Origin: an uncultured virus (IMG/VR IMGVR_UViG_3300024243_000011)
Taxonomy: Duplodnaviria; Heunggongvirae; Uroviricota; Caudoviricetes
Virus record (IMG/VR): IMGVR_UViG_3300024243_000011
Coordinates: 1-64,000 of that record
Length of the DNA: 64,000 nucleotides
Strand: one strand, 5' to 3'
Shown: in pieces, positions 1 to 64,000 of the stretch
Layout: each line of letters begins with the position of its first letter
Numbering within the stretch: position 1 is the first letter of the stretch
Position numbers and translations under genes: made by a program
Notes under the pieces: model-generated
Databases searched by the model: none
Told to the model about the DNA's origin: nothing
Seen by the model: the letters and a program-made list of their open reading frames with translations, nothing else

Positions 1-44
1 TTTTTTCAAGTATAATAATATTATTAAACTTGAAAAAATAGAAG

Positions 45-296
45 ATGTATAGATCTGAAAAAATATGGATTAAAAAAAGCTTTAAAGCTGATAATATAGA
101 ATATTATTATATTGGTCCAGCATTGATGGAACAAAAGAGCAGTACAGCCATTATATTGTTTCCAAATAAAATATTTATGAAAAACAATGCTAGTGGGTTA
201 TTTTTTAAGTCAGAAATTCCTGCTACAAAATATTTCCATTCAAACACAGTGAGAAGGTTGATTAGGTCTAACATAATAGAAAAACTGGAGGAATAA
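45..296 (+). CDS. small paralog-family protein (IW...YxGPA motif)
   Basis: KIWIKK...YYYIGPALM...IILFPNKI closely resembles ORFs 18421-19293. Confidence 0.6.
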   Translation: MYRSEKIWIKKSFKADNIEYYYIGPALMEQKSSTAIILFPNKIFMKNNASGLFFKSEIPATKYFHSNTVRRLIRSNIIEKLEE

Positions 297-298
297 AA

Positions 299-769
299 AT
301 GAAAGAAGAACTAGAAAAAAAGTTATATGAAAAATATCCTAAGATTTTTGCACAAAAAGATTTATCTCCACAAGAAACTTGTATGTGTTGGGGGTTGCCT
401 GGGGATGGGTGGTATGATTTAATTGATTGTTTGTGCGGTGTTGTTCAAAATATAGTTAATAATGCTGAGAGAACTAATAAGGTTGTTGATGATTGTATTG
501 CAAAGGGTGAAAAGCCACCATATGAAAAGGTCCATATTCCTTATGTGGAAGCTGGACAAGTTAAAGAAAAGTTTGGAACGTTGCGTTTTTATATTGATGG
601 TGGAAATGATGTGATCAACGGTGCAATTTGGATGGCAGAAAATATGTCAGCTTATATTTGTGAGAATTGTGGTGACTCAGGAAAACTTCGTGGTCGGGGT
701 TGGGTAAAAACATTATGTGATGGTTGTGCAAAAGAAAGTGACTCTAATGAGGGAAAGAAGGATGATTGA
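299..769 (+). CDS. conserved phage hypothetical protein with C-terminal CxxC pairs
   Basis: GDGWYDLI, QVKEKFGTLRFY, CENCG...TLCDGC motifs seen in a widespread phage hypothetical family. Confidence 0.6.
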   Translation: MKEELEKKLYEKYPKIFAQKDLSPQETCMCWGLPGDGWYDLIDCLCGVVQNIVNNAERTNKVVDDCIAKGEKPPYEKVHIPYVEAGQVKEKFGTLRFYIDGGNDVINGAIWMAENMSAYICENCGDSGKLRGRGWVKTLCDGCAKESDSNEGKKDD

Positions 770-945
770 GGGAGTTTTATCGCTAGTTGTTGGGTTTGTT
801 TTAATTGGCATTGGGTTTTTTGTTGGGACAAATGTTAAAATGTTCAAAGAGATTAATTTTGTTCAAAAATATTTGCCAGGAAAAGATGCTGAAGAGTATC
901 TTGAACTATATGATAAAATGATAGCTAATTACAAAAAAGATATAA

Positions 946-2080
946 TTGAAAATGCAAGTAAAAAATAATTATGCTTCTGGAGATCTTGTATGGGTTAAGA
1001 TTCCAAATATGGAAGATTTTCTTCCACATTATCATATTGTTTCTAATCATGGTGGGTATGTTGGGCTTGCTATAATCAGCTATAAGATTGGGATAGGAAA
1101 AGAAAATCCTATAAAATATAATTACGCTTGCAAGCTGCCAGTGAAATTTGAGTCTTTTTATGGTTTTAATGTTAGGGATGAATGGATCATTAGAAAGGTA
1201 AAATGAGCAAATATAAAATAGGTGATGTTGTTTGGGTTGATGGAAAGTTTTCAAATTGGGAATATAAATTGATCGGGCCAGTTGTTATTATGGGAGATGA
1301 AGTTGATATTATGTCAGGGCTTTATCGTTCTGATGCGGATTATATTGTTAATAGAGTTAATTATCATTTTGAACTTCTGGGATCAATAGTGAGATCTACA
1401 ATCAGAGAAGAGTGGATTAAATATAGGGTTAAAAATGCTTAAAAATTTAAGAGATATTAAAAAGGGTGATATAGTTTGGGTTAATAATTTAGAATATACT
1501 CCGTCGTGGATGCCTTCAAAATTAAAACTTTATAAACATAACTATGTTGGCTTTGGCATTGTTAGCTATAATCATTCAAGTAATTTTTCTATATTATTAA
1601 ATGTTTCACATATGGATGTAGATATTTTTTCTATTAATAAAAATAAAACAAAAAAATGGCTTGGAAAAAACACTAGTGTTACTATATTTGAACGTAAAGA
1701 GATTTGTTCAATTAGAAAGAATAAACACACTGCAAAATATGTTACAATAATAGGAAATATTAATGATTAGCTTAAACATTAATAAAGGAGACTTGTTATG
1801 GTTTAACAATGTTGAAATGCATGGTAATTTAGTTGAAGGAAATAAATATATACAAATTATTAAATATGTTGGGCCAGGGATTGTTAAGGAGGTTTTTGCA
1901 TATAATAATTGTTTCAAAGTTAAGCCATTAAATAATGTAGGGGTAGGGGAGATAATATATAAAATTATTGATGGAGAGGGGTTGGTGTATGATCAACATA
2001 ACACTAAAGGCGAGCGTTATTGTTTTCTTGTAGACAAGCGACAAGTTAAAAATCTAAATCAGATGATAAAAAGGATATAA
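946..2080 (+). CDS. four tandem small SH3/KOW-like paralogs (946-1206, 1203-1442, 1435-1770, 1763-2080)
   Basis: each has GD(L/V/I)(V/L)W followed by YxG(L/P/F)xI(I/V); genes have overlapping stop/start codons. Confidence 0.65.
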
Positions 2081-2081
2081 A

Positions 2082-5000
2082 ATGAAATATGCTTTAGTTC
2101 ACATTCACTCCAATTTTTCGACATTGGATGCACCTTCTAAGATAAAAAACATCGTCAAAAAGGCAAAAGATATTGGATGTCCTGGCGTATCAATTTCTGA
2201 TCATGGTGTTGCTGGCGGATTGTTGCAAGCATATAATGAATGTAAGTCGCAGGATATCAACTTTATTCCAGGTGTTGAATTTTATGTAAATAACAATAGA
2301 GACTTTAAAGACAAAACAAATAGAAAGAATTTTCACTTATGTTTATTTGCAAAAAACTATGAGGGTTATAAAGATTTAATTTGGTTACAAGGAGAGTCAA
2401 CATATAATTTTTATGGCAAGCCAAGGACAACAAATGAACTTATTTTACAAAAAGCAAAAAAAGGAAATCTTATATGCACAACCGCTTGTCTTGGTTCTGA
2501 ATTACATCATTATTTTAAAAACAATGAAATATGCTCAGCAAAAGAGTGGATAAAGAAGTATTACAATGTTTTTGGTGATGATCTTTACTTAGAACTACAA
2601 ATAAACGAACTTACAAAAGAACAAAAAGCTTATAATGATAAACTAATTCAGATTTCCAATAAGACAGGCATAAGTTTAACCCTGGGTTTAGACTCTCATT
2701 ATGTTGAAAAGGAAGATTGGTTTCTTCAACAGTTAACATTTCTCATTAGGGACAAAAAGACAGTAAAGAGCTTGGAAAGTAATGATGACTCTGGGGAGGA
2801 AAAGGGAAAGAAAGATGAGGCATGGCAATTTGAAACAAAAAGTCTTTGGATAAAAACACCTGAAGAAGTTATAGAGTGTAATAAGGAGTTTGGTTATAAT
2901 TATTCAATAGACTTTATTAAGAGGTTGTTTAGTTCAACTTTAGAAATCAACTCTAAGGTAGATGTTGAAATTCCTTTTTATGACTATAAGTTTCCTAAAC
3001 ACAAACATCAGGGTGACATATCTTCAAAACAATTATTGATCAACAAGGCTAAGAGTGGGTTAAAACAAAAGTTAAGTGAAGGTAAGGTTAAAGAAAAAGA
3101 CATACCTACTTATGTTGATAGAATAAAAGAAGAGATTGATGTCTTAACTAACCATGGAAGAGATTTCTCAGACTATTTTTTGTTTTTTGATGATATCAAG
3201 AACTTTGTATATGAACAAGGTGGTATGTTGGGTGCTGGTCGAGGTTCTGCTTGCGCCAGCTTGCTATTGTGGTTGCTTGATATAACGAAGCTAGATCCAA
3301 TAAAGGATGGTTTGATTTTCGAAAGGTTTATTAATAAAGCAAGGCTGGAGACAGATGCAGCAGATCTTGACATTGATATTAGTAGTGATGAGTTGCCGTT
3401 GGTCGAAGAGTGGCTAAAGAAAAGATATGGTGAACGCTCTGTTTGTTCTGTGGGCAATTACACTAAGTTCAGTATAAAAAATACAATAAAAGATGTTGCA
3501 AGGGCCTTGGCAGTTGATGATGACTTAAAAGTGATTAACAACATCACTAAAACATTAAATGATAAAAGTGAGGATGTCAATGAGGAGTGGGCATTAGCAG
3601 CAAAAAGGTTTAAAAAGAATTCTAGGGAATACAAATGGCTAGAAAAACATGAGAGAGATGTTCTTAAGTGGAGTAGCAAGTTGGTTGGCTGTATTAGAAA
3701 TGTGGGCCAACACGCTTCAGGGCTTGTTGTTGTGCCTGGAGAATTGTATGATCATGTTCCATTGTTGTATCATAAGAAAAAGACGTTGACAGCCTATGTA
3801 GAGGGCGTTGAATATCGAGAACTTCCACAAGTAGGGGTGTTAAAGTTAGATTTGCTTGGATTGTCAACAGCAGCTATTATTAACAATACAATAAAGTTGA
3901 TTAAAGAGAGACATGATGACTTTCCCTATGATCAAAAAACAATATTTGATATTGATAGAGAAGACAAGAATATTTTAGATGAGTTTGCAAAAGGGAACAC
4001 TGATAATTGTTTTCAGTTTGAGTCTGATGGCATGAAAAGCTTATTACAAAATATTTGTGTTAGTAGTTTTAGTGATGTTGTTTTGTGCAATGCATTATAT
4101 CGTCCTGGGGCTTTAGGTGCTAATATGCATAATGTGGCTGTTGAAAATAAATTTAAGGGTGATGATATTACATATGTGCATCCGAAAGTCAAAGGTATTG
4201 TAGAAAAGACCTACGGAGTTCCAGCATTTCAGGAGCAAGTTTTGTTCACATTGCAAAAAATTGGCAACTTAAGTTTAAGTGAGAGTGATTTGGCTAGAAA
4301 AACAATCAAAGCTTTAGGTAAGGCAAAGAAGAGTCCAGAAGAGTTAGAAAAGCTTAATGCATTTTTAAAAACATTTGCAAAGGGTGCAAAAGAAAATGGC
4401 CTTAATGATAAGGAGGTTAGCAAGATTTTAGAGTGGTTAAGAGCAAGCAGTGATTATTCATTCAACAAGTCACACTCAGCAGCATATTCATTAAACTCAT
4501 ATATTACGTTATGGTTAAAAAAGAATTATCCAATTGAATTCTTTACTGCTGTTTTAGCGAATGTACAATCTAACGAAGAAAAATTATATACAACTTTAAG
4601 TGAGGCAAGAAAAAATAATGTAAAAATAAATTATATCGATATTAATGAATCTGGTTGGGATTTTTTTATTGTTGATAATGAGATTTATTGTGGCTTTGGT
4701 TTTCTTAAGGGTACAAGTAAAAAAGATATTAACAAGGTGCTAGCTCTAAGGCCATTTACATCTATAAATGATTTTATACAAAAGGCATTGGAACATGGCA
4801 TATCAAAGAAAACAGTTTATCCATTGATTCAAACAGGTATTACGAGAAATATACATTCTAATGGTAGAGAATTAATAGAGATATATGAGAGAACAAAAAA
4901 GATTTGCAAAAGGAAAAGTTTTGAGTGGGATCAAATTGATGATATAATTACTGAAGTTAGCTTAGAAGATCTTAAGCCATACAACAAACAAGAACTTGTT

Positions 5001-5486
5001 GACTTTGAACTGAAGTATATTGGGTTTTATTTGCAATCAGATGTTTTGGCTATGTATGATAAATATATTCAAATGTTTGGTGCAATGCTAGTAAGTGAAA
5101 TGAATATAATGCCAAAACAAGTTTGTGTTAATAAGTATACCCAAAAAGAATCAACTGAATACAAATATCATATTTGCGGCATTATTGTTAACTCAGTGAT
5201 TAAGAAAACTAAAAAAGGAAAAGAATATAGAATTGTTGAAGTTTCAGATTATACAGGCAAGGCTAGCTCTGGGTTGTCATTTAAAATATGGGAGCCAAAG
5301 TTAATAGAAAAGTGTTATAATTCTGAAGCCAAGGATTTGCTGAGTAAGGGTTCTGTTGTTTTGGCTAAACTCTCAAAGAATGATTTTGGATATTCATTGC
5401 AAAAGTTTGATGTTAATAATATTGAAAACATGGATATATCAAAATTCCCATTTATTAACTTGAACATTTTAAGTTTGGAGGTTTAA
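2082..5486 (+). CDS. dnaE: DNA polymerase III alpha subunit (family C, PHP + polymerase + OB fold)
   Basis: HIHSNFSTLD, SDHG, GVEFY PHP motifs; GAGRGSA, FERFIN, DLDID, HASG, KLDLLGL, FQFES, FNKSHSAAY; no intein seen. Confidence 0.97.
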   Translation: MKYALVHIHSNFSTLDAPSKIKNIVKKAKDIGCPGVSISDHGVAGGLLQAYNECKSQDINFIPGVEFYVNNNRDFKDKTNRKNFHLCLFAKNYEGYKDLIWLQGESTYNFYGKPRTTNELILQKAKKGNLICTTACLGSELHHYFKNNEICSAKEWIKKYYNVFGDDLYLELQINELTKEQKAYNDKLIQISNKTGISLTLGLDSHYVEKEDWFLQQLTFLIRDKKTVKSLESNDDSGEEKGKKDEAWQFETKSLWIKTPEEVIECNKEFGYNYSIDFIKRLFSSTLEINSKVDVEIPFYDYKFPKHKHQGDISSKQLLINKAKSGLKQKLSEGKVKEKDIPTYVDRIKEEIDVLTNHGRDFSDYFLFFDDIKNFVYEQGGMLGAGRGSACASLLLWLLDITKLDPIKDGLIFERFINKARLETDAADLDIDISSDELPLVEEWLKKRYGERSVCSVGNYTKFSIKNTIKDVARALAVDDDLKVINNITKTLNDKSEDVNEEWALAAKRFKKNSREYKWLEKHERDVLKWSSKLVGCIRNVGQHASGLVVVPGELYDHVPLLYHKKKTLTAYVEGVEYRELPQVGVLKLDLLGLSTAAIINNTIKLIKERHDDFPYDQKTIFDIDREDKNILDEFAKGNTDNCFQFESDGMKSLLQNICVSSFSDVVLCNALYRPGALGANMHNVAVENKFKGDDITYVHPKVKGIVEKTYGVPAFQEQVLFTLQKIGNLSLSESDLARKTIKALGKAKKSPEELEKLNAFLKTFAKGAKENGLNDKEVSKILEWLRASSDYSFNKSHSAAYSLNSYITLWLKKNYPIEFFTAVLANVQSNEEKLYTTLSEARKNNVKINYIDINESGWDFFIVDNEIYCGFGFLKGTSKKDINKVLALRPFTSINDFIQKALEHGISKKTVYPLIQTGITRNIHSNGRELIEIYERTKKICKRKSFEWDQIDDIITEVSLEDLKPYNKQELVDFELKYIGFYLQSDVLAMYDKYIQMFGAMLVSEMNIMPKQVCVNKYTQKESTEYKYHICGIIVNSVIKKTKKGKEYRIVEVSDYTGKASSGLSFKIWEPKLIEKCYNSEAKDLLSKGSVVLAKLSKNDFGYSLQKFDVNNIENMDISKFPFINLNILSLEV

Positions 5487-5519
5487 AAAAATGAAAAGTT
5501 TTTTTTATTGGCTGGTACT

Positions 5520-5550
5520 GGTTAACAGAATGTTTTGTTTGTGCTATAAT
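5520..5550 (+). promoter_or_regulatory. GGTTAACA-N17-TATAAT promoter element
   Basis: ggttaaca gaatgttttgtttgtgc tataat. Confidence 0.75.
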
Positions 5551-5587
5551 ATGGTCTAAGGAGATCAAAATATGAAACAGTTGATGA

Positions 5588-6387
5588 TTGGATGGCTTAA
5601 TGAAAAACAAAAAATATAAAGTTGGTGAACATGTTTGGATTGATATAGGATTTTATTGTGGCCCTGCAATTATAGAGAAAGAGGACGTTGATGAAAAGTG
5701 GTTATTTGGCTATAATGTTAAAATTATGGGTGCAATGAAGGATAATATTTGGATTTCTAGAAAAGAAATTAAAGGGTTAAACAATGACAATGCCTAGATT
5801 GGTATTAGGGCAAAGGGTTAACTTGAAGGGTGATGTCGCATGGCTCTCTAGTTGTAGAGAAAGTGGTTATTATGAAGGGCCAGTTAGGTTAATATCTAAG
5901 TTTCATAATTTATATTTATGTGAAGTTCCAATGGAGGTTTTTATCGAATTTAGTTCAACAAGAAGAAAAAATAAAACTAGAAGCTTTTGGATTATGGAAG
6001 ATAAAATTAAAATGATTAAAAGGGCATAATAAAATGACTTATATACATAAAGATAAAAAGGAATGGGGTAGTTATAATAAAAATGATATTAATTATGGAA
6101 AATGGATTAAAAGATATAAAAATAACAAGATATATGAAATTTCTAAGTTATTAACTACAACAAAAAACTTATTAAATGGAACAAATAAATTATATGGTTT
6201 TAAAGTTGGTGAATTAGTTTGGGTTAATCATGAATTATATAGAGGGGTCGGGATAATAAAGCATTTTAGGTTTTTAGAACTGCAAAAGAGAGTTGTTGTT
6301 ACTAGCTCTTATCCTTTTGCGATTATAGCTAACAAATATGGCAAGAAAGATTTAGAATGTACAAAAGAAATGATAAGAAAAGCATGA
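5588..6387 (+). CDS. three small paralog-family proteins (5588-5797, 5784-6029, 6034-6387)
   Basis: YKVGEHVW..YCGPAII; GDVAW..YEGPV; FKVGELVW..YRGVGII. Confidence 0.6.
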
Positions 6388-7236
6388 GCAAGCAAAAATC
6401 ACAACAAGTAGTGACATATAAATATGATTCTAAAATCACAAAAAACGATCTCAATGATTGCAATTTAGATACAATTATTAATTATGTTGAATTGTATTTG
6501 AAATCGAAAGCATTAAAAAAACACTTATTTGATTCAAATAAGTTAATTCAAGATAAAATATATGATAAAATAGAAAACAAAGTGAGCCAATCTACAAACA
6601 AAAGATTGTCTATTTGGAAAAAAGCAACAACAAATGAAAAAATTGTTATTAATAAGTTTGTTTGTCAAATTGATAGTCTTGGTAACAATAAATCCATAAG
6701 AAGTGTAAATATGGTTTTTGATTTTGCCGAAGAGTAAATTATGTTAAAGACAACTAAAGAGTTTCAAGAATATATTGATCTAGTTTTGAAGGTATATGTG
6801 TTGAGGCTTTTTAGTAGGGATAAAGTATGTACAACAACAACTAAGGATCGCTGTAAGTTGAAAAAGTTGAAAAGGCTTTACGACCTTACATTTAGATCAT
6901 CTATATTGTGGGATAATTACTTGACTGATAACCAAAAAGAAAAAGGTCGGTTGTTAATAGGGAAAATATATAAAAAATATATGAATTAAATAAAAAATGA
7001 GTAACATAAAAAAATATATTGATTTATTAATTAAAATAAATATGTTTATTATTATAGAAGATAAGCTTTTTGAGTCTGGTAATGATATAAACAAACAAAA
7101 GAAGCTAAATTTAATTATTAGTAATAAACAAAACAATATGAGTGAGTTATGGTATAGATTAACAGATAAAGAAAGAAAGGCAATTAGAATTAGTTTAGAC
7201 GAAATTAGCTTTGATAAAAAATTTGGTATCGTTTAG
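6357..7236 (+). CDS. three hypothetical proteins (6357-6737, 6741-6989, 6997-7236)
   Basis: contiguous ORFs in operon; no motif recognised; the last two resemble each other (YIDL..K...LW..LTD). Confidence 0.5.
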
Positions 7237-7261
7237 TTGTAATTAATAACAGGAGGGCGCT

Positions 7262-7987
7262 TTGAAGAAGGAAAAAGTTTATATTTATCCAAATGAAAAA
7301 GAAAAAATTGGTTGTGTTGAATATGTCGATCACATGGGATCAGATAAAGATATTGTTAATGCGGCAAGAGCAAGTGTTGGTAAAGAAAGTAAAAAGCCAT
7401 TCTCAGAAAAAGATAGAGAGTTAATGAAATATCTTATAGAAAATAAACACACCAGTCCTTTTGAACATGTTAAGCTTAAGTGTAGGTTTACTGTTCCATT
7501 GTTTGTTAGAAGTCAACATATGAGGCACAGATTATGGAATTTCAATGAATTAAGTCGGAGATTCACAGACAAAGATATCCAATTTTATTTACCGAAATCA
7601 TTTAGGACACAACATGAAAATAATATACAAGCAAGTAACAATGACTCAATTAATCCAAAAATTCATACTTGTGTTTCTATGGGTGAAAGCAAATTAGCAG
7701 ATTTGTTAGTTGAGTCCACTACAAATAAATGTTTTATTGCATATCAAAAGTTATTAGATGCAAATATTACAAGAGAGCAAGCAAGAATGATTCTTCCTCA
7801 AAACTTATATACAACTTATATTGGAACCTGTGATCTTCATAATTTATTTCATTTTTTATCATTAAGGCTTGGTGAACATGCTCAATATGAAATTAGAGTT
7901 GTTGCTGAGGCATTATTGTATTATTGTGAACAGTTATTCCCGGAAGCGACAAGCTTATTTAAGGAGGTTAGGTTAGATGACATATAG
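7262..7987 (+). CDS. thyX: FAD-dependent thymidylate synthase
   Basis: IVNAARAS, HTSPFEH, RHR..FNELSRR, REQARMILP, LRL..HAQYEIR. Confidence 0.95.
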   Translation: MKKEKVYIYPNEKEKIGCVEYVDHMGSDKDIVNAARASVGKESKKPFSEKDRELMKYLIENKHTSPFEHVKLKCRFTVPLFVRSQHMRHRLWNFNELSRRFTDKDIQFYLPKSFRTQHENNIQASNNDSINPKIHTCVSMGESKLADLLVESTTNKCFIAYQKLLDANITREQARMILPQNLYTTYIGTCDLHNLFHFLSLRLGEHAQYEIRVVAEALLYYCEQLFPEATSLFKEVRLDDI

Positions 7988-8514
7988 AGCTTTTGAATCA
8001 CATAGTTGTTGTAGACTGAAAGATGGGTTTTTAGTTGAAGTGGGTGGGTCATATTGGGTTAATATCTGTGCTGATAGGGTTAGAAATTATAAAGGGCCAA
8101 TTGTTGTTGATAGTATTGAAGCTGTAGTTTTTGATGGTGATTATACTTTTAGCATAGGCGTAAAAAAGTCTATAGGTGGTTTTTGTTTTGTGACGTTCGA
8201 TGAGATAACGGTTATTTGTGAAATTTGATCCAAAAAGACTCGAAAAAAGGCAATATCTTCAACAAGTAAAGTGGGGTGATAATGTCAATATTAAGACAAA
8301 TAAAACATATTGGATAGCTGTTAACTTAGGTAAAAAACATTATAAATATTATTATGGGTTAGTATATATTATTAACATTAATGAAAATATTTTGTTTTAT
8401 GATGGTAAAAAACAGTGTTTAGACATAGTAATCATTGCAAAGTCACCAACAACAATTAATTGGGTAGTTTTCACATTAAACGATATAACTGATATAAAGG
8501 AGGTTAAATGTTAA
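7977..8514 (+). CDS. two small paralog-family proteins (7977-8228, 8218-8514)
   Basis: GGSYWV..YKGPIVV; KTYWI..YYGLVYI. Confidence 0.5.
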
Positions 8515-8855
8515 CATTAATTAAGCCAGATCAAATTGAAACCATTAAAAAACAAATGGCATCACAAAAGGTTGTTAACATTCACTCTTACAAAAACATA
8601 AAAACAGTTTATGATTTTTATGAAAACAATTTACGAAAAATTGATTCTAAGTTTGACAATGTATACCAATGTAGGCTTGACAGTATTTTTGTTTTGTATG
8701 TCGATAAAGAAACTGGGGAGTTGACTTTACATAATGATGAGATTAAAAAAGATGCAACAACTGTTTTAGTGAGAGAAAACAACTTGGCATTTCTTTCAAA
8801 GGATGGCAAAAAGGCCATTGATTTTCCTTTAGAAATTGAAGAACTTGAATTATAA
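8508..8855 (+). CDS. hypothetical protein
   Basis: ORF with aaggagg RBS upstream. Confidence 0.6.
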   Translation: MLTLIKPDQIETIKKQMASQKVVNIHSYKNIKTVYDFYENNLRKIDSKFDNVYQCRLDSIFVLYVDKETGELTLHNDEIKKDATTVLVRENNLAFLSKDGKKAIDFPLEIEELEL

Positions 8856-8862
8856 TTAAATT

Positions 8863-9282
8863 ATGAACGATATTACTATAAATATACCCAATAAAAGCTA
8901 TCAGTTTAAAGAAGGTGATTATGTTTGGGTTAACAATGCTGACTACAAGGGCTTAGGATTTGTTGATAGGGTTTCCAAATGGGATATTGAGAAAAGCCAA
9001 TATAAAATTTGTATAATTTCAAAAACTGACCAAAAAAAAATTAATGAAAGTTGGTACGCACCAGCATCAGCACCAACAGCAAAAAAAATAAAAGACATTA
9101 ATGTTAATGTTTATTCTACGATTCAAGGAGATATCCAAGGAGAGATCAGCAAAGAAATCTTTAATATGATGATGCACAATGTATATAACAATGAAAAAAT
9201 ATATTTAATAAACACTATGTTTAGCAAATATGAGGTTTTTAAAGAAATAGAAATAGAGTTGATGGAGGAAAAAAATGAGTGA
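8863..9282 (+). CDS. paralog-family protein with C-terminal extension
   Basis: FKEGDYVWVN..YKGLGFV. Confidence 0.55.
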   Translation: MNDITINIPNKSYQFKEGDYVWVNNADYKGLGFVDRVSKWDIEKSQYKICIISKTDQKKINESWYAPASAPTAKKIKDINVNVYSTIQGDIQGEISKEIFNMMMHNVYNNEKIYLINTMFSKYEVFKEIEIELMEEKNE

Positions 9283-9604
9283 GCAAAAAAAGGTTGAAGA
9301 AACACGAGGCCTTTCAGATTATGAAAAGCTTGGCAAAAAAATTGGTGAAATTGTAACTAAGAAGCAAGAATCTTATGGTAATGCATTCGAAAAGTCAAGT
9401 GAGGTAGTAAAAGTACTTTACCCTAATGGGATCAACCCAAATCAATATGTTGAAATGTTAACAGTTTTAAGAATTATTGACAAACTGTTTAGGGTGGCAA
9501 CAGATAAAGATAACCACAATGAAGATCCATTTCTTGACATTGCAGGTTATGGCCTCTTAATGACAAAATATAAGTTAGATAAGAAGCGACAAGAAAAAAA
9601 ATAG
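9275..9604 (+). CDS. DUF1599/nucleotide-modification-associated helical domain protein
   Basis: KK..SYG..F, RI.DKL.R, ED.FLDIAGY pattern. Confidence 0.65.
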   Translation: MSEQKKVEETRGLSDYEKLGKKIGEIVTKKQESYGNAFEKSSEVVKVLYPNGINPNQYVEMLTVLRIIDKLFRVATDKDNHNEDPFLDIAGYGLLMTKYKLDKKRQEKK

Positions 9605-9637
9605 GTATTTTATTAGAAGTTTAAAATAATTATAATT

Positions 9638-10129
9638 ATGAACAAAAATTATTTTTTAAATGAGGTCTTTAATATGGTGGATAAAGATTATAAAATAAAA
9701 TATAAGAATGAATCTTTATTAATGAAGATTCTTGGGTTTATTACAAAACCATTTTGCCCTAAATTTATGACTACATATACAACAACAGTGGGGAAAACAA
9801 TATATTTGCCAACAAAGTTTGAAAGCTTTGCAAAAAGATATCAAATTATGATAATAATGCATGAAAAAAAGCATATTGAGCAATATAAAAAATATTTTCC
9901 ATTTTATGGATTAATGTATTTGTTTTTACCATTTCCAATACTGTTTGCTTATTTTAGGTTAAAATTTGAATGTGAAGCATATGCTATTAACATTGATGCT
10001 AAATTAATTACATATGATGAAGTTATTGAGTCGTTATCTGGACCCACCTATTTTTGGACATGGTATTCTAAAGAAAAGATAAAGAAACTTTTAGAGCATT
10101 ATGTTGAAGAGCTTCGCTCAAAAAGATAA
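9638..10129 (+). CDS. zincin-like metallopeptidase domain protein
   Basis: TVGKTIY, HEKKH (HExxH), downstream FECEAY. Confidence 0.65.
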   Translation: MNKNYFLNEVFNMVDKDYKIKYKNESLLMKILGFITKPFCPKFMTTYTTTVGKTIYLPTKFESFAKRYQIMIIMHEKKHIEQYKKYFPFYGLMYLFLPFPILFAYFRLKFECEAYAINIDAKLITYDEVIESLSGPTYFWTWYSKEKIKKLLEHYVEELRSKR

Positions 10130-10157
10130 TAAAAAAACAAGATAGGAGAATTTTCAT

Positions 10158-10607
10158 ATGAATATTATTACTATTCCAATCAAAAAAAACAAAGTAAGCG
10201 CAGTAACCCCTGCAAAATCTTCAGACACGGCTGTTGGATATGACTTATATAGTCTTGAAGATGTTAATATTTTTGCTGGAGAAACTCATTTGATTAAATG
10301 TGGGTTTGCAGTGGCAGTACCAGAAGGCTATTGTATGATGATTGTGCCAAGGAGTGGGTTAGCTTTGAAAGAAAGCATTACTGTTTTAAATTCGCCAGGG
10401 ATTGTTGATCCTGATTATCGTGGTGAAATTGGCGTTATTTTGCATAAAGTGTATAACAAAATACAACAAACTCCAACAAAAGTTATTCGTGGTGATAAAA
10501 TTGCACAAGCTGTTTTTGTTAAATATTGTGAGGCCAAGTTTATTGAAGTTCCAGACCTTGAAGAAACTAAGCGTGGGGTGGGCGGTTTTGGAAGTACGGG
10601 GAAATAA
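10158..10607 (+). CDS. dut: dUTP diphosphatase (trimeric)
   Basis: GYDL, PRSGLA, NSPGIVDPDYRGE, KIAQ, RGVGGFGSTG. Confidence 0.97.
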   Translation: MNIITIPIKKNKVSAVTPAKSSDTAVGYDLYSLEDVNIFAGETHLIKCGFAVAVPEGYCMMIVPRSGLALKESITVLNSPGIVDPDYRGEIGVILHKVYNKIQQTPTKVIRGDKIAQAVFVKYCEAKFIEVPDLEETKRGVGGFGSTGK

Positions 10608-11095
10608 TGGAAGGTTGTAATTATAAGAAGATATTAAATAGCTGGAATATTTTGGCTGAAAGTAAGGTTAGTGAAAAAGTTCAAGCTGCTGGCATCATTG
10701 CTGTTGCTGAAGATACTGGGGATATATTGTTGGCATTACGAAGTGAATATGTTGATGAGCCTGGAACGTGGGGAACAATTGGTGGTAAGGTTACAGAAGG
10801 AGATGGTTCACTAGGCTTGGGGGCACAAAGAGAGTTTTATGAGGAAACAGGTTATATGGGGCCAATGAAGTTAATTCCAGTTTACAACTACTCAAGTAAT
10901 AACTTTGAATATCAAAACTTTATTGGCTTTGTTCCAAATAAGATAACAAGCTTTGTAAAGAACTGGGAAAATAAGCAGCTTAAATGGATGACATATGAGC
11001 AGTTATTAAAGGTAGGCCCAAAACACTCTGGACTGGCGCTGTTATTAAGTGATAATAACACTTTAGAAAAAATCAAAAAATATTCAAGTAACTGA
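10607..11095 (+). CDS. NUDIX hydrolase
   Basis: GG...AQREFYEETG Nudix box. Confidence 0.9.
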   Translation: MEGCNYKKILNSWNILAESKVSEKVQAAGIIAVAEDTGDILLALRSEYVDEPGTWGTIGGKVTEGDGSLGLGAQREFYEETGYMGPMKLIPVYNYSSNNFEYQNFIGFVPNKITSFVKNWENKQLKWMTYEQLLKVGPKHSGLALLLSDNNTLEKIKKYSSN

Positions 11096-11166
11096 AAATA
11101 TAAGTTCTTTTTATATAAAAAAATAATAATTATAATATTGAAACATTAATTGTTTAGGATAAATTT

Positions 11167-13572
11167 ATGCGAAAAGATGAAACGAAAAATATTGTAAGCT
11201 TTGATTTTGACTCTACTTTGTTAAAATATAAATATGATACAGATTATGGCCAAGTTGTTGAAGGGCCTTCTGAACAGATGATAAAAAAACTTAAGAGTTA
11301 TAAAAACAAAGGATATAAAGTATATATTGTTACTGCAAGAATTGATTGGGGTGATCAAAACTTTAACTATGGTGTCTCAATGGATCATCCAAATTACAAT
11401 CCAACACCAGAAGAGTTTGTTGAACAATATAAATTGCCTGTTGATGGTATTTATTATACAAACAATGAGCTTAAGGTTGACACATTAAAAGAATTAGGAG
11501 TTCAAATTCATTATGATGATGATGAAGAAGAAATAGAGGCTGCAAAGGATGGTGGCATTAATGCTGTTCAAGTCGACATATATAAAGAGGGTAAAGATAA
11601 AAAAATAGATAATATAAGCCACATAATCAATGAAGGAAAGTTTGAAAAAGAAACAACAGATATGTCCAGGTTTATTATCAATGAACTGATTAATAACATA
11701 AAAGGCAATTATTTTCTAAAAGGATCAGCAACTGAAGAAAATTATTTTGCAATACCAGAAAAACATTATAAATCTATACCTGGGATAAGTTTGGCTGCAT
11801 ATATCGTGACTCCTGATACTAAAGAAGTAAAGGTGCCAAAAGATACAATATTAATGAGTGGAGAATACATTCCTGATAATGGGGCGTTGTTTGTAGATAT
11901 AACTTTGGGTAAAGATATGGTTCGGTGGGAGAACGCTAAGGAAAAAATGAGCCTTATTGTAGCGAACCTTAAAGACACAATAAGGCATGAATTAGAACAT
12001 AGCTCTCAAGATGCTAAAAGGTTTGAAAAGTTCATAAAAGTTGGCTATGAGTCCAACAATGAAAACATAGAAGAGTATTATTTAGATAGTACTGAAGTTG
12101 AAGCATATGTTGCTGGCTTATATAAGATGGCTAAGATGCAAAAGAGATCATTTATTAAACTAATTAATATATATCTTAAAGCTATTATAAAACCCCAAGC
12201 TCAAGAGGCTAAAATCAAAGATGTTGATGGGTTTTTGGAGAAAATTAAAAACAAATGGGTTTTGTATGCGAAAAAGAGGTTTCCAAGAGCACAGCTAAGC
12301 GAAGCCAGGACTGGCGAAGACCCAAGAATTAGCATTGTTGATCAATTAAAACCATACTCTGATGATCCGTATGCAATGTTACATATGTCAGACTCAACTA
12401 AGGTGGGAATTAATGTTAAATCAGCGGGTAAATTTGACACTCCAGTAGGAATTTATTTTTATCCCATCAAGTTAATGTGGGCAGACATTTCTAAGTGGAG
12501 CCTCCCATATGCAGGTGAGCGTAAAAATGTATTTATTGCTAAGTTAGATAAAGATATTAAGTTATTAAGGTTTGATAATTATTTTGAAAAAAGTTACAAT
12601 GAAGACATTAAAAGGCTAAAGAGTTTTTGGGAAGGCTTGTCTTTAGATAGGAAAAGGAAAGTTGTATATGCATTTGATGCAAACAAATTTAGTCTTGCAG
12701 ACAAAAACATTAATGAGTTTATAGATAAAATTATTAATGAGTTCAGCCGACATAGAGATTCAAGGCTTTCATATGATGCGTTTAAAATATATAAATTGTG
12801 TTTGATTTTGGCTGAGGGAGGTCGGAACACTACTCGATGGTCTGTCATAATAAACAAAATATTAGGTTATGACGGGGTTTATGACCCCGGCCTGGGCTTT
12901 ATTCATGACAATGAGCCAGAGCAAGTTCTTGTATTTAGTAGCAATAAATTTAAAGTTAAAAAGTTGTTTAAGAATAAACAATATCATGTAATTACAATTA
13001 TGAGTGAGTTGTTTAAAAATCATGACTTAGATAATCATAAATATATGTTAGATTATTTTCATACATTTGCTAAATTGCATAAGTTTATAAGTACAATTAA
13101 GGTTATCAAAAACAATAGGCTTCCTAAAGAAATAAAACATTTATCAAAACATAAAGAGCAAGTTTGGAAAAATATTATATATTTTATAACAAACATATTG
13201 CCAAAAGAAAAAGTTCTTATTAATTATAATAAATTTAATTTTATTAAACATGCTTATTTTAGTGAAAAACTTTTTGACAATGAGGTCTTTTTAGAATTTT
13301 TGGTTAATTTATATGATAAAGATAGTTTATATCACTATCTTTCAGAACAAAATATATTTGAAATTGTTAAACAACTGTTATCTAACAATAAGCTTAAAAA
13401 TAGTGATGGTGTATTTAATCTTTTAAAAGATTTTTACTTGGATCACAACGTAAAGGTTCGAGTGAAACATGACATATTTGTGGATGTTGTAAAGTTGATA
13501 GAAGAAAACAACATAACAAACCAAGATCTTATTCAGTGGCTAAAAAGTAAGAACATTATTAAAGATAAATAA
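11167..13572 (+). CDS. polyvalent protein: HAD-like phosphatase + zincin metallopeptidase + putative ADP-ribosyltransferase-like domain
   Basis: FDFDSTL/VTAR/K/HYDD (HAD); HELEH..EVEAY (zincin); LHMS..TPVGIYFYP..GYDG..HDNEPEQ (ART-like, weaker). Confidence 0.65.
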   Translation: MRKDETKNIVSFDFDSTLLKYKYDTDYGQVVEGPSEQMIKKLKSYKNKGYKVYIVTARIDWGDQNFNYGVSMDHPNYNPTPEEFVEQYKLPVDGIYYTNNELKVDTLKELGVQIHYDDDEEEIEAAKDGGINAVQVDIYKEGKDKKIDNISHIINEGKFEKETTDMSRFIINELINNIKGNYFLKGSATEENYFAIPEKHYKSIPGISLAAYIVTPDTKEVKVPKDTILMSGEYIPDNGALFVDITLGKDMVRWENAKEKMSLIVANLKDTIRHELEHSSQDAKRFEKFIKVGYESNNENIEEYYLDSTEVEAYVAGLYKMAKMQKRSFIKLINIYLKAIIKPQAQEAKIKDVDGFLEKIKNKWVLYAKKRFPRAQLSEARTGEDPRISIVDQLKPYSDDPYAMLHMSDSTKVGINVKSAGKFDTPVGIYFYPIKLMWADISKWSLPYAGERKNVFIAKLDKDIKLLRFDNYFEKSYNEDIKRLKSFWEGLSLDRKRKVVYAFDANKFSLADKNINEFIDKIINEFSRHRDSRLSYDAFKIYKLCLILAEGGRNTTRWSVIINKILGYDGVYDPGLGFIHDNEPEQVLVFSSNKFKVKKLFKNKQYHVITIMSELFKNHDLDNHKYMLDYFHTFAKLHKFISTIKVIKNNRLPKEIKHLSKHKEQVWKNIIYFITNILPKEKVLINYNKFNFIKHAYFSEKLFDNEVFLEFLVNLYDKDSLYHYLSEQNIFEIVKQLLSNNKLKNSDGVFNLLKDFYLDHNVKVRVKHDIFVDVVKLIEENNITNQDLIQWLKSKNIIKDK

Positions 13573-14039
13573 TGAAAAAGCTGTTAAAAAAAATAATAAT
13601 AGAAGAAACAAAAGAATTATACTATAATGAGTTTAAAGAGAGGTTGAAGAGGGTTAAAGCAAAAAATTCATTAATGTTAGATGATTACGATAGCTTAGAG
13701 GTTGTTCCAATTCGCATATTAGACTTAGCTGCATTTGGAATATCTGATGGGGAATATAAGGTTCCATTAAATATGATAAATATTGTTTACAATGATCTTG
13801 AAATTGCAGAAGGTGAGATTGATCTTAAAGTAAAAAGCGGACAATTTAATAATAACATAGAATGGGCAAAAACTGTTTTATTTAAAGAGCCAATTGAGAT
13901 AAAATATAAGAGTGGAGGGTTTCAGTTGGAAGATGGTCATCACAGATATTATGCAGCAAAACTATTAAACAAACCTTGGCTTTTATCTGAAATTACAATT
14001 GATGATAGCCCAATTAAAGAGTTAGAAAGAAATGAATAG
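13572..14039 (+). CDS. ParB/Srx-like domain protein
   Basis: PIEI...LEDGHHRY..A motif. Confidence 0.7.
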   Translation: MKKLLKKIIIEETKELYYNEFKERLKRVKAKNSLMLDDYDSLEVVPIRILDLAAFGISDGEYKVPLNMINIVYNDLEIAEGEIDLKVKSGQFNNNIEWAKTVLFKEPIEIKYKSGGFQLEDGHHRYYAAKLLNKPWLLSEITIDDSPIKELERNE

Positions 14040-14412
14040 CGGTCTTATAGTTTCGAAATGTTTATTTTGTGGTGAATTAAATGTAATGATCATTTATCCT
14101 AAGCATGAAAATTATTCTTGGTTTAAAGTTGCATTTGAAAACACTAATGCTTTTTTAATGGCAAAAGATAAAATGATTGTTATTGATGGCAACAAGGTAA
14201 GTCAAAGTTGGTTTAAAAGAAAACATATGCTAATTATTCAAGCTCATGAAGCAGCACATTATTTGATGGGACATACGAAAGAAACTGATTGTACCGATGA
14301 GTTGGAACATGAAGTGGATCTGTTTGCAATAGAATTGTTAAAAAAACATAATTATGAAAAAGTAATTGAGTTTTACAAAGACTTTATAGGGGAAAAAAAT
14401 GAAACTAAATAA
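14032..14412 (+). CDS. ImmA/IrrE-like zinc metallopeptidase
   Basis: AHEAAHYLMGH...EHEVDLFA. Confidence 0.7.
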   Translation: MNSGLIVSKCLFCGELNVMIIYPKHENYSWFKVAFENTNAFLMAKDKMIVIDGNKVSQSWFKRKHMLIIQAHEAAHYLMGHTKETDCTDELEHEVDLFAIELLKKHNYEKVIEFYKDFIGEKNETK

Positions 14413-14863
14413 GAAAATTATTAACAAAATTATTAAAGAAATCAAAGAGGATAACAAACAAAAGTATGAAAGTTTCTTAAGTGAACTTAAAAATGTTGGT
14501 TTCGATGTCAAAAATACTTATTATGCAAAGTTAGCAAGTAGCAAAAATGTTATATTTTTTGATTTTGATAGCAGCTTGTTTATGGAGTGGAATGGAAAAG
14601 AGTACGAAAATCTTTCACCTAAAAAAATAACATATAAAGAACTTAAACTAGGAATGATGGGGATGAAGTTAAGAAGTTGGGAGAATATATATTTCACAGA
14701 GTTAGAAAGGGGAACAAATCTAATTTTCAACCTTAATAGTTATGACGAAGTTGTAGAAGATGTTGGTGGTAGTGGTGACAGGTTAAAATTTTTAGACTTA
14801 TTGAAGGTCACAAGCAATTATGGTTTTGAAGACTTCGGGACAGGAGAACATTTTAAAGGTTAA
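14399..14863 (+). CDS. hypothetical protein with N-terminal IIKE motif
   Basis: MKLNKKIINKIIKE. Confidence 0.55.
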   Translation: MKLNKKIINKIIKEIKEDNKQKYESFLSELKNVGFDVKNTYYAKLASSKNVIFFDFDSSLFMEWNGKEYENLSPKKITYKELKLGMMGMKLRSWENIYFTELERGTNLIFNLNSYDEVVEDVGGSGDRLKFLDLLKVTSNYGFEDFGTGEHFKG

Positions 14864-14865
14864 TA

Positions 14866-15609
14866 ATGGAAGAACCACAACAAAAAAAGAGAAACATAGT
14901 AAGAAAGGATAGGGTTTGCCCTATTTGCAAGCGTGTGTTTAAAAATGCTCCCCCTCAAGCTTTACAAATGCATATTTTCAGAGCACATAAAAAAGAAGGG
15001 CAATATGATACATGGTCAGAGAAAACTAAAAAAAGGTGGGAAGACAAAAAGGAAAGAAAGAAGACTGGCAGAAAGCCAGGAAGAAAAAAGAATCCTGAAA
15101 ATTATATCAACTTTAATTGTGCTGAATGTGGGAAAGAGGAAGAGATACGAATAAGGATATATGAAAAGAGAAAGAAGAAAAATAAAGGTGGGTTAATGTT
15201 TTGTAGTATTCAATGCTCTTTAAAGTATTATAGAAGAGATGACATAACAAGAAGTCTGCTACAAGAAAGTTTAATGAGGGCTGAGCTTGCTTGTGAAAAT
15301 TGTGGGTTTGATGACATTATTATGATGTATTATATTGTATACCCAGGTCAAAAAGGATTTAAGTTTAATGTAAATAATACAATTGTTTTGTGTCCTAATT
15401 GTAGGGTGTTGTGGAGAATGGGTAAGGCAAAAATAGACTCAGAAACAAGAGAGTACAAAAGAACTGACATTGCTACTGAAGAAGAAGAATTATATGACAT
15501 TGATACAGATAAAATATTTGATAGTATCGGTGATATTGATACAATTATGGAAGAACATAAAGAAAAAAAGCAAAATAAGGAACAATTGACATGGGAACAA
15601 GTAGATTAG
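14866..15609 (+). CDS. zinc-finger DNA-binding protein with degenerate HNH-like C-terminus
   Basis: CPICK..H..AH (C2H2), KPGRKK, CAECG..FCSIQC, CENCG..N.IVLCPNC. Confidence 0.55.
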   Translation: MEEPQQKKRNIVRKDRVCPICKRVFKNAPPQALQMHIFRAHKKEGQYDTWSEKTKKRWEDKKERKKTGRKPGRKKNPENYINFNCAECGKEEEIRIRIYEKRKKKNKGGLMFCSIQCSLKYYRRDDITRSLLQESLMRAELACENCGFDDIIMMYYIVYPGQKGFKFNVNNTIVLCPNCRVLWRMGKAKIDSETREYKRTDIATEEEELYDIDTDKIFDSIGDIDTIMEEHKEKKQNKEQLTWEQVD

Positions 15610-16085
15610 TTAAAGAATGGCAAGGAAGTCTTCAAGAGCAAAATGGAAATGTTAATTTTACAAACTGGGTAAGGCCTGATCATGATGCAATTAGGTTAGA
15701 ATATGATGTTGAGTATAAAAACCATATTGTATATTCTTTTGGAGATATTTTTCCAACTTTGGAGGACTTTGAAAGGGCTGTAAAGGATGGTGAAATAGTT
15801 AGCTTAACTAAAAGCTTAGACTCAATGGTTGATAACAGAAGTAGAACGAAAAATATGAAGCAATTAACTAGCTTGTTAAAATCATATAGATCATGGCCAG
15901 AGTTTAGAAACGAAAAAACTACCCAAGCAATTGTTGACGGTTTTAAAAACAATGAACCAATGAAAATGCCATTTATCTTGGAATACGCACCTGATGATTG
16001 GTGGATAATGTCTGGTAACACAAGGCTAGACATTGCATATATGATGGGAATTATCCCAAAAGTTATTATTATAAAAGGATATTAA
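15591..16085 (+). CDS. ParB/Srx-like domain protein
   Basis: MPFIL...IMSGNTRL motif. Confidence 0.55.
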   Translation: MGTSRLVKEWQGSLQEQNGNVNFTNWVRPDHDAIRLEYDVEYKNHIVYSFGDIFPTLEDFERAVKDGEIVSLTKSLDSMVDNRSRTKNMKQLTSLLKSYRSWPEFRNEKTTQAIVDGFKNNEPMKMPFILEYAPDDWWIMSGNTRLDIAYMMGIIPKVIIIKGY

Positions 16086-16087
16086 AC

Positions 16088-16318
16088 ATGAGAAGAAAAA
16101 AAAGAGTACAGTTTAATGTGGCAGAAAAAATTTGGGTATGTATTGAGAACATCATAGAAAGGTATGAGGGGGTGGGCAAAATAGTCGGGTCAGAATATAA
16201 AAAATATGGTTATTATTATGTTAAAATTCCGAAACCAATAAATCAAACATATGATCATTTAGTTTATTGGGATAAAATAAAGAAAATAAAAAATGGAGAA
16301 CCGATTGAGCATGAATAA
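16088..16318 (+). CDS. small paralog-family protein
   Basis: EKIWV..YEGVGKIV..YYVKIP. Confidence 0.55.
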   Translation: MRRKKRVQFNVAEKIWVCIENIIERYEGVGKIVGSEYKKYGYYYVKIPKPINQTYDHLVYWDKIKKIKNGEPIEHE

Positions 16319-16649
16319 CACTAAAAAACAAATAGAAAAATATATATTAGAACACATTAATGATGTAGAGAAACAAAAGATTATAAATGAATTCATGGGG
16401 AGATTGCAAAATAAAATGATGTCAATAAAAACAGCAGAAACTCCAATGTCCGTTGCACAAGATATTGATAAAACTGTTGATGTAAATGTAATCAAACAAA
16501 AATATGGTGACAAATTTGTTAAAAAGATTATTGATCTTTATCTTTCTAGGGCAGAAGTCGAAGAGAGTGAAAAGAAAAAATGGGAAGAGGAAGTTAGACG
16601 ACAGTTAGCTAACAGAAAGAAGCTTTGGGGAGAAAGTGAGGGGGTTTAA
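16293..16649 (+). CDS. hypothetical protein
   Basis: ORF in operon context. Confidence 0.55.
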   Translation: MENRLSMNNTKKQIEKYILEHINDVEKQKIINEFMGRLQNKMMSIKTAETPMSVAQDIDKTVDVNVIKQKYGDKFVKKIIDLYLSRAEVEESEKKKWEEEVRRQLANRKKLWGESEGV

Positions 16650-16979
16650 TTGAAGTCAGGCAGCAAGCTTGGAGAATTAAATCTTTATTTTCTTAATTTA
16701 GATCAAAAAACATTAGCAGATATGATTTGGAAAGTTAACATCCACCAAGCTCTTTACAAGGGAATAACAATTCCAGATCAAACTTATTATGGCCCAGTCA
16801 TTCTAGATAGAAGAAAAATTGGTTGGGATATATTATTATTTCCAAAAAAAATTAAAATGATTAAAACAAGTGAGTACTACATTGGCGTAGTAAGATCATC
16901 AGCTAACTTTAAAAGCGATAGCCTAGATCTTAATTATGCTATTCATTCAGAAGTGGTTAACAAACTAATAGAAATATGA
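16650..16979 (+). CDS. paralog-family protein whose 3' end runs into the promoter repeat
   Basis: IWKV..YYGPVIL..LFPKKI; C-terminal SEVVNK is encoded by ttcagaagtggttaacaaa. Confidence 0.55.
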   Translation: MKSGSKLGELNLYFLNLDQKTLADMIWKVNIHQALYKGITIPDQTYYGPVILDRRKIGWDILLFPKKIKMIKTSEYYIGVVRSSANFKSDSLDLNYAIHSEVVNKLIEI

Positions 16980-16985
16980 TATAAT
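16955..16985 (+). promoter_or_regulatory. GGTTAACA-N17-TATAAT promoter element
   Basis: ggttaaca aactaatagaaatatga tataat. Confidence 0.8.
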
Positions 16986-16992
16986 GTTTTTC

Positions 16993-17273
16993 ATGAAAAG
17001 AAAAAGCTATAAGGTTGGAGATACAATTTGGATTAAATCAGGATTACAAATGGAAAGTTTCATCGAACTGATGGTCCTGCTGCTGAATATCATGATGGAT
17101 TAAAATATTGGTATCTAAATGATCAGTTTTATGATCACATCAAAGGAAAGTTGCACAACAACAACTTCCTGATATCAGACAAATATACAGGACCAGTAAT
17201 AATAACGGGAGGAAAAAATAAAACAAAGTTCATGAGAACAATGAACAACAAACACTTGGTAATTGAACCATAA
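16993..17273 (+). pseudogene. out-of-frame chimera: YKVGDTIWI N-terminus joined to an HRxDGPA-family 3' half
   Basis: ATG 16993 frame gives MKRKSYKVGDTIWIK (stop 17103); the -1 frame 17049-17273 gives NGKFHRTDGPAAEY...KGKLHNNNFLISDKYTGPVII with no own start. Confidence 0.75.
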
Positions 17274-17522
17274 AAGCAAATTTATACAACAAACAATATC
17301 AGATAAAATTTATATAACTAACAAAATAAATAATATCAATTTTTATTGCACACATAAGGCCCCAAACTGATACCTAAAAAACCAAACTTGACCTGTAATC
17401 AACTTGAATGTAAAGCCTATATACAACCATTGATTAATACTAGAATGATTTATAAGGGAAGTGAGAAACATTTCTGTTAAAATAAGGACGAAAGTTATAT
17501 AAGAAAATTGTCTGACTTAAAT

Positions 17523-17553
17523 GGTTAACAAAGTGAATGGTTTGTGGTATTGT
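17523..17553 (+). promoter_or_regulatory. GGTTAACA-N17 promoter element
   Basis: ggttaaca aagtgaatggtttgtgg tattgt, then gggagg RBS. Confidence 0.75.
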
Positions 17554-17571
17554 ATTTAAAAGGGAGGGTTC

Positions 17572-17925
17572 ATGAACAACAAGCCAACAATGAAAGAATA
17601 TTCTGATGGGACAAAAGAATGGTGGTTGAATGGAGCGTTGCACAGAGAGGATGGTCCGGCTGGAGAATATCCTAGTGGATCAAAACGTTGGTATTTAAAT
17701 GGGCTTCTATATCGAGAAGATGGCCCTGCTGTTGAATGGGCTAATGGAGAGAAATTTTGGTGGTTAAATAGTCAAGATTATGAATATACCAAAGGAAAGC
17801 TGCACAACAATAACTTCTTAACATCAGATCAATATACAGGGCCAATAATAATAATGGGGGGAAAGAATAAAATAAGGTTCATGAAGGCAACAAACAATAA
17901 ACATTATGTTATTAAAGGCTATTAA
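17572..17925 (+). CDS. HRxDGPA beta-hairpin repeat protein, copy 1
   Basis: repeats W(W/Y)LNG.LHREDGPA.E..G; conserved tail KGKLHNNNFL.SDQYTGP.IIMGG. Confidence 0.8.
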   Translation: MNNKPTMKEYSDGTKEWWLNGALHREDGPAGEYPSGSKRWYLNGLLYREDGPAVEWANGEKFWWLNSQDYEYTKGKLHNNNFLTSDQYTGPIIIMGGKNKIRFMKATNNKHYVIKGY

Positions 17926-17928
17926 ATA

Positions 17929-18156
17929 ATGAACATCCAATATAAAGATATAAAAATCAATGATGTGGTCTGGTTTAAAACAATAAATAATGAATATGGT
18001 TCTGGAATTGGAATTGTCATAGATAAACGGTGTGAAGAGGTAAATAAAATATATGTTAAAATTCCAACCATCCACTTAAATGAAGAAGGCTATAAACTTC
18101 ATTATATATTTCCCTTTGAGATTAAAAAGATAATTAAAAAAGGTAAAACTAAATAA
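17929..18156 (+). CDS. small paralog-family protein
   Basis: INDVVWFK..GIGIVI..YVKIP. Confidence 0.55.
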   Translation: MNIQYKDIKINDVVWFKTINNEYGSGIGIVIDKRCEEVNKIYVKIPTIHLNEEGYKLHYIFPFEIKKIIKKGKTK

Positions 18157-19293
18157 ATTCAAGAAGTTTATGCATTTTAAAATAATTAAAATGATGAATG
18201 GATATTGTAATTGACTTGTTATATCTTGGCACAAGCCTGCCAATATTAACAGGATATAGATAATTTAAAACCTTGTGTGGAAAATAAATAATAACAAGAT
18301 CAGTATTGTTGCCACAAGAACAAACAATTGCAGGTCCAATATATAAACAATCAACACAGGCGTTGTTCGAATGATATATGTTAAGCAAATGCCTGTTAAT
18401 CCATATGTTGTGTTTGTTGGTCAATCCAAAACCTCAATACATCCTTCAGATATTAAATAATCTAACTCAAGACCATTATAATAACCAAGTATGTCAGAAG
18501 ATTGAACACGATTGTTAACTTTAATGTTAATCTTATAAGTAAAAGAAATGTAATAATCTGTTGAGCCAAACCTTGTTGTTGGCTTTATAATACAAGGACC
18601 AATATAATTATAATAGAAGTTTGGAGGACTCGAACCCTCGATATGTTTATGAATCCATATTTTCCTTAATTTGTTCATGATTTATATATCCTTTCTAATT
18701 GTAAACCCTTATTCATATGAGATAAAAAATAATAATCAAACATAACTGATTGCACCTTTAGATACCAAATTAATAAATAATTCATTGTTAATAACAGCAA
18801 CATTATCCTTACAAAGAATACCAATTGCAGGAGGATAATTAATAACGTTTATCTTTTTAGGAAATAAAATATTATGATAATCAAAATTATATTTCCTTAT
18901 CCTTAATATTGCTGGGCCAATATAATCATAATAATAGTTTAGATTTGTACTTATGATATGTTTATGAATCCATATGTTTTTTAGTTTGTTCATGTGATCC
19001 TTTTATTCATATGAGATAAAAAATAATAATCAAACATAACTAATATAACCTTCAGATAACAATCTTTCTAATTGTACATGTTCAAATGGTTGACCAAATT
19101 TAATATTATATTTATAATATATGCTTTTACTATTGTTGAATTTTGTTAATGTTACCTTTCTAGGAAATATAATATTATAATAACCAGAATCAAATCGGCT
19201 TGTTGTCAATAAAGCAAAACCAATGTATTTATAATGATAATCTACATGATATGCAGTAGGCATTGTAATATTCTTATGAATCCATATAACCAT
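18149..19293 (-). CDS. four tandem paralogs (18149-18424, 18421-18678, 18736-18993, 19030-19293)
   Basis: all IWI(H/N)..Y.YIG(P/F)(A/C)..F(P/T).K; two end in G.ISYV. Confidence 0.7.
18709..19041. repeat. 39-bp perfect direct repeat (18709-18747 and 19003-19041)
   Basis: ttattcatatgagataaaaaataataatcaaacataact occurs twice, spanning the paralog stop codons. Confidence 0.9.
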
Positions 19294-19443
19294 TTTTTTT
19301 ATATCCTTTTTAATTGTGTATTATTGTTAATAACTTGTGAGTTATATAATTAATTGTTATGTAAAATAATAATTGTCAGTTTAATAGGCTTGATTGATGA
19401 TTGCTTAAAGGGGGGTATAAATTTGACAACAATAACCAACAAA

Positions 19444-19463
19444 TTCTCCACAAGTTTTCCACA
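19444..19463 (+). promoter_or_regulatory. tandem DnaA-box-like 9-mers
   Basis: TTCTCCACA-ag-TTTTCCACA vs consensus TTWTNCACA. Confidence 0.4.
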
Positions 19464-19636
19464 ATCAAATAACAATAAACTTACAATAAACAACAAATAC
19501 AATAATAACAATAAAACCAACAATCAGCAATATTTTTAACAAACCTTTTATCAACCGTATATATTGGCACGGTTATTGATTAGGTTTATTTTATCAAGCA
19601 TATGTCAAAGAGCTTATTTATTCTTTTGACTTCTAA

Positions 19637-19960
19637 CTACATTATAGCACAAGATGGTGTATTTGTTAACCTATTTGGGGGATTTATTTTATATAAAATG
19701 CTTTTTTTGCAAACTGAGAAGGCTTCGTATTTACTTATGAGAGCAAGGGAATTTATGGTATATGCAGTGCATGAGAAGTTTTTTAAGCTAAAAAATGTTC
19801 TTAAGCTAGGGTTTTCTGTTATTATTGCCAACCCCATATAGATTAATTTATTTTTTTTGATCTCATGATTATTTTCATGTTCAAAGTAAGCTATGACATG
19901 TTCATATACTTTAACCCAAACTATGTCACCTTTTTTATATTTTGGTTTGCTGTTATTCAT
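19637..19960 (-). CDS. small paralog-family protein
   Basis: KPKYKKGDIVWVK..YMGLAII; 3' end overlaps promoter element. Confidence 0.65.
   Translation of the reverse strand: MNNSKPKYKKGDIVWVKVYEHVIAYFEHENNHEIKKNKLIYMGLAIITENPSLRTFFSLKNFSCTAYTINSLALISKYEAFSVCKKSILYKINPPNRLTNTPSCAIM
19641..19671 (-). promoter_or_regulatory. GGTTAACA-N17-TATAAT promoter element
   Basis: minus strand ggttaaca aatacaccatcttgtgc tataat. Confidence 0.8.
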
Positions 19961-20310
19961 TGTTCCTTAATTACCAAGTATGTATTGTTTGTTGTTTTCA
20001 TGAATCTTATTTTATTTTTCCCCCCCATTATTATTATTGGCCCTGTATATTGATCTGATATCAGGAAGTTATTATTGTGCAGTTTTCCTTTGATGTGACT
20101 ATAATGTTGATCATTGAGAAACCATTCTTTATATCCATCAAAACAATCATATGCAGGACCATTTTCACGATGACGTTCTCCACTTAGATACCATATTTTT
20201 GTTCCGTTGGAATGTTCAATAGCAGGCCCATCAGTTCGATGACACTCTCCATTTAGATACCATCGTTTTGATCCATCAGGATATTCTTTCATTATTGGCT
20301 TGTTGCTCAT
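19957..20310 (-). CDS. HRxDGPA repeat protein, copy 2
   Basis: HRTDGPA/HRENGPA repeats plus conserved tail. Confidence 0.8.
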   Translation of the reverse strand: MSNKPIMKEYPDGSKRWYLNGECHRTDGPAIEHSNGTKIWYLSGERHRENGPAYDCFDGYKEWFLNDQHYSHIKGKLHNNNFLISDQYTGPIIIMGGKNKIRFMKTTNNTYLVIKEQ

Positions 20311-20334
20311 GATTCCTCCCTTTCAACTGACAAC

Positions 20335-20365
20335 AATATACCACAACAAGGTTGATTTGTTAACC
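20335..20365 (-). promoter_or_regulatory. GGTTAACA-N17 promoter element
   Basis: minus strand ggttaaca aatcaaccttgttgtgg tatatt. Confidence 0.8.
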
Positions 20366-20598
20366 AAATTAGGCATTTATTTTCTTTTTTATTGATGGTT
20401 TTTATATAAGCCAAAAAGCGTGCCAAAAAGTTATATAACTTGGGTTTTTTTTGTACTTTTTGCTCCTATTGATTTAAGGTATTGCAAGTGGAATTCTATA
20501 TATTTTTGTTTCAATTTCCTATAGGGGGATAAGAAACATTTTAGTTAATTTTCTAATTGTGTTATACTGACATAAATGGGGTAGAAATAATCATTGAT

Positions 20599-21237
20599 TT
20601 ACGGGCTTATATGGTAAGCGGAAGAGAAGGTTGAGACAGGAAAGTGTACACAACTAGTTGTTGGTGTTAATCCTGGCCAAATTACTTTATAATAAATTGG
20701 TTTAGATTTTTTATAAATATAGCCAATAACAATTATTGGTCCAACATAGTTTTTATGGGTAATCCACACAACATTATTTATTTTATATTCTGGTTTCATA
20801 TAGTTATTTTATGTCACAAAACAAATAATGTTTATGCATAGGCAAGTGTACATATCTAATTGATGATTTTAATCCTGGCCAAGTTAGTTTATAGTATTGC
20901 AGTTCTATATCTTGATCATCAAAATATGGTTTGTGTGTGGTATAGCCAACAATAATAGCTAGTCCTTTATATGGTGGGTATTGATCATAGTTAATCCATA
21001 TTACATCTCCAGGTTTATATTCTAGTTTTGGTTTCATGTAGTTACTTCTCCTTTTATATGGTGGTTGCCTATGCACCAACAATCTGAATCCATTGTTTTT
21101 ATATCATAAGCGCCATATGGTAAAACATTTGTTATTATTGCAATACCATAATATTTATATCTAATTGGATTTATTGGTGATTGAACATGTATCCATATGG
21201 CATCACCTATTTTATATTTTGGTTTGTTGTTATTCAT
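20599..21237 (-). CDS. three tandem small paralogs (20599-20799, 20804-21082, 21034-21237)
   Basis: YKINNVVWI..YVGPIIV; YKPGDVIWI..YKGLAII; YKIGDAIWI..YYGIAII. Confidence 0.65.
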
Positions 21238-21656
21238 TGTTCCTCAATTACCAAATATTTATTGTTTATTGTTCTCATGAACTTTATTTTATTTTTTCCT
21301 CCCATTATTATTACTGGACCTGTATACTGATCTGATACTAAGAAATTGTTGTTGTGCAGCTTCCCTTTGATATGATAATAAAGTATGTCATTTAGATACC
21401 ATACAAATGTTCCATCAGAATATTCAACAGCAGGACCATCTTCTCTATGATGGTTCCCATTTAGATACCATGATTTTGTTCCATCAGGATATTCAACAGC
21501 AGGACCATCAATTCGATGATGCTTTCCATTTAACCACCATTCTTTATGGCCATTAGAATCTTCAACAGCAGGGCCATCAGTTCGATGAAAATAGCCATTT
21601 AGGTGCCATGATTTTGTTCCATTAGGATGTTCTGTCATTATTGGCTTGTTGCTCAT
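21234..21656 (-). CDS. HRxDGPA repeat protein, copy 3 (three repeats)
   Basis: HRTDGPA, HRIDGPA, HREDGPA plus conserved tail. Confidence 0.8.
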   Translation of the reverse strand: MSNKPIMTEHPNGTKSWHLNGYFHRTDGPAVEDSNGHKEWWLNGKHHRIDGPAVEYPDGTKSWYLNGNHHREDGPAVEYSDGTFVWYLNDILYYHIKGKLHNNNFLVSDQYTGPVIIMGGKNKIKFMRTINNKYLVIEEQ

Positions 21657-21680
21657 GATTCCTCCCTTTCAACTGACAAC

Positions 21681-21711
21681 AATATACCACAACCAACTTC
21701 ATTTGTTAACC
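21681..21711 (-). promoter_or_regulatory. GGTTAACA-N17 promoter element (divergent pair, left)
   Basis: minus strand ggttaaca aatgaagttggttgtgg tatatt. Confidence 0.8.
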
Positions 21712-21751
21712 TATTTCAAGAAATATTTTATTAAAAAAAGTTTATTTATGG

Positions 21752-21782
21752 GGTTAACAAACGGGATAGTTTGTGGTATAAG
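21752..21782 (+). promoter_or_regulatory. GGTTAACA-N17 promoter element (divergent pair, right)
   Basis: ggttaaca aacgggatagtttgtgg tataag. Confidence 0.8.
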
Positions 21783-21807
21783 GGTGTTGAAGGAGGGAGA
21801 AAATAAA

Positions 21808-22062
21808 ATGAGCCAACCAAAATATAAGTTAGGAGACATAGTTTGGGTTAAAACGGATAATACTAATTATCCTGAAGATCTTACTGATCATAACAATAAC
21901 AATAAGATATATTATCAATTAGCAAGGATACAAAATTGGTATTTAAGGGAAAAGGAAGTTTCAGATAAATCTTTTACTATATATACAGTTAAATATTGTT
22001 GCAATACTTTTTTGTTGAACAATGTTTCAGAGATGGAAATACTGAGGAAGGAGGACATTTAA
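21808..22062 (+). CDS. small paralog-family protein (start revised to ATG 21808)
   Basis: aggaggg RBS; MSQPKYKLGDIVWVK..VSEMEI. Confidence 0.65.
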   Translation: MSQPKYKLGDIVWVKTDNTNYPEDLTDHNNNNKIYYQLARIQNWYLREKEVSDKSFTIYTVKYCCNTFLLNNVSEMEILRKEDI

Positions 22063-22326
22063 ATGCTAACACAGAAGATTTTTAATCCTGTTGATTATTA
22101 TTTTGAATGGACTGATGATGGATGGTATGAGTGGGATCGAAGGGCGGCTCACACAATGGCTCTTAAGGATCGGAACAAGAAAGTAAGGGAGCTAAGAGGG
22201 AAAGGACACAAGGTTTCAGTCTTCAGTCTTTCAGGCCAGTTAATTACAAAGGGTGGAATTGGAACTGGGAAGCCTCAAGTAGAGTTTGTTGTTAATTGTT
22301 ATGGTTACAATATGTGGGGAAAATAA
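22063..22326 (+). CDS. hypothetical protein
   Basis: aggagg RBS, 87 aa. Confidence 0.65.
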   Translation: MLTQKIFNPVDYYFEWTDDGWYEWDRRAAHTMALKDRNKKVRELRGKGHKVSVFSLSGQLITKGGIGTGKPQVEFVVNCYGYNMWGK

Positions 22327-22327
22327 A

Positions 22328-22678
22328 ATGATTATTAATGGAAAAGAGTATCCAACAGTGTACCCAACTAAGGAAGATGTTGTTTATAATTATAAGGTGG
22401 GTGACATTATTTATTTTAAGGTATTAAATGACAGTATTTATATTGAAGTGGTTAACCTTGTTAATGATAAGATATTATCTCCTGGCAGAAGAATTAGTAG
22501 AGAAGGAGATTTTTATGTTTTAGATTCTCCTCGTTGTCTCATAGGTATAATTGATTTTTGTGATTATGTTAATGAATGTGATTATTATTATCCTGTTTAC
22601 ACTGTTGTTACGCTTAATGATAAGCAATCAATCAATGTTTCAGAATTAGAGATTGTAGAAAGGGTTGAGGCTTCATGA
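22328..22678 (+). CDS. small paralog-family protein
   Basis: YKVGDIIYFK..IGII..VSELEI. Confidence 0.55.
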   Translation: MIINGKEYPTVYPTKEDVVYNYKVGDIIYFKVLNDSIYIEVVNLVNDKILSPGRRISREGDFYVLDSPRCLIGIIDFCDYVNECDYYYPVYTVVTLNDKQSINVSELEIVERVEAS

Positions 22679-23061
22679 ACAACAAGCCAACAATGACAGA
22701 ACATTCTAATGGAACAAAACATTGGCTTTTAAATGAAAAACTTCATCGAGAAGATGGTCCTGCAATAGTTCGGCCTAATGGAACAAAGGCATGGTATCTA
22801 AATGGAAAACGTCATCGAGAAGATGGGCCTGCTATTGAAAGTCTATATAAAAGAAAAGAATGGTGGTTGAATGGAAAGTGTTATTGTGATATTATCAAAG
22901 GAAAGTTGCATAACAACAATTTCCTGGTATCAGATCGATATATAGGACTAGTAATAATAATGGGGGGAAAAGAAAGAGTAAGGTTCATGAAGACAACAAA
23001 CAACAAATATTTTGTAATTGAGGAAAATAATACTTCAGAAGTGGTTAACAAACAGGGTTGA
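22675..23061 (+). CDS. HRxDGPA repeat protein, copy 4
   Basis: two HREDGPA repeats plus conserved tail; C-terminus SEVVNK read through the promoter repeat. Confidence 0.8.
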   Translation: MNNKPTMTEHSNGTKHWLLNEKLHREDGPAIVRPNGTKAWYLNGKRHREDGPAIESLYKRKEWWLNGKCYCDIIKGKLHNNNFLVSDRYIGLVIIMGGKERVRFMKTTNNKYFVIEENNTSEVVNKQG

Positions 23062-23073
23062 TTGTGTTATAGT
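23043..23073 (+). promoter_or_regulatory. GGTTAACA-N17 promoter element (P1 of non-coding locus)
   Basis: ggttaaca aacagggttgattgtgt tatagt. Confidence 0.8.
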
Positions 23074-23161
23074 GGTTTCAGAGATTGACAGAAAGAGAGT
23101 TCTTTGACAATAAGGGGGGAAAGAAAAAGAGACAAAAAAAATAAAATTAATTTCAAAAAGT

Positions 23162-23192
23162 GGTTAACAGAATGGTCAAAGTGTGTTATAGT
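23162..23192 (+). promoter_or_regulatory. GGTTAACA-N17 promoter element (P2 of non-coding locus)
   Basis: ggttaaca gaatggtcaaagtgtgt tatagt. Confidence 0.8.
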
Positions 23193-23353
23193 GGTTTTGT
23201 TGATAACGGAGGCCGTCGCTCATTGATAATTTAAAAACGTTAATAATAAAACAAAGAAGGAGGGATATTTATTTTGATTGTTTAAAATTTTATTATAAAG
23301 ACTTGACAGACTTGGTATTAGCATTATATTAAACAGAAGGGAAACATTAGATG

Positions 23354-23608
23354 AATAGAATTCGAGATCAGACTTAAAAGGTAAATTATATTTAAATTTA
23401 ATTAGATGTTTGATTTGATTGTTAGTTGTTTGATAATAAAATATATAAATAATAATTTAAAATAAAAGGTTAAAACATAATGATTAATAATAGAATTCGA
23501 GATGGCCCTTGACAATAAATAAACCGAAAGTTTGATTATATAAAATTTAGCATGGAGAAAATAAATTAATGAGTAATATTAGAATTAGAGATGTGCCTTG
23601 ACAATAAA
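23354..23608 (+). repeat. three AGAATT(C/A)GAGAT repeats (23354, 23489, 23578), two extended by ccttgacaataaa
   Basis: aatagaattcgagat x2 and attagaattagagat. Confidence 0.8.
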
Positions 23609-23611
23609 ATA

Positions 23612-23834
23612 AAAGTTCTTGGTTGGCTGTAATAGTAAAGTGAGCATGTGTTCATGACACCAACAAGAAGATCCTCTATGTGTTGTTCATTGTTAATGTA
23701 TTATTGTCACTGTTTTTCTGAAAATTTAGGGGAGTTTTTAGAAGTGACAAAAGTGATGTCAATAGCTTTCCTCCTTTCGTTATTGACATCTAGTTCTTAT
23801 CAGGGGCCAACGTTCATTGTTGGCCCTTTTTTTT
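23612..23834 (+). ncRNA. candidate structured small RNA with anti-Shine-Dalgarno loop
   Basis: consecutive hairpins ttcttggttgg/ccaacaagaa, ttgtcact/agtgacaa, gatgtcaata/tattgacatc (loop tttcctcctttc), then an intrinsic terminator; 5' end uncertain. Confidence 0.55.
23804..23834 (+). terminator. Rho-independent terminator
   Basis: gggccaac-gttcatt-gttggccc followed by T8. Confidence 0.9.
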
Positions 23835-23870
23835 ATAAGGGAGATAAAAATAAAATTAATCTTCAAAAAT

Positions 23871-23901
23871 GGTTAACAAGCAGAGTTGTTTATGATATAG
23901 T
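23871..23901 (+). promoter_or_regulatory. GGTTAACA-N17 promoter element
   Basis: ggttaaca agcagagttgtttatga tatagt. Confidence 0.8.
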
Positions 23902-23938
23902 GTGGTTATGTTCAGTTGATAACAACAAAAGGGAGGTC

Positions 23939-24088
23939 ATGATGATTGGAAAGGAAGTAAGGGCAATTGTGGGTTCTTCATTTACTTCTTATCGATCTGT
24001 GATGGTTGATCGTGCAACGAAGGGAAAGGTCAAACTAACCTTCCAGTATGTGAGTACGTTTGGCAAGGATAAAAGGGGAGAGGAATAA
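23939..24088 (+). CDS. 49-aa hypothetical protein (own promoter cassette)
   Basis: gggagg RBS then ATG 23939; ends in 45-bp repeat. Confidence 0.55.
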   Translation: MMIGKEVRAIVGSSFTSYRSVMVDRATKGKVKLTFQYVSTFGKDKRGEE

Positions 24089-24111
24089 AAAATAAAAAAC
24101 TTTCAAAAAGT

Positions 24112-24142
24112 GGTTAACAAACAAAGTTGTTTATGATATAGT
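24112..24142 (+). promoter_or_regulatory. GGTTAACA-N17 promoter element
   Basis: ggttaaca aacaaagttgtttatga tatagt. Confidence 0.8.
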
Positions 24143-24188
24143 GTGGTTATGTTCGGTTGCAGTTGACAACAACAAGAAGGAGAAACCG

Positions 24189-24461
24189 ATGGAAAGCATA
24201 ACTGAGAAAGAGAGGAAAGTTCTTCAGGGTATTATTACTAATGATTTTCAGGATGCCGCAACTGGAACTGAGGCTGTGATTATGAATGATATTTGGGTTG
24301 ATTGCCTGGAAGATTCCACAGGAGATATTCGGGGAAAAATTTTGTCTGGTGTGGTTTCTAGCCTTTCTAAAAAAGGCCTTGTCTGGACTGATGGGGAAGG
24401 TATCGCAATAACTAAGGAGGGATGGACCGTTCTGAACTCAACGAATAGCGAAGAGGAATAA
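24189..24461 (+). CDS. putative winged-helix protein (start revised to ATG 24189)
   Basis: ITEKERKVL...LSGVVSSLSKKGLV....I.ITKEG wHTH-like pattern. Confidence 0.55.
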   Translation: MESITEKERKVLQGIITNDFQDAATGTEAVIMNDIWVDCLEDSTGDIRGKILSGVVSSLSKKGLVWTDGEGIAITKEGWTVLNSTNSEEE

Positions 24462-24484
24462 AAAATAAAAAACTTTCAAAAAGT

Positions 24485-24515
24485 GGTTAACAAACAGGAG
24501 GAAGTGTGATATAAA
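24485..24515 (+). promoter_or_regulatory. GGTTAACA-N17 promoter element
   Basis: ggttaaca aacaggaggaagtgtga tataaa. Confidence 0.75.
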
Positions 24516-24572
24516 GGTTTCGAAATAAAGGTTGGTAAGTTTAAATTCTAGACGGTTAAAAGGAGGTTTATT

Positions 24573-25718
24573 GTGGCAAAGCTTAACGTAAAATCAGCAC
24601 TGAAGGTTCTTGATAATCTGCCGAAAGAGCAGGCCGTTCTCGTTGATGGCCCTCATGGTATTGGCAAGAGTACTATCTTTAGAGATCTTGCAAAGAAGAG
24701 AAATGCACATTTTATCGATATGCGGCTCTCACAGGTTGAGTATGTAGATCTGATTGGTATGCCTCAGTCTGTTAATGGAGAAATGATCTACTCGTCCCCT
24801 TGGTGGCGACGGGAGATTGAGGCATGTGCAGAGAGAGGACAGAACGTTGTTCTCCTTCTTGATGAGATTAACCGTGCTCATCGTGATGTTCTCCAGTCAG
24901 TGTTTCAGTTGATTCTGGATCGTCGTATCCAGGATTGGGCACTTCCATCCAACGTTGACGTGTGGGTGTATGGTGCAGTCAACATGGGTGATGACTATGA
25001 CGTGTCTATGATGGACCCTGCACTGTTGGATCGTTTCTATCGGTTTACCCTTGAGCCATCACCGGCAGAGTGGCTGAGGTGGTCAAAGAGCGTTGGTATC
25101 CATCGTGCAATTCACATGTTCATTGAAAAGAACCATAACTATTTGTATTTCACTGGCACGCCTGAAGAGGGCCGGATTTATCCTTCTCCTCGTTCATGGG
25201 CTATGCTTTCTAATTGTATGAATCTAAACAAAAAACTTGTTGACGATCATCATGCTCTTACTCTTCTCTCAATGGGTTTTGTTGGTGAAGAAGGGGCAAC
25301 TAGGTTTGTTGACTTTGTAAAGAAGGAGTTTAATCAAATGACAGCAAAAGACATTCTTGAAAAATGGAAGGACCGGGGGCAGGATATTACTGAACTGGTA
25401 ACTGATGATGTGGTTGAGGCTTCAACTCTCATGGATCAGTGCATTGAGTTTTTCCGTGCAAAGGGAGAGGATGGGGTTAAGCCTCGTCACATTAAGAACT
25501 TTACTGAGTATATGTTGATTGTCCCACTGGATGTGATCAACTATGCATGGCAGGCTCTCCAGGAGTACACTGAGGATGGTGGTGACGTAAAGAACATCAA
25601 CTTTGTGGCCTCAAAGCTTGGTGATGATGAGCGGATCAGGACTAGGGTGGTGGAAGCCAATAGCGAGTGGATCAGGGAAGAGCAGGAGAAAGTAAAGAAG
25701 GGTGCCGAGGGCGAATAA
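24573..25718 (+). CDS. MoxR-like AAA+ ATPase
   Basis: Walker A GPHGIGKS, DLIGMP, Walker B LLLDEINRA, MDPALLDRF, SPRSW. Confidence 0.92.
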   Translation: MAKLNVKSALKVLDNLPKEQAVLVDGPHGIGKSTIFRDLAKKRNAHFIDMRLSQVEYVDLIGMPQSVNGEMIYSSPWWRREIEACAERGQNVVLLLDEINRAHRDVLQSVFQLILDRRIQDWALPSNVDVWVYGAVNMGDDYDVSMMDPALLDRFYRFTLEPSPAEWLRWSKSVGIHRAIHMFIEKNHNYLYFTGTPEEGRIYPSPRSWAMLSNCMNLNKKLVDDHHALTLLSMGFVGEEGATRFVDFVKKEFNQMTAKDILEKWKDRGQDITELVTDDVVEASTLMDQCIEFFRAKGEDGVKPRHIKNFTEYMLIVPLDVINYAWQALQEYTEDGGDVKNINFVASKLGDDERIRTRVVEANSEWIREEQEKVKKGAEGE

Positions 25719-25736
25719 ACAACAAGCAGTTCTTTG

Positions 25737-25763
25737 GGGGGCGCAATGCCCCCTTACTTATTT
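25737..25763 (+). terminator. probable intrinsic terminator
   Basis: gggggc-gcaat-gccccc followed by T-rich tract after the ATPase gene. Confidence 0.6.
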
Positions 25764-25797
25764 CTTTGGTAATAACAATCAACAATGAGGTTGTCTT

Positions 25798-26322
25798 ATG
25801 GGAAGACTAAAAGGTACAATTAACAAAAAGACTCTTGCAAAGAAAGCAATTGCATATTCTTTAGGGGACATAAAAAAGCTTTCAGAAAGCATATTGAATA
25901 AAATGTATCGCAATAATATTATTGATGAGAACACAGACAAGCCAACCAGTGATTGTTATAAGTTAATGTCACTTGAAGAATATAAGAATATTAAATCAGG
26001 CAAGAAGAAGAAAAAGCAACAAGAGGCAACGGAAACAACAAACATCACAAAGTACTTCTTTTATAAAACAAGCAATCTAAAGAAGTTTGGCACAAAAAAA
26101 TATATTTGGAAAATGGTTGATCGAGACTATGGACTTCAGGTTCATGGCATCAATGAGATAGAAGCAAAGTTATTTGCAAAGCATATTAATTGCATAATAT
26201 ACGCTGAAGAGCTTATGGGTAATAAAAAAGAAAAGTTTTATTGTTTCAAAAAACAGTATTCAAATATGATATCAGCAAGAAAGTGGGCGAAGCAATCAGG
26301 CTTTGAGTTTATAAAGGAGTGA
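25798..26322 (+). CDS. basic hypothetical protein
   Basis: MGRLKGT.NKKT AT-hook-like start. Confidence 0.55.
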   Translation: MGRLKGTINKKTLAKKAIAYSLGDIKKLSESILNKMYRNNIIDENTDKPTSDCYKLMSLEEYKNIKSGKKKKKQQEATETTNITKYFFYKTSNLKKFGTKKYIWKMVDRDYGLQVHGINEIEAKLFAKHINCIIYAEELMGNKKEKFYCFKKQYSNMISARKWAKQSGFEFIKE

Positions 26323-26349
26323 GACAACAAGCAACAAACACTTGGTAAT
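26322..26349 (+). pseudogene. 3' relic of an HRxDGPA-family gene
   Basis: caacaaacacttggtaat (26332-26349) identical to 17246-17263; reads TTSNKHLVI. Confidence 0.55.
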
Positions 26350-26522
26350 ATCTAAACCTAAAAAACGATCTAACAATTAAGGCCCATTGACATCAATACC
26401 CTTGACAATCAATTTATTTTACAATCAAATGTCGGAAACTAGTTTATAGACAGCAAAATCCATGCTACCATTAAAAACAACTTAACAGACACAGCAACCC
26501 AGGGGGTAGACAAAAAAACATT

Positions 26523-27005
26523 ATGGGAAAAATAAAAAGAAATACAACAAAGAATAAAGAAAAAGAATTACAAAATAACAATAAACAACATATAGAAGAT
26601 ACACAAAAAGAATCAACAAAGAATAAAGAAAAAGATTCTGTTGAACAAGAAGATTGCAATAAGAACAACAAAGAGAAAGGGGATCAAAAAAAAGATATTA
26701 ATACTTTAGATAATATCCAACATGAACTACAAAATGCAATAGGCCTTGTCAAATCATTAGAATCAAAATATAAAGAAGCAAGGTATAAAGAAGATGAACC
26801 AAAAAGATTACTATTCAGTTATATTATAGATAACTTGCTCCCAGAAGAAAATAGAACAAAAGAAAAGTTACATGATGAACTTAGTACTTATGGACAAGAA
26901 GTATTCTATAAAAAAGATACATTACATAATAAGCTATTCATGGTCGCAGAAAACCTATTAAGCTTTATTAAGTTAAATAAAGAAAGAATATTTAAGGATA
27001 ATTAA
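26523..27005 (+). CDS. hypothetical protein
   Basis: ORF, low-complexity N-terminus. Confidence 0.55.
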   Translation: MGKIKRNTTKNKEKELQNNNKQHIEDTQKESTKNKEKDSVEQEDCNKNNKEKGDQKKDINTLDNIQHELQNAIGLVKSLESKYKEARYKEDEPKRLLFSYIIDNLLPEENRTKEKLHDELSTYGQEVFYKKDTLHNKLFMVAENLLSFIKLNKERIFKDN

Positions 27006-27007
27006 TC

Positions 27008-27286
27008 ATGAGCACTATCTTATGGCTATTATTAATATTGTTTGTTGCGTTCTTAGGAACATTTCAATTATTAGCATTAATGTTTATTATAATGTTCTTA
27101 GTAGCATGTACACCAGCAATTGTTGTGTTGACTATTGGAATATACTTAACAATAAAGATAGGTGGGTTCATTGGTGCATTGTTGGTAATATTAACATTGT
27201 TTGGTGCAGGGTTTGTAACTTATCATTGGTTCGAAAGTGGAGCAGTTGATGCAATTACAAAGACCCTTGGTATGGACAATTGGTAA
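27008..27286 (+). CDS. hydrophobic membrane protein
   Basis: nearly entirely hydrophobic, 2-3 TM segments. Confidence 0.6.
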   Translation: MSTILWLLLILFVAFLGTFQLLALMFIIMFLVACTPAIVVLTIGIYLTIKIGGFIGALLVILTLFGAGFVTYHWFESGAVDAITKTLGMDNW

Positions 27287-27540
27287 AAGAAATAAAAAAA
27301 TGGAACAAAGGTGATATTGTTTGGGTCAAAGTAAATACTTATATGTGTGGATCAGAAAGCGAAAAGAGATATGATAACCCTCCTCTATATAAAGGACCAG
27401 CAATTATTGTCAGTGTTAATTACAATTTAAGTTATAGGCCTATATATAGAATCAAAACAATGTATGATCGCAATGTCTTGTACAATTATAATTATAGAAT
27501 AACAGAAGAAAATATATTGTACAAGATACCCCAAGGTTAA
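27280..27540 (+). CDS. small paralog-family protein
   Basis: NKGDIVWVK..YKGPAII..ITEENILYKI. Confidence 0.65.
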   Translation: MVKEIKKWNKGDIVWVKVNTYMCGSESEKRYDNPPLYKGPAIIVSVNYNLSYRPIYRIKTMYDRNVLYNYNYRITEENILYKIPQG

Positions 27541-27630
27541 CATTGTAGTAATAATAGTAAAAAAAAATGTATTTAATGTTATATATAATATATATATTAT
27601 TATATTAACATTTTCAACGGAGGTTAAGCA

Positions 27631-28041
27631 ATGAAAAACAAATTTAAATCTATAGTAAAGAATATTATTAAAGAAGAGACTAGAAAGCTTATAAAGGAGG
27701 CTAGCTATAAAGATTTAACAGATGAAGAGAAAGACTTTTACAACACAACAAAAGGCCTTAATCGTGGTAAAGTTATTAAAGTTAACTTTCCCGCAACTAC
27801 CATTAAAACTAAACTTGGCTGGGGATCAGGCACCACACCATCTATACCAGACATGTCTAACCTGTTAGATTTATATTGGAATAACGTTAAAGATGAGGTG
27901 CTTAATAGCATATTAAATTCATCTGAGTATTTAAATTATGAAGATCAACTTAAAGATATATCTAGAGAAGTAGGAGATAATGAAAGGTTCTGGGATTTTG
28001 TTAATAAGACTGGCCCTTGTCCTTCTGGCAATTGTGGCTAA
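27631..28041 (+). CDS. hypothetical protein with IIKEE/LIKE motifs
   Basis: ggagg RBS; MKNKFKSIVKNIIKEETRKLIKE. Confidence 0.65.
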   Translation: MKNKFKSIVKNIIKEETRKLIKEASYKDLTDEEKDFYNTTKGLNRGKVIKVNFPATTIKTKLGWGSGTTPSIPDMSNLLDLYWNNVKDEVLNSILNSSEYLNYEDQLKDISREVGDNERFWDFVNKTGPCPSGNCG

Positions 28042-28095
28042 CCAACCCTTCCTTCCAATATATCTGCATATACAATAAAATTAATTCTTAAAAAT

Positions 28096-28126
28096 GGTTA
28101 ACAAATCAAGGTACTTATGGTATAGT
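28096..28126 (+). promoter_or_regulatory. GGTTAACA-N17 promoter element
   Basis: ggttaaca aatcaaggtacttatgg tatagt. Confidence 0.8.
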
Positions 28127-28186
28127 ATGATTGCAAGTCAGGGATAAGTACTTGACAATAAAAGAAAGGGGGGGGAAAAAAAGAAA

Positions 28187-28492
28187 ATGATAACTGAAGG
28201 AACCATGCTGTGGGTTAGTGAAGTTGCATTGTATTCTTATGTTACTCCTCCAGGTTGTTATAAAGGTGCCTATAAGAAAGTAATGGACTATTCAGGACCA
28301 GTTAATGTTGTTGTTGTTGAACCATTAATGAATGAAGAAGACAGAGGGAAGCTGGTTAGTCATGATTATGAACGTGTAGTGTCCGTTGAGATATGTGTGA
28401 TTACTAAAGTAGATAGTAATGATTATCATGACAATACGTTTATTATGATAGTTGATGATGAGGATAAGAGTGTGAAGAGGATGAACGGATAA
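28187..28492 (+). CDS. divergent paralog-family protein
   Basis: EGTMLWV..YSGPVNVV. Confidence 0.5.
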   Translation: MITEGTMLWVSEVALYSYVTPPGCYKGAYKKVMDYSGPVNVVVVEPLMNEEDRGKLVSHDYERVVSVEICVITKVDSNDYHDNTFIMIVDDEDKSVKRMNG

Positions 28493-28523
28493 AAGATATA
28501 TATATAAATTAATGATTGTAGGT

Positions 28524-28554
28524 GGTTAACAGATGAGGTTGATTGTGGTATATT
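28524..28554 (+). promoter_or_regulatory. GGTTAACA-N17 promoter element
   Basis: ggttaaca gatgaggttgattgtgg tatatt. Confidence 0.8.
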
Positions 28555-28559
28555 GTGTG

Positions 28560-28663
28560 TAGGTGGATGGTTGGATTGTTATGTCCTGGAGACAGGACAC
28601 CGCAGACTTAAAGTTAGCGTATATGCGGGTTGACCCATTTTTATTGGACAGATAATTTTTTTG
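28560..28663 (+). ncRNA. candidate small structured RNA
   Basis: directly after promoter, no RBS/ORF; tgtcctg-GAGA-caggaca GNRA hairpin and ccgca..tgcgg stem, then T-runs. Confidence 0.45.
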
Positions 28664-28780
28664 ATATTGGAATTGTTGATTTAAGGGGTTAAACAACAAT
28701 AACCAACAATAAAGACGATCAACAATATGTTTAATATAATAAAATTCAAAAGACATGTTTAAATATTAATAAAAGGAGAT

Positions 28781-29059
28781 ATGGTTATGAGGAAAATCAT
28801 TGGTGGCATGTCATTTAGAAATAAGATGATTTTAAAGACAGAAGATGCAATGTCTATTTCTACAGTTGACAAAAATGGAATCTATAATTCGAAAGCATAT
28901 TTCAGATATAATAAAAAAGAAAACAAAAGGGACACATTATACAAAAGGAATAGGCTTGACAATCTAATTAAAATTTTAAGCTTAATAGTACTTTCTCAAA
29001 TATTTTACATGATATTTGGCTCATTAATTGGTGTGATATTATTAATACTAAAGTCATGA
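28781..29059 (+). CDS. hypothetical membrane protein
   Basis: aggag RBS; C-terminal hydrophobic segment. Confidence 0.5.
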   Translation: MVMRKIIGGMSFRNKMILKTEDAMSISTVDKNGIYNSKAYFRYNKKENKRDTLYKRNRLDNLIKILSLIVLSQIFYMIFGSLIGVILLILKS

Positions 29060-29183
29060 CAAATTTATTAAGTTATTGTGATGGCAGTTTATCTTTACTT
29101 GAGGTTGCTGAGAAAATTAATGTTCCAATGTGGCAACTTTTTGATGTTATCGATATTTTATTAAAAAATAAATTATTGAAAGT

Positions 29184-29214
29184 GGTTAACAAACAGAGTT
29201 GATTGTGGTATAAG
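29184..29214 (+). promoter_or_regulatory. GGTTAACA-N17 promoter element
   Basis: ggttaaca aacagagttgattgtgg tataag. Confidence 0.8.
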
Positions 29215-29221
29215 GGTATTC

Positions 29222-30736
29222 ATGAAAATGGAAAAAATACAACTTAGTGATCTTAGGGCTGCAAGCAAACCATATATATGTTGGCTTAAGATTGATAGGG
29301 AACTGGCTATAAATTTAGGTTGGCATTTTTATTATAATCATAATGGTCTAGTTACTATATATTGTGATTGTAATGAGCGATTAACAATTAAATTTCTGCA
29401 TATGTTTAAACAAATATCTTCTTATACTTATAGGTCAGGGATAGCATTTAATCGGATTAATTTAAATGACAATTTAAACATTAATAAGTTTTTTGATTAT
29501 TGTTATAATAACGATAGGTTATTTATTGTTAATAAGGGAGGTTAAAAATGAAAGTATTGGAAAGCATGGTTTATGTTGGTAATCGTATTTTGTTTAGCAT
29601 GGTATTGCTTATGCTTATGTGTGTCTATGCATATCTTGCGCCATGGGGTATTGGGAATGTTGCAATGAATTTATTTGTGTTATGTGTTTCAGCATTTCTT
29701 TATGTTGTGGTTTGGGTTCCATATGCGAAGCTGAGCCTTCGTTATGAGCTTGTAAGAATTAAGAATAAGTATAGAAATGAGCAATAATAAAAACAATACG
29801 TTTAATGCTGGTGATGTTGTTTGTGTACAATTACCAAGTGATCCTAAAGAATGTGGTTGGACAAATGGAAAGTCTACTTATACTGGATATAATGGAATTG
29901 TTTTAATAATGGAAGAGTGTGACTTTACATACACTTCTTTTGATTATAAAATTAAAATACTTGGAACAAAAAAACAACGTGATCAGTTTTTTGTAAGAAC
30001 CAATTGGATCACACACAAATTAAGCAATGGAGGAAACAATGAGGTCAAATGGATTAAGTGTAAATGAGTTATTCAATTTGATGCAGACTTTAAAATCTGC
30101 TGGTCATGGTGATTGCGAGGTATTGATTCGTTCTATTGATGAGATTACATGCAATGTTTTTACAGATAAGTACACAATGTATATTTTGGGTGATAATAAT
30201 TGTCTCTCTAAGATCGACCCAGAATCGACTGGCGAGAAGCCTAATGTCATTGTATTAGAATATTGACAGGATTGATTGTGGGCTAAATTTGGTTTTATTG
30301 GTATTGATTTGGGGCTTTATATGTGCAATAAAAAAGTGATAAAAATAAAGGCTGGACAATGGCATAACTTAGGTTTAAAAGAGGGGAAGAAATATCTTAT
30401 ATGGTTGGTTGTTAATGGTGATCTTAATAATAAAGAGTTAAATTGATGGACAATAAATATAAAGTAGGTGATGTTATATTTTGCAAAGCATATTATTATA
30501 ATTATAGAAAAGATGTTTATTATAATAAAAAAGATATTGATAATAAATATTACTATATGGCTGATGATGCAGGTGATATTTATTATTATGGTGTTGGCAT
30601 AATAGCTGGTTATAGAACTAGTGGTATGTATCATGATCATGATGCTATATATTTAGTTAATGGCATTGCCAGTGGTATTAATAATTATGATCATGATTCA
30701 ATGGTGGTTCGAGAGAGGGATATAATGCAAGGTTGA
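29222..30736 (+). CDS. run of small hypothetical proteins (29222-29545, 29548-29787 membrane, 29777-30067 paralog, 30027-30266, 30443-30736 paralog)
   Basis: FNAGDVVCV..YNGIVLI and YKVGDVIFC..YYGVGII match the paralog family. Confidence 0.55.
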
Positions 30737-30790
30737 TTTTTGCAGAGCTTTGGATTTTCTAGAAAATAATATTAAATAATTTTCAAAAGT

Positions 30791-30821
30791 GGTTAACAAA
30801 CAGGAGTGATTATGGTATAAG
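30791..30821 (+). promoter_or_regulatory. GGTTAACA-N17 promoter element
   Basis: ggttaaca aacaggagtgattatgg tataag. Confidence 0.8.
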
Positions 30822-30863
30822 GGTTTTGTTGACAAGTTATAACTTTTAAAGGGGAGGCAAAAA

Positions 30864-31946
30864 ATGTCAAAGAAAATTCTTGTTAAAGAGACAAAAAAGA
30901 TTCTTGCTGACATGGTAACAAAAGATATTAATAAATACATTCGAATTGCTTATAAAGCGAGAGACATTTTAAATGATAAGGTTCGTGATTGTTGTGAGAG
31001 ATCTATTAATCATACTAACACAATTGATATTGATTGGAATCGTTTTATTTCTAATATGTATTCCGGAATGCATATCAGTAATAAAAACACATCAAAAGAC
31101 ATAAGTTGGCTTCGTAAACAAAATAACTTTAATGATTCAGTTGATAGTTTTATGTGTAATGATAAGTTTAAAGCCAACGTAAATTATTTTGAAACAAGGG
31201 TTAATGCGTCAAAGTTACACAAAGAACACAAACAATTAGATGTTGATGGCAATGATTGTACTGTTTCTATTTTTACTTTTGATATTTACAGTGAAGATTT
31301 AAAGTCTCGTCGATCATTTTCAGACTTACTGTCTGACAGTTGTTATTTGTCTGACAATTATTTTTGTCGCATTGAATTTGTTGTGGTTTATAACAAAGAA
31401 CAAACAGAGATTAAGTATATTTATGTTTGCGATAATAATTATGGCAACATTACTTATCATAATTATGGTGATTTTATTAATAATACTTATATGCCTATTG
31501 ATAATGTTGTTTCTACTGCTGAGGATTGTTTTTATTATAGGTATGATTTAAGCAACAATACTGAGAAAGTTAATAATGAGAATGATATTGCAAATACTTT
31601 TTATGTATCATTTCTTGAGCGCAAGCTTAATAGGTTTAACAATTGTATTTGCGAATATGGAAATGAAGTTAAAAAGTCTAAAGCTTCTGTTGTTGATATG
31701 CAGAAAAAGGAGGCTGACAATTATAATTTGATTAACATCATTAAGGGTGTGATTGGTAAAGAAAAGTTTGATTTAATCAAAAAGGTTTCAACTGTTTGTT
31801 CTGCCAAAGGCTCTAATGTTTCAATTAATGATATTGTTAGTTTGGGTAAGTTGTTCTGTAGCACCAATGAAAATAAGAGTAATAAAAGGGAAGATGGAGT
31901 AATTTACTTTAATGGTATGCCTTGCAACTATCCGCCTTATAAATAA
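30864..31946 (+). CDS. hypothetical protein, 360 aa
   Basis: ggggagg RBS, long ORF, no motif recognised. Confidence 0.7.
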   Translation: MSKKILVKETKKILADMVTKDINKYIRIAYKARDILNDKVRDCCERSINHTNTIDIDWNRFISNMYSGMHISNKNTSKDISWLRKQNNFNDSVDSFMCNDKFKANVNYFETRVNASKLHKEHKQLDVDGNDCTVSIFTFDIYSEDLKSRRSFSDLLSDSCYLSDNYFCRIEFVVVYNKEQTEIKYIYVCDNNYGNITYHNYGDFINNTYMPIDNVVSTAEDCFYYRYDLSNNTEKVNNENDIANTFYVSFLERKLNRFNNCICEYGNEVKKSKASVVDMQKKEADNYNLINIIKGVIGKEKFDLIKKVSTVCSAKGSNVSINDIVSLGKLFCSTNENKSNKREDGVIYFNGMPCNYPPYK

Positions 31947-31980
31947 TTGACAAACTAGTTTTTTAAAAAAGGAGGTTATC

Positions 31981-32732
31981 ATGTCTTCTAATTCTTATTC
32001 TAAGGTTTATATTCCTATAAAAATTGGTCGTTCTAGTTATTGCTATGGTTGTGACGTTGATTATTATAACCAGAATGAGATTAATGTGGCAGATCGTATT
32101 TCTATTGTTCTCCAAGTTGAGGGTATTCTTAATGTTAAAAATATTATTAATTGGCATGTACACATGAACAATATTAAAAATGATGTTAATAGAAAGGTTA
32201 AAGGGTAAAGGTTTCAATGATATGTCCTATTAATCCTGGTGTTTATTTTTTGAGACAAAGCCAAACAAGTGACTTTTTAAACATTAATGATATTCTTCCT
32301 TTGTCAATTAAATATAAGGACTATTCAGGTTTAGTTTTTATTAAAGGTTTTGTTTGTAATGCTAAGAAGGGCCGAGTAGTTTTTAAGGTTAAGGTTTTGG
32401 GTTATGATAGGTCATGTTATCTGAGATGTTTTATTGGTAATTTAATAAAGGTTGAGTGTTAAATGAGTTATTCTGATCAGTTTTATATGGGAAGAGGCTT
32501 TTATTGGATTGATGGGCTATCAATATATAATTCAGATATTGGGTATCCAATTAGATATTATGGCTTGGCTTTAATTAATGATTTTTTTCAAAACACAAAA
32601 GGACAAAATTTTGTTAAGTTTCATGTTTTAATGGGTGGCGCAATAAAGAAGAGAGAGTTTTATTATCAGGTTTGGGGTGATGATTTTAAAAAAATAAAGT
32701 TTATTGAAAAAACAGGAGGGCAAGATGAATGA
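31981..32732 (+). CDS. three small proteins (31981-32208; 32217-32462 and 32463-32732 divergent paralogs)
   Basis: YSGLVFI and GFYWI..YYGLALI motifs. Confidence 0.5.
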
Positions 32733-33120
32733 GTTTAGTGAAGGTAGTGATTTGATAACCTTAAAAGAGGCAAAGGTTATTTTAGCTAAAATTTTCTTAG
32801 GAATTATTGTGTTAGTTTTTATTGTTGGTGCTATTGGTGTTGGTTATAAATATGTATTCGCTCCGATTGACAAGAAGATTGAGCGAAAGGTAGCTGTTGA
32901 GTCTCATCAATATCAAGAATCAGCACAAAATGCATTGGTACAACTTGCGGAACAATATAGACGCCTTGAAGTTGACGTGGCAAAAAATATAAATAATCAA
33001 GTTGTGGTTGATGCATTAAATAGTCAGATGTCTGCTATTAAAAGTCAAATGAGACTTAAGGTTAAAAATGTTCCTGGTGATATGGTTCCAATTGGAGTTC
33101 GTTCTATTATTAATAATTAA
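32704..33120 (+). CDS. single-TM coiled-coil membrane protein
   Basis: N-terminal hydrophobic helix then coiled coil. Confidence 0.65.
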   Translation: MKKQEGKMNEFSEGSDLITLKEAKVILAKIFLGIIVLVFIVGAIGVGYKYVFAPIDKKIERKVAVESHQYQESAQNALVQLAEQYRRLEVDVAKNINNQVVVDALNSQMSAIKSQMRLKVKNVPGDMVPIGVRSIINN

Positions 33121-33131
33121 TTTTCAAAACT

Positions 33132-33162
33132 GGTTAACAAATGTGATAGTTTGTGGTATAAG
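33132..33162 (+). promoter_or_regulatory. GGTTAACA-N17 promoter element
   Basis: ggttaaca aatgtgatagtttgtgg tataag. Confidence 0.8.
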
Positions 33163-33217
33163 GGTCTTGTTGATAACGGGAGATAATATTTTTAAACAAA
33201 AAAATGGAGGTTTTGTT

Positions 33218-33802
33218 ATGAGAAGGTTTTTTGTATATTTTATGGTTGTTGTCTTTGTTATGGTTGGCATGGTTGGCTGCAAAGACTTTAATAATAATTC
33301 TAATAATAAAGAAAACGAAGCTGTTGAACAGCAACAGGCTCATTATCTTGCTGCACAACCAATTCCATTTTTTGAATGGAGTTTTGAAAGAGATCTTGTG
33401 GTTAAGTTATATGAGTTAAGGAATAAAAAGGTTGCAACATATTCTGTTTGGAGGTCTTTAAGTGGTGTGATTGAAGATCATTGCCCAAGTATTGGGTTTG
33501 GAATTCCTTATGATACTTCACTTACTAATCCACTTACTGCTACTAATATGGCTGATAATGGTCAGCGACGAGGCCGGGGAGCACTTACTTCAGTTGGCAA
33601 GGCTGAGCCTAATGGAATATATCAGTCTCAGAATACTAATGCTACATGGGTGATGTGTGTTGGTGATGATGGTAATATTGAGCCAGTTTATGTGGAAAGC
33701 AAGGTGACTACATATCCTTATATGGTAACGGTAGACATGGATAAAAACAGAGTTAAACGTATTGGAAAGTCAAGTGTTGTTTTTTCTTTAAATGAAAAAT
33801 AA
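33218..33802 (+). CDS. putative lipoprotein (start revised to ATG 33218)
   Basis: ggagg RBS; MRRFF-hydrophobic-MVGC lipobox; GFGIPY..LTNP, AEPNG, ATWV conserved blocks. Confidence 0.7.
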   Translation: MRRFFVYFMVVVFVMVGMVGCKDFNNNSNNKENEAVEQQQAHYLAAQPIPFFEWSFERDLVVKLYELRNKKVATYSVWRSLSGVIEDHCPSIGFGIPYDTSLTNPLTATNMADNGQRRGRGALTSVGKAEPNGIYQSQNTNATWVMCVGDDGNIEPVYVESKVTTYPYMVTVDMDKNRVKRIGKSSVVFSLNEK

Positions 33803-33819
33803 AGTTAATTTCAAAAAGT

Positions 33820-33850
33820 GGTTAACAAACGGACTTGTTTATGGTATAAG
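33820..33850 (+). promoter_or_regulatory. GGTTAACA-N17 promoter element
   Basis: ggttaaca aacggacttgtttatgg tataag. Confidence 0.8.
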
Positions 33851-33911
33851 GGTCTTGTTGACAGGTTGATTGATTGTTTTAATTGTTTTAATTGATGAAA
33901 TGGAGGTTAGC

Positions 33912-34304
33912 ATGTTTAATTTTGGTGGAAATGATGTTCTTGGTCTTACGGATATGGCTGAGCTTCTTGGTGAGGCTGGCGTAACAATGGATGATGTTGC
34001 TCGTCGTTATGCCGAGAAGCGCCCTGGTTGGGATAATTATGATAGGGCGGTTGTTACTATTAGTGGAATTGCTATGATGCTTGGTCTTGAGGGTAATCTT
34101 GGTTTTGCTCTGGGAGTTCTTGAGACTGCATATGTGGAGCAGGAGAAGCGAAACGTTGTTGACGATGTTATTGCTACTCGTCAGGCCGATCTTCTTGCCC
34201 GTCGTGATGAAATTGATGCAGAGCTTAGTGAGCTTGAGAATGATGAAGTAATTCGGGATCTGAATGCTGATTCTTGTCCTTGTCCTCATTGTGGTGGTTG
34301 TTAA
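33912..34304 (+). CDS. acidic hypothetical protein with C-terminal Cys cluster (start revised to ATG 33912)
   Basis: ggagg RBS; CPCPHCGGC; GC-richer codon usage. Confidence 0.65.
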   Translation: MFNFGGNDVLGLTDMAELLGEAGVTMDDVARRYAEKRPGWDNYDRAVVTISGIAMMLGLEGNLGFALGVLETAYVEQEKRNVVDDVIATRQADLLARRDEIDAELSELENDEVIRDLNADSCPCPHCGGC

Positions 34305-34359
34305 TTTTAAGAGAGTGTGGTGTAGGTGTTTTGGTGTTGATAACAAGGAGGTAGTTAAA

Positions 34360-34770
34360 ATGAACCTTCCCTTGTCGTTGTCTAATAAGGATCGTTCTTA
34401 TATGGAAATGGCGATACAAGAAGCATTTAATGCAGACCGATTTTTTCGGGCTAGACATGGTGCTGTTCTTATTAAGGGAGGTTCGTTAATTTCAAGGGGA
34501 TATAATAAAAACTCTCATTGCTCTTTTGGTGGTCGATTTCGTAATTTGTTTGTAAAGGGTGAGCCAACACTTCATGCAGAGCTTGCTTGTGTACTTGGCA
34601 TTTCTAGGGGTAAAACAAGCGGTGCTACTATTTATGTTGTTAGGCTCGACAAGGACGATCATCTTCGTATGAGCAAGCCTTGTCCTATGTGTATGGCGGC
34701 TCTTAGGTTTGTTGGTGTAAATAAGGTTGTTTTTACGACGAATGATGGTGTGGATATTATTAGGATTTAG
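34360..34770 (+). CDS. cytidine/deoxycytidylate deaminase family protein (start revised to ATG 34360)
   Basis: HGAVL, GYN, LHAE, SKPCPMC zinc motifs. Confidence 0.88.
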   Translation: MNLPLSLSNKDRSYMEMAIQEAFNADRFFRARHGAVLIKGGSLISRGYNKNSHCSFGGRFRNLFVKGEPTLHAELACVLGISRGKTSGATIYVVRLDKDDHLRMSKPCPMCMAALRFVGVNKVVFTTNDGVDIIRI

Positions 34771-34783
34771 GGTTTATAATATA

Positions 34784-35008
34784 ATGGGCAAAAACAAGAA
34801 AAAAAGAAAAAAAGGTAACAAGAAAATGAAAGGCAACAAGAAAGACAATGCTTATATGAATTACAAAAAGATCATGCGTGATCAAATGGTTAACGATGGT
34901 TTTTTTGATGGTCGTTTTAAAGAGAGGAGTGTTCCAAACAAAAAGAAGAAGGCATATGACAAGAAGGGACAGAGAAAGTGGGATTGGAGAAAAGAAGTTG
35001 ATTGTTGA
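34784..35008 (+). CDS. small basic protein
   Basis: Lys-rich; GFFDGRF motif. Confidence 0.5.
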   Translation: MGKNKKKRKKGNKKMKGNKKDNAYMNYKKIMRDQMVNDGFFDGRFKERSVPNKKKKAYDKKGQRKWDWRKEVDC

Positions 35009-35507
35009 TAAGAAAACATACCTCACGTCAGATTTTCATTTTGGCCATGAGAACATTATAAAGTTTTGCAATAGGCCATTTAAAAATCGACATCAAATGG
35101 ACTCAGCTATGATTGACAATTACAATTCAATAGTTGCTGATGATGATATTGTTTTCATTCTTGGTGATTTTTCTATGTCAAATAATAGAGAGGTCATTTC
35201 TTCTTATTGCAATAAACTTAAGGGACAAAAACATTTAATACTTGGCAATCATGATAGGATGAGGCCTTTTGCATATGTTGACTGTGGCTTTGCATCTGTT
35301 CATACATCTTATGTTTTAGAAAAATATAATTTATTTATGGTTCATGATCCTGCTGTTTGTGTTGTTGGTAAACAGATGGGATACAATTGTGTTTGTGGTC
35401 ATATCCATAATTTATTTAAGTTTCATAATGGTGTTCTTAATGTTGGCGTTGATGTTAGTGATTTTAAACCGATATCAATTGACAAGGTAATGGAACATTA
35501 TGTTTGA
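34878..35507 (+). CDS. calcineurin-like metallophosphoesterase (true start probably near 35001)
   Basis: TSDFHFGH, LGD, GNHD, H, GHIH, NVGVD. Confidence 0.9.
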   Translation: MIKWLTMVFLMVVLKRGVFQTKRRRHMTRRDRESGIGEKKLIVDKKTYLTSDFHFGHENIIKFCNRPFKNRHQMDSAMIDNYNSIVADDDIVFILGDFSMSNNREVISSYCNKLKGQKHLILGNHDRMRPFAYVDCGFASVHTSYVLEKYNLFMVHDPAVCVVGKQMGYNCVCGHIHNLFKFHNGVLNVGVDVSDFKPISIDKVMEHYV

Positions 35508-36094
35508 TGTTGGAGATGTAGTTTGGATTGGTGAGGCTAATGTAGTAAAAAGTCATTTAATGAACTTATATATTGCCAACAAAGTTAAAGATAAGTTTGG
35601 TATTGTTGTTGGCTTTAATGGCTCGTTTAATAAAAATAATGCAGATGTTTATGTCAAAGTTAAAATTAATTATAATGCAAAAAGAGATTCTTGGAATTTT
35701 ATAGGAATAGAAGACAATACATCTATTGTGTTTCTTTTTGATCATGATTGTGATTGTTTATCATTGGTAAAGAAAAATGGCTGATAAAAATAAAAAACTT
35801 AACATAGTTCCAAACTATAAAATTGGTGATGTTGTGTGGGTTAAGTGTGCCCTTGAAGAATCTAATTATTATGAAATTTATTTATATAATAATAATATTG
35901 ATCAATATAAAAATGATTTTAATGAGAATTCATTTGTTGGTGTTGCAATTATTAATTATGTTGAATTATATTTAGGCGCTGACAAATATGATTTTGAAAG
36001 TCCAGAATTAAACTTTATTACATATGAAGTTTATTTATCTAACGGGGTGTTCCACTCCATATCGGAACATGAGATATTATATAAAATAGGATAA
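35500..36094 (+). CDS. two paralog-family proteins (35500-35784, 35777-36094)
   Basis: VGDVVWI..FGIVV; YKIGDVVWVK..FVGVAII..ISEHEILYKI. Confidence 0.6.
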
Positions 36095-36097
36095 CAA

Positions 36098-37409
36098 ATG
36101 GTTATTAACAATAAAGGTAAGTGTAAAAAGTTAAGTTTATATCAGAGGATAAAGATTATTAATTATAATCAATCTGCGTTCTTTTATATGTTTATACTTA
36201 ATTTTATATTGTTTAATATTTTTGCTTTGTTTTTTTTGGCATTTAATGTTTATTCTTGTGGTTTTATTGTTATTTCATATTCAATATCATCTGTATTATA
36301 TTTATTGTTTGATTTTTTTAAATTTCATTCTATTGATAACATTATAAGAAATTGGAATAATTATTTTTCAATTGAAGATAATAATTTATTTTTTGTATCA
36401 TTTAAGATGGAGCCATTTATGTTTGATGTTGATTATATTGCTAAAAAATATTTTAAAGATAGTGGTCCTTATCATTTTTCTTGTCGATTAAATGCGTATG
36501 ATTATTTAGATAATAATGTTAAAAATAGACAATATAATGGGCTGATTAAGATTGATTTTAAAAACTCTAAATTATATAGTAATAATGACATTGTGTTTTT
36601 TAGTGAAAGTAAGAAAGGTTTTAACGGAATTAATAATAGGTTTATTGATGATATGTTTTTAGAGTTATCTTTTTATGTTTTTACTGATAATAAAATGTTG
36701 TATTTAAATCATTTTGTAGGTAGTTTTGATAAATTTTATATAGTAGAAAATCATGATTAATTTTTTTAAACAATTTAAGCTTGATTTTAAAAAGTTAAGT
36801 TATATTTATAAAATGTTGTTTTGTTCTATTTATGGAAATGATGCTTATTTTGTTGTATTTGCTTTACCTGCTATTTGTCTTGTGTTGTCTGCTGTTTGTT
36901 TAAGCATAAGCAGTCTCCCTTCCCTTTATTATCTAATGGTTATTTTTTGTTGCATTTTTATGTTTGTGTGTGTTATATTTTCTATTGTTTGTAGAGTACT
37001 TGATGATAAATATATATCTGAAATATTTGATAATTTAGTTTATTTGGAAAGTGGTAAAATTTATTGGGTTGATAACTTTTGTTATAATAAAATAGACTTT
37101 ATTGATAGTAATAAAAATAAATTTATTAATAATTTTTTTGGTATTGTTAAAGTTTGTTATATTGGCGAATGTTCATACTCTTTTGAGAGATGTAGTCATG
37201 ATAATTTTTTCATATTAAAAGATCGATATCGTTTAAATGGTAATAAATATATTAAAGGATTTAATAGGTATTATGAGTTGGTTCTTAGATTAAGTGGGAA
37301 TAATAATGAAGATATAAAGCTTGGTTTTTCTGGATCTTCTTTTCTTGAGCGAACTGATTATAGTTTTGATGGTATAAAAGAAATTAATATGGAGGAGACA
37401 AATGGCTAG
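36098..37409 (+). CDS. two related membrane proteins (36098-36760, 36753-37409)
   Basis: two N-terminal TM helices each; soluble part has GKIYWV/FFGIVK or YNGLIK paralog-like motifs. Confidence 0.55.
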
Positions 37410-38166
37410 TTATGATTCACATTATTATTTTTGTGCTTGTATGTGCAAAGAGCTAGGTTTATCTGAGAAAGCAATAAAAAATGTTGCTTGGGCAAATCAG
37501 GCAATTGATGAAATGACTCCAAGAAAATTGCAACAGCATATTGGTTCGTCTGCGAAGAAAATGGTTTCGACACAGTGTTATGATTTTGATTGGTGGAAGA
37601 GTTCTGATTATCCTGATCCAAGAACAATAATTTGGAAGAAGTTTCATTTTCCTGATATTATTACATGTCATATAAAAGATATTTGTAAGCTTATTTCTGA
37701 TGATCGAATGAATATCGATCATGATTTATATAATCAGTTATTGTTGGGCAGGTATTTTCATACATATATGGATAGTTTTACTCATCAAGGATTTTTACCT
37801 TATTGTTCTGACAAGAATAAAAATAATTTGAAGGGTAGACCATGGAAAGAATTTTGGAAGAAAGTCCCACCTTCAATTGGTCATGCTGAGTTTGGAAATG
37901 AGCCAGATGAAATAGATATGGTATGGTATAATCAACTTGGTGATGTTGTCGATAATAAGAAAAGGTGGATTCAAATAGTTCAAACTGCAAGAGAACATTT
38001 AATGAAGTTTTTTCCTGATTGTATTGATTTGATTGTTGGCTATTATGATAAGGGTTCTAGGGTCAAGGCGATGAAAGAATATTCTGGAATTGGGGAGTCT
38101 TGGAAATGGAGTGATAAAAAAATAATGGTAATGCAGAATATTGTTAAGAGGGAGTTTTTTGGATAA
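37402..38166 (+). CDS. phospholipase C/P1 nuclease-like (DUF6765-like) protein
   Basis: HYY, QAID, FHF, LG.YFHTYMDSFTHQGF, IGHA zinc-ligand pattern. Confidence 0.55.
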   Translation: MASYDSHYYFCACMCKELGLSEKAIKNVAWANQAIDEMTPRKLQQHIGSSAKKMVSTQCYDFDWWKSSDYPDPRTIIWKKFHFPDIITCHIKDICKLISDDRMNIDHDLYNQLLLGRYFHTYMDSFTHQGFLPYCSDKNKNNLKGRPWKEFWKKVPPSIGHAEFGNEPDEIDMVWYNQLGDVVDNKKRWIQIVQTAREHLMKFFPDCIDLIVGYYDKGSRVKAMKEYSGIGESWKWSDKKIMVMQNIVKREFFG

Positions 38167-38716
38167 ATTTAAGAATGTTATATATGATGATCAAGTTGTG
38201 CTTAAGAGACATATTATAGATAGGTTTATTGAGAATTATAATAATGGTTTAAAGCTTGGTAATGTTGTTTGGACTAAAGTATATGAATTTATGTGTAATG
38301 ACAATCGTTTAAGTTTTGAAGAGTATGACAAGAAATATGTAGAAAATAATTGTTTGTCTGATTGTATAGTTTATGATGGGTTAGCGATTGTCAGTAATCA
38401 GGATTGTGATGGTGAAATTGATGATGACTTAAGATATGAAAATGTATGTGGGTTGAGTCTTGATAGTTTCGATAAATATTTTGTTGATTTAGAGTTTTTG
38501 GATGGTGTTGGAGAAGTTTGCCGTAAAATAAATCGTGATATTTTAACTCAAAGGCTTTTCTTTATGAATGATTATTGTTATTATGATGCAAAGATAGATA
38601 AGTTTTTTTATTATGTTAGCTTTCCTTTTGATATTGCCGTTAAAAGTATTATGGGTAAGTCTGTTTTTAGGTGTAATTATTTTGATGTTCTTGAAGATAA
38701 CATTAAGGCAATTTAA
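38141..38716 (+). CDS. extended paralog-family protein
   Basis: LGNVVWTK..YDGLAIV. Confidence 0.5.
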   Translation: MLRGSFLDKFKNVIYDDQVVLKRHIIDRFIENYNNGLKLGNVVWTKVYEFMCNDNRLSFEEYDKKYVENNCLSDCIVYDGLAIVSNQDCDGEIDDDLRYENVCGLSLDSFDKYFVDLEFLDGVGEVCRKINRDILTQRLFFMNDYCYYDAKIDKFFYYVSFPFDIAVKSIMGKSVFRCNYFDVLEDNIKAI

Positions 38717-38736
38717 TTAAAAAAAATAGCTATTAT

Positions 38737-38767
38737 GGTTAACAGATGTTGTTTAATATGTTATAGT
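38737..38767 (+). promoter_or_regulatory. GGTTAACA-N17 promoter element
   Basis: ggttaaca gatgttgtttaatatgt tatagt. Confidence 0.75.
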
Positions 38768-38801
38768 GTCTTTGTTGACAATGAAGGAAGGGGGCTTTTT
38801 A

Positions 38802-39983
38802 ATGAAGATATATCAAGTAGGTGGTAGCATTAGAGATGAGGTTCTTGGTATAGAGGCCAAGGATTTTGATTATGTTGTAGTTGGCGCTACTGTTGCTGAG
38901 TTTAAGGATAAATATCCTGAAGCTGAGTTGGTTGGTAAATCTTTTCCTGTTTTTATTGTTGATGGTGATGAATATGCTTTTGCAAGGATTGAAAGAAAGA
39001 TTGGTGTTGGTCATTGTGGGTTTGATGTTGATTATGAACCTACTGTAACCATTGAAGAGGATTTGATGAGAAGGGATCTTACGATTAACGCAATTGCAAG
39101 AGATGTTGAAACTGGCGAAGTGGTTTATGTTGATGGTGCTTATGAAGATATTAAAAGTGGTGTTCTTCGTCATGTATCTGATGCTTTTTGTGAAGACCCT
39201 TTGAGGGTTTATAGGCTTGCAAGATTTGCTGCTAAGTTTCCTGAGTTTGTTGTTTGTGACAAAACCAAAAAGCTCTGCGAAGGCATGAAGCGTGAGCTTT
39301 CTCACCTCCCGACTGAGCGTGTTTTTGCCGAACTTTGCAAGGCGCTTAATTGCGAAATGCCGAGTAGGTTTTTTACTGTCCTTGATGAATGTGGTGTGCT
39401 CGATGTTCATTTTAGTGAGATTGTTAAAATGAAAATTATCCCCGCAGGCCCAATTGAACACCATCCAGAGGGAGATCTTTTTAGTCATACTATGCAAGTG
39501 GTTGATGGTACTGTTAAGGATAGTGTGGCTAGGTTTGGAGCTTTGGTTCATGATTTTGGTAAGCTTGTTACTGACTCTAATAATTATCCTTGCCATTACC
39601 GTCATGATAGCGAAGGTGTTTTTAGTAGTGTCGTTATGGCTTTTTGTGATAAGTTTAAGGTAGGTGTAGAATATTCTAGGATGGCAACGTTTTGTGCGAG
39701 GCATCATATGAGGGTTGGAAAGTTTTTTGAAATGAAGCCTGGGAAGCTTGTTTCTATGTTTGAGTATATGTCTAGGTTTGTTATTGATTCTGATAAGTTT
39801 TTGTCTGTTGTTAATGCTGACGGTCAGAATGTTTGTAAAAAAGCTTTTGATTGTTGCTTAAAAAGTGTTATGATGGTAAAGCTTCCGGTGGAATATCATG
39901 ATCGTGGAACTAAGTGTAAAGATATTCTTATGAATCTTAGATGTCATAAACTTAACAATTGTAGGAATTTTTATAGTAAATAA
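38802..39983 (+). CDS. cca: tRNA nucleotidyltransferase (CCA-adding, class II) with HD domain
   Basis: YQVGGSIRD, DFDYVV, EYAFARIE, EDLMRRDLTINAIA, EDPLRVYRLARF, HDFGK. Confidence 0.93.
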   Translation: MKIYQVGGSIRDEVLGIEAKDFDYVVVGATVAEFKDKYPEAELVGKSFPVFIVDGDEYAFARIERKIGVGHCGFDVDYEPTVTIEEDLMRRDLTINAIARDVETGEVVYVDGAYEDIKSGVLRHVSDAFCEDPLRVYRLARFAAKFPEFVVCDKTKKLCEGMKRELSHLPTERVFAELCKALNCEMPSRFFTVLDECGVLDVHFSEIVKMKIIPAGPIEHHPEGDLFSHTMQVVDGTVKDSVARFGALVHDFGKLVTDSNNYPCHYRHDSEGVFSSVVMAFCDKFKVGVEYSRMATFCARHHMRVGKFFEMKPGKLVSMFEYMSRFVIDSDKFLSVVNADGQNVCKKAFDCCLKSVMMVKLPVEYHDRGTKCKDILMNLRCHKLNNCRNFYSK

Positions 39984-40004
39984 TTTGAATGGGGGAAGTT
40001 AATA

Positions 40005-40322
40005 TTGTCTGATTTAAATAATGATAAAAAATATGAAATAAATGATTTGTTGGATAGTGACGAAGTAAAACATTGCTTTCTTTATTGCAACCATTTAGGT
40101 CAAAAAACTAATACTAGGTGTTGTATATCTTATTGTTGTGATAAGAGTCAAAAATTTTCTGAGAAGTGGCGAATAAAGAGAATGGTCAAGTGTAATGTTT
40201 TTTTAAGTTGGCTACCATTGGTGTACAAAGAATCATTTTTAGAGGAAAATAAACCAAAGAAAAAAAAGAGGCAAGAAAGTAAGCCAAGGAAGAGGGTAAC
40301 TAATAGAAAGAAAAAGAAATGA
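40005..40322 (+). CDS. hypothetical Cys-containing basic protein
   Basis: ORF with several Cys, Lys-rich tail. Confidence 0.5.
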   Translation: MSDLNNDKKYEINDLLDSDEVKHCFLYCNHLGQKTNTRCCISYCCDKSQKFSEKWRIKRMVKCNVFLSWLPLVYKESFLEENKPKKKKRQESKPRKRVTNRKKKK

Positions 40323-40392
40323 TTTTATAAATATTGTAATGTTTGCTAAGCTATATATAACTGTTAACATATTAAAAAAGGACTTTTAATTA

Positions 40393-41490
40393 ATGAATAT
40401 GAAAAGTGTTTGTGTTGTTGAAGATGGTTTAACTTTTGATGATGTTTCAATTATTCCAAAATATTCAGATATAAAAACGAGAGCTAATGTTGACTTGTCT
40501 GTTGATTTGGGTGTTGGCATTAAACTGAATGTTCCCATTATTGCTAGTCCTATGAAAAGTGTCTGCGAAGTTGATATGGCAGTCGCTATGGCAAGGTTAG
40601 GTGGCATTGGTATTATACATAGATTTTGCACTATTGATGAACAGGTAAAAATGGTTAAGGATGCTAAGGATATTTTGTGTAGGGATAATGCTATTGGAAA
40701 TATTAATTGTTATGTTGGTGCTGCTATTGGTGTTAATGAATATGAATATAAAGAAAGAATGGCTGCTTTAGTTGATGCGGGAGTTGATTTGATTAATTTG
40801 GATGTTGCTCATGGTCATCATGTTTTATCTAAAATTGCGTTAAAATATATTAAAAATAATTTATCAAGGCCGGTTCATATTATGGGCGGTGCAGTTTGTA
40901 CTTCTGAAGCAGTTAGGGATTTAGCTAAATGGGGTGTTGATAGTGTTCGTTGTGGCATTGGCCCAGGTTCTGGATGTACTACTAGGTTGATGGCTGGTAT
41001 TGGTGTTCCTCAAGTTACAGCAATTAGCAATTGTTCATGGGCTGCTGATGAGTTTGGTATAAAAGTAATTGCTGATGGTGGTATAAGAATTCCTGGCGAT
41101 GTTTGTAAGGCAATTGCTCTTGGCTCTGATGTTTGTATGCTTGGAGGTTTGTTGGCAGCAACCATGGAATCTCCAGGTATAATTATTAAAGAGGGAATGT
41201 GGCCTAATGAGAAAAAGTATAAGACTTATTCTGGTTCAGCGTCGTATGCTGCAAAAGCTGAGCGTGGGGAATCAGATAGCAATGTTGAGGGAGCTTCTAT
41301 GAGATTACCATACAAGGGCAATGTTGATCATATTGTTAATAGTATATGTGATGGCTTAAAGAGTTCGTTATCGTATGTTGGTGTTGATAACATTAGGGCA
41401 TTTCAGATTAAGTCTACGTTTGTTAAGGTTAGTGCATCTAGTATTGTTGAAAGTAAGCCGCATGGCTTGTTTAATAGTTTTGGGGGGTAA
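40393..41490 (+). CDS. guaB: IMP dehydrogenase / GMP reductase family (no CBS domains)
   Basis: LTFDDV, SPM, GGIGIIHR, DVAHGH, GIGPGSGCTTR, IADGGI, VEG; IMPDH vs GMPR not resolved. Confidence 0.85.
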   Translation: MNMKSVCVVEDGLTFDDVSIIPKYSDIKTRANVDLSVDLGVGIKLNVPIIASPMKSVCEVDMAVAMARLGGIGIIHRFCTIDEQVKMVKDAKDILCRDNAIGNINCYVGAAIGVNEYEYKERMAALVDAGVDLINLDVAHGHHVLSKIALKYIKNNLSRPVHIMGGAVCTSEAVRDLAKWGVDSVRCGIGPGSGCTTRLMAGIGVPQVTAISNCSWAADEFGIKVIADGGIRIPGDVCKAIALGSDVCMLGGLLAATMESPGIIIKEGMWPNEKKYKTYSGSASYAAKAERGESDSNVEGASMRLPYKGNVDHIVNSICDGLKSSLSYVGVDNIRAFQIKSTFVKVSASSIVESKPHGLFNSFGG

Positions 41491-42576
41491 ATGCGAAATT
41501 TTAATTTTAATGACAATGGTGTTGATGGTGTTGATAGGGATATTTTAAACTTTGGCTTAAAAGAAATTTCTTCTGACGTAATTGTTGGTTTACAATATGG
41601 TGATTGTGCTAAAGGCAAAGTTACTAAATGGTTGTTAGATAAATATTTTTATGATTATTGTGTTAGGTATAATGGTGGTGATAATGCTGGCCATACTATT
41701 TATAAAAAAGGTAAGAAGTTGGTTACTCATTTTGTTCCAGCAGGTGCTTTTAGTGATTTACGAACTGTTTCGGTAATTGGTCCCAATTGTTTGCTTCATG
41801 TTAATAAGTTCTTTAAGGAACTCAAATATTTAAATGATAATGGTATTAATGTTAATAGTGATAATATTAAAATTTCTTATAATACTCACATTATTACTGA
41901 TGATAATATTCTTGAGGATGAGGAAATGGATTATATTGGTAGTACAAAAAGAGGCATTACTTTTGCGTATAGAGATCGTGTTCTTAAGAATTCTAGTAGG
42001 GCAGAAGACATACCTGAATTAGATGATTTTATTTGTGATCCTGTACAGTTGTTTAATAAGTCTGATAAGCATAGTGGTACAACACGCATATTATTTGAAG
42101 GCGCACAAGGTTTTGGCTTAGATTTATCTTTTGGTGATTATCCATATGTTACTTCCTCTAATTGTATTGCTAGTTCTGCGTTTTTAAATGGTGTTTCTCC
42201 GAAAACATTGCGTAAAGTTTATGGTTGTGCAAAAATTTATGAGACATATGTTGGAACAAAGGATTTTCATGGTGATGGTGATATTTTTAATGAGTTGCAA
42301 AAGCTAGGAAATGAATATGGCGCAACTACTGGCAGATCTAGACAATGTAATTGGTTGGATTTGGGCTTGTTAGTTCGTGCTATTATTGTCAATGGTGTTG
42401 ATGTTGTCATTTTTTCTAAAGTTGATGTAATAAAAGAGTTGAATCATTTTGAAATAAGAAACCCAAATATTAAGTTTTCTAATTATGATGATATGGAATA
42501 CTTTATTTCTGAGCGCCTTCATCGAGCTTTTCCTAATATTGAATTGATTTTTTCTGATGTTCCTCACACTGTTTAA
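41491..42576 (+). CDS. purA: adenylosuccinate synthetase (short form)
   Basis: GLQYGDCAKGK, GGDNAGHT, IGSTKRG, FEGAQG, YPYVTSS, EYGATTGR.R. Confidence 0.92.
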   Translation: MRNFNFNDNGVDGVDRDILNFGLKEISSDVIVGLQYGDCAKGKVTKWLLDKYFYDYCVRYNGGDNAGHTIYKKGKKLVTHFVPAGAFSDLRTVSVIGPNCLLHVNKFFKELKYLNDNGINVNSDNIKISYNTHIITDDNILEDEEMDYIGSTKRGITFAYRDRVLKNSSRAEDIPELDDFICDPVQLFNKSDKHSGTTRILFEGAQGFGLDLSFGDYPYVTSSNCIASSAFLNGVSPKTLRKVYGCAKIYETYVGTKDFHGDGDIFNELQKLGNEYGATTGRSRQCNWLDLGLLVRAIIVNGVDVVIFSKVDVIKELNHFEIRNPNIKFSNYDDMEYFISERLHRAFPNIELIFSDVPHTV

Positions 42577-42644
42577 AAATATTTTTGTTTTTTTTGGTTT
42601 TAGCAATATACTTATAGTTGTGTAATGTTTTTTATGTTGGATAG

Positions 42645-44432
42645 GTGTGTATGAGTAAAGACAACAAAGAAGATAATATAGAACAAAAGCAACCTGATGT
42701 AGATGTTGATATGCTATATAAGGGCTTAAAAGATGGTACAAATATAATTGTTGACAAAAAAGAGCATGAGTTTTTAATTAGCTATTTTGCCGATACTATT
42801 GATGTTATTGAAAAAATGGAAAAACATACAGATGAGGAAGATTCAGAAGAAGAGTGCGATTGTGAGGTTTGTCAGAGTGCTGATGTCTCTGACGATCCTT
42901 TCGTTTACATGTACTTCTCTGATAATTTAAATGGTATTTTTTATAATATGAAAATGCCTGTATCTATTACTGATCAACAAATTGATAAAATATTGGAGGA
43001 AGAATAATGGGTCAAACGTTAGCTAACATTAAGCGTGCTAAGATTAAAAAGAAAGTAATTAAAGGGTCAAGGCCAAAGCCCAAGCTAGAAGTTAAGACTA
43101 AAAGGGAAGAAGATGTTGTTGAAGATGTTGTTGAAGATGTTGTTGAAGATGTTGTTGATGTTGAAAAAAACATTGTTAAGAAGAAGTATGGTGGTAGTAG
43201 GAAAGTTAAGGGTAGTAAGGGTAGTAAGGGTAAAAAAAAGAACTTTAAGAAAGATTAATATAGGAAATTTATTTTATGAATAACAAAGTATTATTATTAG
43301 AAAAAAAGCTTGCGGATTCTTCTGCCGATTCGCAAATTGACTCCTTTATTATTGATGCAGAAAAAAACGCAGCACAGATCAAGCCTTCTATTGGGGATGA
43401 TTTAGATTTATCTGGTGCGCCACCAACATCAGACATTGACAGTTCTGTACAAAAGACTGAGAGCGTTAAGTTTTTTGGAAATGATTATGTGTCTAGTGTT
43501 TTAAGGGAAAATATTGATATATTAAATGAAGAGGGTGAGGATGACAAGGGCATTAAAAATAATTTAAAGCTAAAAGTCAATGTTGACTCTCCTTCTAAGC
43601 CCGATAGGAAGTTAGACAAAATTGATGTTGATGTTTTTGTTGCTAATATGGCAAGGTTAATGCAACATACTGAAGACTTGTTGTCTATTAAAAAGGTTGT
43701 TTATAATAGGAGTTTAAACTTTCTTGAAAAAAATTATGGTTTAGATTCTAAAAGGTTAGCTAAGATTTCATTTAATGTAAATTTTGATGTAAAAGAAGAA
43801 GATTTTGAATTTGATAATGGAGAATAAATAACATGTCTTTAATTAATGATATTTTTGATAGAGATTTAGATAGTAAATTTGACAAGCTTGTTTCAGAGGC
43901 AATCACAGGTCAAACAATTCCAGCAGATATTTTGCAAAAGGTAAAAGATAAGTGTAATGAAATTATTATAAAAGCTGATCAAGCTTCTAAGCTTGGTGTT
44001 AATGGTTGTGAGGAACTTATTAAAGTTGTCAATGATCTATATCCATTGATGGATGCTTTAAAGGCCAGCTTTTCAGAGTTTGAACGATTACCTTATATTG
44101 AAAATGTTGTAGATAAGTTTGTTACGGCAGTGTCTGATATGTTGAGATCTGATGTTGAAGAAGGAATTATTGATGTTGGGACTAATTATTCCAACATTAA
44201 CGTTATGGAATATATTAATGATATTATAGCAAACAATATTAATGGCTTAGGTGACGTTGTAGATAAGATTTTTATGGACAAAGATGCGTCTGAGTTGGAT
44301 GATAATGTTGTTTATGATGATTTTGTTGGAAAGGTTTTAAGAGTTGTTGGCGCTAATTCGGATGGGTTTTTATCAACCTTAGATAGAGTTAACCTATCAG
44401 ATATGTTTAATAGTGATGGTAATGCTGTTTAA
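42645..44432 (+). CDS. four hypothetical proteins (42645-43007, 43007-43258, 43276-43827, 43833-44432)
   Basis: contiguous ORFs; no function recognised. Confidence 0.55.
43109..43156 (+). repeat. 12-bp tandem repeat x4 (EDVV)
   Basis: gaagatgttgtt four times in frame. Confidence 0.9.
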
Positions 44433-44434
44433 TA

Positions 44435-45867
44435 ATGTTTACTTTTAAAAAGTTTTTATTGTTCATTAAGAATTATTGGTATGTTCCAGTGTTAGCTTTA
44501 GGTTTGTTTGCTTTATTTTTTTTGACAATGTTTATTAAGGACAAAGTTAAAGGCAAAAAGGTTAGAGATAACAATAAAAATGTTTTGAATATGTATAATG
44601 ATATAATTTCTAAAATATCTGATAGTAGTAAAAAATATGTGGAAGATTGTAAGAAGCTTAATAAAAAATATGATAACAATATTGAAGAAGTTGACAAGAA
44701 GTTACATGATGATATAAAAGATATAGATAATAAATATGATGTTAAAAAAGAAGAAGTTAAAAATGAAATAAAGAATAAAATTGATAATCAAACTGAACAT
44801 TATGAAAAGAATCCTGAAGATTTGGAAGGATGGTTTAATGATAGGCTGTGATTGTTGTATTTAGCTTATGGAGAAATAATTAATTGGAAGTTAAAATTAT
44901 AGCGACTATTTGTGCTGCTGTTTTCTCTTTGTTGTCTGGTGTTATATTATTGCTTATAAAAAAAGTTTTTGATTTTATAACTATGAAAAAATCTGTTGTG
45001 GAAAAGCTTGATGAGCTTAAGTGTTCAATTAATGATCTTAATAATAATGTTGAGGATCATAATAATAGCTCTAAAGAGTTTTTTTTGACTGGAAAATTGC
45101 ACACAGAGTTTCAGAATAAAGAAGTCGATAAAATAACTGGATTGTTGGGTGATATTAGGGATCAGTTAATTAATAATAACAATAGGAAGTAAAAAGTAAA
45201 ATGGGAGTTTTAACTTATGAATAAATTGAAAGTTTTTTATGATTCTAATAGGTGTTTTAAAGTATTTATTGACAATGGGTATAAGGTTTTTTTTGGTTTA
45301 AGTATTATGATTTTTATTTTGACATTTGCAGTTGCTTGTTTGTAATTTGTAAAGTAATAAGGTTTTATTATGATTAAAATATTTAGATTTATTATTGTGG
45401 TATTTATTTGCATTGGTTTTTCTTTTAACGTTTTGGCTGATGAGATTATTAAGGGCGCTACATATGTTTCTTATGGTGAAAAGGTTTTAGTAGATTCAAT
45501 GTGTTTTACTATTCCTTATGCGACTAGGTTAAAGGTAGAGTTAGAGTATTGTGATAATAAAATTTCTTATATTGAATTAGATAGAATTGCTGAAAAGTTG
45601 CGTGCTGAACATTTAGCATTTGTTGTAAAAGTTAAATTAAAGTATCAGTTGGATTTGGATAAATGTAATTTATTAGTTGAAAAGGAGAGGAATGATTTTA
45701 TTGTTGTTAACGATAAGTTTCAAAAGCTTTCTAATGATTATATTAATTTGAACAATTCAACAAATGACTTTAGTTCTGGTAAAAAGATAGTTTGGTTTTC
45801 TGTTGGTGTTGGTACAGCGGCAGTTATTATATTTGGTTCAATATATTTTGTAAGTTTATTAAAATAA
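44435..45867 (+). CDS. three TM/coiled-coil proteins (44435-44851, 44884-45192, 45370-45867), possible lysis or envelope module
   Basis: N-terminal TM + coiled coil; the third has a signal peptide and C-terminal TM. Confidence 0.45.
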
Positions 45868-45879
45868 AGTGGAGGTATT

Positions 45880-46606
45880 ATGGGTAATAATTTAACTAGT
45901 TTGCAGACTGAAAGGATTAGTGATTGTGTTAGCAAGTTGTTGTCATTAGCAGATCCTAATAAGTGGAAGAATGATCCAGGGTTTTTGCCGTTAGTAAGAA
46001 GTATAGTTATTTCGGTTAAGAATGGCTTGGAGAATGTTGGCGTTAAAAACATTGATTTAATAAAGGCTATCGAGTGTATTGATTATGCAAGGCCTGATTT
46101 GGCGTATAAGTATTTATTTGAGTCTTCATCCGTTATTGATGTTATGTCAGGCCAGTTATCTAGCAAGTACGGTGACGGCTATAAAGATGGTGCTTATAAG
46201 GATTTGCATAGTTTGATAGTTTAATTTTTATGGAGAACTTTTAGTGTTAATGAAAAAGCATTTAAATATTTTACTGGAAGGCATTTCTGATGTTTTTAAT
46301 AACAAAGAAGTGGAGGTGATTGATGATGAACATATTGATGCCTTAAATGAGAATATCTTTTTTGATGGTGATTTGTTTACTAAATTTTTTGATGATAACG
46401 TTGTTTTATCTTCTCTAGAAAAATGTATAATGTTGGCTTTAAAGTCTGGAGAGAGCATTCCTACTTCTTCACAAACTATGGATAAGTGTGGGTTTTATGA
46501 AGAAGTTAATTTGTATATGAATGGAGTGGGGGAGTCTGAGGCAACTATAAAAGATATTAAAGATTGTTTGTTGGCTATGATTTTAAATGGTTCTATGGAG
46601 AAGTAA
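45880..46606 (+). CDS. two hypothetical proteins (45880-46224, 46244-46606)
   Basis: ORFs with RBS. Confidence 0.5.
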
Positions 46607-48674
46607 TGGTTTGTCTGACAAGAAAAAGAAGGTAATCCAGGAAATTAGTTTAGTGCCGAATGTAGATCGTCCTGCAATTGAATTTTCTTCTTATCGTGGT
46701 GCTAGCTCTTCTGATTGTCTTGTTGGTAGTGGTAGTTATTATGATTTCAATGGCCTCCCTTATGAAGAATATGATTTATATGACATTTGTTTAAGTGAAG
46801 AAGGGGGTGTTGTTGACAAACCTAACGTTGGTGTTGTTGGGTATTTCATTGGTGGTTTCCGGCCCCCTCACTTAGCTCATTTTAATCATATTATTGAAGC
46901 AGCTAGCAAGTGTGACAAGCTGTTTGTCGTTTCTTCTACTAAATCTAAAAGAACATGTTTTTCTAATTTGTATAACAAAGAGTTGATTTTTGATTTTGAT
47001 ATCACTGAGCACATTTTTAATGTATTTAAAGGGTACGTTAACAGTGGCGTGGTTAAATTTATTTATGTTGATGAAAGTCCCTTTAAGTATGTTTGGGATT
47101 CTATTGACGGTTATTTAAATAATGGTTTTGATTTTAAGGAGGTTAAATTGTTTGTTGGAAGTAAAGATTCAGGTAGGTTTGATTATTTTATTAATAACTT
47201 TGGTGATAAATATGGTTGTGATTGTATTAATGTAGAACAATTCGAGTCTCCAGCCTTTCCAAACTCTACTGATGTTCGGCAGGCTATATGTGATGGGGAT
47301 ATAAAGAAATTTTACATGTCAATGCCACAAGTAGTTAAGTATGGTAAGGTTAGAGATATAATTGGACATATATATGATCATAATGGTATTGATGTTAATG
47401 GTATTAATGAGGTTAATAAAAGAGATTTTTTAGGTGGCAGGCTGCTGTTGTGTGGAGGTCTGGGTGGTCATATAATGCACCCATATGAGAATGTTAATTT
47501 AAAGTTCTCAGATTTGGCTGACTTAGTTGATGACTTTAAGTTTGGCAAAATTGATAATGTGGTTGAGAAGACAGATGGTGTAAATATTTTTGTATCTTGG
47601 GATGACGATAGAAATGTTGTGGTATTTGCTAGAAATGTTGGAGAAGTTGTTCGAGGGGGGTTAACAAAAGACGAATTGTGTGGTAAGTTTGCTGGTAGGG
47701 GAAGTTTGTATGATTTGTTTAAGCATTCTTCTGATGTCATAAGTGATGTGTTTGTTAGGGTTGGCAATGATATTAAAGAGGTGCTAAGTGATAACAAGTG
47801 GGTGAGCGTTGAAATTATTTATAACGATCACAACAATGTAATAAGATATGGTAAGAATTATATTGTTTTTCATAATGTTGTGAGTTTTGATAATGATAAA
47901 AGGGAGTTTATTGGTTGTAATGAGTATCTTTGTAACGACAATTTGTTTGATAGGTTAAATGTGGTTGTAAAAAAATCACAAAAGTTGTGGAATGTTATGT
48001 CAGATGTAAAACATAATATTGACAATGTTAGTTTTGACGATGGATTTATTGGCGAGGTTAAGGGTATGATTAAATCGATTACTAATAGTTCTGAAAATTT
48101 AAGTAATGATAGTACTATTTCTGATTATTTGTATGATAAGTTTTATAAGGCTCTAGGTAAGTTGTTTGATAAATATGATTTAAATGATGATAGCTTAGTT
48201 GATTTACTTGCTAAGAGAATGGCATTTAATGACAAAAAGGCAATAACTATTAATCAACTTAAAAAGAAGATTAGTGATGTTGATTTGTTTAATGAGCTTA
48301 AGGTGTTCTTGTCTGACCCTAATACTAGTAAACTGAAGAATCAATACTTAAGGCCATTAATGGTGATATTTATAAAATTTGGTATACATGTTTTACAGCA
48401 GATAGAGTCTGGTTTGCTTAACAATAAGGATGATGAGGCTAAGCGTTTGGCTAAGCTTATTGATAATGAAATTAACTCTATATTATCTTCTAATGATGAT
48501 GATAAGGTTAGTAGGTTAAATAGGGCGCTTGAATTATTATCAGATAGCGGCAGTGATGATATTGATCTTTCTAGTGTTATTGAGGGCATTGTGTTTAATT
48601 GGAAAGGTAGTGTGTATAAATTAACTGGAATTTTTTCACAACTTAATAAAATTTTGTGGCTCAATAAAAAATAA
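46587..48674 (+). CDS. cytidylyltransferase-like (HxGH) domain fused to an ATP-dependent ligase-like nucleotidyltransferase domain
   Basis: GGFRPPHLAH, GSKD..RF, STDVR; then GHIMHPYE, EKTDG, EGIVF, YKLTG. Confidence 0.7.
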   Translation: MVLWRSNGLSDKKKKVIQEISLVPNVDRPAIEFSSYRGASSSDCLVGSGSYYDFNGLPYEEYDLYDICLSEEGGVVDKPNVGVVGYFIGGFRPPHLAHFNHIIEAASKCDKLFVVSSTKSKRTCFSNLYNKELIFDFDITEHIFNVFKGYVNSGVVKFIYVDESPFKYVWDSIDGYLNNGFDFKEVKLFVGSKDSGRFDYFINNFGDKYGCDCINVEQFESPAFPNSTDVRQAICDGDIKKFYMSMPQVVKYGKVRDIIGHIYDHNGIDVNGINEVNKRDFLGGRLLLCGGLGGHIMHPYENVNLKFSDLADLVDDFKFGKIDNVVEKTDGVNIFVSWDDDRNVVVFARNVGEVVRGGLTKDELCGKFAGRGSLYDLFKHSSDVISDVFVRVGNDIKEVLSDNKWVSVEIIYNDHNNVIRYGKNYIVFHNVVSFDNDKREFIGCNEYLCNDNLFDRLNVVVKKSQKLWNVMSDVKHNIDNVSFDDGFIGEVKGMIKSITNSSENLSNDSTISDYLYDKFYKALGKLFDKYDLNDDSLVDLLAKRMAFNDKKAITINQLKKKISDVDLFNELKVFLSDPNTSKLKNQYLRPLMVIFIKFGIHVLQQIESGLLNNKDDEAKRLAKLIDNEINSILSSNDDDKVSRLNRALELLSDSGSDDIDLSSVIEGIVFNWKGSVYKLTGIFSQLNKILWLNKK

Positions 48675-48685
48675 TTTTCAAAAGT

Positions 48686-48716
48686 GGTTAACAAATGGGT
48701 GCCAATGTGGTACAGT
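48686..48716 (+). promoter_or_regulatory. GGTTAACA-N17 promoter element
   Basis: ggttaaca aatgggtgccaatgtgg tacagt. Confidence 0.75.
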
Positions 48717-48765
48717 GTGTCTGCGTCTTGATGATTTTCACATTTTGACTGGAATGGAGGGTTTG

Positions 48766-50310
48766 ATGAAGGTTTATGATTTTAAAAATCTTGACGAGAA
48801 TGACAAGCCAAAAGAGATTGATGTTCCTTATAGGGATTTGATGGATAAGCTTGAGCTTACTATCTCAACTCTTTTGTCTAGGAATGCTCTTTATGGTGAT
48901 GTTTTTATTCGTTTGGATCGAAGGTTGCAGAATTTTATGCCACCTACTGCTGCTGTTGCTCCTCGCAATGACAAATGCTATGATATTATTGATGGTGATA
49001 ATGGCAAGAATCGTAAGTTTAAACTTCGCAAGAATAAAAGTGGCAAGGTCAGTGACATCTCTCTTATTTTTGCTCCCCAAATGCTCCATGATAATGATAT
49101 TAATCAGTTGGTTGAGATCTTGTCTCATGAGGCAATGCATATTTTGTTGAGACATATTGAACGTTCTGATTTTATTTTTTCTGATTCTGACAATGATTCT
49201 AGTTCTGGTGGAGGCAACTTCATTCGGCGGAAGTGGAATCTTGCATGTGACTGCGTTGTCAACAGTTATCTAAATAAGGATCTCCTTGATAGCTGTATGG
49301 TAATGGGTAAAAATTTGGATGGAATTTTTCCTGAAAAATTTAAGCTTGAATCTAAGCAGTCCGCTGAATATTACTATGCTAATCTTAAGGATGATGATGT
49401 CGGCGTTTGTAAAAGTTGTGATGGTACTGGAATCGTAAAAAATGGTGATGGTAATCAGTCTTCCCCAGGCGACGGCTCTGATTCTGCTGATAGTGATGGC
49501 GATGGTAATCCAGGTGGCAGCGGCACATCAGGGGATAAGGAGTCTGATAACGACAGTAATGGCTCAGGCGGCAGTATTGATGTTGGTGATGGATATGAGC
49601 TTTGTCCTGACTGTTGTGGCTCTGGCCATTCTGGTGTTGACTCTCACGATTTTTGGGAGCAGATTTCACAAGATCCCGTTTTGAAAGAAAAGATTGCTAG
49701 GGCTGCTCAGTCGGCACTTCGTAATGCTGGAAATAAGGTAGCTGGCTCTATGCCTGGAGATCTTTATGCTGCGATCATTAAGGCTAATGAAACAAAGGTA
49801 GACTGGCGATCTGCTCTTCGTTTCTTTATAAAGAAGAATATTTTTATGGGTAGAAACTTTACTCGAAAGCGCCCTGATCGTCGCCTTGGTTATGTGAACC
49901 CTGGTAAGAAGCGTGAGTATGAGACTGACCTTGTTTTGGCAATTGATACAAGCGGGAGTATTTCAGATGTCGATTTGTCTCAGTTCTTGGCAGAAATGAA
50001 CGACATTGTTGATCGTGTTGCAGAACTTACAGTTGTGGAGTTTGATTCAAGAGTTACTAAGGTTACTGAGAAGGTTAAAAAGGTTAGGAATACATGGAGC
50101 TTTTCCGGTCGGGGCGGCACATGTTTTCAGCCAGTGATCGAACTACTCCAGGACCGCCGTTCAGATGCTTGTATTTTCCTTACAGACCTTTATCCTTGTG
50201 ATGATGTGCATAAGCCTAAGAATAGTTGTCAGATTATGTGGTGTGGCACTGCTGATGCATCTAAGGACTTTAACCCTGGCTTTGGCAAGACTATTTATAT
50301 GGAGGATTGA
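48766..50310 (+). CDS. DUF2201-like metallopeptidase + vWA domain protein (MoxR partner; start revised to ATG 48766)
   Basis: PTAAV, HEAMHILLRH, WNLACD..VN, AEYYY, DSHDFW, AIDTSGS (MIDAS), GRGGT.F, LTD. Confidence 0.9.
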   Translation: MKVYDFKNLDENDKPKEIDVPYRDLMDKLELTISTLLSRNALYGDVFIRLDRRLQNFMPPTAAVAPRNDKCYDIIDGDNGKNRKFKLRKNKSGKVSDISLIFAPQMLHDNDINQLVEILSHEAMHILLRHIERSDFIFSDSDNDSSSGGGNFIRRKWNLACDCVVNSYLNKDLLDSCMVMGKNLDGIFPEKFKLESKQSAEYYYANLKDDDVGVCKSCDGTGIVKNGDGNQSSPGDGSDSADSDGDGNPGGSGTSGDKESDNDSNGSGGSIDVGDGYELCPDCCGSGHSGVDSHDFWEQISQDPVLKEKIARAAQSALRNAGNKVAGSMPGDLYAAIIKANETKVDWRSALRFFIKKNIFMGRNFTRKRPDRRLGYVNPGKKREYETDLVLAIDTSGSISDVDLSQFLAEMNDIVDRVAELTVVEFDSRVTKVTEKVKKVRNTWSFSGRGGTCFQPVIELLQDRRSDACIFLTDLYPCDDVHKPKNSCQIMWCGTADASKDFNPGFGKTIYMED

Positions 50311-50495
50311 TTATGGAAGGTTATATTTTTTGTAAAAAATGTGGTGTTAAATATATGCCAACAGTTTGTGTGAATGAGGATTTTGAGTCTGACGAAGACA
50401 AAGGCAAATGCCTTATAAACTATTGTTGTCCTCAATGTGGTGAGATTAATGAATCATCTGCTGCCGTAGATAATAAGAAGCTTCTTCTAGATTAG
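50307..50495 (+). CDS. small zinc-ribbon protein
   Basis: CKKCG...CPQCG. Confidence 0.55.
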   Translation: MIMEGYIFCKKCGVKYMPTVCVNEDFESDEDKGKCLINYCCPQCGEINESSAAVDNKKLLLD

Positions 50496-50510
50496 ATTGT
50501 TAGTTTAAAA

Positions 50511-51239
50511 TTGGAGTTTTTAATGAGTAATAGACTTACTATATTTGCATTATTTTTTGTAATAACATTTGCTATTTTGTTTTGGGTTACTACTGTTTCT
50601 GTATATGCTTTTGATTTGAGTAAAAGTAATTTTAGGGTCTTGCATATTGGTGACTCACATGTTTGTGGGTGCTATGGTGAAGAGGTACATAAGGGCCTTG
50701 TTAATGTTTTTGGCAAGGACAATGTTGTTACTGTTGGTATAGGTGGGGCTATTTTAAATAACTTTTTTAATGGTAAGAGGCATTGCAATATTAGGTGTCT
50801 TGGTTGTGATAATAACAACTTGAATGTTGGCGAATGTGATAGGGATGTTTTCAAGTCTTTGAGTAATGGTAATTTTGAGTATGATGTTGTTATTGTGTCT
50901 TTAGGTTCTAATTACAGAGGCAAGAGAAGGGTTGTAAAATATAATAAATATATTGGTAAGTTTTTGGATCTAATGTATAAAGATGGTACAATGTGTTTTT
51001 GGGTAGGTGCAGCTAAATCAAAGCGTGACTATATTGATAGTCGTGTTATTAATAAATATTTGGAGAGATATGTTGGGAACTATTGTTATTTTATTGATCC
51101 GGCTGAAATTGTGCAGTTAAGATGGCTCTCCCCAGATTTACTTCATTTTAGTAGGTATGGTTGTAATGTTTTTTCTAATTTTGTTGTTAGTGAAGTTGCT
51201 GGTTTGTTGAAGTTGTTTTGTAAATATTGGATAAACTGA
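50511..51239 (+). CDS. SGNH/GDSL hydrolase with signal anchor
   Basis: IGDSH, G, LGSN, DLLH blocks. Confidence 0.8.
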   Translation: MEFLMSNRLTIFALFFVITFAILFWVTTVSVYAFDLSKSNFRVLHIGDSHVCGCYGEEVHKGLVNVFGKDNVVTVGIGGAILNNFFNGKRHCNIRCLGCDNNNLNVGECDRDVFKSLSNGNFEYDVVIVSLGSNYRGKRRVVKYNKYIGKFLDLMYKDGTMCFWVGAAKSKRDYIDSRVINKYLERYVGNYCYFIDPAEIVQLRWLSPDLLHFSRYGCNVFSNFVVSEVAGLLKLFCKYWIN

Positions 51240-51255
51240 GTGGAGAATTAAAATA

Positions 51256-51951
51256 ATGTTTGAATCTTTTTCTTTTTTTGTTGTAGTGCTTAAGTTAATG
51301 TTATATGTTTCTGGAATTTTTGATTGCGTTGGTTATGTTGTCTTGTTTGATGATAATAAACATTTGTCTCAATATTTTGTTAATACATATGTAAAAGAAG
51401 CTTCTTATATAAATGGCTTGGATGAAAGAGATGTTAAAACTATTATATCAATGGAATCAGGTGGTAGATCAGGCGTTGTCGGGAAAAGTGGGGAGTATGG
51501 TATGATGCAAATTATGCCATATAATTTTGAGAACTTTTATGTTGAGGGAGTCAATAAAAAGCTTGCTCAGCGAGGGCGTGAAAAATTGTTTTTTAATAAT
51601 GATTCTGATCGGTTTAACGTTAGGAGTAACATAATTCTTGGTTCTTATATTTTCTACACTAAGGTTAGATATTATAAGAGTTATATTTGGGCGGCTATGT
51701 CATATAACTTAGGCCCAGGTGGAGTTAAAAAGGCGATAAATATTTGGAAGAGTCGTGAAAACGATAATAGGTGGTTTTGTAAAAAAATTAGCAATGTTAG
51801 GTTTGGTAGACAGTTTTCATATAGTTATAAATATGCTAAACGATCTGGTCGCCTGAGAGAGTGGAACAAGATGTTTGGCTCTATACCTAATGATGCTATG
51901 GATGCGTTTTTAAGTAGGAAGGGTGGTAAATATTGTGAAAGAACTAAATAG
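51256..51951 (+). CDS. lytic transglycosylase (SLT domain)
   Basis: MESGG, GMMQIMP, NI..G, SYNLGPG. Confidence 0.85.
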   Translation: MFESFSFFVVVLKLMLYVSGIFDCVGYVVLFDDNKHLSQYFVNTYVKEASYINGLDERDVKTIISMESGGRSGVVGKSGEYGMMQIMPYNFENFYVEGVNKKLAQRGREKLFFNNDSDRFNVRSNIILGSYIFYTKVRYYKSYIWAAMSYNLGPGGVKKAINIWKSRENDNRWFCKKISNVRFGRQFSYSYKYAKRSGRLREWNKMFGSIPNDAMDAFLSRKGGKYCERTK

Positions 51952-52591
51952 ATTTTTTTATAAGCTTATTAATTTTATTGTTATTTTCATAGTTGCAATA
52001 TTGTTGTTTTATGTTTTATCTTATTTTGCTCATTGTTTTATTGGGTGTAGTAGTAATAATAATGTTTATGCGAATGGTTTGAAATATAAAACAAACTTCT
52101 CTTATAAAGATGAGTGTGTGAGTTATAAGTCTAATATTTTTATTGTTCTTGGTAACAGGAAAAAGACAGTTAGTATTAAAAGGGTTGATTGTTTGGCTAG
52201 CTTTTTAAAAAATGCAGGCTTTAGTGTTGATGACATTAGGTGTGTTGTATTTTCTGGTAGGGGAACTAGGTTTTATAATAAGTTTTATGAGTCAGAATAT
52301 ATGTTAGATTATTTTGCTGACCATTATTTTCAGTTATATAAAAAGCTTATAGCAAGAGATGTGTGTGTGATTGTTGAAAATAAGTCTGATTGCACTTTTA
52401 ATAATGTTGTCTTCTCTTTAAACATGTTAATGAAAAAAGGTTTTATTTATAAAAGGGGGTGTGTGTTTTTTGTTTCTAATATGGATCATGTTTTTGGTGC
52501 TGTAAAGGTGGCAAAAAAGTTTTTTAAGAAGCTTGGTTATGATAAATATGGATTTATTTCTAACGATGTTTTTTTTATAAAATGTTTTTAG
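51923..52591 (+). CDS. YdcF/ElyC (DUF218) family protein
   Basis: IVLG, R, FSGRG, SE, ENKSDCT.NN, VS..H. Confidence 0.7.
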   Translation: MVNIVKELNRFFYKLINFIVIFIVAILLFYVLSYFAHCFIGCSSNNNVYANGLKYKTNFSYKDECVSYKSNIFIVLGNRKKTVSIKRVDCLASFLKNAGFSVDDIRCVVFSGRGTRFYNKFYESEYMLDYFADHYFQLYKKLIARDVCVIVENKSDCTFNNVVFSLNMLMKKGFIYKRGCVFFVSNMDHVFGAVKVAKKFFKKLGYDKYGFISNDVFFIKCF

Positions 52592-52660
52592 TTGTCAACT
52601 ATATATGTTATAATTTAATTAATGGTATTGTTTAACTTTAATTGTTCTAATTAGGAGGTT

Positions 52661-53119
52661 ATGATGAAAAATGGCAAAGGTAAGAAAAGTGGTCTGAAGC
52701 AAGTTGATTTTTTTAGGTATTATTTCAATAAAAAAGTTTGTGCGGCAGTTAGTGTAGGTAGTGATAATAACTATTATGTTGGCTTTTCATTTAAACATCC
52801 TTGCGATAATTATGATAAAAGTAGGGCTAGGATGGTTGCTCAATCAAGGTTAAATAACTTTCCAGTTGTAATTGATAAGAAATTAGTAGATAATCTTGGA
52901 AGTATCTTTCTTGCCATTTGTAGCGTTATTGTGAGTTGTAAAAAAGAGGCTCTTCATTATGCTAAGTCTTCATGTAAATTGACTACAGATAGTAAGAAAG
53001 TTCCAAGCAGTGTTTATAGTGAGTATGCTGTGCGTAAAGTTCGTGAAAAATATGATATTCCATATTGGGCAATTAGGAAGTTTATAACATCATCTACTTC
53101 TAATAAAATGATAGGTTGA
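52661..53119 (+). CDS. hypothetical phage protein
   Basis: aggagg RBS; G.S..HP.D.Y.K...R..A..R pattern. Confidence 0.6.
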   Translation: MMKNGKGKKSGLKQVDFFRYYFNKKVCAAVSVGSDNNYYVGFSFKHPCDNYDKSRARMVAQSRLNNFPVVIDKKLVDNLGSIFLAICSVIVSCKKEALHYAKSSCKLTTDSKKVPSSVYSEYAVRKVREKYDIPYWAIRKFITSSTSNKMIG

Positions 53120-53784
53120 TTATGAGTGTGGATAAGTGTGTTTTTAATAATGTTGATATGGTTAGATTGCAACAAAGTAAATCAACTGATGATAATATTG
53201 ATGTAGGTGTTAAATATAGTGATGATTGTTCTTCTGGTTCTGATTATTTAGATGTAAGTGTTGTTAATAATGATATTTATTTATATAGGCCAATAGATAA
53301 AAACGCATCTTTTAATTTAAGGAGAGCTTTTAAAGAATTAGAATGCTCTCTTAATGATGCATGTATTAAATATAACTTAGACACGCTTCCAGATATTAAC
53401 ATACATATTAATAGTTGTGGTGGTCTTTTATTGGAAGGTTTTAATATTGTTGATTTGATATTAGGTTCTAATTTGAACGTAAACACTTATGTTGAAGGCT
53501 CTGCTGCTTCGGCAGCGTCTATTATATCTATTGTTGGCTCTAATAGGTATATGACTAAGAATTCTTTTATTTTGATTCATGAGCTTAGGAGTGCATCTTT
53601 TGGCAAGTATTCTGAGATCAAAGATGACGTTTCTAATTGTGATTTGTTTATGCAGAAAATTAGAGGTTTTTATGAACAATATACAAACATACCTGTTGGT
53701 GAGTTGGATAATATATTAAAGCATGATTTATATTGGGATAGTGATAAGTGTCTAGAGTATGGTTTGGTTGACTTTGTAGTTTGA
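53116..53784 (+). CDS. clpP: ClpP-like protease proteolytic subunit
   Basis: INSCGG, G.AASAASII, R.M..NS..LIHE, D.Y.....LEYGLVD. Confidence 0.88.
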   Translation: MIMSVDKCVFNNVDMVRLQQSKSTDDNIDVGVKYSDDCSSGSDYLDVSVVNNDIYLYRPIDKNASFNLRRAFKELECSLNDACIKYNLDTLPDINIHINSCGGLLLEGFNIVDLILGSNLNVNTYVEGSAASAASIISIVGSNRYMTKNSFILIHELRSASFGKYSEIKDDVSNCDLFMQKIRGFYEQYTNIPVGELDNILKHDLYWDSDKCLEYGLVDFVV

Positions 53785-54171
53785 ATGATAAAACTAAATA
53801 ATAACTCAAAGAGGGTAAGAAGCTTTATTAATAACTGTATATTAGTTAACAATATGCTTAACATAAAGCTTTTCAGTGATGCAGACAAGGTGGATTCAGA
53901 TATTATTTCTGATCGTATTAATTTTATGTTGTTTAATATATATAAGCAATTAAAAAGTGGTAATAAAATTAATGAATTTAAATTGGGAAAAATTGGTGTC
54001 TGTATTGTTGATAAAGATGAGTTCATGGCCATAAGTAAGGTTTATAGTGTGGATGTTAATGATGATGACTTTATTATTAATAATGATGATAACGTGTTAA
54101 AAAACAAATGTGTTAAACTTTTTTTTAATTTTGATAATTTTTTTGGTGTTAATGACTTTGTTTTTAAGTAA
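53785..54171 (+). CDS. hypothetical protein
   Basis: ORF in operon. Confidence 0.45.
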   Translation: MIKLNNNSKRVRSFINNCILVNNMLNIKLFSDADKVDSDIISDRINFMLFNIYKQLKSGNKINEFKLGKIGVCIVDKDEFMAISKVYSVDVNDDDFIINNDDNVLKNKCVKLFFNFDNFFGVNDFVFK

Positions 54172-54209
54172 TTAGTAATGTAGTTTAATTTAACTTTGGA
54201 ATTATAATA

Positions 54210-55295
54210 ATGTTTGATGTTAAAAAAGATATTTTATTGGAAAGTGTTTATAATAAATACAACTCTGTTGGTAATAAATATTTTTCTTTTAACAAACAAC
54301 GTGAGAAAATGTCAATTAATAGTGGATGCTTGAATTACTTTGTTGACTATGTTAATGAGTGCTTTTCAGGTGTAGGGCTAGATTTGAATGTTATTAGTGA
54401 TATTGCTGTCATTGGTAGTATAATAACTCCCCTTAGTGATGATAATAGTTTTGTTGACATTGTTGTTATTTTAGATAAGGTTAAGTTTTATAATTTTATT
54501 AGAAGTAATTTATACTCTAATGAGTTTATAGACTTTATTATTTCTAACAATGATTCTTTAAAAAACTTTGATTTTAATGAAACATTTAATGATGCTCAAT
54601 ATAATTTAATTTTAAGAAGTGTTAGCAAGAGTATTTGTGATAAAAAAGAGAAGAATGTTAATTTATTTCTAACTGTTGATTCTTTATTTTTAAATGATTA
54701 TAATTATTATATGTTGGTTAAGAGTGGTAATGTTTTTAATAGGTATGTTGAAAATGTTGTTGTTGACTATGTTGACTTTTTAAATGATGTTAATGATAAG
54801 CAGTTTTATAATTTAGTGATTAATGTTTTATATAAATCATTTGAAGATTATAAGTTTTTAATTAAGTGCATTTTAAATAAGAAGGACAATTTTGATGAGT
54901 TGTCTGAAAGTACTAAGTTTTATGAGTCATATAATAGGCTGGTTAAGTTTAAAAATGATTTACATGTTAATAGGTTTAACAATAATTTAAATGTTTTGTG
55001 GCTAGATAAAGATGATAATAATTTGATTGTTGGATATAATAATGTTAATTTAGATTATAAAAAAACTTATTGTTATATGAATATTTTGTATAGTACAATT
55101 AATAAGAATTTATTTTCTAACTTTGAATATAGCTTTAATAGTTTCTTATCTATTGTTAATGCTGTTGTTTTTAATAACAAACATACGAAATCTTTGAAGC
55201 TTAAGGATGCTTGTAGTGTTAGCAATAGTTATTTTGGTGATTTTGTCCCAGGTAGTTTTTTGACTGAAAAGGTTAAAGATAGTATCTTTTTTTAG
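54210..55295 (+). CDS. possible degenerate Pol-beta-like nucleotidyltransferase
   Basis: IAVIGS....S.VDIVVI resembles GS-DxD with the first Asp missing. Confidence 0.35.
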   Translation: MFDVKKDILLESVYNKYNSVGNKYFSFNKQREKMSINSGCLNYFVDYVNECFSGVGLDLNVISDIAVIGSIITPLSDDNSFVDIVVILDKVKFYNFIRSNLYSNEFIDFIISNNDSLKNFDFNETFNDAQYNLILRSVSKSICDKKEKNVNLFLTVDSLFLNDYNYYMLVKSGNVFNRYVENVVVDYVDFLNDVNDKQFYNLVINVLYKSFEDYKFLIKCILNKKDNFDELSESTKFYESYNRLVKFKNDLHVNRFNNNLNVLWLDKDDNNLIVGYNNVNLDYKKTYCYMNILYSTINKNLFSNFEYSFNSFLSIVNAVVFNNKHTKSLKLKDACSVSNSYFGDFVPGSFLTEKVKDSIFF

Positions 55296-55356
55296 TTTTT
55301 TTGTTGTTTGCGATATATTTATTGTTAGAACTTTTAAAATTGGAGACTTTAGTTTA

Positions 55357-55758
55357 ATGAGTAATAAAAATATTAAGGCTATTTATGAAGAGTTAGAAAA
55401 GATTGTTTTAGAATATTCTGATGATGATGAGCATGATGAAGATAGTGATCCTGGTGATGAGGAAGAGGTTGGTATGCGGTCTTCAACTATTGAAATGACT
55501 ACTAGGCAAATTGCTGATGAAGTTGGTGTTTCTCATGTGATGGTTTCTAAGATAGTCAACAAGGCTCTTAAAAAGGCGGCTATTGCTTTTGTTGCAAGCC
55601 AGTTAGAAGATGCTGTTGAGCAATATGAGAATGGCAATATGAAGTTTGTTGACTATAAAAAGAAAGTTGATAGGCTAGTTCCTATTGAAAAGGTTGCAAA
55701 AGAGCTTTATAAGGCTGATCATTTTGTTGAATATTTTATTGCTACTTATTTAAAATAA
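55357..55758 (+). CDS. HTH (sigma region 4-like) protein
   Basis: MTTRQIADEVGVSHVMVSKIVNKALKK. Confidence 0.65.
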   Translation: MSNKNIKAIYEELEKIVLEYSDDDEHDEDSDPGDEEEVGMRSSTIEMTTRQIADEVGVSHVMVSKIVNKALKKAAIAFVASQLEDAVEQYENGNMKFVDYKKKVDRLVPIEKVAKELYKADHFVEYFIATYLK

Positions 55759-55762
55759 TTTT

Positions 55763-56131
55763 TTGGAGGTTTTTATGTTTTGTAAGAATGATTGTAATAA
55801 TAGTTTTACTATAAAACAGAGCGATATAAATATGTTAAAAAACCTTCTTGAGCGTGCTGGCGTTAAAAAGGCTGGAAAATATACTGATGATATGGAAGTT
55901 ATCTTTAAGGCTAGTAATGATGTGCGATTAACTAATTATGAAATTTCGGCATTAAAAAGGTTGCTTGAAACGGCTAGTTTAAATATGATTTTTAATTCAA
56001 TGGGTGAAAAAATAACTAAAAAAGTTAACCTTGTTGACGATGTATTAGATAGGTTCGAGGATAAAATTAAAGATAAAGATGATGGGTTGGGTTGTCTTGG
56101 TGATAATGATGAGAATAAGGATAATGGTTAA
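55763..56131 (+). CDS. hypothetical protein
   Basis: ORF with internal duplicated LK.LLE.A motif. Confidence 0.5.
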   Translation: MEVFMFCKNDCNNSFTIKQSDINMLKNLLERAGVKKAGKYTDDMEVIFKASNDVRLTNYEISALKRLLETASLNMIFNSMGEKITKKVNLVDDVLDRFEDKIKDKDDGLGCLGDNDENKDNG

Positions 56132-56938
56132 ATGAGCAAAAGCTTTTATGATTATTTGCCCAAAGAGTGGGACGAAAATGAGGTTTTGGCTAATTTATTT
56201 CCAGCCGGGTCGTATGAGGGTATTGTACATATAAAGACAGTGCCTTTGATTTTTGATGGTGGCTTATCTTGTAAAGTTAGAATTGTTGTTAAGCCAAGTA
56301 GCAATCTTGGTTCCTTAAATAGTAATTTTGATTATAGTTATTTGTCTGAAAGTTTACATAATTTTGTTGTAGATTATTTTGATGTAATTGGCTGTAGTTT
56401 TGACATAGAGAGTGTTTCGAATGATGAAAACTATTGTACTTGTGATGTTAACATATTAGACTTTGCTGATTTTTCATGTGAAAAAATAAGTCTTTGTAAG
56501 CATAATTTAAGTATGTTGAAAAATTATATAGCAGAGTTGAAAACTATTGAATATAGCTTTATTGGTGATTCATATCCTGGTTGGAAAGAATTTGTTAATA
56601 GTGGTATGCTTCATTATGATATGATTAATGTTGATGATATTGTTGGTGGCACTAGTGTTCGTAATGATTGGGTGCCAAAAAATGCATTTTCATTTGTTAA
56701 TTTTATTAAGAAATTTTCTTTAGGAATTCCTATTATAGATGGCAATCCGATTTCTATTTTAGTAATTTCAGATCGTAACGGTGGTAATTGTTTTATTAAT
56801 GGTGATGGTATGGCAAGAGTAGCAGCAGCAAAAGTGCTTGATGTAAAATATCTGCCATGTAAGGTTGAATATTGTGATTATTCTGATACTGATGATTATA
56901 GTTATTTGAAGAATAATTATGGTTATAATTTTTGTTAA
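56132..56938 (+). CDS. protein with C-terminal ParB-like domain
   Basis: PISI...DG.ARVAAAKVL..KYLP.KV. Confidence 0.5.
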   Translation: MSKSFYDYLPKEWDENEVLANLFPAGSYEGIVHIKTVPLIFDGGLSCKVRIVVKPSSNLGSLNSNFDYSYLSESLHNFVVDYFDVIGCSFDIESVSNDENYCTCDVNILDFADFSCEKISLCKHNLSMLKNYIAELKTIEYSFIGDSYPGWKEFVNSGMLHYDMINVDDIVGGTSVRNDWVPKNAFSFVNFIKKFSLGIPIIDGNPISILVISDRNGGNCFINGDGMARVAAAKVLDVKYLPCKVEYCDYSDTDDYSYLKNNYGYNFC

Positions 56939-56947
56939 GAATTTTTT

Positions 56948-58229
56948 TTGGGGGTTTTTATGTCTGATAATAAGGATTTTAATATTGTTGATTTGTCTAA
57001 GCCTGGAGAGAGAAATAAAGCCTATGGCTTTAATGATGACAACACTAACATAAAGTCAAAGGATGACTTGCCATTAAGAATGGTAACTGAACAAACTAAA
57101 GATGCTATTATTGCTAGAATGGAGGCTACATATAGAAAAATTCTTAATGTTAATAAAGAGTTAAAGAGACAGGGTAGCTCAGAGGTCTTAAGGGTGGCTG
57201 ATGTGTTAGAAAACATTCCAGTGTCTAATATTTTCAGGTTGGTATTTGCTGAGGCGTGGAATAATGATGAAATGATGTTTAAGCTTAAGGGAAAGGTGGG
57301 TGAGCTAGATTCTAGATTAATTGAAGGTTTGAGTAGGGTTAACTTAAAGGTAGTTAAGGTGGAAAAATAGTTTTTAATTAAAATGTCTAAAAAGAATAAT
57401 AAAAGTAAATATTTTTATGAGAAGCATATTGTAGAATGTGTTTGTACACATCAATTACAAAAAAACAAGAAAGTCTTTATCCCATATGTTATTGAGGTTT
57501 TTTCCTTAATATTGGTTGATGATTTATCTGTTGTCCCGAAGGTAGTTGTTTGTGAAAATTGCGGTAGATTTCATAATGTGTATGAGGTCGGCAAAAGTGA
57601 TATGGTTGATGGCGGTGAATATATAGATTTAAGTGATGTTAAAAAGTCTATAGGTTACGATGACTTGTTAGAGGTTATGGATGATTTAGTTTGTTCTTTT
57701 GCTACATATGAAGAGGTAGAGTTTTGTATTAAAGAAAAGCTGTATGATAGAAAGATTTGTCTGAGTAAGAACATCTCAGATGATAACGAAGATGTGTATG
57801 GCAAGACTTTAGTTTTAAGTAAGTGTACAAAGAAGAAATGTGACTTTTTAGTGAAAAACTATTCTTTTAAGAGGAGAAGTGGTTTACAAATTGTATGAGT
57901 TGTGTTATAATAATATTGTAATATTAAGTTAAAGTGAGTTTTTTATGTCTAAAATAATTAAAAGTATAGATGATGTTGGTTCATCAGGTTTGTTATCTTC
58001 TGTTCCGCTAGTTTTTAATAGCAAAAAAGAGATAGAGGCAGAGCGTCAAACTGAGCGTATGGAAGCTAAGAAGTTAGTTAGGCGGCTTGTTGATGACAAT
58101 AATTTAAATCAAAGACAAATATTATATGTGATCAGAAATCTAGCATTAGAGATCGAGAAATCTTCTTATTCTAGAAGAATGTATGATTTAGCTAAGGAGT
58201 GTATTGAAGAGATTACAATCTCTATTTAA
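56948..58229 (+). CDS. three hypothetical proteins (56948-57370, 57383-57898 with CxC/CxxC, 57945-58229)
   Basis: contiguous ORFs. Confidence 0.55.
57881..57911 (+). promoter_or_regulatory. variant promoter element GGTTTACA-N17-TATAAT
   Basis: aagt ggtttaca aattgtatgagttgtgt tataat. Confidence 0.6.
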
Positions 58230-58238
58230 TTTTTAACT

Positions 58239-58433
58239 ATGGAGGTAGATTTTATGGATTTTACAAACAGGTTTGAAGAGATTAAGGCTTTGGTTGAGGA
58301 ACTGACTGTTGATGCAGCTAAAACTTATGGTAAGAAAAATAAGAGTGCTGGAAAGCGTGTTCGTAAAGGGCTGCTTCAACTCAAGAAGTTGGCAACTGAG
58401 TGTAGAAAGGAAACTCTAGAAATTTGTAAATAA
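58239..58433 (+). CDS. histone H1-like protein, Hc1 family
   Basis: DAAK....NKSAG.RVRK.L..LKKLA.E.RKE signature. Confidence 0.8.
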   Translation: MEVDFMDFTNRFEEIKALVEELTVDAAKTYGKKNKSAGKRVRKGLLQLKKLATECRKETLEICK

Positions 58434-58464
58434 ATTTTTATAGGTATAGGGGAGGGGTTTTAAT

Positions 58465-58761
58465 ATGAATAAGGTTCTTGAAGATAAGTTGTTGTTGGGC
58501 TTTAAGAAAAAGTTTGGTGAATGTTATAGCTTATGTAATAGTTGTGATGTTGAGTGTCCTAATAATGATTGTAGATACTGGGTTGATTGTGATAAATATA
58601 AAAATTGTTCTATCATTGTAGCTAATGATGGACCTAAAACACAGGCTGAGGTTGGTGATATAATAGGGTGTACTGGTATGAGGGTTTGTCAATTGGAAAA
58701 ATCTTCACTAAAAAAGATGGTTAAACGTGGTTGTAAAAGCAGGAAGGACTGGGTTAATTAA
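58465..58761 (+). CDS. Cys-rich protein with sigma-70 region 4-like HTH
   Basis: CRYW..NC; TQAEVG..IG.T..RV.QLEK..LKK. Confidence 0.7.
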   Translation: MNKVLEDKLLLGFKKKFGECYSLCNSCDVECPNNDCRYWVDCDKYKNCSIIVANDGPKTQAEVGDIIGCTGMRVCQLEKSSLKKMVKRGCKSRKDWVN

Positions 58762-58762
58762 T

Positions 58763-59065
58763 ATGCCTATGTATGAATATGTTTGTAAAAGTTGTGGTGA
58801 CTCTTTTGAAGAAATAGTGCCAATGTCTGAACGGGATGCCATGCCAGTATGCCCCAAGTGTAACTCTAGCGAAGGAGTCAAGAGGGCTGTTTCAGCAACT
58901 AATTTTAGGTTAGCAGGTACTGGCTGGGCTAGTGATGGCTATTCTTCTACTAGTATGAATCGTAAAACAAAGCCAGGGCAGGCATTGTCACATGCTGTTG
59001 ATGATGCTAAGGATTCCTTGAGTGAAACTAAAGAAGAACTTAACAAAAAGAGGTTGGGTAAATAA
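58763..59065 (+). CDS. FmdB-family zinc-ribbon protein
   Basis: MPMYEYVCKSCG..FE...CPKC...F.L.G.GW..DGY. Confidence 0.85.
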   Translation: MPMYEYVCKSCGDSFEEIVPMSERDAMPVCPKCNSSEGVKRAVSATNFRLAGTGWASDGYSSTSMNRKTKPGQALSHAVDDAKDSLSETKEELNKKRLGK

Positions 59066-60999
59066 TGAGTAATTTTAATTATATTAATATTGGTAGTGTT
59101 GATAGTGTTAATGTGCCTGCTGAAACAGACGTAATATTTGTATCAGATTATTTTGATAATGAACATTCTGGTGGTGCGGAGTTAAGTGACAAGGCGTTGA
59201 TAGAGAGTTGTACTGGCAATGTTTTTTGTGTTAAGTCTAGGGATTTAAGTTTGAATTTGCTTAAAAATAACTCATCTAAGTATTGGTTGTTTTCTAATAT
59301 TGGTGAGATTAATTTAGATTTTTTACCTACTATAGCTACAAACCTTAAGTATTCTGTTATTGAATATGATTTTAAGTACTGCAAATATCGTTCGCCAAGA
59401 AAACATCAGATGTCTGAAGGGGTTCCATGTGATTGTGAAAAAACAGAATGGGGTAAGCTTATTGAGTTTTATTTTGGTAGTGCCGATACAGTGTTTTTTA
59501 TGTCTGAGAAACAGCGTGATATTTATTTTGGCAAGCTTCCAGGCTTAGCTAATACTTGTAAATGGAGTGTTTTATCTTCTATTTTTGATGAAAACTTTTT
59601 TAAGAAAATTAACCTCCTTAGAAATTCTGATGAGATTAAAAATAAAAATGATAAATATTTGATTCTTAACTCACCAAGTTGGATTAAGGGTGTTGACGAG
59701 TGTGTTAAATATTGTGAGGAAAACAAACTAGAATATGAATTGGCTTTTGGCCTTTCTTATAGTGACTTTTTAGATAAGATGGTTGAATCTAAGGGCGTTG
59801 TACTTATGCCTATGGATTGGGATACTTGCCCTAGAGTAGCAATTGAAGCCAAGCTGCTTGATTGTGATGTTAGGATGAACAACAATGTTTTGCATCGTGA
59901 TGAAGAGTGGTTTGATACTGATGATATAAATACAATTACTGGTTATTTGTATGCATCTAGAAATAATTTTTGGAAGCTTGTGTATAACAATATGAATTAT
60001 AAGCCAACTATTTCTGGATATACAACCACCTATAATTGTGTTAGTGGTGATTTTCCATACATGTCATGCATTAAATCTATGTTGGATTTTTGTGATGAAG
60101 TTGTCGTTGTTGATGGTGGCAGTGATGATGGTACATATAAACAATTGTTAGAGTGGTCTGAAAAAGAGCCTAAGTTGTGTTTATATAAAAATAAAATTAA
60201 GTGGGGAACTAAAGAATCCTCCTTGGCCGATGGCCAACAAAAAGCGTTGGCTAGATCCTTGTGTACAAAAGACTTTTGTTGGCAAATGGATTCTGACGAG
60301 TGTGTTCATGAAAATGATATTGCTAAGATACATGATATTGTCAGGCATTTCCCGAAGGGTGTTGATATTTTAAGCCTTCCGGTTGTAGAATACTGGGGTT
60401 CTTTAGATAGTGTTAGGATGGACATACAGCCTTGGAAATGGAGGTTGTCTAGAAATAAACCTAATATCACTCATGGAGTTCCAAAGCATTTGTTAGAATA
60501 TGATGATGATGGTAATGTTAAGATTAAATTTGGTCTTTCTGATGGGTGTGATTATATTGATGTTAATAATTTGACTTCAATGCCCCATGCGTCCTTTTAT
60601 GATGCTTCTGCTGAACAGATTAGAACTAATAATATTGTTGAGTTTGCTAAGTTTTATAATTGGGTAGCGAAAAGTTATCCAACTGTATATCATTTTTCTT
60701 GGGCTTCATTGGAAAGAAAGCTTCGAAGTTTTAAAGGTTTTTGGTCAGTACAGTGGGCTGCAACGTTTGGTTGTGATTTGAAAGATACTGCTGAAAATAA
60801 TGTGTTCTTTGATAAGCCTTGGACTAATGTTAATGACGATGATATCAAAGAAACTGCTGAAAAACTTAAGTGCATTGGCCCTAGACTGGCTCATGAAAAA
60901 ATTGATTATAATTTAAATACTAGTCATATGTTGACTGACCTTAGTGTTGATCCACCTAAGTATATGCATTCCTGGTTAATTAAAAACAAGCTGATGTAA
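59065..60999 (+). CDS. bifunctional glycosyltransferase (GT-B-like N-terminus + GT2 C-terminus)
   Basis: GGAE, KG, DTCPRVAIEAKL; then DEVVVVDGGSDDGT, QMDSDE. Confidence 0.85.
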   Translation: MSNFNYINIGSVDSVNVPAETDVIFVSDYFDNEHSGGAELSDKALIESCTGNVFCVKSRDLSLNLLKNNSSKYWLFSNIGEINLDFLPTIATNLKYSVIEYDFKYCKYRSPRKHQMSEGVPCDCEKTEWGKLIEFYFGSADTVFFMSEKQRDIYFGKLPGLANTCKWSVLSSIFDENFFKKINLLRNSDEIKNKNDKYLILNSPSWIKGVDECVKYCEENKLEYELAFGLSYSDFLDKMVESKGVVLMPMDWDTCPRVAIEAKLLDCDVRMNNNVLHRDEEWFDTDDINTITGYLYASRNNFWKLVYNNMNYKPTISGYTTTYNCVSGDFPYMSCIKSMLDFCDEVVVVDGGSDDGTYKQLLEWSEKEPKLCLYKNKIKWGTKESSLADGQQKALARSLCTKDFCWQMDSDECVHENDIAKIHDIVRHFPKGVDILSLPVVEYWGSLDSVRMDIQPWKWRLSRNKPNITHGVPKHLLEYDDDGNVKIKFGLSDGCDYIDVNNLTSMPHASFYDASAEQIRTNNIVEFAKFYNWVAKSYPTVYHFSWASLERKLRSFKGFWSVQWAATFGCDLKDTAENNVFFDKPWTNVNDDDIKETAEKLKCIGPRLAHEKIDYNLNTSHMLTDLSVDPPKYMHSWLIKNKLM

Positions 61000-61001
61000 A
61001 A

Positions 61002-61745
61002 ATGGATAACTTTAATTTTGTCATAATAACACCTTGTTATAATGCATCTTCAAATTTATATAATATATACAATAGTTTATTAGAACAGACTTATGATAAG
61101 TGGATCTGGATCATTTCAGATGATTTGTCAACTGATGATACATGCGAGGTGGCTAAAAATATTGTTAATGATGATAAATCTTTGGGTAGGGTTGTATTTT
61201 TATCTAATGGTAGTGATAAGAAATATGCCCTTAAAAATATAGTTGATGTTATCAACGGTTCTTGTTTTAGCAATATTGGTTCTGAAGTAATTATTGGTAT
61301 TATAGATGGCGATGACCAACTGTGTAATAAAAATGCCTTACAGTTGATTCTTGATGAGTATAGTAATGGTAATGATGTCGTTTGGACAGCGCATATGTGG
61401 GATGTTAATAACAATATGAATGTTTCAGGTGATATGCCAAATAATATTAACCCATATTTATATCAATGGTGTTCTTCTCATTTTAGAACGTTTAGGAAAA
61501 GTATTTTTGATAAGATTTCCCATGATAATTTTAAGGACATTAATGGTAATTGGTTTAAACGTGGTTATGATCAAGCGTTAATGTTGCCAATATTAAAGCT
61601 ATCTAAAAAGAGAAAGTATGTTAATGAAGTTTGTTATCTTTATAATATAAACTCTGTGTCAATTGATCGTAATATGGACACCACATCAGATCAATTAAAT
61701 GTTGTTAGGTTTGTTAGGGCTAGGGGTTTTAAAGAAAGTTGTTAG
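61002..61745 (+). CDS. glycosyltransferase family 2
   Basis: IITPCYN, Q.Y..W, DDLSTD, IDGDD, D.ALM.P. Confidence 0.9.
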   Translation: MDNFNFVIITPCYNASSNLYNIYNSLLEQTYDKWIWIISDDLSTDDTCEVAKNIVNDDKSLGRVVFLSNGSDKKYALKNIVDVINGSCFSNIGSEVIIGIIDGDDQLCNKNALQLILDEYSNGNDVVWTAHMWDVNNNMNVSGDMPNNINPYLYQWCSSHFRTFRKSIFDKISHDNFKDINGNWFKRGYDQALMLPILKLSKKRKYVNEVCYLYNINSVSIDRNMDTTSDQLNVVRFVRARGFKESC

Positions 61746-61800
61746 ATGTTTTGTATTGGTTGTGTTTTTTAAAGTAAGTTTATTTTGGAGGGTAATAATA

Positions 61801-63447
61801 ATGAAAATTGTATCTTTTTGGTCTGGTCATGATTGTTCGTTTTGTGTTTTGGAAAATGGAATGCCTAAGCTTCATGTTGAATATGAAAGATATATTAGAG
61901 AAAAGGAGCCTAAAGGTGATTCCATAAAGTTATTTTTTGATATTTGTGGCGAAGATGAACTAGAGGATGTTACTGATGTTGCTGTTTGTCATCCAATAAA
62001 AGATGTTTTCGATTACGCAGAATCTTGGAAAAAATTATATAAAATTTGTGAAAAAAAGGGAATTAAAGTACATGTGCTTGGCCATCATTTTTCACATGCA
62101 GCACATGCGTTTTATTCTAGTAAATATGATGACTCATTGATATTGGTTGCCGATGGTGGTGGTGTCGAATTTGAAGATAAAAATGAAAGAATCGAAACTG
62201 CAACGTGTACATATGTTGGAAATGGCAAGAGCATTAAAGCTGTAGATGTGTTTTCTATGCAAAGTATAAATATTGGTGGTTTATGGACAAGGGCCACAAG
62301 GTATATTTTTAAGCTACAGTCTGGTTGGCCACATGGCCATCAGGCAGGCACTGTAATGGCCATGTCATCGTTTGGTGACTCAAGTAAATATTACAATGAT
62401 TTTTACAGGATGTTGACTAAAGATATTGCAATGGCGTCAATAAAGCCAATGAGTCAGCCTGTTGGTGCGTATACTGGAAATGATCCAATCCATCCTTATT
62501 TGGATAAATGGGCTAAGATAGGTGAAAAAAGTGAGCAAGAACGTTTTGATTTGGCTGCTGGATTACAATCTGCCACTGAAACAGTGTTAAAAGATATGAT
62601 AGCTAAATTATCTAATGATAACCCAAATATTAGAAATCTTTGTTTGTGTGGTGGTGTTGCTTTAAATTCTGTAGCAATGGGTAAGATTGTTGATTGGGAA
62701 GACAATAATATAGAGGCTGTTTATATACCTCCTTGTCCTCATGATGGTGGGTTGTCGATTGGTGCTGCACAATATGTTTGGCATAGTTATTGTGGGAATG
62801 ATAGGATTGAGTGGAGTGACAATGTTTCTCCATATCTTGGTGAACTTTATGATGAGGAAGGTGTGAGAGGTTCTATTGAGCAATATAGGGACAGATTAAA
62901 AGTTTTGGATTGTGATGATAGATTAGTTATTGATTTTTTAGATAATCAAAAAATTGTTTCTGTGTTTAGGGGTGGATCTGAATCTGGCCGTAGAGCATTG
63001 GGAAATAGAAGTATTCTTGCAGATCCTAGAAGTGATAAAATGAAAAGTATGATTAATGAAAAAGTTAAGCATCGACAATGGTTTAGACCATTTGCACCAT
63101 CAATATTGAGAGAACATGTATCTGATTGGTTTGTTAAGGATGTTGATAGCCCGTACATGTCTTTTGTTGTAAAAATTAGAAAGAATAAGCTAAGCATGAT
63201 CCCAGCAGTTGCACATTATGATGAAACTGCTAGGTTACAAACTGTAACAAAGAATGATAATGTTTGGTATTACAATTTTTTATCGAAATGGAATGAGAAA
63301 ACTAATGTTCCAATATTGTTAAACACAAGCTTTAATGATCGTGAACCAATTTGTGAAACTCCAGTTCATGCAATTAATTGTTTTCTTAGGACTGATATTG
63401 ATTATCTTTATTTTGCAGATTTTGGAATTGTTCTTTCAAAAAAATAA
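61801..63447 (+). CDS. carbamoyltransferase, NodU/CmcH/TobZ family (start revised to ATG 61801)
   Basis: GHD, ER..R.K, HHFSHAA, DGGG, G.VMAM, GGVALN, DGG.SIGAA, GRRALGNRSILADPR, FRPFAP, LNTSFN. Confidence 0.95.
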   Translation: MKIVSFWSGHDCSFCVLENGMPKLHVEYERYIREKEPKGDSIKLFFDICGEDELEDVTDVAVCHPIKDVFDYAESWKKLYKICEKKGIKVHVLGHHFSHAAHAFYSSKYDDSLILVADGGGVEFEDKNERIETATCTYVGNGKSIKAVDVFSMQSINIGGLWTRATRYIFKLQSGWPHGHQAGTVMAMSSFGDSSKYYNDFYRMLTKDIAMASIKPMSQPVGAYTGNDPIHPYLDKWAKIGEKSEQERFDLAAGLQSATETVLKDMIAKLSNDNPNIRNLCLCGGVALNSVAMGKIVDWEDNNIEAVYIPPCPHDGGLSIGAAQYVWHSYCGNDRIEWSDNVSPYLGELYDEEGVRGSIEQYRDRLKVLDCDDRLVIDFLDNQKIVSVFRGGSESGRRALGNRSILADPRSDKMKSMINEKVKHRQWFRPFAPSILREHVSDWFVKDVDSPYMSFVVKIRKNKLSMIPAVAHYDETARLQTVTKNDNVWYYNFLSKWNEKTNVPILLNTSFNDREPICETPVHAINCFLRTDIDYLYFADFGIVLSKK

Positions 63448-63537
63448 AAATAGTAAAATATTTTATTACTTTTATGGTAGAAATCATAGTTTTATTTTAG
63501 AATAATCAAATGATTAGAGCGAGGGGTTGTTTTTATT

Positions 63538-64000
63538 TTGAATAATGCTAATTATAACTTTGTTGTTTCTGAATGTACTTTTCTTAGATATTTTATGCCT
63601 ATAATAAATGAGTTAGTTAACAATGATATTGGTCATAATATAAATATATTTCTTGGTGATAGTAAAAAGTATAATAGCCCACTTTTAAAAGATAATTTAG
63701 ATTTTATAAAAAAAAGTGTGTCTGATTTAAGTGTTTTTTATCGTGGCTCTATTAACATAGAGAATATTGAAAGGTTGGGTTTGCCTGAGTTTGCTGGCAA
63801 TACATATTTTATTGAAGGTGTTGGTATAGAATATTCATCTAGGCTTAATAATAATATTGTACTTACTTATATGACTGATTTTGTAAGTCTATTTGACAAG
63901 TATGTTGATTTGGCAGATTTTGTTGTTTTTCCTAATAAGAGTTTTGCTAACCATTACAACAAAGATTCGTGTAAAAATGTTTATATTGGTTCTCCTAAAT
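63538..64000 (+). CDS. partial ORF, possibly a GT-B/glycerophosphotransferase-like glycan enzyme
   Basis: open frame from TTG 63538 to window end, ending ...VYIGSPK; glycan-gene context. Confidence 0.45.
   Translation, partial: MNNANYNFVVSECTFLRYFMPIINELVNNDIGHNINIFLGDSKKYNSPLLKDNLDFIKKSVSDLSVFYRGSINIENIERLGLPEFAGNTYFIEGVGIEYSSRLNNNIVLTYMTDFVSLFDKYVDLADFVVFPNKSFANHYNKDSCKNVYIGSPK

Follow-up and report, generated by a model that had tools for sequence, protein, structure and literature searches.

About 35 genes of one uncatalogued family of small, predicted SH3-like proteins in a 64-kb stretch of an uncultured phage

Identification of the gene family

The window, that is, the whole 64,000-nt stretch analysed here, carries about 35 genuine genes of one uncatalogued family, which was absent from Pfam, PHROGs, NCBIfam and PADLOC when these were searched with its members. 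The initial annotation had proposed an expansion of 30-35 paralogs of one small domain, and both the relationship and the copy number were borne out. In the six-frame open reading frames (ORFs) of the window, the motif K.GD.[VIL]W was observed 9 times, whereas 200 block shuffles gave an expectation of 0.035, and Y.G[PLVIFA][AGVICP][IVL][IVL] was observed 25 times against 1.3 expected (largest shuffle count, 5). Both motifs occurred together in 12 ORFs of the window and in none of the 200 shuffles. All double-motif, K.GD.[VIL]W and Y.G matches lay within 1-39000, and none was found in 39001-64000.

At E<1e-3, an HMM iterated within the genome matched 27 of the 815 six-frame segments, of which leave-one-out analysis retained 21 at the same threshold. 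A further HMM, A2, was built from 35 proteins of other metagenomic phages and one paralog upstream of the window, and contained no window sequence. It matched 17 of the 815 window segments at E<1e-3, 21 at <0.01, 28 at <0.1 and 39 at <1, whereas the best E-values on the reversed and shuffled controls were only 0.36 and 0.92. A 104-member HMM, which contained none of the group B, HRxDGPA-tail or weak ORFs described below, matched 37 segments at E<0.1, compared with 0/815 reversed and 0/815 shuffled segments. With both profiles, the controls were empty below 0.1. Family matches were all located at 42-38716 and took up 28%, roughly a quarter, of the 39-kb region. One of the 37 segments (13572-14039) is probably a false positive and another two belong to a single decayed gene, so that about 35 genes remained. 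When single ORFs were aligned to A2 with hhalign, 14 reached a probability of at least 90% and 7 fell between 50% and 90%; the remaining ORFs, belonging neither to the family nor to its subgroups, reached at most 3.1%, except for a NUDIX protein (9.9%).

Pairwise identity between members was only about 20-30%, and the best pairwise E-values among paralogs were mostly 1e-5 to 1e-9. In addition, two listed ORFs failed the membership tests: the transmembrane protein at 36753 (36753-37409), which had been taken to carry the domain, gave an hhalign probability of 0.4%, and 36098-36760 gave 0.1%. Membership of the ORFs at 28187 and 32217 was not confirmed. Such low identity and failed candidates would be in line with motifs shared by chance among unrelated ORFs in AT-rich sequence. 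However, this reading was refuted by the motif counts, by the matches of the 104-member HMM and by the retrieval of window ORFs with A2, an HMM built almost wholly from the proteins of other phages, and its probability is negligible.

Core and divergent members

Core group A comprised about 21 genes. In the following, paired values in brackets are the A2 HMM E-value and the hhalign probability against A2. On the plus strand, core members were found at 946-1206 (5.2e-12; 97.2%), 1203-1442 (1.1e-11; 97.5%), 1435-1770 (6.7e-6; 91.1%) and 1763-2080 (0.0014; 79%), followed by 5588-5797 (7e-11; 97.8%; repeat family D5) and 5784-6029 (2.1e-5; 91.3%), the latter also matched by the 104-member HMM with the ORF outside the model (E 0.0029). 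Further plus-strand core members were 16088-16318 (0.0011; 87%) and 17929-18156 (9.7e-4; 90.1%), which lies immediately 3' of the HRxDGPA gene 17572-17925. Two minus-strand core members immediately follow HRxDGPA genes: 19637-19960 (1.3e-13; 97.8%) comes after 19957-20310, and 21034-21237 (8.5e-9; 96.9%) comes after 21234-21656. The minus strand also carries 20599-20799 (5.4e-5; 91.5%), which contains the 57-nt repeat D14, and 20804-21037 (3.6e-6; 95%), whose mechanical ORF extends to 21082. The remaining core members, all on the plus strand, were 21808-22062 (6e-7; 95.5%; mechanical ORF start, 21646), 27280-27540 (3.5e-12; 97.9%), 29777-30067 (8.8e-10; 96.9%) and 35777-36094 (2.8e-9; 97.7%).

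Several plus-strand members carry extensions or long loops. The domain occupies approximately residues 48-116 of 6034-6387, behind an N-terminal extension (hhalign 68.3%; A2 HMM E only 1.3); this ORF pairs by phmmer (E 2.6e-7) with 8863-9282, which has an acidic C-terminal extension (hhalign 65.5%; A2 HMM E 0.031). A Tyr/Asp-rich loop of 20-odd residues was found in 30443-30736 (hhalign 85.6%; A2 HMM E 0.04), and the 191-aa protein of 38141-38716 holds the domain at approximately residues 28-108, followed by a C-terminal extension (A2 HMM E 7.3e-4; hhalign 54.8%). Also on the plus strand, 35500-35784 is a probable member (104-member HMM with the ORF outside the model, E 0.0026; hhalign 54.7%), as are the divergent 7977-8228 (104-member HMM E 0.0092; hhalign 8.5%, but with 58 columns in register) and 22286-22678, in which a long insertion separates motifs 1 and 2 (104-member HMM E 0.0025; hhalign 25%). 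The divergent plus-strand ORFs 8218-8514 (104-member HMM E 0.036; hhalign 1.3%) and 32463-32732 (104-member HMM E 0.021; A2 HMM E 0.043; hhalign 3.9%) are possible members.

Group B and HRxDGPA-repeat genes

Group B consists of six 'IWIHK..YIGPAI' genes, whose link to the family is weaker than that of the core group. On the plus strand, 45-296 ('IWIKK..YIGPAL') was matched by A2 (E 0.0027) and the 104-member HMM (E 0.016) and by phmmer to 18736-18993 (E 1.2e-6); 16650-16979, the weakest of the six, was linked to the same gene by phmmer (E 1.2e-4) and reached only E 0.17 with the 104-member HMM. The other four form a tandem array on the minus strand, with the following 104-member HMM E-values: 18149-18424 (0.0032; hhalign 31.4%), 18421-18678 (5.1e-5; A2 HMM E 8.5e-4), 18736-18993 (0.031) and 19030-19293 (0.0025; 60-nt repeat D12). 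At the profile level, group B (A3) aligned to A2 with an hhalign probability of 70.6% (E 3.9e-5, 45 columns).

HRxDGPA-repeat genes lead several units. In 17572-17925 (plus; 104-member HMM E 0.038), the last repeat and the tail (..WWLN..YTGPIIIMG..) are domain-like, and domain-like tails were also found in the lead genes 19957-20310 (minus; E 0.092) and 21234-21656 (minus; E 0.014) and in 22675-23061 (plus; E 0.024), the last gene in its unit. The initial annotation had held that these tails share the second motif of the domain. This link was weakly supported, by E-values of 0.014-0.092 with the 104-member HMM, whereas the tail profile A4 aligned to A2 with a probability of only 8.7% and 12 confident columns.

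Sequence conservation and predicted fold

The family consensus reads YKxGDxVWV ... YxGPAxI ... YxVxLP ... IxExEIKYxI. About 14 anchor positions were conserved in 58-97% of the 104 members (W17, 97%; D14, V16 and G33, 90%; Y31, 86%), and these residues make up the three sequence anchors. The third anchor, I/V.E.(E/W)I..K, proved genuine and corresponds to profile positions 68-77. In the same 104 members, three loops were hypervariable, with columns below 1 bit and insertions of up to 21, 17 and 16 residues. This pattern of retained anchors and loops that vary and take insertions fits the diversifying scaffold suggested earlier. The isoelectric points of the members span 4.4-9.9, with many acidic, indicating no single charge type.

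An AlphaFold2 model of the core member 27280-27537, calculated from an alignment of paralogs only, had a pLDDT of 81 and a pTM of 0.71, with five strands and no long helix. Among 48,161 PDB representatives, its best structural neighbours were Tudor, chromo-barrel, PWWP, BAH, KOW and PsaE domains (Z 7.8-5.8, 51-71 aligned residues). The top neighbour was the Tudor domain 6if4 (Z 7.8, rmsd 1.9 over 59 residues), and others included the MRG15 chromo-barrel (Z 7.5), PWWP, NusG/Spt5 KOW (Z 6.1-6.4), PsaE and YorP. Z-values of 6-8 in this tool are typical of models without a clear match, and Foldseek of the core model against the PDB returned nothing at E<=0.001, so the fold call depends on the neighbours all being of one class and not on one strong match. 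A structure search of the ESM Atlas gave Hva1_TUDOR, NifZ, PemK and Tudor-knot. These predictions support a five-strand SH3/Tudor/KOW-like beta-barrel for the core group. The barrel proposed in the initial annotation was supported for the core group; in group B, the model of 18736-18993 was uninformative (pLDDT 53). The proteins stand alone, at 65-110 residues, and no fused forms that might hint at a partner were found.

Copy turnover and decay

The IMG/VR assembly of this phage lacks a 699-bp stretch (18488-19186). By blastn it aligned in two HSPs at 100% with a 13-nt overlap, and the sequence was read across the junction. A copy of a 13-nt direct repeat lies at each boundary of the missing stretch (18475-18487; 19174-19186). 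In this deletion variant, which misses 18736-18993, one chimeric gene replaces three, and the chimeric ORF (L021:4804-5001) is truncated. Adjacent copies also share the repeats D12 (60 nt, 90% identical, spacing 294) and D14 (57 nt, 82% identical, spacing 202). A decayed gene in two frames was found at 16981-17273 on the plus strand (104-member HMM E 1.3e-4 and 0.015), with a 'YKVGDTIWIK' start (16981-17103) and then an HRxDGPA repeat and tail (17037-17273). As the decayed gene and the deletion variant demonstrate, the phage can do without some copies.

Promoters and genomic setting

The family genes are interspersed with replication and nucleotide-metabolism genes and form short units behind sigma-70-like promoters (host-type, extended -10); in several of these units an HRxDGPA beta-hairpin-repeat gene comes first. 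The pattern GTTAACA-N14-20-TRKKATA was observed 12 times against 0.08 expected. Promoter-like sites were located upstream of three of the four HRxDGPA genes, namely 17572 (17525-17553, plus; repeat family D5), 19957-20310 (20335-20364, minus) and 21234-21656 (21681-21710, minus), and upstream of the members at 5588 (5516-5550) and 21808-22062 (21753-21780, plus). Another site precedes the group B array (19641-19669, minus; 11/12, TG), and a sigma-70-like site (TTAACA-17-TATAAT with TG; repeat family D1) lies upstream of the decayed gene (16957-16985, plus). These promoter-like motifs suggest expression early in infection.

Discussion

We consider the chances about even that the family is an early-expressed repertoire of small SH3-like binding modules, grown by duplication and divergence. 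Repeated local duplication and deep divergence would have produced the genes in the window. The conserved anchor positions presumably form the barrel framework. Variation is tolerated in the three loops, which border the face where SH3-like barrels usually bind their ligands. Made early in infection, each module may bind a separate host or phage macromolecule, and such a repertoire could serve host takeover or counter-defence. It is improbable, by comparison, that most copies are near-neutral by-products of a duplication-prone region, with one or a few that matter and the rest drifting and decaying. The frame-broken copy, the truncated chimeric gene and the high divergence of the paralogs would suit such drift, but about 35 open frames share the anchor residues despite their low identity, and phages without DNA similarity (G+C 0.41 vs 0.30) conserve these residues too. 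Moreover, the members have preserved plausible ribosome-binding sites and tightly overlapping starts and stops, and phage genomes rarely retain 28% of a 39-kb region as ballast.

The barrels might instead be KOW/LSm/eL21-like regulators that bind RNA or DNA of the phage or the host rather than proteins, acting for example in mRNA stability, antitermination or translation. In the PDB, the only sequence similarity to span the full length was with ribosomal protein eL21 (YKVGDIV..YHGKTGVV; non-significant E 0.25). This similarity, the KOW domains among the structural neighbours and the setting among DNA/RNA metabolism genes agree with this role. We nevertheless regard it as rather unlikely, as the range of isoelectric points fits one shared binding mode poorly, Pfam KOW, LSm and L21e gave no match, and hhalign of the family against T4 GoF and MotB.1 gave 0.1% and 0.2%. 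Far less probable still is that the proteins are shrunken relatives of MazF/PemK-type toxins, either toxic themselves or serving as decoys against toxin-antitoxin defences of the host. These toxins, too, are SH3-like barrels and have a GD.V.V strand at the N terminus; the PemK cluster in the Atlas list had a TM of 0.60, and a motif scan of prokaryote genomes returned MazF-like ORFs starting MNKYKQGDLVWV..RPAIIVS (NCBIfam MazF E 6.8e-6, below cut-off). However, it was the typed motif that had selected those ORFs. Pfam PemK_toxin matched nothing in the genome at E<=1 and nothing in 37 and 36 members at E<=0.1 or 0.01. The 50 best structural neighbours included no MazF or CcdB chain, and the members are short, the modelled one lacking a long helix.

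The family is not confined to the window. At least 12 further copies lie upstream in the same marine jumbo phage, giving a total of at least about 48, and tandem arrays of 3-12 copies were also found in other uncultured phages. Contig L144, unrelated by DNA, has 12 copies in 20 kb and L127 has 5 in 1.8 kb, while other contigs have 4, 3, 3 and 3; arrays in other phages adjoin DnaE, NAD ligase, ThyX, Dam, RtcB and Rnl2. The copy number had been called very unusual, which is overstated: SH3/Tudor-like folds are reported to make up the largest phage-only clusters in the Viral AlphaFold Database (PMC12487901).

Membership of the Barrel Family

The initial annotation described many divergent paralogs of one small domain in the first part of the window. 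In shuffles of the window ORFs (200 shuffles), 0.035 occurrences of the first motif, K.GD.[VIL]W, were expected and 9 were observed. The Y.G-type second motif was found 25 times against 1.3 expected, with 5 as the largest shuffled count, and both motifs fell within one ORF 12 times against 0 expected (200 shuffles in each case). Every motif match lay within the first 39 kb of the window. All-against-all phmmer comparison connected many of the small ORFs to one another, and an HMM iterated within the genome recovered 27 of the 815 six-frame segments at E<1e-3, 21 of which were kept after leave-one-out.

A HMMER search of 1.84 billion representatives (E<=0.001) with a 19-member alignment, A1, returned 57 proteins, about 19 of them the phage's own. 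The remaining matches were metagenome proteins of 62-118 residues with the sharp consensus MKYKxGDxVWV..YxGPAxI..YxVxLP..W.I.E.EIKY.I; P0009, P0019 and P0042, which also matched A1, proved to be long proteins made of repeats and were excluded as false matches. For the decisive test, which did not depend on the window, a second HMM, A2, was built from 35 foreign proteins and P0024, a paralog from the part of this phage that precedes the window. It matched 17 window ORFs at E<1e-3, a number that rose to 21 at E<0.01 and to 28 at E<0.1, and the best reversed and shuffled controls gave E values of 0.36 and 0.92. With a wider, 104-member HMM built without any doubtful ORF, 37 segments were detected at E<0.1, compared with 0 of 815 in each control. 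Together these segments cover 10.8 kb, or 28% of the first 38.7 kb, and no member was found beyond 38,716 in the 76-kb record by the in-genome, A2 or 104-member HMM. The family genes are dispersed across 39 kb on both strands, in addition to those that stand in tandem. The motif counts and the profile matches, as well as the all-against-all and whole-genome comparison that the initial annotation had proposed, indicated that the ORFs are paralogs of one small domain.

The core members (group A) comprised 21 ORFs; in single-sequence hhalign against A2, 14 of them reached >=90% and seven 50-90%. ORFs outside the family and its subgroups stayed at or below 3.1%, except a NUDIX protein at 9.9%. About 21 core ORFs scored significantly with a profile that did not contain them. 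Group B, which carries the pattern IWIHK..YIGPAI..lFPxKI, consisted of six ORFs, including a tandem array of four at 18149-19293, and its profile aligned by hhalign with A2 at 70.6% (E 3.9e-5, 45 columns) but with A1 at only 11%. At E<0.1 with the 104-member HMM, and with no control match, we found five of the six group B ORFs, the tails of all four HRxDGPA-repeat proteins, and seven weak ORFs or fragments. Divergent ORFs at 7977, 8218, 22286 and 32463 gave E values of 0.0025-0.036, and a decayed gene at 16981-17273 gave two of the 37 segments. The ORF at 28187 was weak by the in-genome HMM, the A2 HMM and hhalign, and the ORF at 32217 did not score as a member by hhalign or the 104-member HMM. 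A 104-member HMM match at 13572-14039 was set aside as probably false.

Two further claims had extended the domain to larger proteins. The proposal that the second motif forms part of the HRxDGPA tails stood in part: the last repeat and tail (..WWLN..YTGPIIIMG..IRFMK..YLVIEE) matched the 104-member HMM at E 0.014-0.092, but hhalign against the family gave 8.7%, confident over only 12 columns. The proposal that the domain lies behind transmembrane helices at 36753-37409 failed, with an hhalign value of 0.4%, and the ORF at 36098-36760 was likewise rejected at 0.1%; neither ORF qualified as a member in any test. These two adjoining proteins (36098-37409; 218-220 aa) have N-terminal membrane helices and Asn/Phe/Tyr-rich C-terminal parts, and no family was found for them. 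We also observed that antisense ORFs at 925-1254 (minus strand) and 30317-30640 (minus strand) overlie the true family genes 946-1206 and 30443-30736, where a gene caller taking the longest ORF would choose the wrong strand.

Conserved Anchors and Predicted Fold

Conservation was determined from an alignment of 104 non-redundant members. Trp17 was conserved in 97%, followed by Asp14, Val16 and Gly33 (90% each), Gly13 (89%), Tyr31 (86%), Lys11 (82%), Tyr10 (77%), Tyr50 (73%), Ile37 (69%), Pro34 (67%) and Ile73 (62%). The three connecting loops held almost no information, with insertions of up to 21, 17 and 16 residues across the 104 members, and the isoelectric points of the members ranged from 4.4 to 9.9. 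It is established that the loops after strands 1, 2 and 3 of SH3-like barrels flank the usual ligand-binding face (fold surveyed in 10.1101/140376). A fixed scaffold with free loops is how a family of binders with different targets would look, which is not proof of such a function.

AlphaFold2 modelling of the core member 27280-27537 with A1 gave a pLDDT of 81 and a pTM of 0.71. The model contained five strands (residues 13-18, 37-48, 54-60, 72-74 and 79-82) and no long helix. Foldseek against the PDB returned no match to this model at E<=0.001, the best rows being the Tip60 and MRG chromo-barrels and BAH domains. The top structural neighbour was the Tudor domain 6if4 (Z 7.8, rmsd 1.9 Å over 59 residues), followed by the MRG15 chromo-barrel 2f5k (Z 7.5), 4qqg (Z 7.2) and 6kco (Z 6.8). 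Other neighbours were SAWADEE, SGF29, PWWP, the 53BP1 Tudor domain, PsaE, R67 DHFR and the SPbeta protein YorP, as well as the KOW domains of NusG, Spt5 and DSIF (Z 6.1-6.4 for NusG/Spt5). The Z values of the Tudor, chromo-barrel, PWWP, KOW and PsaE neighbours ranged from 5.8 to 7.8; since such values are common for unmatched models, the fold argument is that the neighbours belong overwhelmingly, by title, to one fold class. In an ESM Atlas structure search, Hva1_TUDOR, NifZ, PemK and Tudor-knot were matched with TM 0.56-0.64. The nearest feature clusters there were three unnamed viral clusters, and the nearest named one, DUF3104 (PF11302; score 0.89), is a lead only, its Pfam profile being unmatched in the genome (E<=1).

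The SH3/KOW/Tudor-like barrel suggested in the initial annotation was thus upheld for the core group, which is predicted to be an SH3-like small beta-barrel of the Tudor/chromo/KOW/PsaE class. The assignment applies to the core only: the AlphaFold2 model of group B was unusable (pLDDT 53), and the ESM Atlas search with group B gave no usable match. Co-folding two copies of 27280-27537 with A1 gave a score of 0.14, the mark being 0.42.

Searches of Pfam, PHROGs, NCBIfam and PADLOC returned no match beyond noise for members inside or outside the window. In PHROGs, three matches near E 0.01 among the 37 window ORFs and one at 3e-4 among the 36 outside members were all annotated "unknown function", and NCBIfam and PADLOC had no family match for members. 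BFVD gave weak unnamed matches only (best E 5e-3). The nearest solved protein by sequence was ribosomal eL21, aligned over its full length with a non-significant E of 0.25. The outside members are named in their sources only as "hypothetical protein".

Promoter-like Elements and HRxDGPA Genes

We found an element of 35-70 nt in 13 copies in the window. Its core, GTTAACA-N14-20-TRKKATA, occurred 12 times where 0.08 occurrences were expected; in promoter terms it corresponds to TTAACA, a gap of 17 nt and an extended -10 (TG-n-TATAAT-like). The copies lie within 5516-57911, for example at 21753-21780, 23044-23071, 28097-28124, 29185-29212, 30792-30819, 33133-33160, 33821-33848 and 38738-38765, and on the minus strand at 20337-20364 and 21683-21710. 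The element is probably the promoter class of the phage read by the host RNA polymerase. Spurious "WLTN..VCGIRVL" peptides appeared in several mechanical ORFs because they are translations of the element.

Promoter-like sites lay 5' of three of the four intact HRxDGPA genes, and in all three cases barrel genes come immediately afterwards: the HRxDGPA gene at 17572 is followed by the barrel gene at 17929, that at 20310-19957 (minus strand) by the barrel gene 19960-19637 (minus strand), and that at 21656-21234 (minus strand) by three members on the same strand. Members 5588 and 21808 and the group B array also had such sites 5' of them. HRxDGPA genes were likewise linked to barrel arrays in the part of this phage that precedes the window and in two further phage lineages. 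In relatives with a G+C of 0.41, the corresponding HRxDGPA tail also carried an LPIEV motif (33% over 26 columns).

For the HRxDGPA repeat, "MORN-like" is a label rather than a result: the genome gave no MORN_2 (PF07661) match at E<=1. The only Pfam match of the HRxDGPA genes was DUF6745 at E 2.7e-4, below the cut-off, and no sequence relative of the proteins was found in the PDB. Upstream of the window, at 15419-20026 of L037, which is from the same phage, the profile of the HRxDGPA proteins matched three ORFs of about 300-400 aa (E 1e-46 to 1e-66), which indicated that larger proteins of the phage contain the repeat as well.

Copy Turnover and Decay

Neighbouring copies shared stretches of 60 nt (90% identical) and 57 nt (82%), with unit spacings of 294 and 202 nt. 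An IMG/VR assembly of the same phage lacked 18488-19186, an in-frame deletion of 699 bp with 13-nt repeats at both ends (region 18475-19186). The deletion leaves one chimeric ORF instead of three group B genes, at a junction known from assemblies only. A metagenome contig differed from the window by one residue change, T to P, in the group B gene 18421-18678. The decayed gene 16981-17273 consists of a short frame beginning MKRKSYKVGDTIWIK, followed, after a frame shift, by a single HRxDGPA repeat and the tail.

Best pairwise matches were determined for 30 rows from the phage (29 distinct, with one partial duplicate). Sixteen rows had their best match within the phage, 13 in other phages and one had none, and all matches were weak. 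This weakness, and the split between matches within and outside the phage, suggested that most duplications are old or that the genes evolve fast.

The first strand of the decayed gene resembles barrel strand 1 and the HRxDGPA repeat (G.K.W.LNG) equally. One repeat unit aligned with the first half of the barrel with a low score (P 0.11). On these sequence resemblances, a common origin of the repeat and the barrel is possible.

Genomic Context and Spread to Other Phages

The virus record is 76,331 bp long with a G+C of about 30%, and the window is its first 64 kb. The window encodes a DnaE-type polymerase (2082-5486), ThyX, dUTPase, NUDIX, a MoxR-like ATPase, dCMP deaminase, a CCA-adding enzyme, a ClpP-type prohead protease and an SLT lysin; no tRNA gene was found in it. 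No close relative of the phage was present in the GenBank phage collection, where all DnaE matches were below 30% identity and tblastn with member 19637-19960 gave no match. Window DNA was found at 100% identity in a 92.7-kb IMG/VR contig and a 145.6-kb metagenome contig, the latter placing window position 1 at about position 69,313 and showing 99.995% identity to the window across 20 kb. Identical proteins are on record on a 216,854-bp contig, which indicated that the window is a piece of a jumbo phage. The phage DNA was present in 24 seawater DNA runs, among which no RNA run containing the phage was listed.

Other features of the window were also recorded. At 40393-42576, an IMPDH/GMP-reductase-like gene lies directly 5' of a gene for a short (361 aa) adenylosuccinate-synthetase-like protein. 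This protein scored under every NCBIfam cut-off (PurA 240 bits vs 402, PurZ 125 vs 300) and also matched a PHROG annotated as PurZ-type. The phage may be a candidate for making 2-aminoadenine DNA. A G+C island at 24000-26000 (0.417 vs about 0.30 around it) contains the MoxR-like AAA_5 ATPase 24573-25718, whose likely partner, though far away, is a DUF2201 VWA/metallopeptidase protein at 48715-50310. From 59065 to 64000 and on to 76.3 kb of the record, there is a long series of genes of 300-430 aa, among them glycosyltransferase (GT2) and carbamoyltransferase genes, which looks like a sugar-modification cluster.

In the IMG/VR copy of the phage, we detected 27 group A matches at E<=0.01, 12 of them upstream of the window, together with two more HRxDGPA-tail genes upstream. 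Counting the upstream and window copies gave at least about 48 copies in 145 kb of phage sequence. Other arrays were detected when JGI metagenomes were scanned with a degenerate motif and the loci then scored by HMM; as these loci were chosen by motif, only the extra copies in them are unbiased. A 60.9-kb contig without DNA similarity to the phage (L144) held 12 copies in 20 kb, and L127 held five copies in 1.8 kb, L097 four, and L128, L117 and L186 three each, with a G+C of 0.41 for L127, L097, L128 and L117. Genes next to the arrays encoded DnaE (65% DNA identity to that of the window), NAD ligase, ThyX, Dam, a TET-associated glycosyltransferase, RtcB and Rnl2, with a Gp23-type capsid protein on one contig.

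A motif scan of 185,579 prokaryote species, with one genome each, gave 30 matches and no convincing member; those that could be named, all rejected, comprised MazF-like ORFs that contain the search motif, long repeat proteins and a protein resembling a phage baseplate component. A word-based protein search with A1 found only the phage's own proteins, and one near A2 found nine unnamed metagenome proteins. The word-based search for longer proteins with A2 found no fused forms, which is weak evidence. By sequence, the family is uncatalogued; within the databases searched, it occurs only in a small number of uncultured phages, mostly from seawater or marine records.

Possible Roles of the Barrels

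The analysis shows the family itself, the fold of the core members, a conserved scaffold with variable loops, an association with promoter-like sites and a change in copy number. Together with the general habits of small early phage genes, these features suggest early-expressed binders for host takeover or counter-defence, a reading to which we give about an even chance. Chance motif matches, which would make the ORFs unrelated, are less likely in view of the shuffled counts and the profile controls, and neutral duplication debris, in which the copies would be mere by-products of duplication, was also considered less likely. The same holds for MazF-like toxins, even with PemK among the ESM Atlas matches. 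PemK/MazF toxins have about 110 residues and a C-terminal helix, whereas the members have 65-110 aa, the model has five strands without a long helix, and PemK_toxin (PF02452) was unmatched in the genome at E<=1. The main rival is that the barrels bind nucleic acids, as KOW and LSm proteins do. This rival is favoured by the resemblance to eL21 and KOW and by T4 GoF, one mutant of which is reported to stabilise an mRNA (PMC12152347); besides this mutant, we found no assigned function for such early mini-proteins. The very wide charge range of the members argues against the nucleic-acid role.

The reading as binders could be carried further, to a germline-encoded "binder library" in which loop-varied barrels neutralise or recruit host proteins; this extension we regard as unlikely. 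Dozens of barrels with one scaffold and differing loops would then each act on a different host protein, such as components of different defence systems, and their diversity would be kept by duplication, microhomology deletion and chimera formation. The HRxDGPA lead proteins, in which the last repeat and tail resemble a barrel, would have given rise to the scaffold or would serve as a hub working with the barrels. If true, the library would be a viral counterpart of a diversified recognition repertoire, common to a clade of marine large phages.

The family offers a clean test set, with about 35 natural scaffold variants in one genome, a confident model, clear anchors, relatives in other phages and directly observable copy-number change. 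Should the members prove to bind different targets, the family would readily supply new host-takeover or counter-defence factors and would be a natural example of loop-diversified mini-binders. If not, it remains a record of the share of a jumbo phage genome that one fast-turning gene family can occupy.

Comparison with Known Systems

The Tudor/chromo-barrel "royal family" consists of chromatin readers of eukaryotes, in which an aromatic cage binds methyl-lysine or methyl-arginine. Conserved aromatic residues in the barrel family are Tyr10, Trp17, Tyr31 and Tyr50. Like the predicted core-group barrel, the royal-family domains are five-strand bent barrels of about 60 residues, but no sequence match to Pfam TUDOR, Tudor-knot, Chromo, PWWP, Agenet and related families was found at E<=0.1 among the 37 window ORFs or at E<=0.01 among the 36 outside members. 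Ribosomal eL21 is itself an SH3-like barrel, and the first strand K.GD.V.V is common to the KOW/eL21 barrels and the barrel family. However, KOW (PF00467) had no match in the 37 window ORFs or the 36 outside members, and Ribosomal_L21e (PF01157) had none in the genome at E<=1. The invariant Trp and YxGPA are not known as features of the KOW motif.

In open-access text on phage paralog expansions, MORN repeats and gene accordions, we found no paper on this barrel family. As a kind, small SH3/Tudor-like or other barrel-type phage proteins are not new (PMC12487901, PMC12152347). T4 GoF, MotB.1 and Frd.2, as described in the latter, are also small, early, uncharacterised barrel-type diverged paralogs in a large phage, but T4 has three LSm-like copies rather than dozens (PMC12152347), and hhalign of GoF and MotB.1 against the barrel family gave 0.1% and 0.2%. 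The clusters of the Viral AlphaFold Database likewise include small phage-only SH3/Tudor-like proteins without known function, and SH3/Tudor-like folds are reported as the largest, fourth and fifth largest structural clusters exclusive to bacterial viruses (PMC12487901). As described there, the clusters extend across phages, whereas the barrel family brings dozens of paralogs together in one genome.

Follow-up and report, generated by a model that had tools for sequence, protein, structure and literature searches.

The region 23043-23836 of an uncultured marine giant phage (genome ~210 kb) is a putative early transcription unit without a gene, which closes with three consecutive hairpins and a strong intrinsic terminator. 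The last hairpin, H3, is predicted to display the 12-nt pyrimidine loop UUUCCUCCUUUC, complementary to Shine-Dalgarno (SD) sequences. Taken together, these features make a base-pairing RNA a credible but unproven reading of the locus, to which we assign a probability of roughly 40%. All coordinates refer to the window, i.e. the whole 64 kb stretch of phage DNA that was analysed; the main features of the locus are collected in Table 1.

Results

Early promoters and the absence of a gene

The early promoter of the phage, GGTTAACA-N14-TGNTATAGT, occurs without a single mismatch at both P1 (23043-23073) and P2 (23162-23192), in agreement with the two promoter elements 119 bp apart that a previous sequence-only reading of this DNA had pointed out. 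They are among 23 matches to the early promoter in the window when up to three mismatches are allowed, a number reached in 0 of 100 shuffles (mean 1.25), and both are members of one repeat family, D1. P1 overlaps the final codons of a 128-aa MORN-like gene and is devoid of the A-rich upstream element. The putative third promoter, P3, emerged from a generic promoter scan. The locus holds 7 TTGACA words (0.82 expected), more than any other 792 bp of the window; a matching -10 box accompanies only the one in P3.

The claim that no credible protein gene is present was confirmed as well. In the open-frame listing, credible genes are absent from 23062-23941, between the 128-aa gene, whose stop is at 23061, and the ATG at 23942. 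The sole long frame within this gene-free stretch, 23648..24088, crosses the terminator and the next promoter, and its codon score of -11.2 over 62 codons lies below the minimum of -0.57 that in-frame windows of the same length reach in the training genes (mean +31.8). On both strands, a coding function of the open frames across the hairpins is unsupported by codon usage. From 21.8 kb onward, the neighbouring genes are all encoded by the plus strand. No tRNAs were found in the window, and G6 runs are not enriched in it.

Several elements upstream of the hairpins resemble parts of early leaders or of each other. The P1 leader is similar to the 3' end of the MORN-like gene immediately upstream, so that the P1/P2 pair looks like a tandem duplication. 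The P2 leader contains the word GTTGAYAAC, which is found behind at least 7 of the 22 listed early promoters, and a GGAGG behind which there is no ATG or GTG start, only an ATT or a 3-codon TTG frame. Further downstream, U2 and U3 constitute an 89-bp duplication with 88% identity.

Table 1. Coordinates of the features of the locus and its surroundings
Feature	Position	Strand	Description
P1	23016..23073	+	Early promoter copy; -35 TTAACA 23045-50, TG-extended -10 TATAGT 23068-73
P1 leader	23074..23134	+	No ORF behind it; two TTGACA words
boxA-like word	23100-23111	+	UUCUUUGACAAU, in P1 leader
Purine tract	23112-23123	+	AAGGGGGGAAAG, in P1 leader; complementary to H3 loop
P2	23135..23192	+	Early promoter copy with A-rich upstream element
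P2 leader	23199..23232	+	GUUGAUAACGGAGG...AUUGAUAA; GTTGAYAAC leader word, SD-like GGAGG
SD-like word	23257-64	+	AAGGAGGG, strongest of the locus; read from the sequence
3-codon frame	23274-85	+	TTG ATT GTT TAA, after AAGGAGGG; feature spans 23257..23285
P3	23303..23330	+	Sigma-70-like TTGACA-16-TATATT, 11/12 match
U1-U3	23351..23601	+	Degenerate repeat units with one mini-frame each; repeat analysis
U1	23351-23377	+	Mini-frame MNRIRDQT; weaker copy
U2	23480-23512	+	Mini-frame MINNRIRDGP; ends in CCTTGACAATAAA
U3	23569-23601	+	Mini-frame MSNIRIRDVP; ends in CCTTGACAATAAA
H1	23616-23669	+	Bulged hairpin; inner hairpin with two G.U pairs
28-codon TTG frame	23676..23762	-	Putative SD is the H3 loop complement
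H2	23700-23754	+	Outer stem UUGUCACU/AGUGACAA; inner stem of 11 bp, three of them G.U
H3	23755-23790	+	12-bp stem, one G.U; 12-nt loop UUUCCUCCUUUC (23767-23778), anti-SD display
Intrinsic terminator	23802..23836	+	Stem-loop 23802-23828: 11 pairs (6 G-C), loop of 5, then T8

A structured 3' domain on the plus strand

The last 240 nt of the unit fold with a minimum free energy (MFE) of -68.3 kcal/mol (z -4.66), a stability matched by 0 of 200 shuffles. This 3' domain ranks first among 533 overlapping 240-nt windows of the plus strand, with a GC-adjusted z of -3.4 versus -2.43 for the runner-up. Hairpins H1, H2 and H3, previously recognized by eye, were all reproduced by folding, including the H3 loop. 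For the 3' domain by itself and for the P3 transcript, the predicted probability is 1.0 that the H3 stem forms and 1.0 that its loop is unpaired; in ~145 kb of the phage, H3 is the sole hairpin of at least 9 pairs that carries a CCUCC-type loop. The apical region of H2 carries the SD-like word GGGGAG. Folding gives no sign of structure (z 0.00) for the other long early leader, at 19285-19634 of the minus strand.

The structure also has a strand. The plus-strand MFE fold contains 11 G.U pairs and zero A.C 1x1 mismatches, while the minus strand of the same domain folds 14.5 kcal/mol more weakly and ranks only third to fourth; hence both the G.U pairs and the folding energies favour the plus strand. 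It is important to note that the single pieces are less telling. Hairpins of at least 11 pairs number 10 on the plus strand, against 3-20 in 20 shuffles, which is the chance level, and the 9-mer CCTCCTTTC, with its 1 occurrence in the window, is by itself expected by chance, being present at least once in 39 of 100 shuffles. The hairpin cluster as a whole is beyond chance; the 9-mer and the single hairpins are not.

Directly behind the hairpins, the strong terminator that had been proposed is present: a G+C-rich stem-loop followed by a U run, specific to the plus strand. Such canonical terminators are rare, with 2 in the 64 kb window and 4 in ~145 kb of the phage, this one included.

Predicted pairing partners of the H3 loop

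In the accessible text of PMC5732282, the 3' tail of the Bacillus subtilis 16S rRNA is given as 5'-GAUCACCUCCUUUCU-3'. The previously noticed match of the loop to the 16S tail is therefore real for tails of this type, with 9 nt in common. Allowing G.U pairs, the full 11-nt complement of the loop is found on the plus strand of the window only at 21789, 23112 and 28165-28178. All three sites lie in leaders directly behind early promoters, namely those of genes 21808 and 28187 and P1's own leader, which has no gene. In addition, the loop together with its 3' arm pairs with 22 early leaders at a mean of -15.6 kcal/mol, compared with -11.9 kcal/mol for 55 other start regions (Mann-Whitney p 2.5e-4) and -10.1 kcal/mol for 300 random 60-mers; since early leaders may just have the strongest SDs, both this bias and the three complements are explicable without specific targeting. 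With a generic anti-SD probe, 55 of 127 called phage starts pair at -8 kcal/mol or better. The phage genes thus rely on the same SD type, and a general anti-SD RNA would harm the phage too.

Long-range pairings predicted for RNAs of 640-760 nt are unreliable, and it is with this limit that the predicted P1 transcript (757 nt) has an unpaired probability of 0.0 for CCUCC and a stem probability of 0.0 for H3. The P1 leader and the H3 loop are predicted to pair over 12 bp, with a cofold ddG of -8.8 kcal/mol. The state of H3 is thus predicted to depend on the promoter that fires and, if the P1 leader masks the loop, promoter choice could set the amount of active RNA. In the predicted MFE fold of the P2 transcript, the P2 leader pairs with the H3 region (-23.8 kcal/mol). 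As a unique partner of H3 the P2 leader was rejected, because at least 15 of 7,995 scanned 40-nt windows equalled or beat it.

Distribution of the locus

Collecting homologues, as the sequence-only reading had suggested, did return copies, but all of them are 100% identical and come from the same phage, in three assemblies over 1,524 or 1,701 nt of the locus. Over 24 kb, two of these assemblies have 0 SNPs between them and differ by an indel of 686 bp in the nearby array of paralogues. A search of viral contigs with the exact 36-nt H3 pattern retrieved the same phage only, and the pattern of the repeat units retrieved the same contig. The degenerate pattern of loop plus 3' arm matched nine loci in metagenome contigs, one of them again from this phage (100% identity) and the other eight unrelated, G+C-rich or coding. 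Single-protein searches with the ATPase and DnaE found no relative, or the same phage only; in a set of 5.8 billion proteins the ATPase retrieved itself and then a nearest relative with 39% identity. The 80 loci around distant relatives of the ATPase contained neither the early promoter nor a comparable hairpin. The INPHARED phages gave no DNA match, and their protein matches were all below 60% identity, the best among those listed being at 24-31%. No significant paralogue of 23330-23840 was detected in G000 or G001 (best E-value 0.0097 over 27 nt).

An Rfam search had been proposed as a check on the RNA reading, and no family reached its gathering threshold in Rfam 15 anywhere in the window. 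When 22900-24000 was searched at E<=10, DapZ (26.6 bits, threshold 56), VrrA (24.7, threshold 50) and suhB (22.4, threshold 41) scored best, and these subthreshold alignments all fall on the terminator.

Discussion

A possible base-pairing RNA and how it might act

In the mechanism that we propose, host RNA polymerase would start at P1, P2 or P3 and halt at the strong terminator, yielding RNAs of ~0.5-0.76 kb with the 3' domain of three hairpins common to all. The H3 loop would then nucleate pairing with purine-rich SD leaders and block 30S binding, as CU-rich loops of Gram-positive sRNAs do. The likeliest targets would be phage early messages with extended purine SDs, those of genes 21808 and 28187, and the outcome could be that early protein synthesis is damped or timed; host messages with strong SDs would probably also be hit. 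For transcripts started at P1, folding predicts that the leader without a gene hides the loop in cis. The analysis shows the signals, the fold, its strand bias and the complementarity; transcription, stability of the RNA, pairing in vivo and an effect on translation are inferred. The combination of a predicted single-stranded anti-SD word with complementary SD leaders gives the locus a working likeness to anti-SD regulators, not membership of that class.

A more elaborate version, which we consider unlikely, is that promoter choice makes the locus a riboregulator that times the early-to-middle switch without a protein regulator. Transcripts from P2 and P3 would expose the loop and silence 21808, 28187 and possibly host messages; those from P1 would carry the decoy leader AAGGGGGGAAAG, masking the loop in cis, and their boxA-like word could permit read-through of the terminator.

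Alternative explanations

Recombination among repeated early promoter and leader modules could also have left the locus behind as debris in which the terminator alone is functional, stopping strong early transcription before the next module, and in which the anti-SD loop is due to chance or is the mirror image of an old SD. We regard this as possible, if somewhat unlikely. Several observations fit it: P1 and P2 belong to one repeat family and lie 119 bp apart, the resemblance of the P1 leader to the 3' end of the upstream gene has the look of a tandem duplication, U2 and U3 are duplicates of 89 bp (88% identity) with U1 as a weaker copy, and the 686-bp indel in the nearby array of paralogues separates two assemblies that otherwise have 0 SNPs in 24 kb. 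In a neighbourhood where early modules have been duplicated and lost, the hairpins and the orphan leaders could be remnants of the same process, and a 9-mer motif or a single hairpin of such size arises by chance. Read on the minus strand, terminator and H3 together can be aligned by eye with a promoter-leader-SD module; the idea of an inverted module was nevertheless rejected, since a fraction of 0.206 of 500 shuffles reached the best score. Against a debris origin also stand the lack of significant DNA similarity of 23330-23840 elsewhere in G000 or G001 and the hairpin cluster itself, which is the most structured plus-strand stretch of the window and whose 11 G.U pairs all favour the plus strand, a bias that random inverted duplications are not expected to give. 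Two other readings were considered and rejected. Pseudogene remnants were sought by tblastn of all ORFs of at least 40 aa against the locus, which gave promoter-derived matches only. As to a replication origin activated by transcription, the AT-rich core (21% G+C) is surpassed in A+T content elsewhere in the window.

The sequence-only reading had named host shut-off as one possible role, in which a very abundant RNA would mask host AGGAGG sequences in bulk or, by mimicking the 16S tail, titrate whatever binds that tail. Three successive promoters could indeed yield a high output, and the 9 nt shared with a B. subtilis-type tail, as that tail is given in the accessible text of PMC5732282, fit this idea. 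We nevertheless find it quite unlikely: with a single loop per RNA of 0.5-0.76 kb, titration of all host messages would be costly, the phage genes use GGAGG-type SDs throughout (55/127 starts) with nothing to spare them, and the only full complements of the loop in the window lie in phage early leaders. Very unlikely, in our view, is that the mini-frames of U1-U3 are translated as leader peptides or micropeptides to which the hairpins respond. Each of the three units has preserved its ATG and a stop in the same frame, with a purine word 9-12 nt upstream; U2 and U3 score +6.0 and +4.7 in frame, with the other two frames negative, one of their four codon differences is silent (CGA to AGA), and the stop of U3 is 15 nt before H1. 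Ten codons have no statistical weight, however, and the conservation continues beyond the stop (CCTTGACAATAAA), which indicates a nucleotide motif. An antiterminator formed by the 3' arm of H1 and the 5' arm of the terminator is impossible, because both carry CCAAC, and the downstream gene has its own promoter. Least probable of all is a small minus-strand gene whose real SD would be the loop complement GAAAGGAGG, 7 nt before a TTG, and whose message would end at the minus strand of H1 followed by UUUUAUUUUAUU. The SD and its spacing are perfect, SD words are usually on coding strands, and a U-rich run does follow H1 on the minus strand. Yet the scan of 23790-23900 found no promoter-like minus-strand site, the codon score is -8.3 (-0.30 per codon), the start codon is within the 12-bp stem, every G.U pair favours the plus strand, the genes nearby from 21.8 kb onward all have the plus orientation, and the frame is below the length usable by homology tools.

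Of the interpretation given by the sequence-only reading, then, the gene-free unit, its early promoters, the plus-strand structure, the predicted open loop and the rare terminator have held up; the host shut-off and the rrn-likeness have not.

Comparison with known systems

RNAIII, RsaE and RoxS are sRNAs of Gram-positive bacteria that block SDs through CU-rich loops. With these the locus has in common a C/U-rich hairpin loop and an intrinsic terminator, the SD pairing being predicted here, and to call it an undescribed system, as had been suggested, was overstated, given that SD-blocking CU-rich hairpin loops are already known as regulators. To our knowledge, the mechanism is understood for few regulatory RNAs encoded by phages, and we know of no phage RNA shown to act via an anti-SD loop on the phage's own early leaders; searches of the open-access literature also turned up no such case. 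If the base-pairing reading is true, this giant marine phage would have an inexpensive RNA device for timing its early gene expression. A debris origin would illustrate how the repetition of promoter modules gives rise to orphan promoters and to hairpins that look like regulatory RNAs.

Among the better described relatives of the idea, LhrC of Listeria, another sRNA that blocks SDs in this way, carries its CU-rich single-stranded sites redundantly, three of them within ~100 nt, according to the accessible part of PMC4132741. By that description the RNA predicted here differs, having one CU-rich loop at the end of 0.5-0.76 kb and no Rfam match, and being phage-encoded. The Cuckoo RNAs of Alphaproteobacteria consist of 2-4 adjacent hairpins, each carrying CCUCCUCCC, as far as the accessible text of PMC4615179 describes them. 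Adjacent hairpins, an anti-SD-like loop and variable stems, as in that family description, recall the present 3' domain, in which only one of the three hairpins has a pyrimidine loop, reading UUUCCUCCUUUC and not CCUCCUCCC, again with no Rfam match.

The locus had also been called rrn-leader-like. Tandem strong promoters and the boxA-like word UUCUUUGACAAU do resemble an rrn leader as portrayed in the accessible parts of PMC2724277 and PMC13753749, and this word has the core UCUUUGA of the B. subtilis boxA-like consensus and agrees with the E. coli consensus at 9 of 12 positions. The likeness does not go further: the tandem promoters look like a (recent) 119-bp duplication, the window shows no enrichment of the boxA core word (12 occurrences against 10.25 expected), and the Rfam search of the window found no rRNA downstream.

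Finally, in the icaR mRNA of Staphylococcus aureus an anti-SD in the 3'-UTR pairs, in cis or trans, with the mRNA's own 5'-UTR, which controls its own translation, and RNase III cleaves the duplex (PMC3868564, in its accessible text). The present locus differs from that account in that no ORF lies between the two partners; what recalls icaR is an anti-SD word near the 3' end together with a 5' SD leader, the P1 leader and the H3 loop being predicted to pair.

Early promoters and genome setting

The analysed window spans positions 1 to 64,000 of an IMG/VR virus record 76 kb long. Identical DNA is listed for 24 public runs, each labelled as a seawater or a marine metagenome; no RNA run is among them. 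An assembly with an identical ATPase extends to 216,854 bp, and completeness is rated at 45% for a record of this phage that is 92.7 kb long; together these put the phage at ~210 kb. Its G+C content is ~30%; among its gene products are a polymerase of the DnaE type, a MoxR-like ATPase and the VWA partner of the latter, and its proteins reach at most about 30 to 39% identity to anything else found. Ribosome-binding sites are of the GGAGG type throughout the phage genes, and 55 of the 127 called starts pair at ≤ -8 kcal/mol with a generic anti-Shine-Dalgarno (anti-SD) probe.

The early promoter word occurs 23 times in the window against 1.25 expected, a number that none of 100 shuffles reached. 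An A-rich upstream element accompanies most copies, and in many GTTGAYAAC lies directly 3' of the -10 box. The copies point away from a site near 21.7 kb, an arrangement that fits an early region transcribed by the host polymerase. The spacer dyad, together with the leader word, could serve as an operator. Early promoters also precede two small-protein families: four paralogues with YLNG..HR.DGPA-type repeats, MORN-like by eye and matching no Pfam family above cut-off, and an adjoining family that starts with KYK.GD.IW.

The two promoter elements 119 bp apart that the sequence-only reading had placed at the locus are exact early promoter copies (P1 and P2), followed by a third promoter, P3. 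The locus has the highest density of TTGACA in the window, with seven copies where 0.82 would be expected, and it also holds three TTGATAA; a matching -10 box stands behind only one copy, that of P3. TTGACA copies lie within both arms of hairpin H3 and TGACA within both arms of H2, and the repeat ends CCTTGACAATAAA are also found in the cluster.

Features of the locus and of related sites in the window
Feature	Position	Strand	Description
Early promoter copies, examples	5520, 16955, 17523, 21752, 23871, 24112, 28096, 33132	+	GGTTAACA-N14-TGNTATAGT
Early promoter copies, examples	19671, 20365, 21711	-	GGTTAACA-N14-TGNTATAGT
P1	23043	+	exact match to early promoter word
P2	23162	+	exact match to early promoter word; 119 bp from P1
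P3	23303-23330	+	TTGACA-16-TATATT, 11/12 matched
TTGACA cluster	23085-23788		
Hairpins H1, H2, H3	23616-23669, 23700-23754, 23755-23790	+	H3 with 12-bp stem and the loop
Loop complement	21789	+	SD of gene 21808
Loop complement	28165-28178	+	SD of gene 28187
Loop complement	23112	+	P1 leader
P1 leader tract	23112-23123	+	AAGGGGGGAAAG
boxA-like word	23100-23111	+	UUCUUUGACAAU, P1 leader
boxA-like word	19601-19611	-	GCUCUUUGACA, leader of promoter 19671
Second pyrimidine tract	19405-19415	-	ACCCCCCUUU, leader of promoter 19671
Palindrome	23713-23727		TTTTTCTGAAAATT, H2 stem
Open frame	23648-24088	+	146 codons
Other canonical terminator	25736-25756		directly 3' of MoxR-like ATPase gene
MORN-like paralogues	17572-17925, 22675-23061		
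MORN-like paralogues	19957-20310, 21234-21656	-	
686-bp indel	18488-19173		missing from the other assembly

A structured, probably non-coding 3' domain

Folding of 23600-23840 (-68.3 kcal/mol, z -4.66, no shuffle of 200 as stable) reproduced the proposed consecutive hairpins (H1 to H3) and strong terminator. This 3' domain ranks first among 533 overlapping 240-nt windows of the + strand after G+C adjustment (z -3.4 versus -2.43 for the next). Its terminator is one of only two in the window, and one of four in ~145 kb of the phage, that are canonical by the criteria set in this analysis. Intrinsic terminators are otherwise almost absent from the phage. Each piece alone is within chance: the 9-mer CCTCCTTTC is present in 39 of 100 shuffles, and the shuffles are as rich as the window in hairpins with at least 11 pairs. 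The palindrome in the H2 stem, close to the CodY-box consensus, is probably due to chance in AT-rich DNA.

The minimum free energy (MFE) fold of the + strand contains 60 Watson-Crick pairs and 11 G.U pairs; the sole 1x1 mismatch is A.A, and thus no mismatch becomes G.U on the other strand. On the minus strand the fold is 14.5 kcal/mol less stable and its structure rank is third to fourth, and the terminator U run is present only on the + strand. As had been claimed, there is no credible gene between 23062 and 23941, and we read the hairpin region as a non-coding + strand RNA. One + frame runs without a stop through H1-H3, past the terminator and the following promoter, and into the next 48-aa gene in frame; in the hairpin stretch the remaining two + frames contain 5 to 7 stops. 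Over the 62 codons up to the terminator this frame has a codon score of -11.2 (real genes: in-frame mean +31.8, minimum -0.57; off-frame mean -45.5). The codon test has little power for early genes that are short: three small minus-strand genes that look real reach only -0.12 to +0.11 per codon. Given the low score the frame is probably a product of chance, odd though it is. The minus-strand 28-codon TTG frame, whose SD would be the loop complement, scores -8.3, and no promoter-like site lies upstream of it on its strand.

Predicted partners of the loop

The 12-nt pyrimidine loop of H3, together with the 3' arm, is predicted to pair with the leaders that follow 22 early promoters at a mean of -15.6 kcal/mol, compared with -11.9 kcal/mol for 55 other start regions (Mann-Whitney p 2.5e-4) and -10.1 kcal/mol for 300 random 60-mers. 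The stronger pairing of early leaders arises in part because their word GUUGAYAAC can wobble-pair with the 3' arm GUUAUUGAC. The window contains seven matches to the full 11-nt loop complement when G.U is allowed, and those on the + strand fall at three places, all of them leaders directly 3' of early promoters. We reckon the chance of this pattern at ~0.005 if sites are random among ~127 start regions; the longest purine SDs may, however, simply be those of early genes. A second pyrimidine tract, complementary to the SD leaders with G runs at 23112 and 28165, lies in the ~340-nt leader of minus-strand promoter 19671, a leader without structure (z 0.00).

No gene stands behind the P1 leader. 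Its tract AAGGGGGGAAAG is predicted to form 12 contiguous bp with C23766-U23777, with a cofold gain, both partners opened, of -8.8 kcal/mol, against -4.3 for the leader of gene 28187, -3.5 for that of the MORN-like gene 21656 and -2.2 for that of gene 23942. With such pairing in cis, the predicted state of H3 depends on the promoter. In predictions on 640-760 nt RNAs that ignore co-transcriptional folding, the H3 stem probability is 1.0, 0.28 and 0.0 and the mean probability of an unpaired loop is 1.0, 0.68 and 0.09 for the P3, P2 and P1 transcripts, respectively. The 3' domain alone is predicted to behave as the P3 transcript. The MFE structure of the P2 transcript pairs its 5' end GUUGAUAACGGAGG with CUUUCGUUAUUGAC, and other sites in the window are predicted to pair with the P2 leader just as well.

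Readings of the locus

What had been observed at the locus was borne out, and its interpretation as an anti-SD pairing RNA is supported in part. We tentatively favour, at a probability of about 0.4, a non-coding early RNA with an anti-SD loop exposed in H3, which would pair with SD leaders rich in purines; of these, the leaders of the phage's own early genes are the most plausible targets. As the main alternative, the locus could be debris left by recombination, with a functional terminator; this seems somewhat less likely to us, although several features speak for it. The P1 leader aligns with the 3' end of the adjoining upstream MORN-like gene (TGGT.TCAGA ... AATAA.GGGGGGAAA.GAAA..GAG), so that P1-P2 looks like a 119-bp tandem duplication. 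Mid-locus there are three degenerate repeat units with mini-frames of 8, 10 and 10 codons, and the TTGACA cluster fits in as well. Two assemblies of the phage differ by no SNP in 24 kb, yet by a 686-bp indel in the adjoining paralogue array. Against debris, the terminator and H3, which by eye resemble a promoter-leader-SD module on the minus strand, align with one no better than shuffles do.

The indel sits within a tandem array of 85-87 aa paralogues on the minus strand, and the rest of the 24 kb is 100% identical. Every other copy of the locus found in the conservation search was identical, and the distant ATPase-bearing phages had neither the early promoter nor a comparable hairpin.

Comparison with known systems

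One small point in favour of the label rrn-leader-like is that the P1 leader word UUCUUUGACAAU contains UCUUUGA, the core of the boxA-like consensus of B. subtilis, and matches that of E. coli at 9 of 12 positions (PMC13753749, PMC2724277), but the window shows no enrichment of this core word (12 matches versus 10.25 expected). A boxA-like GCUCUUUGACA is also present in the leader of promoter 19671. Both boxA-like leaders open long gene-free stretches, and two such words in ~1.3 kb of leaders are, by rough count, more than the window-wide density predicts.

No Rfam model matched the locus. RNAIII, RsaE and RoxS are SD-blocking sRNAs of Gram-positive bacteria with CU-rich loops. In its working mode the phage RNA would be closest to this type, for example LhrC (PMC4132741), and would also resemble the cuckoo RNAs (PMC4615179); it is without the defining features of either. 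In the predicted pairing between its 5' SD-like leader and 3' anti-SD word the phage RNA is reminiscent of icaR (PMC3868564), with the difference that the phage pairing has no ORF to control. If real, the RNA would be a variant, not previously described, of an already known type of regulator.
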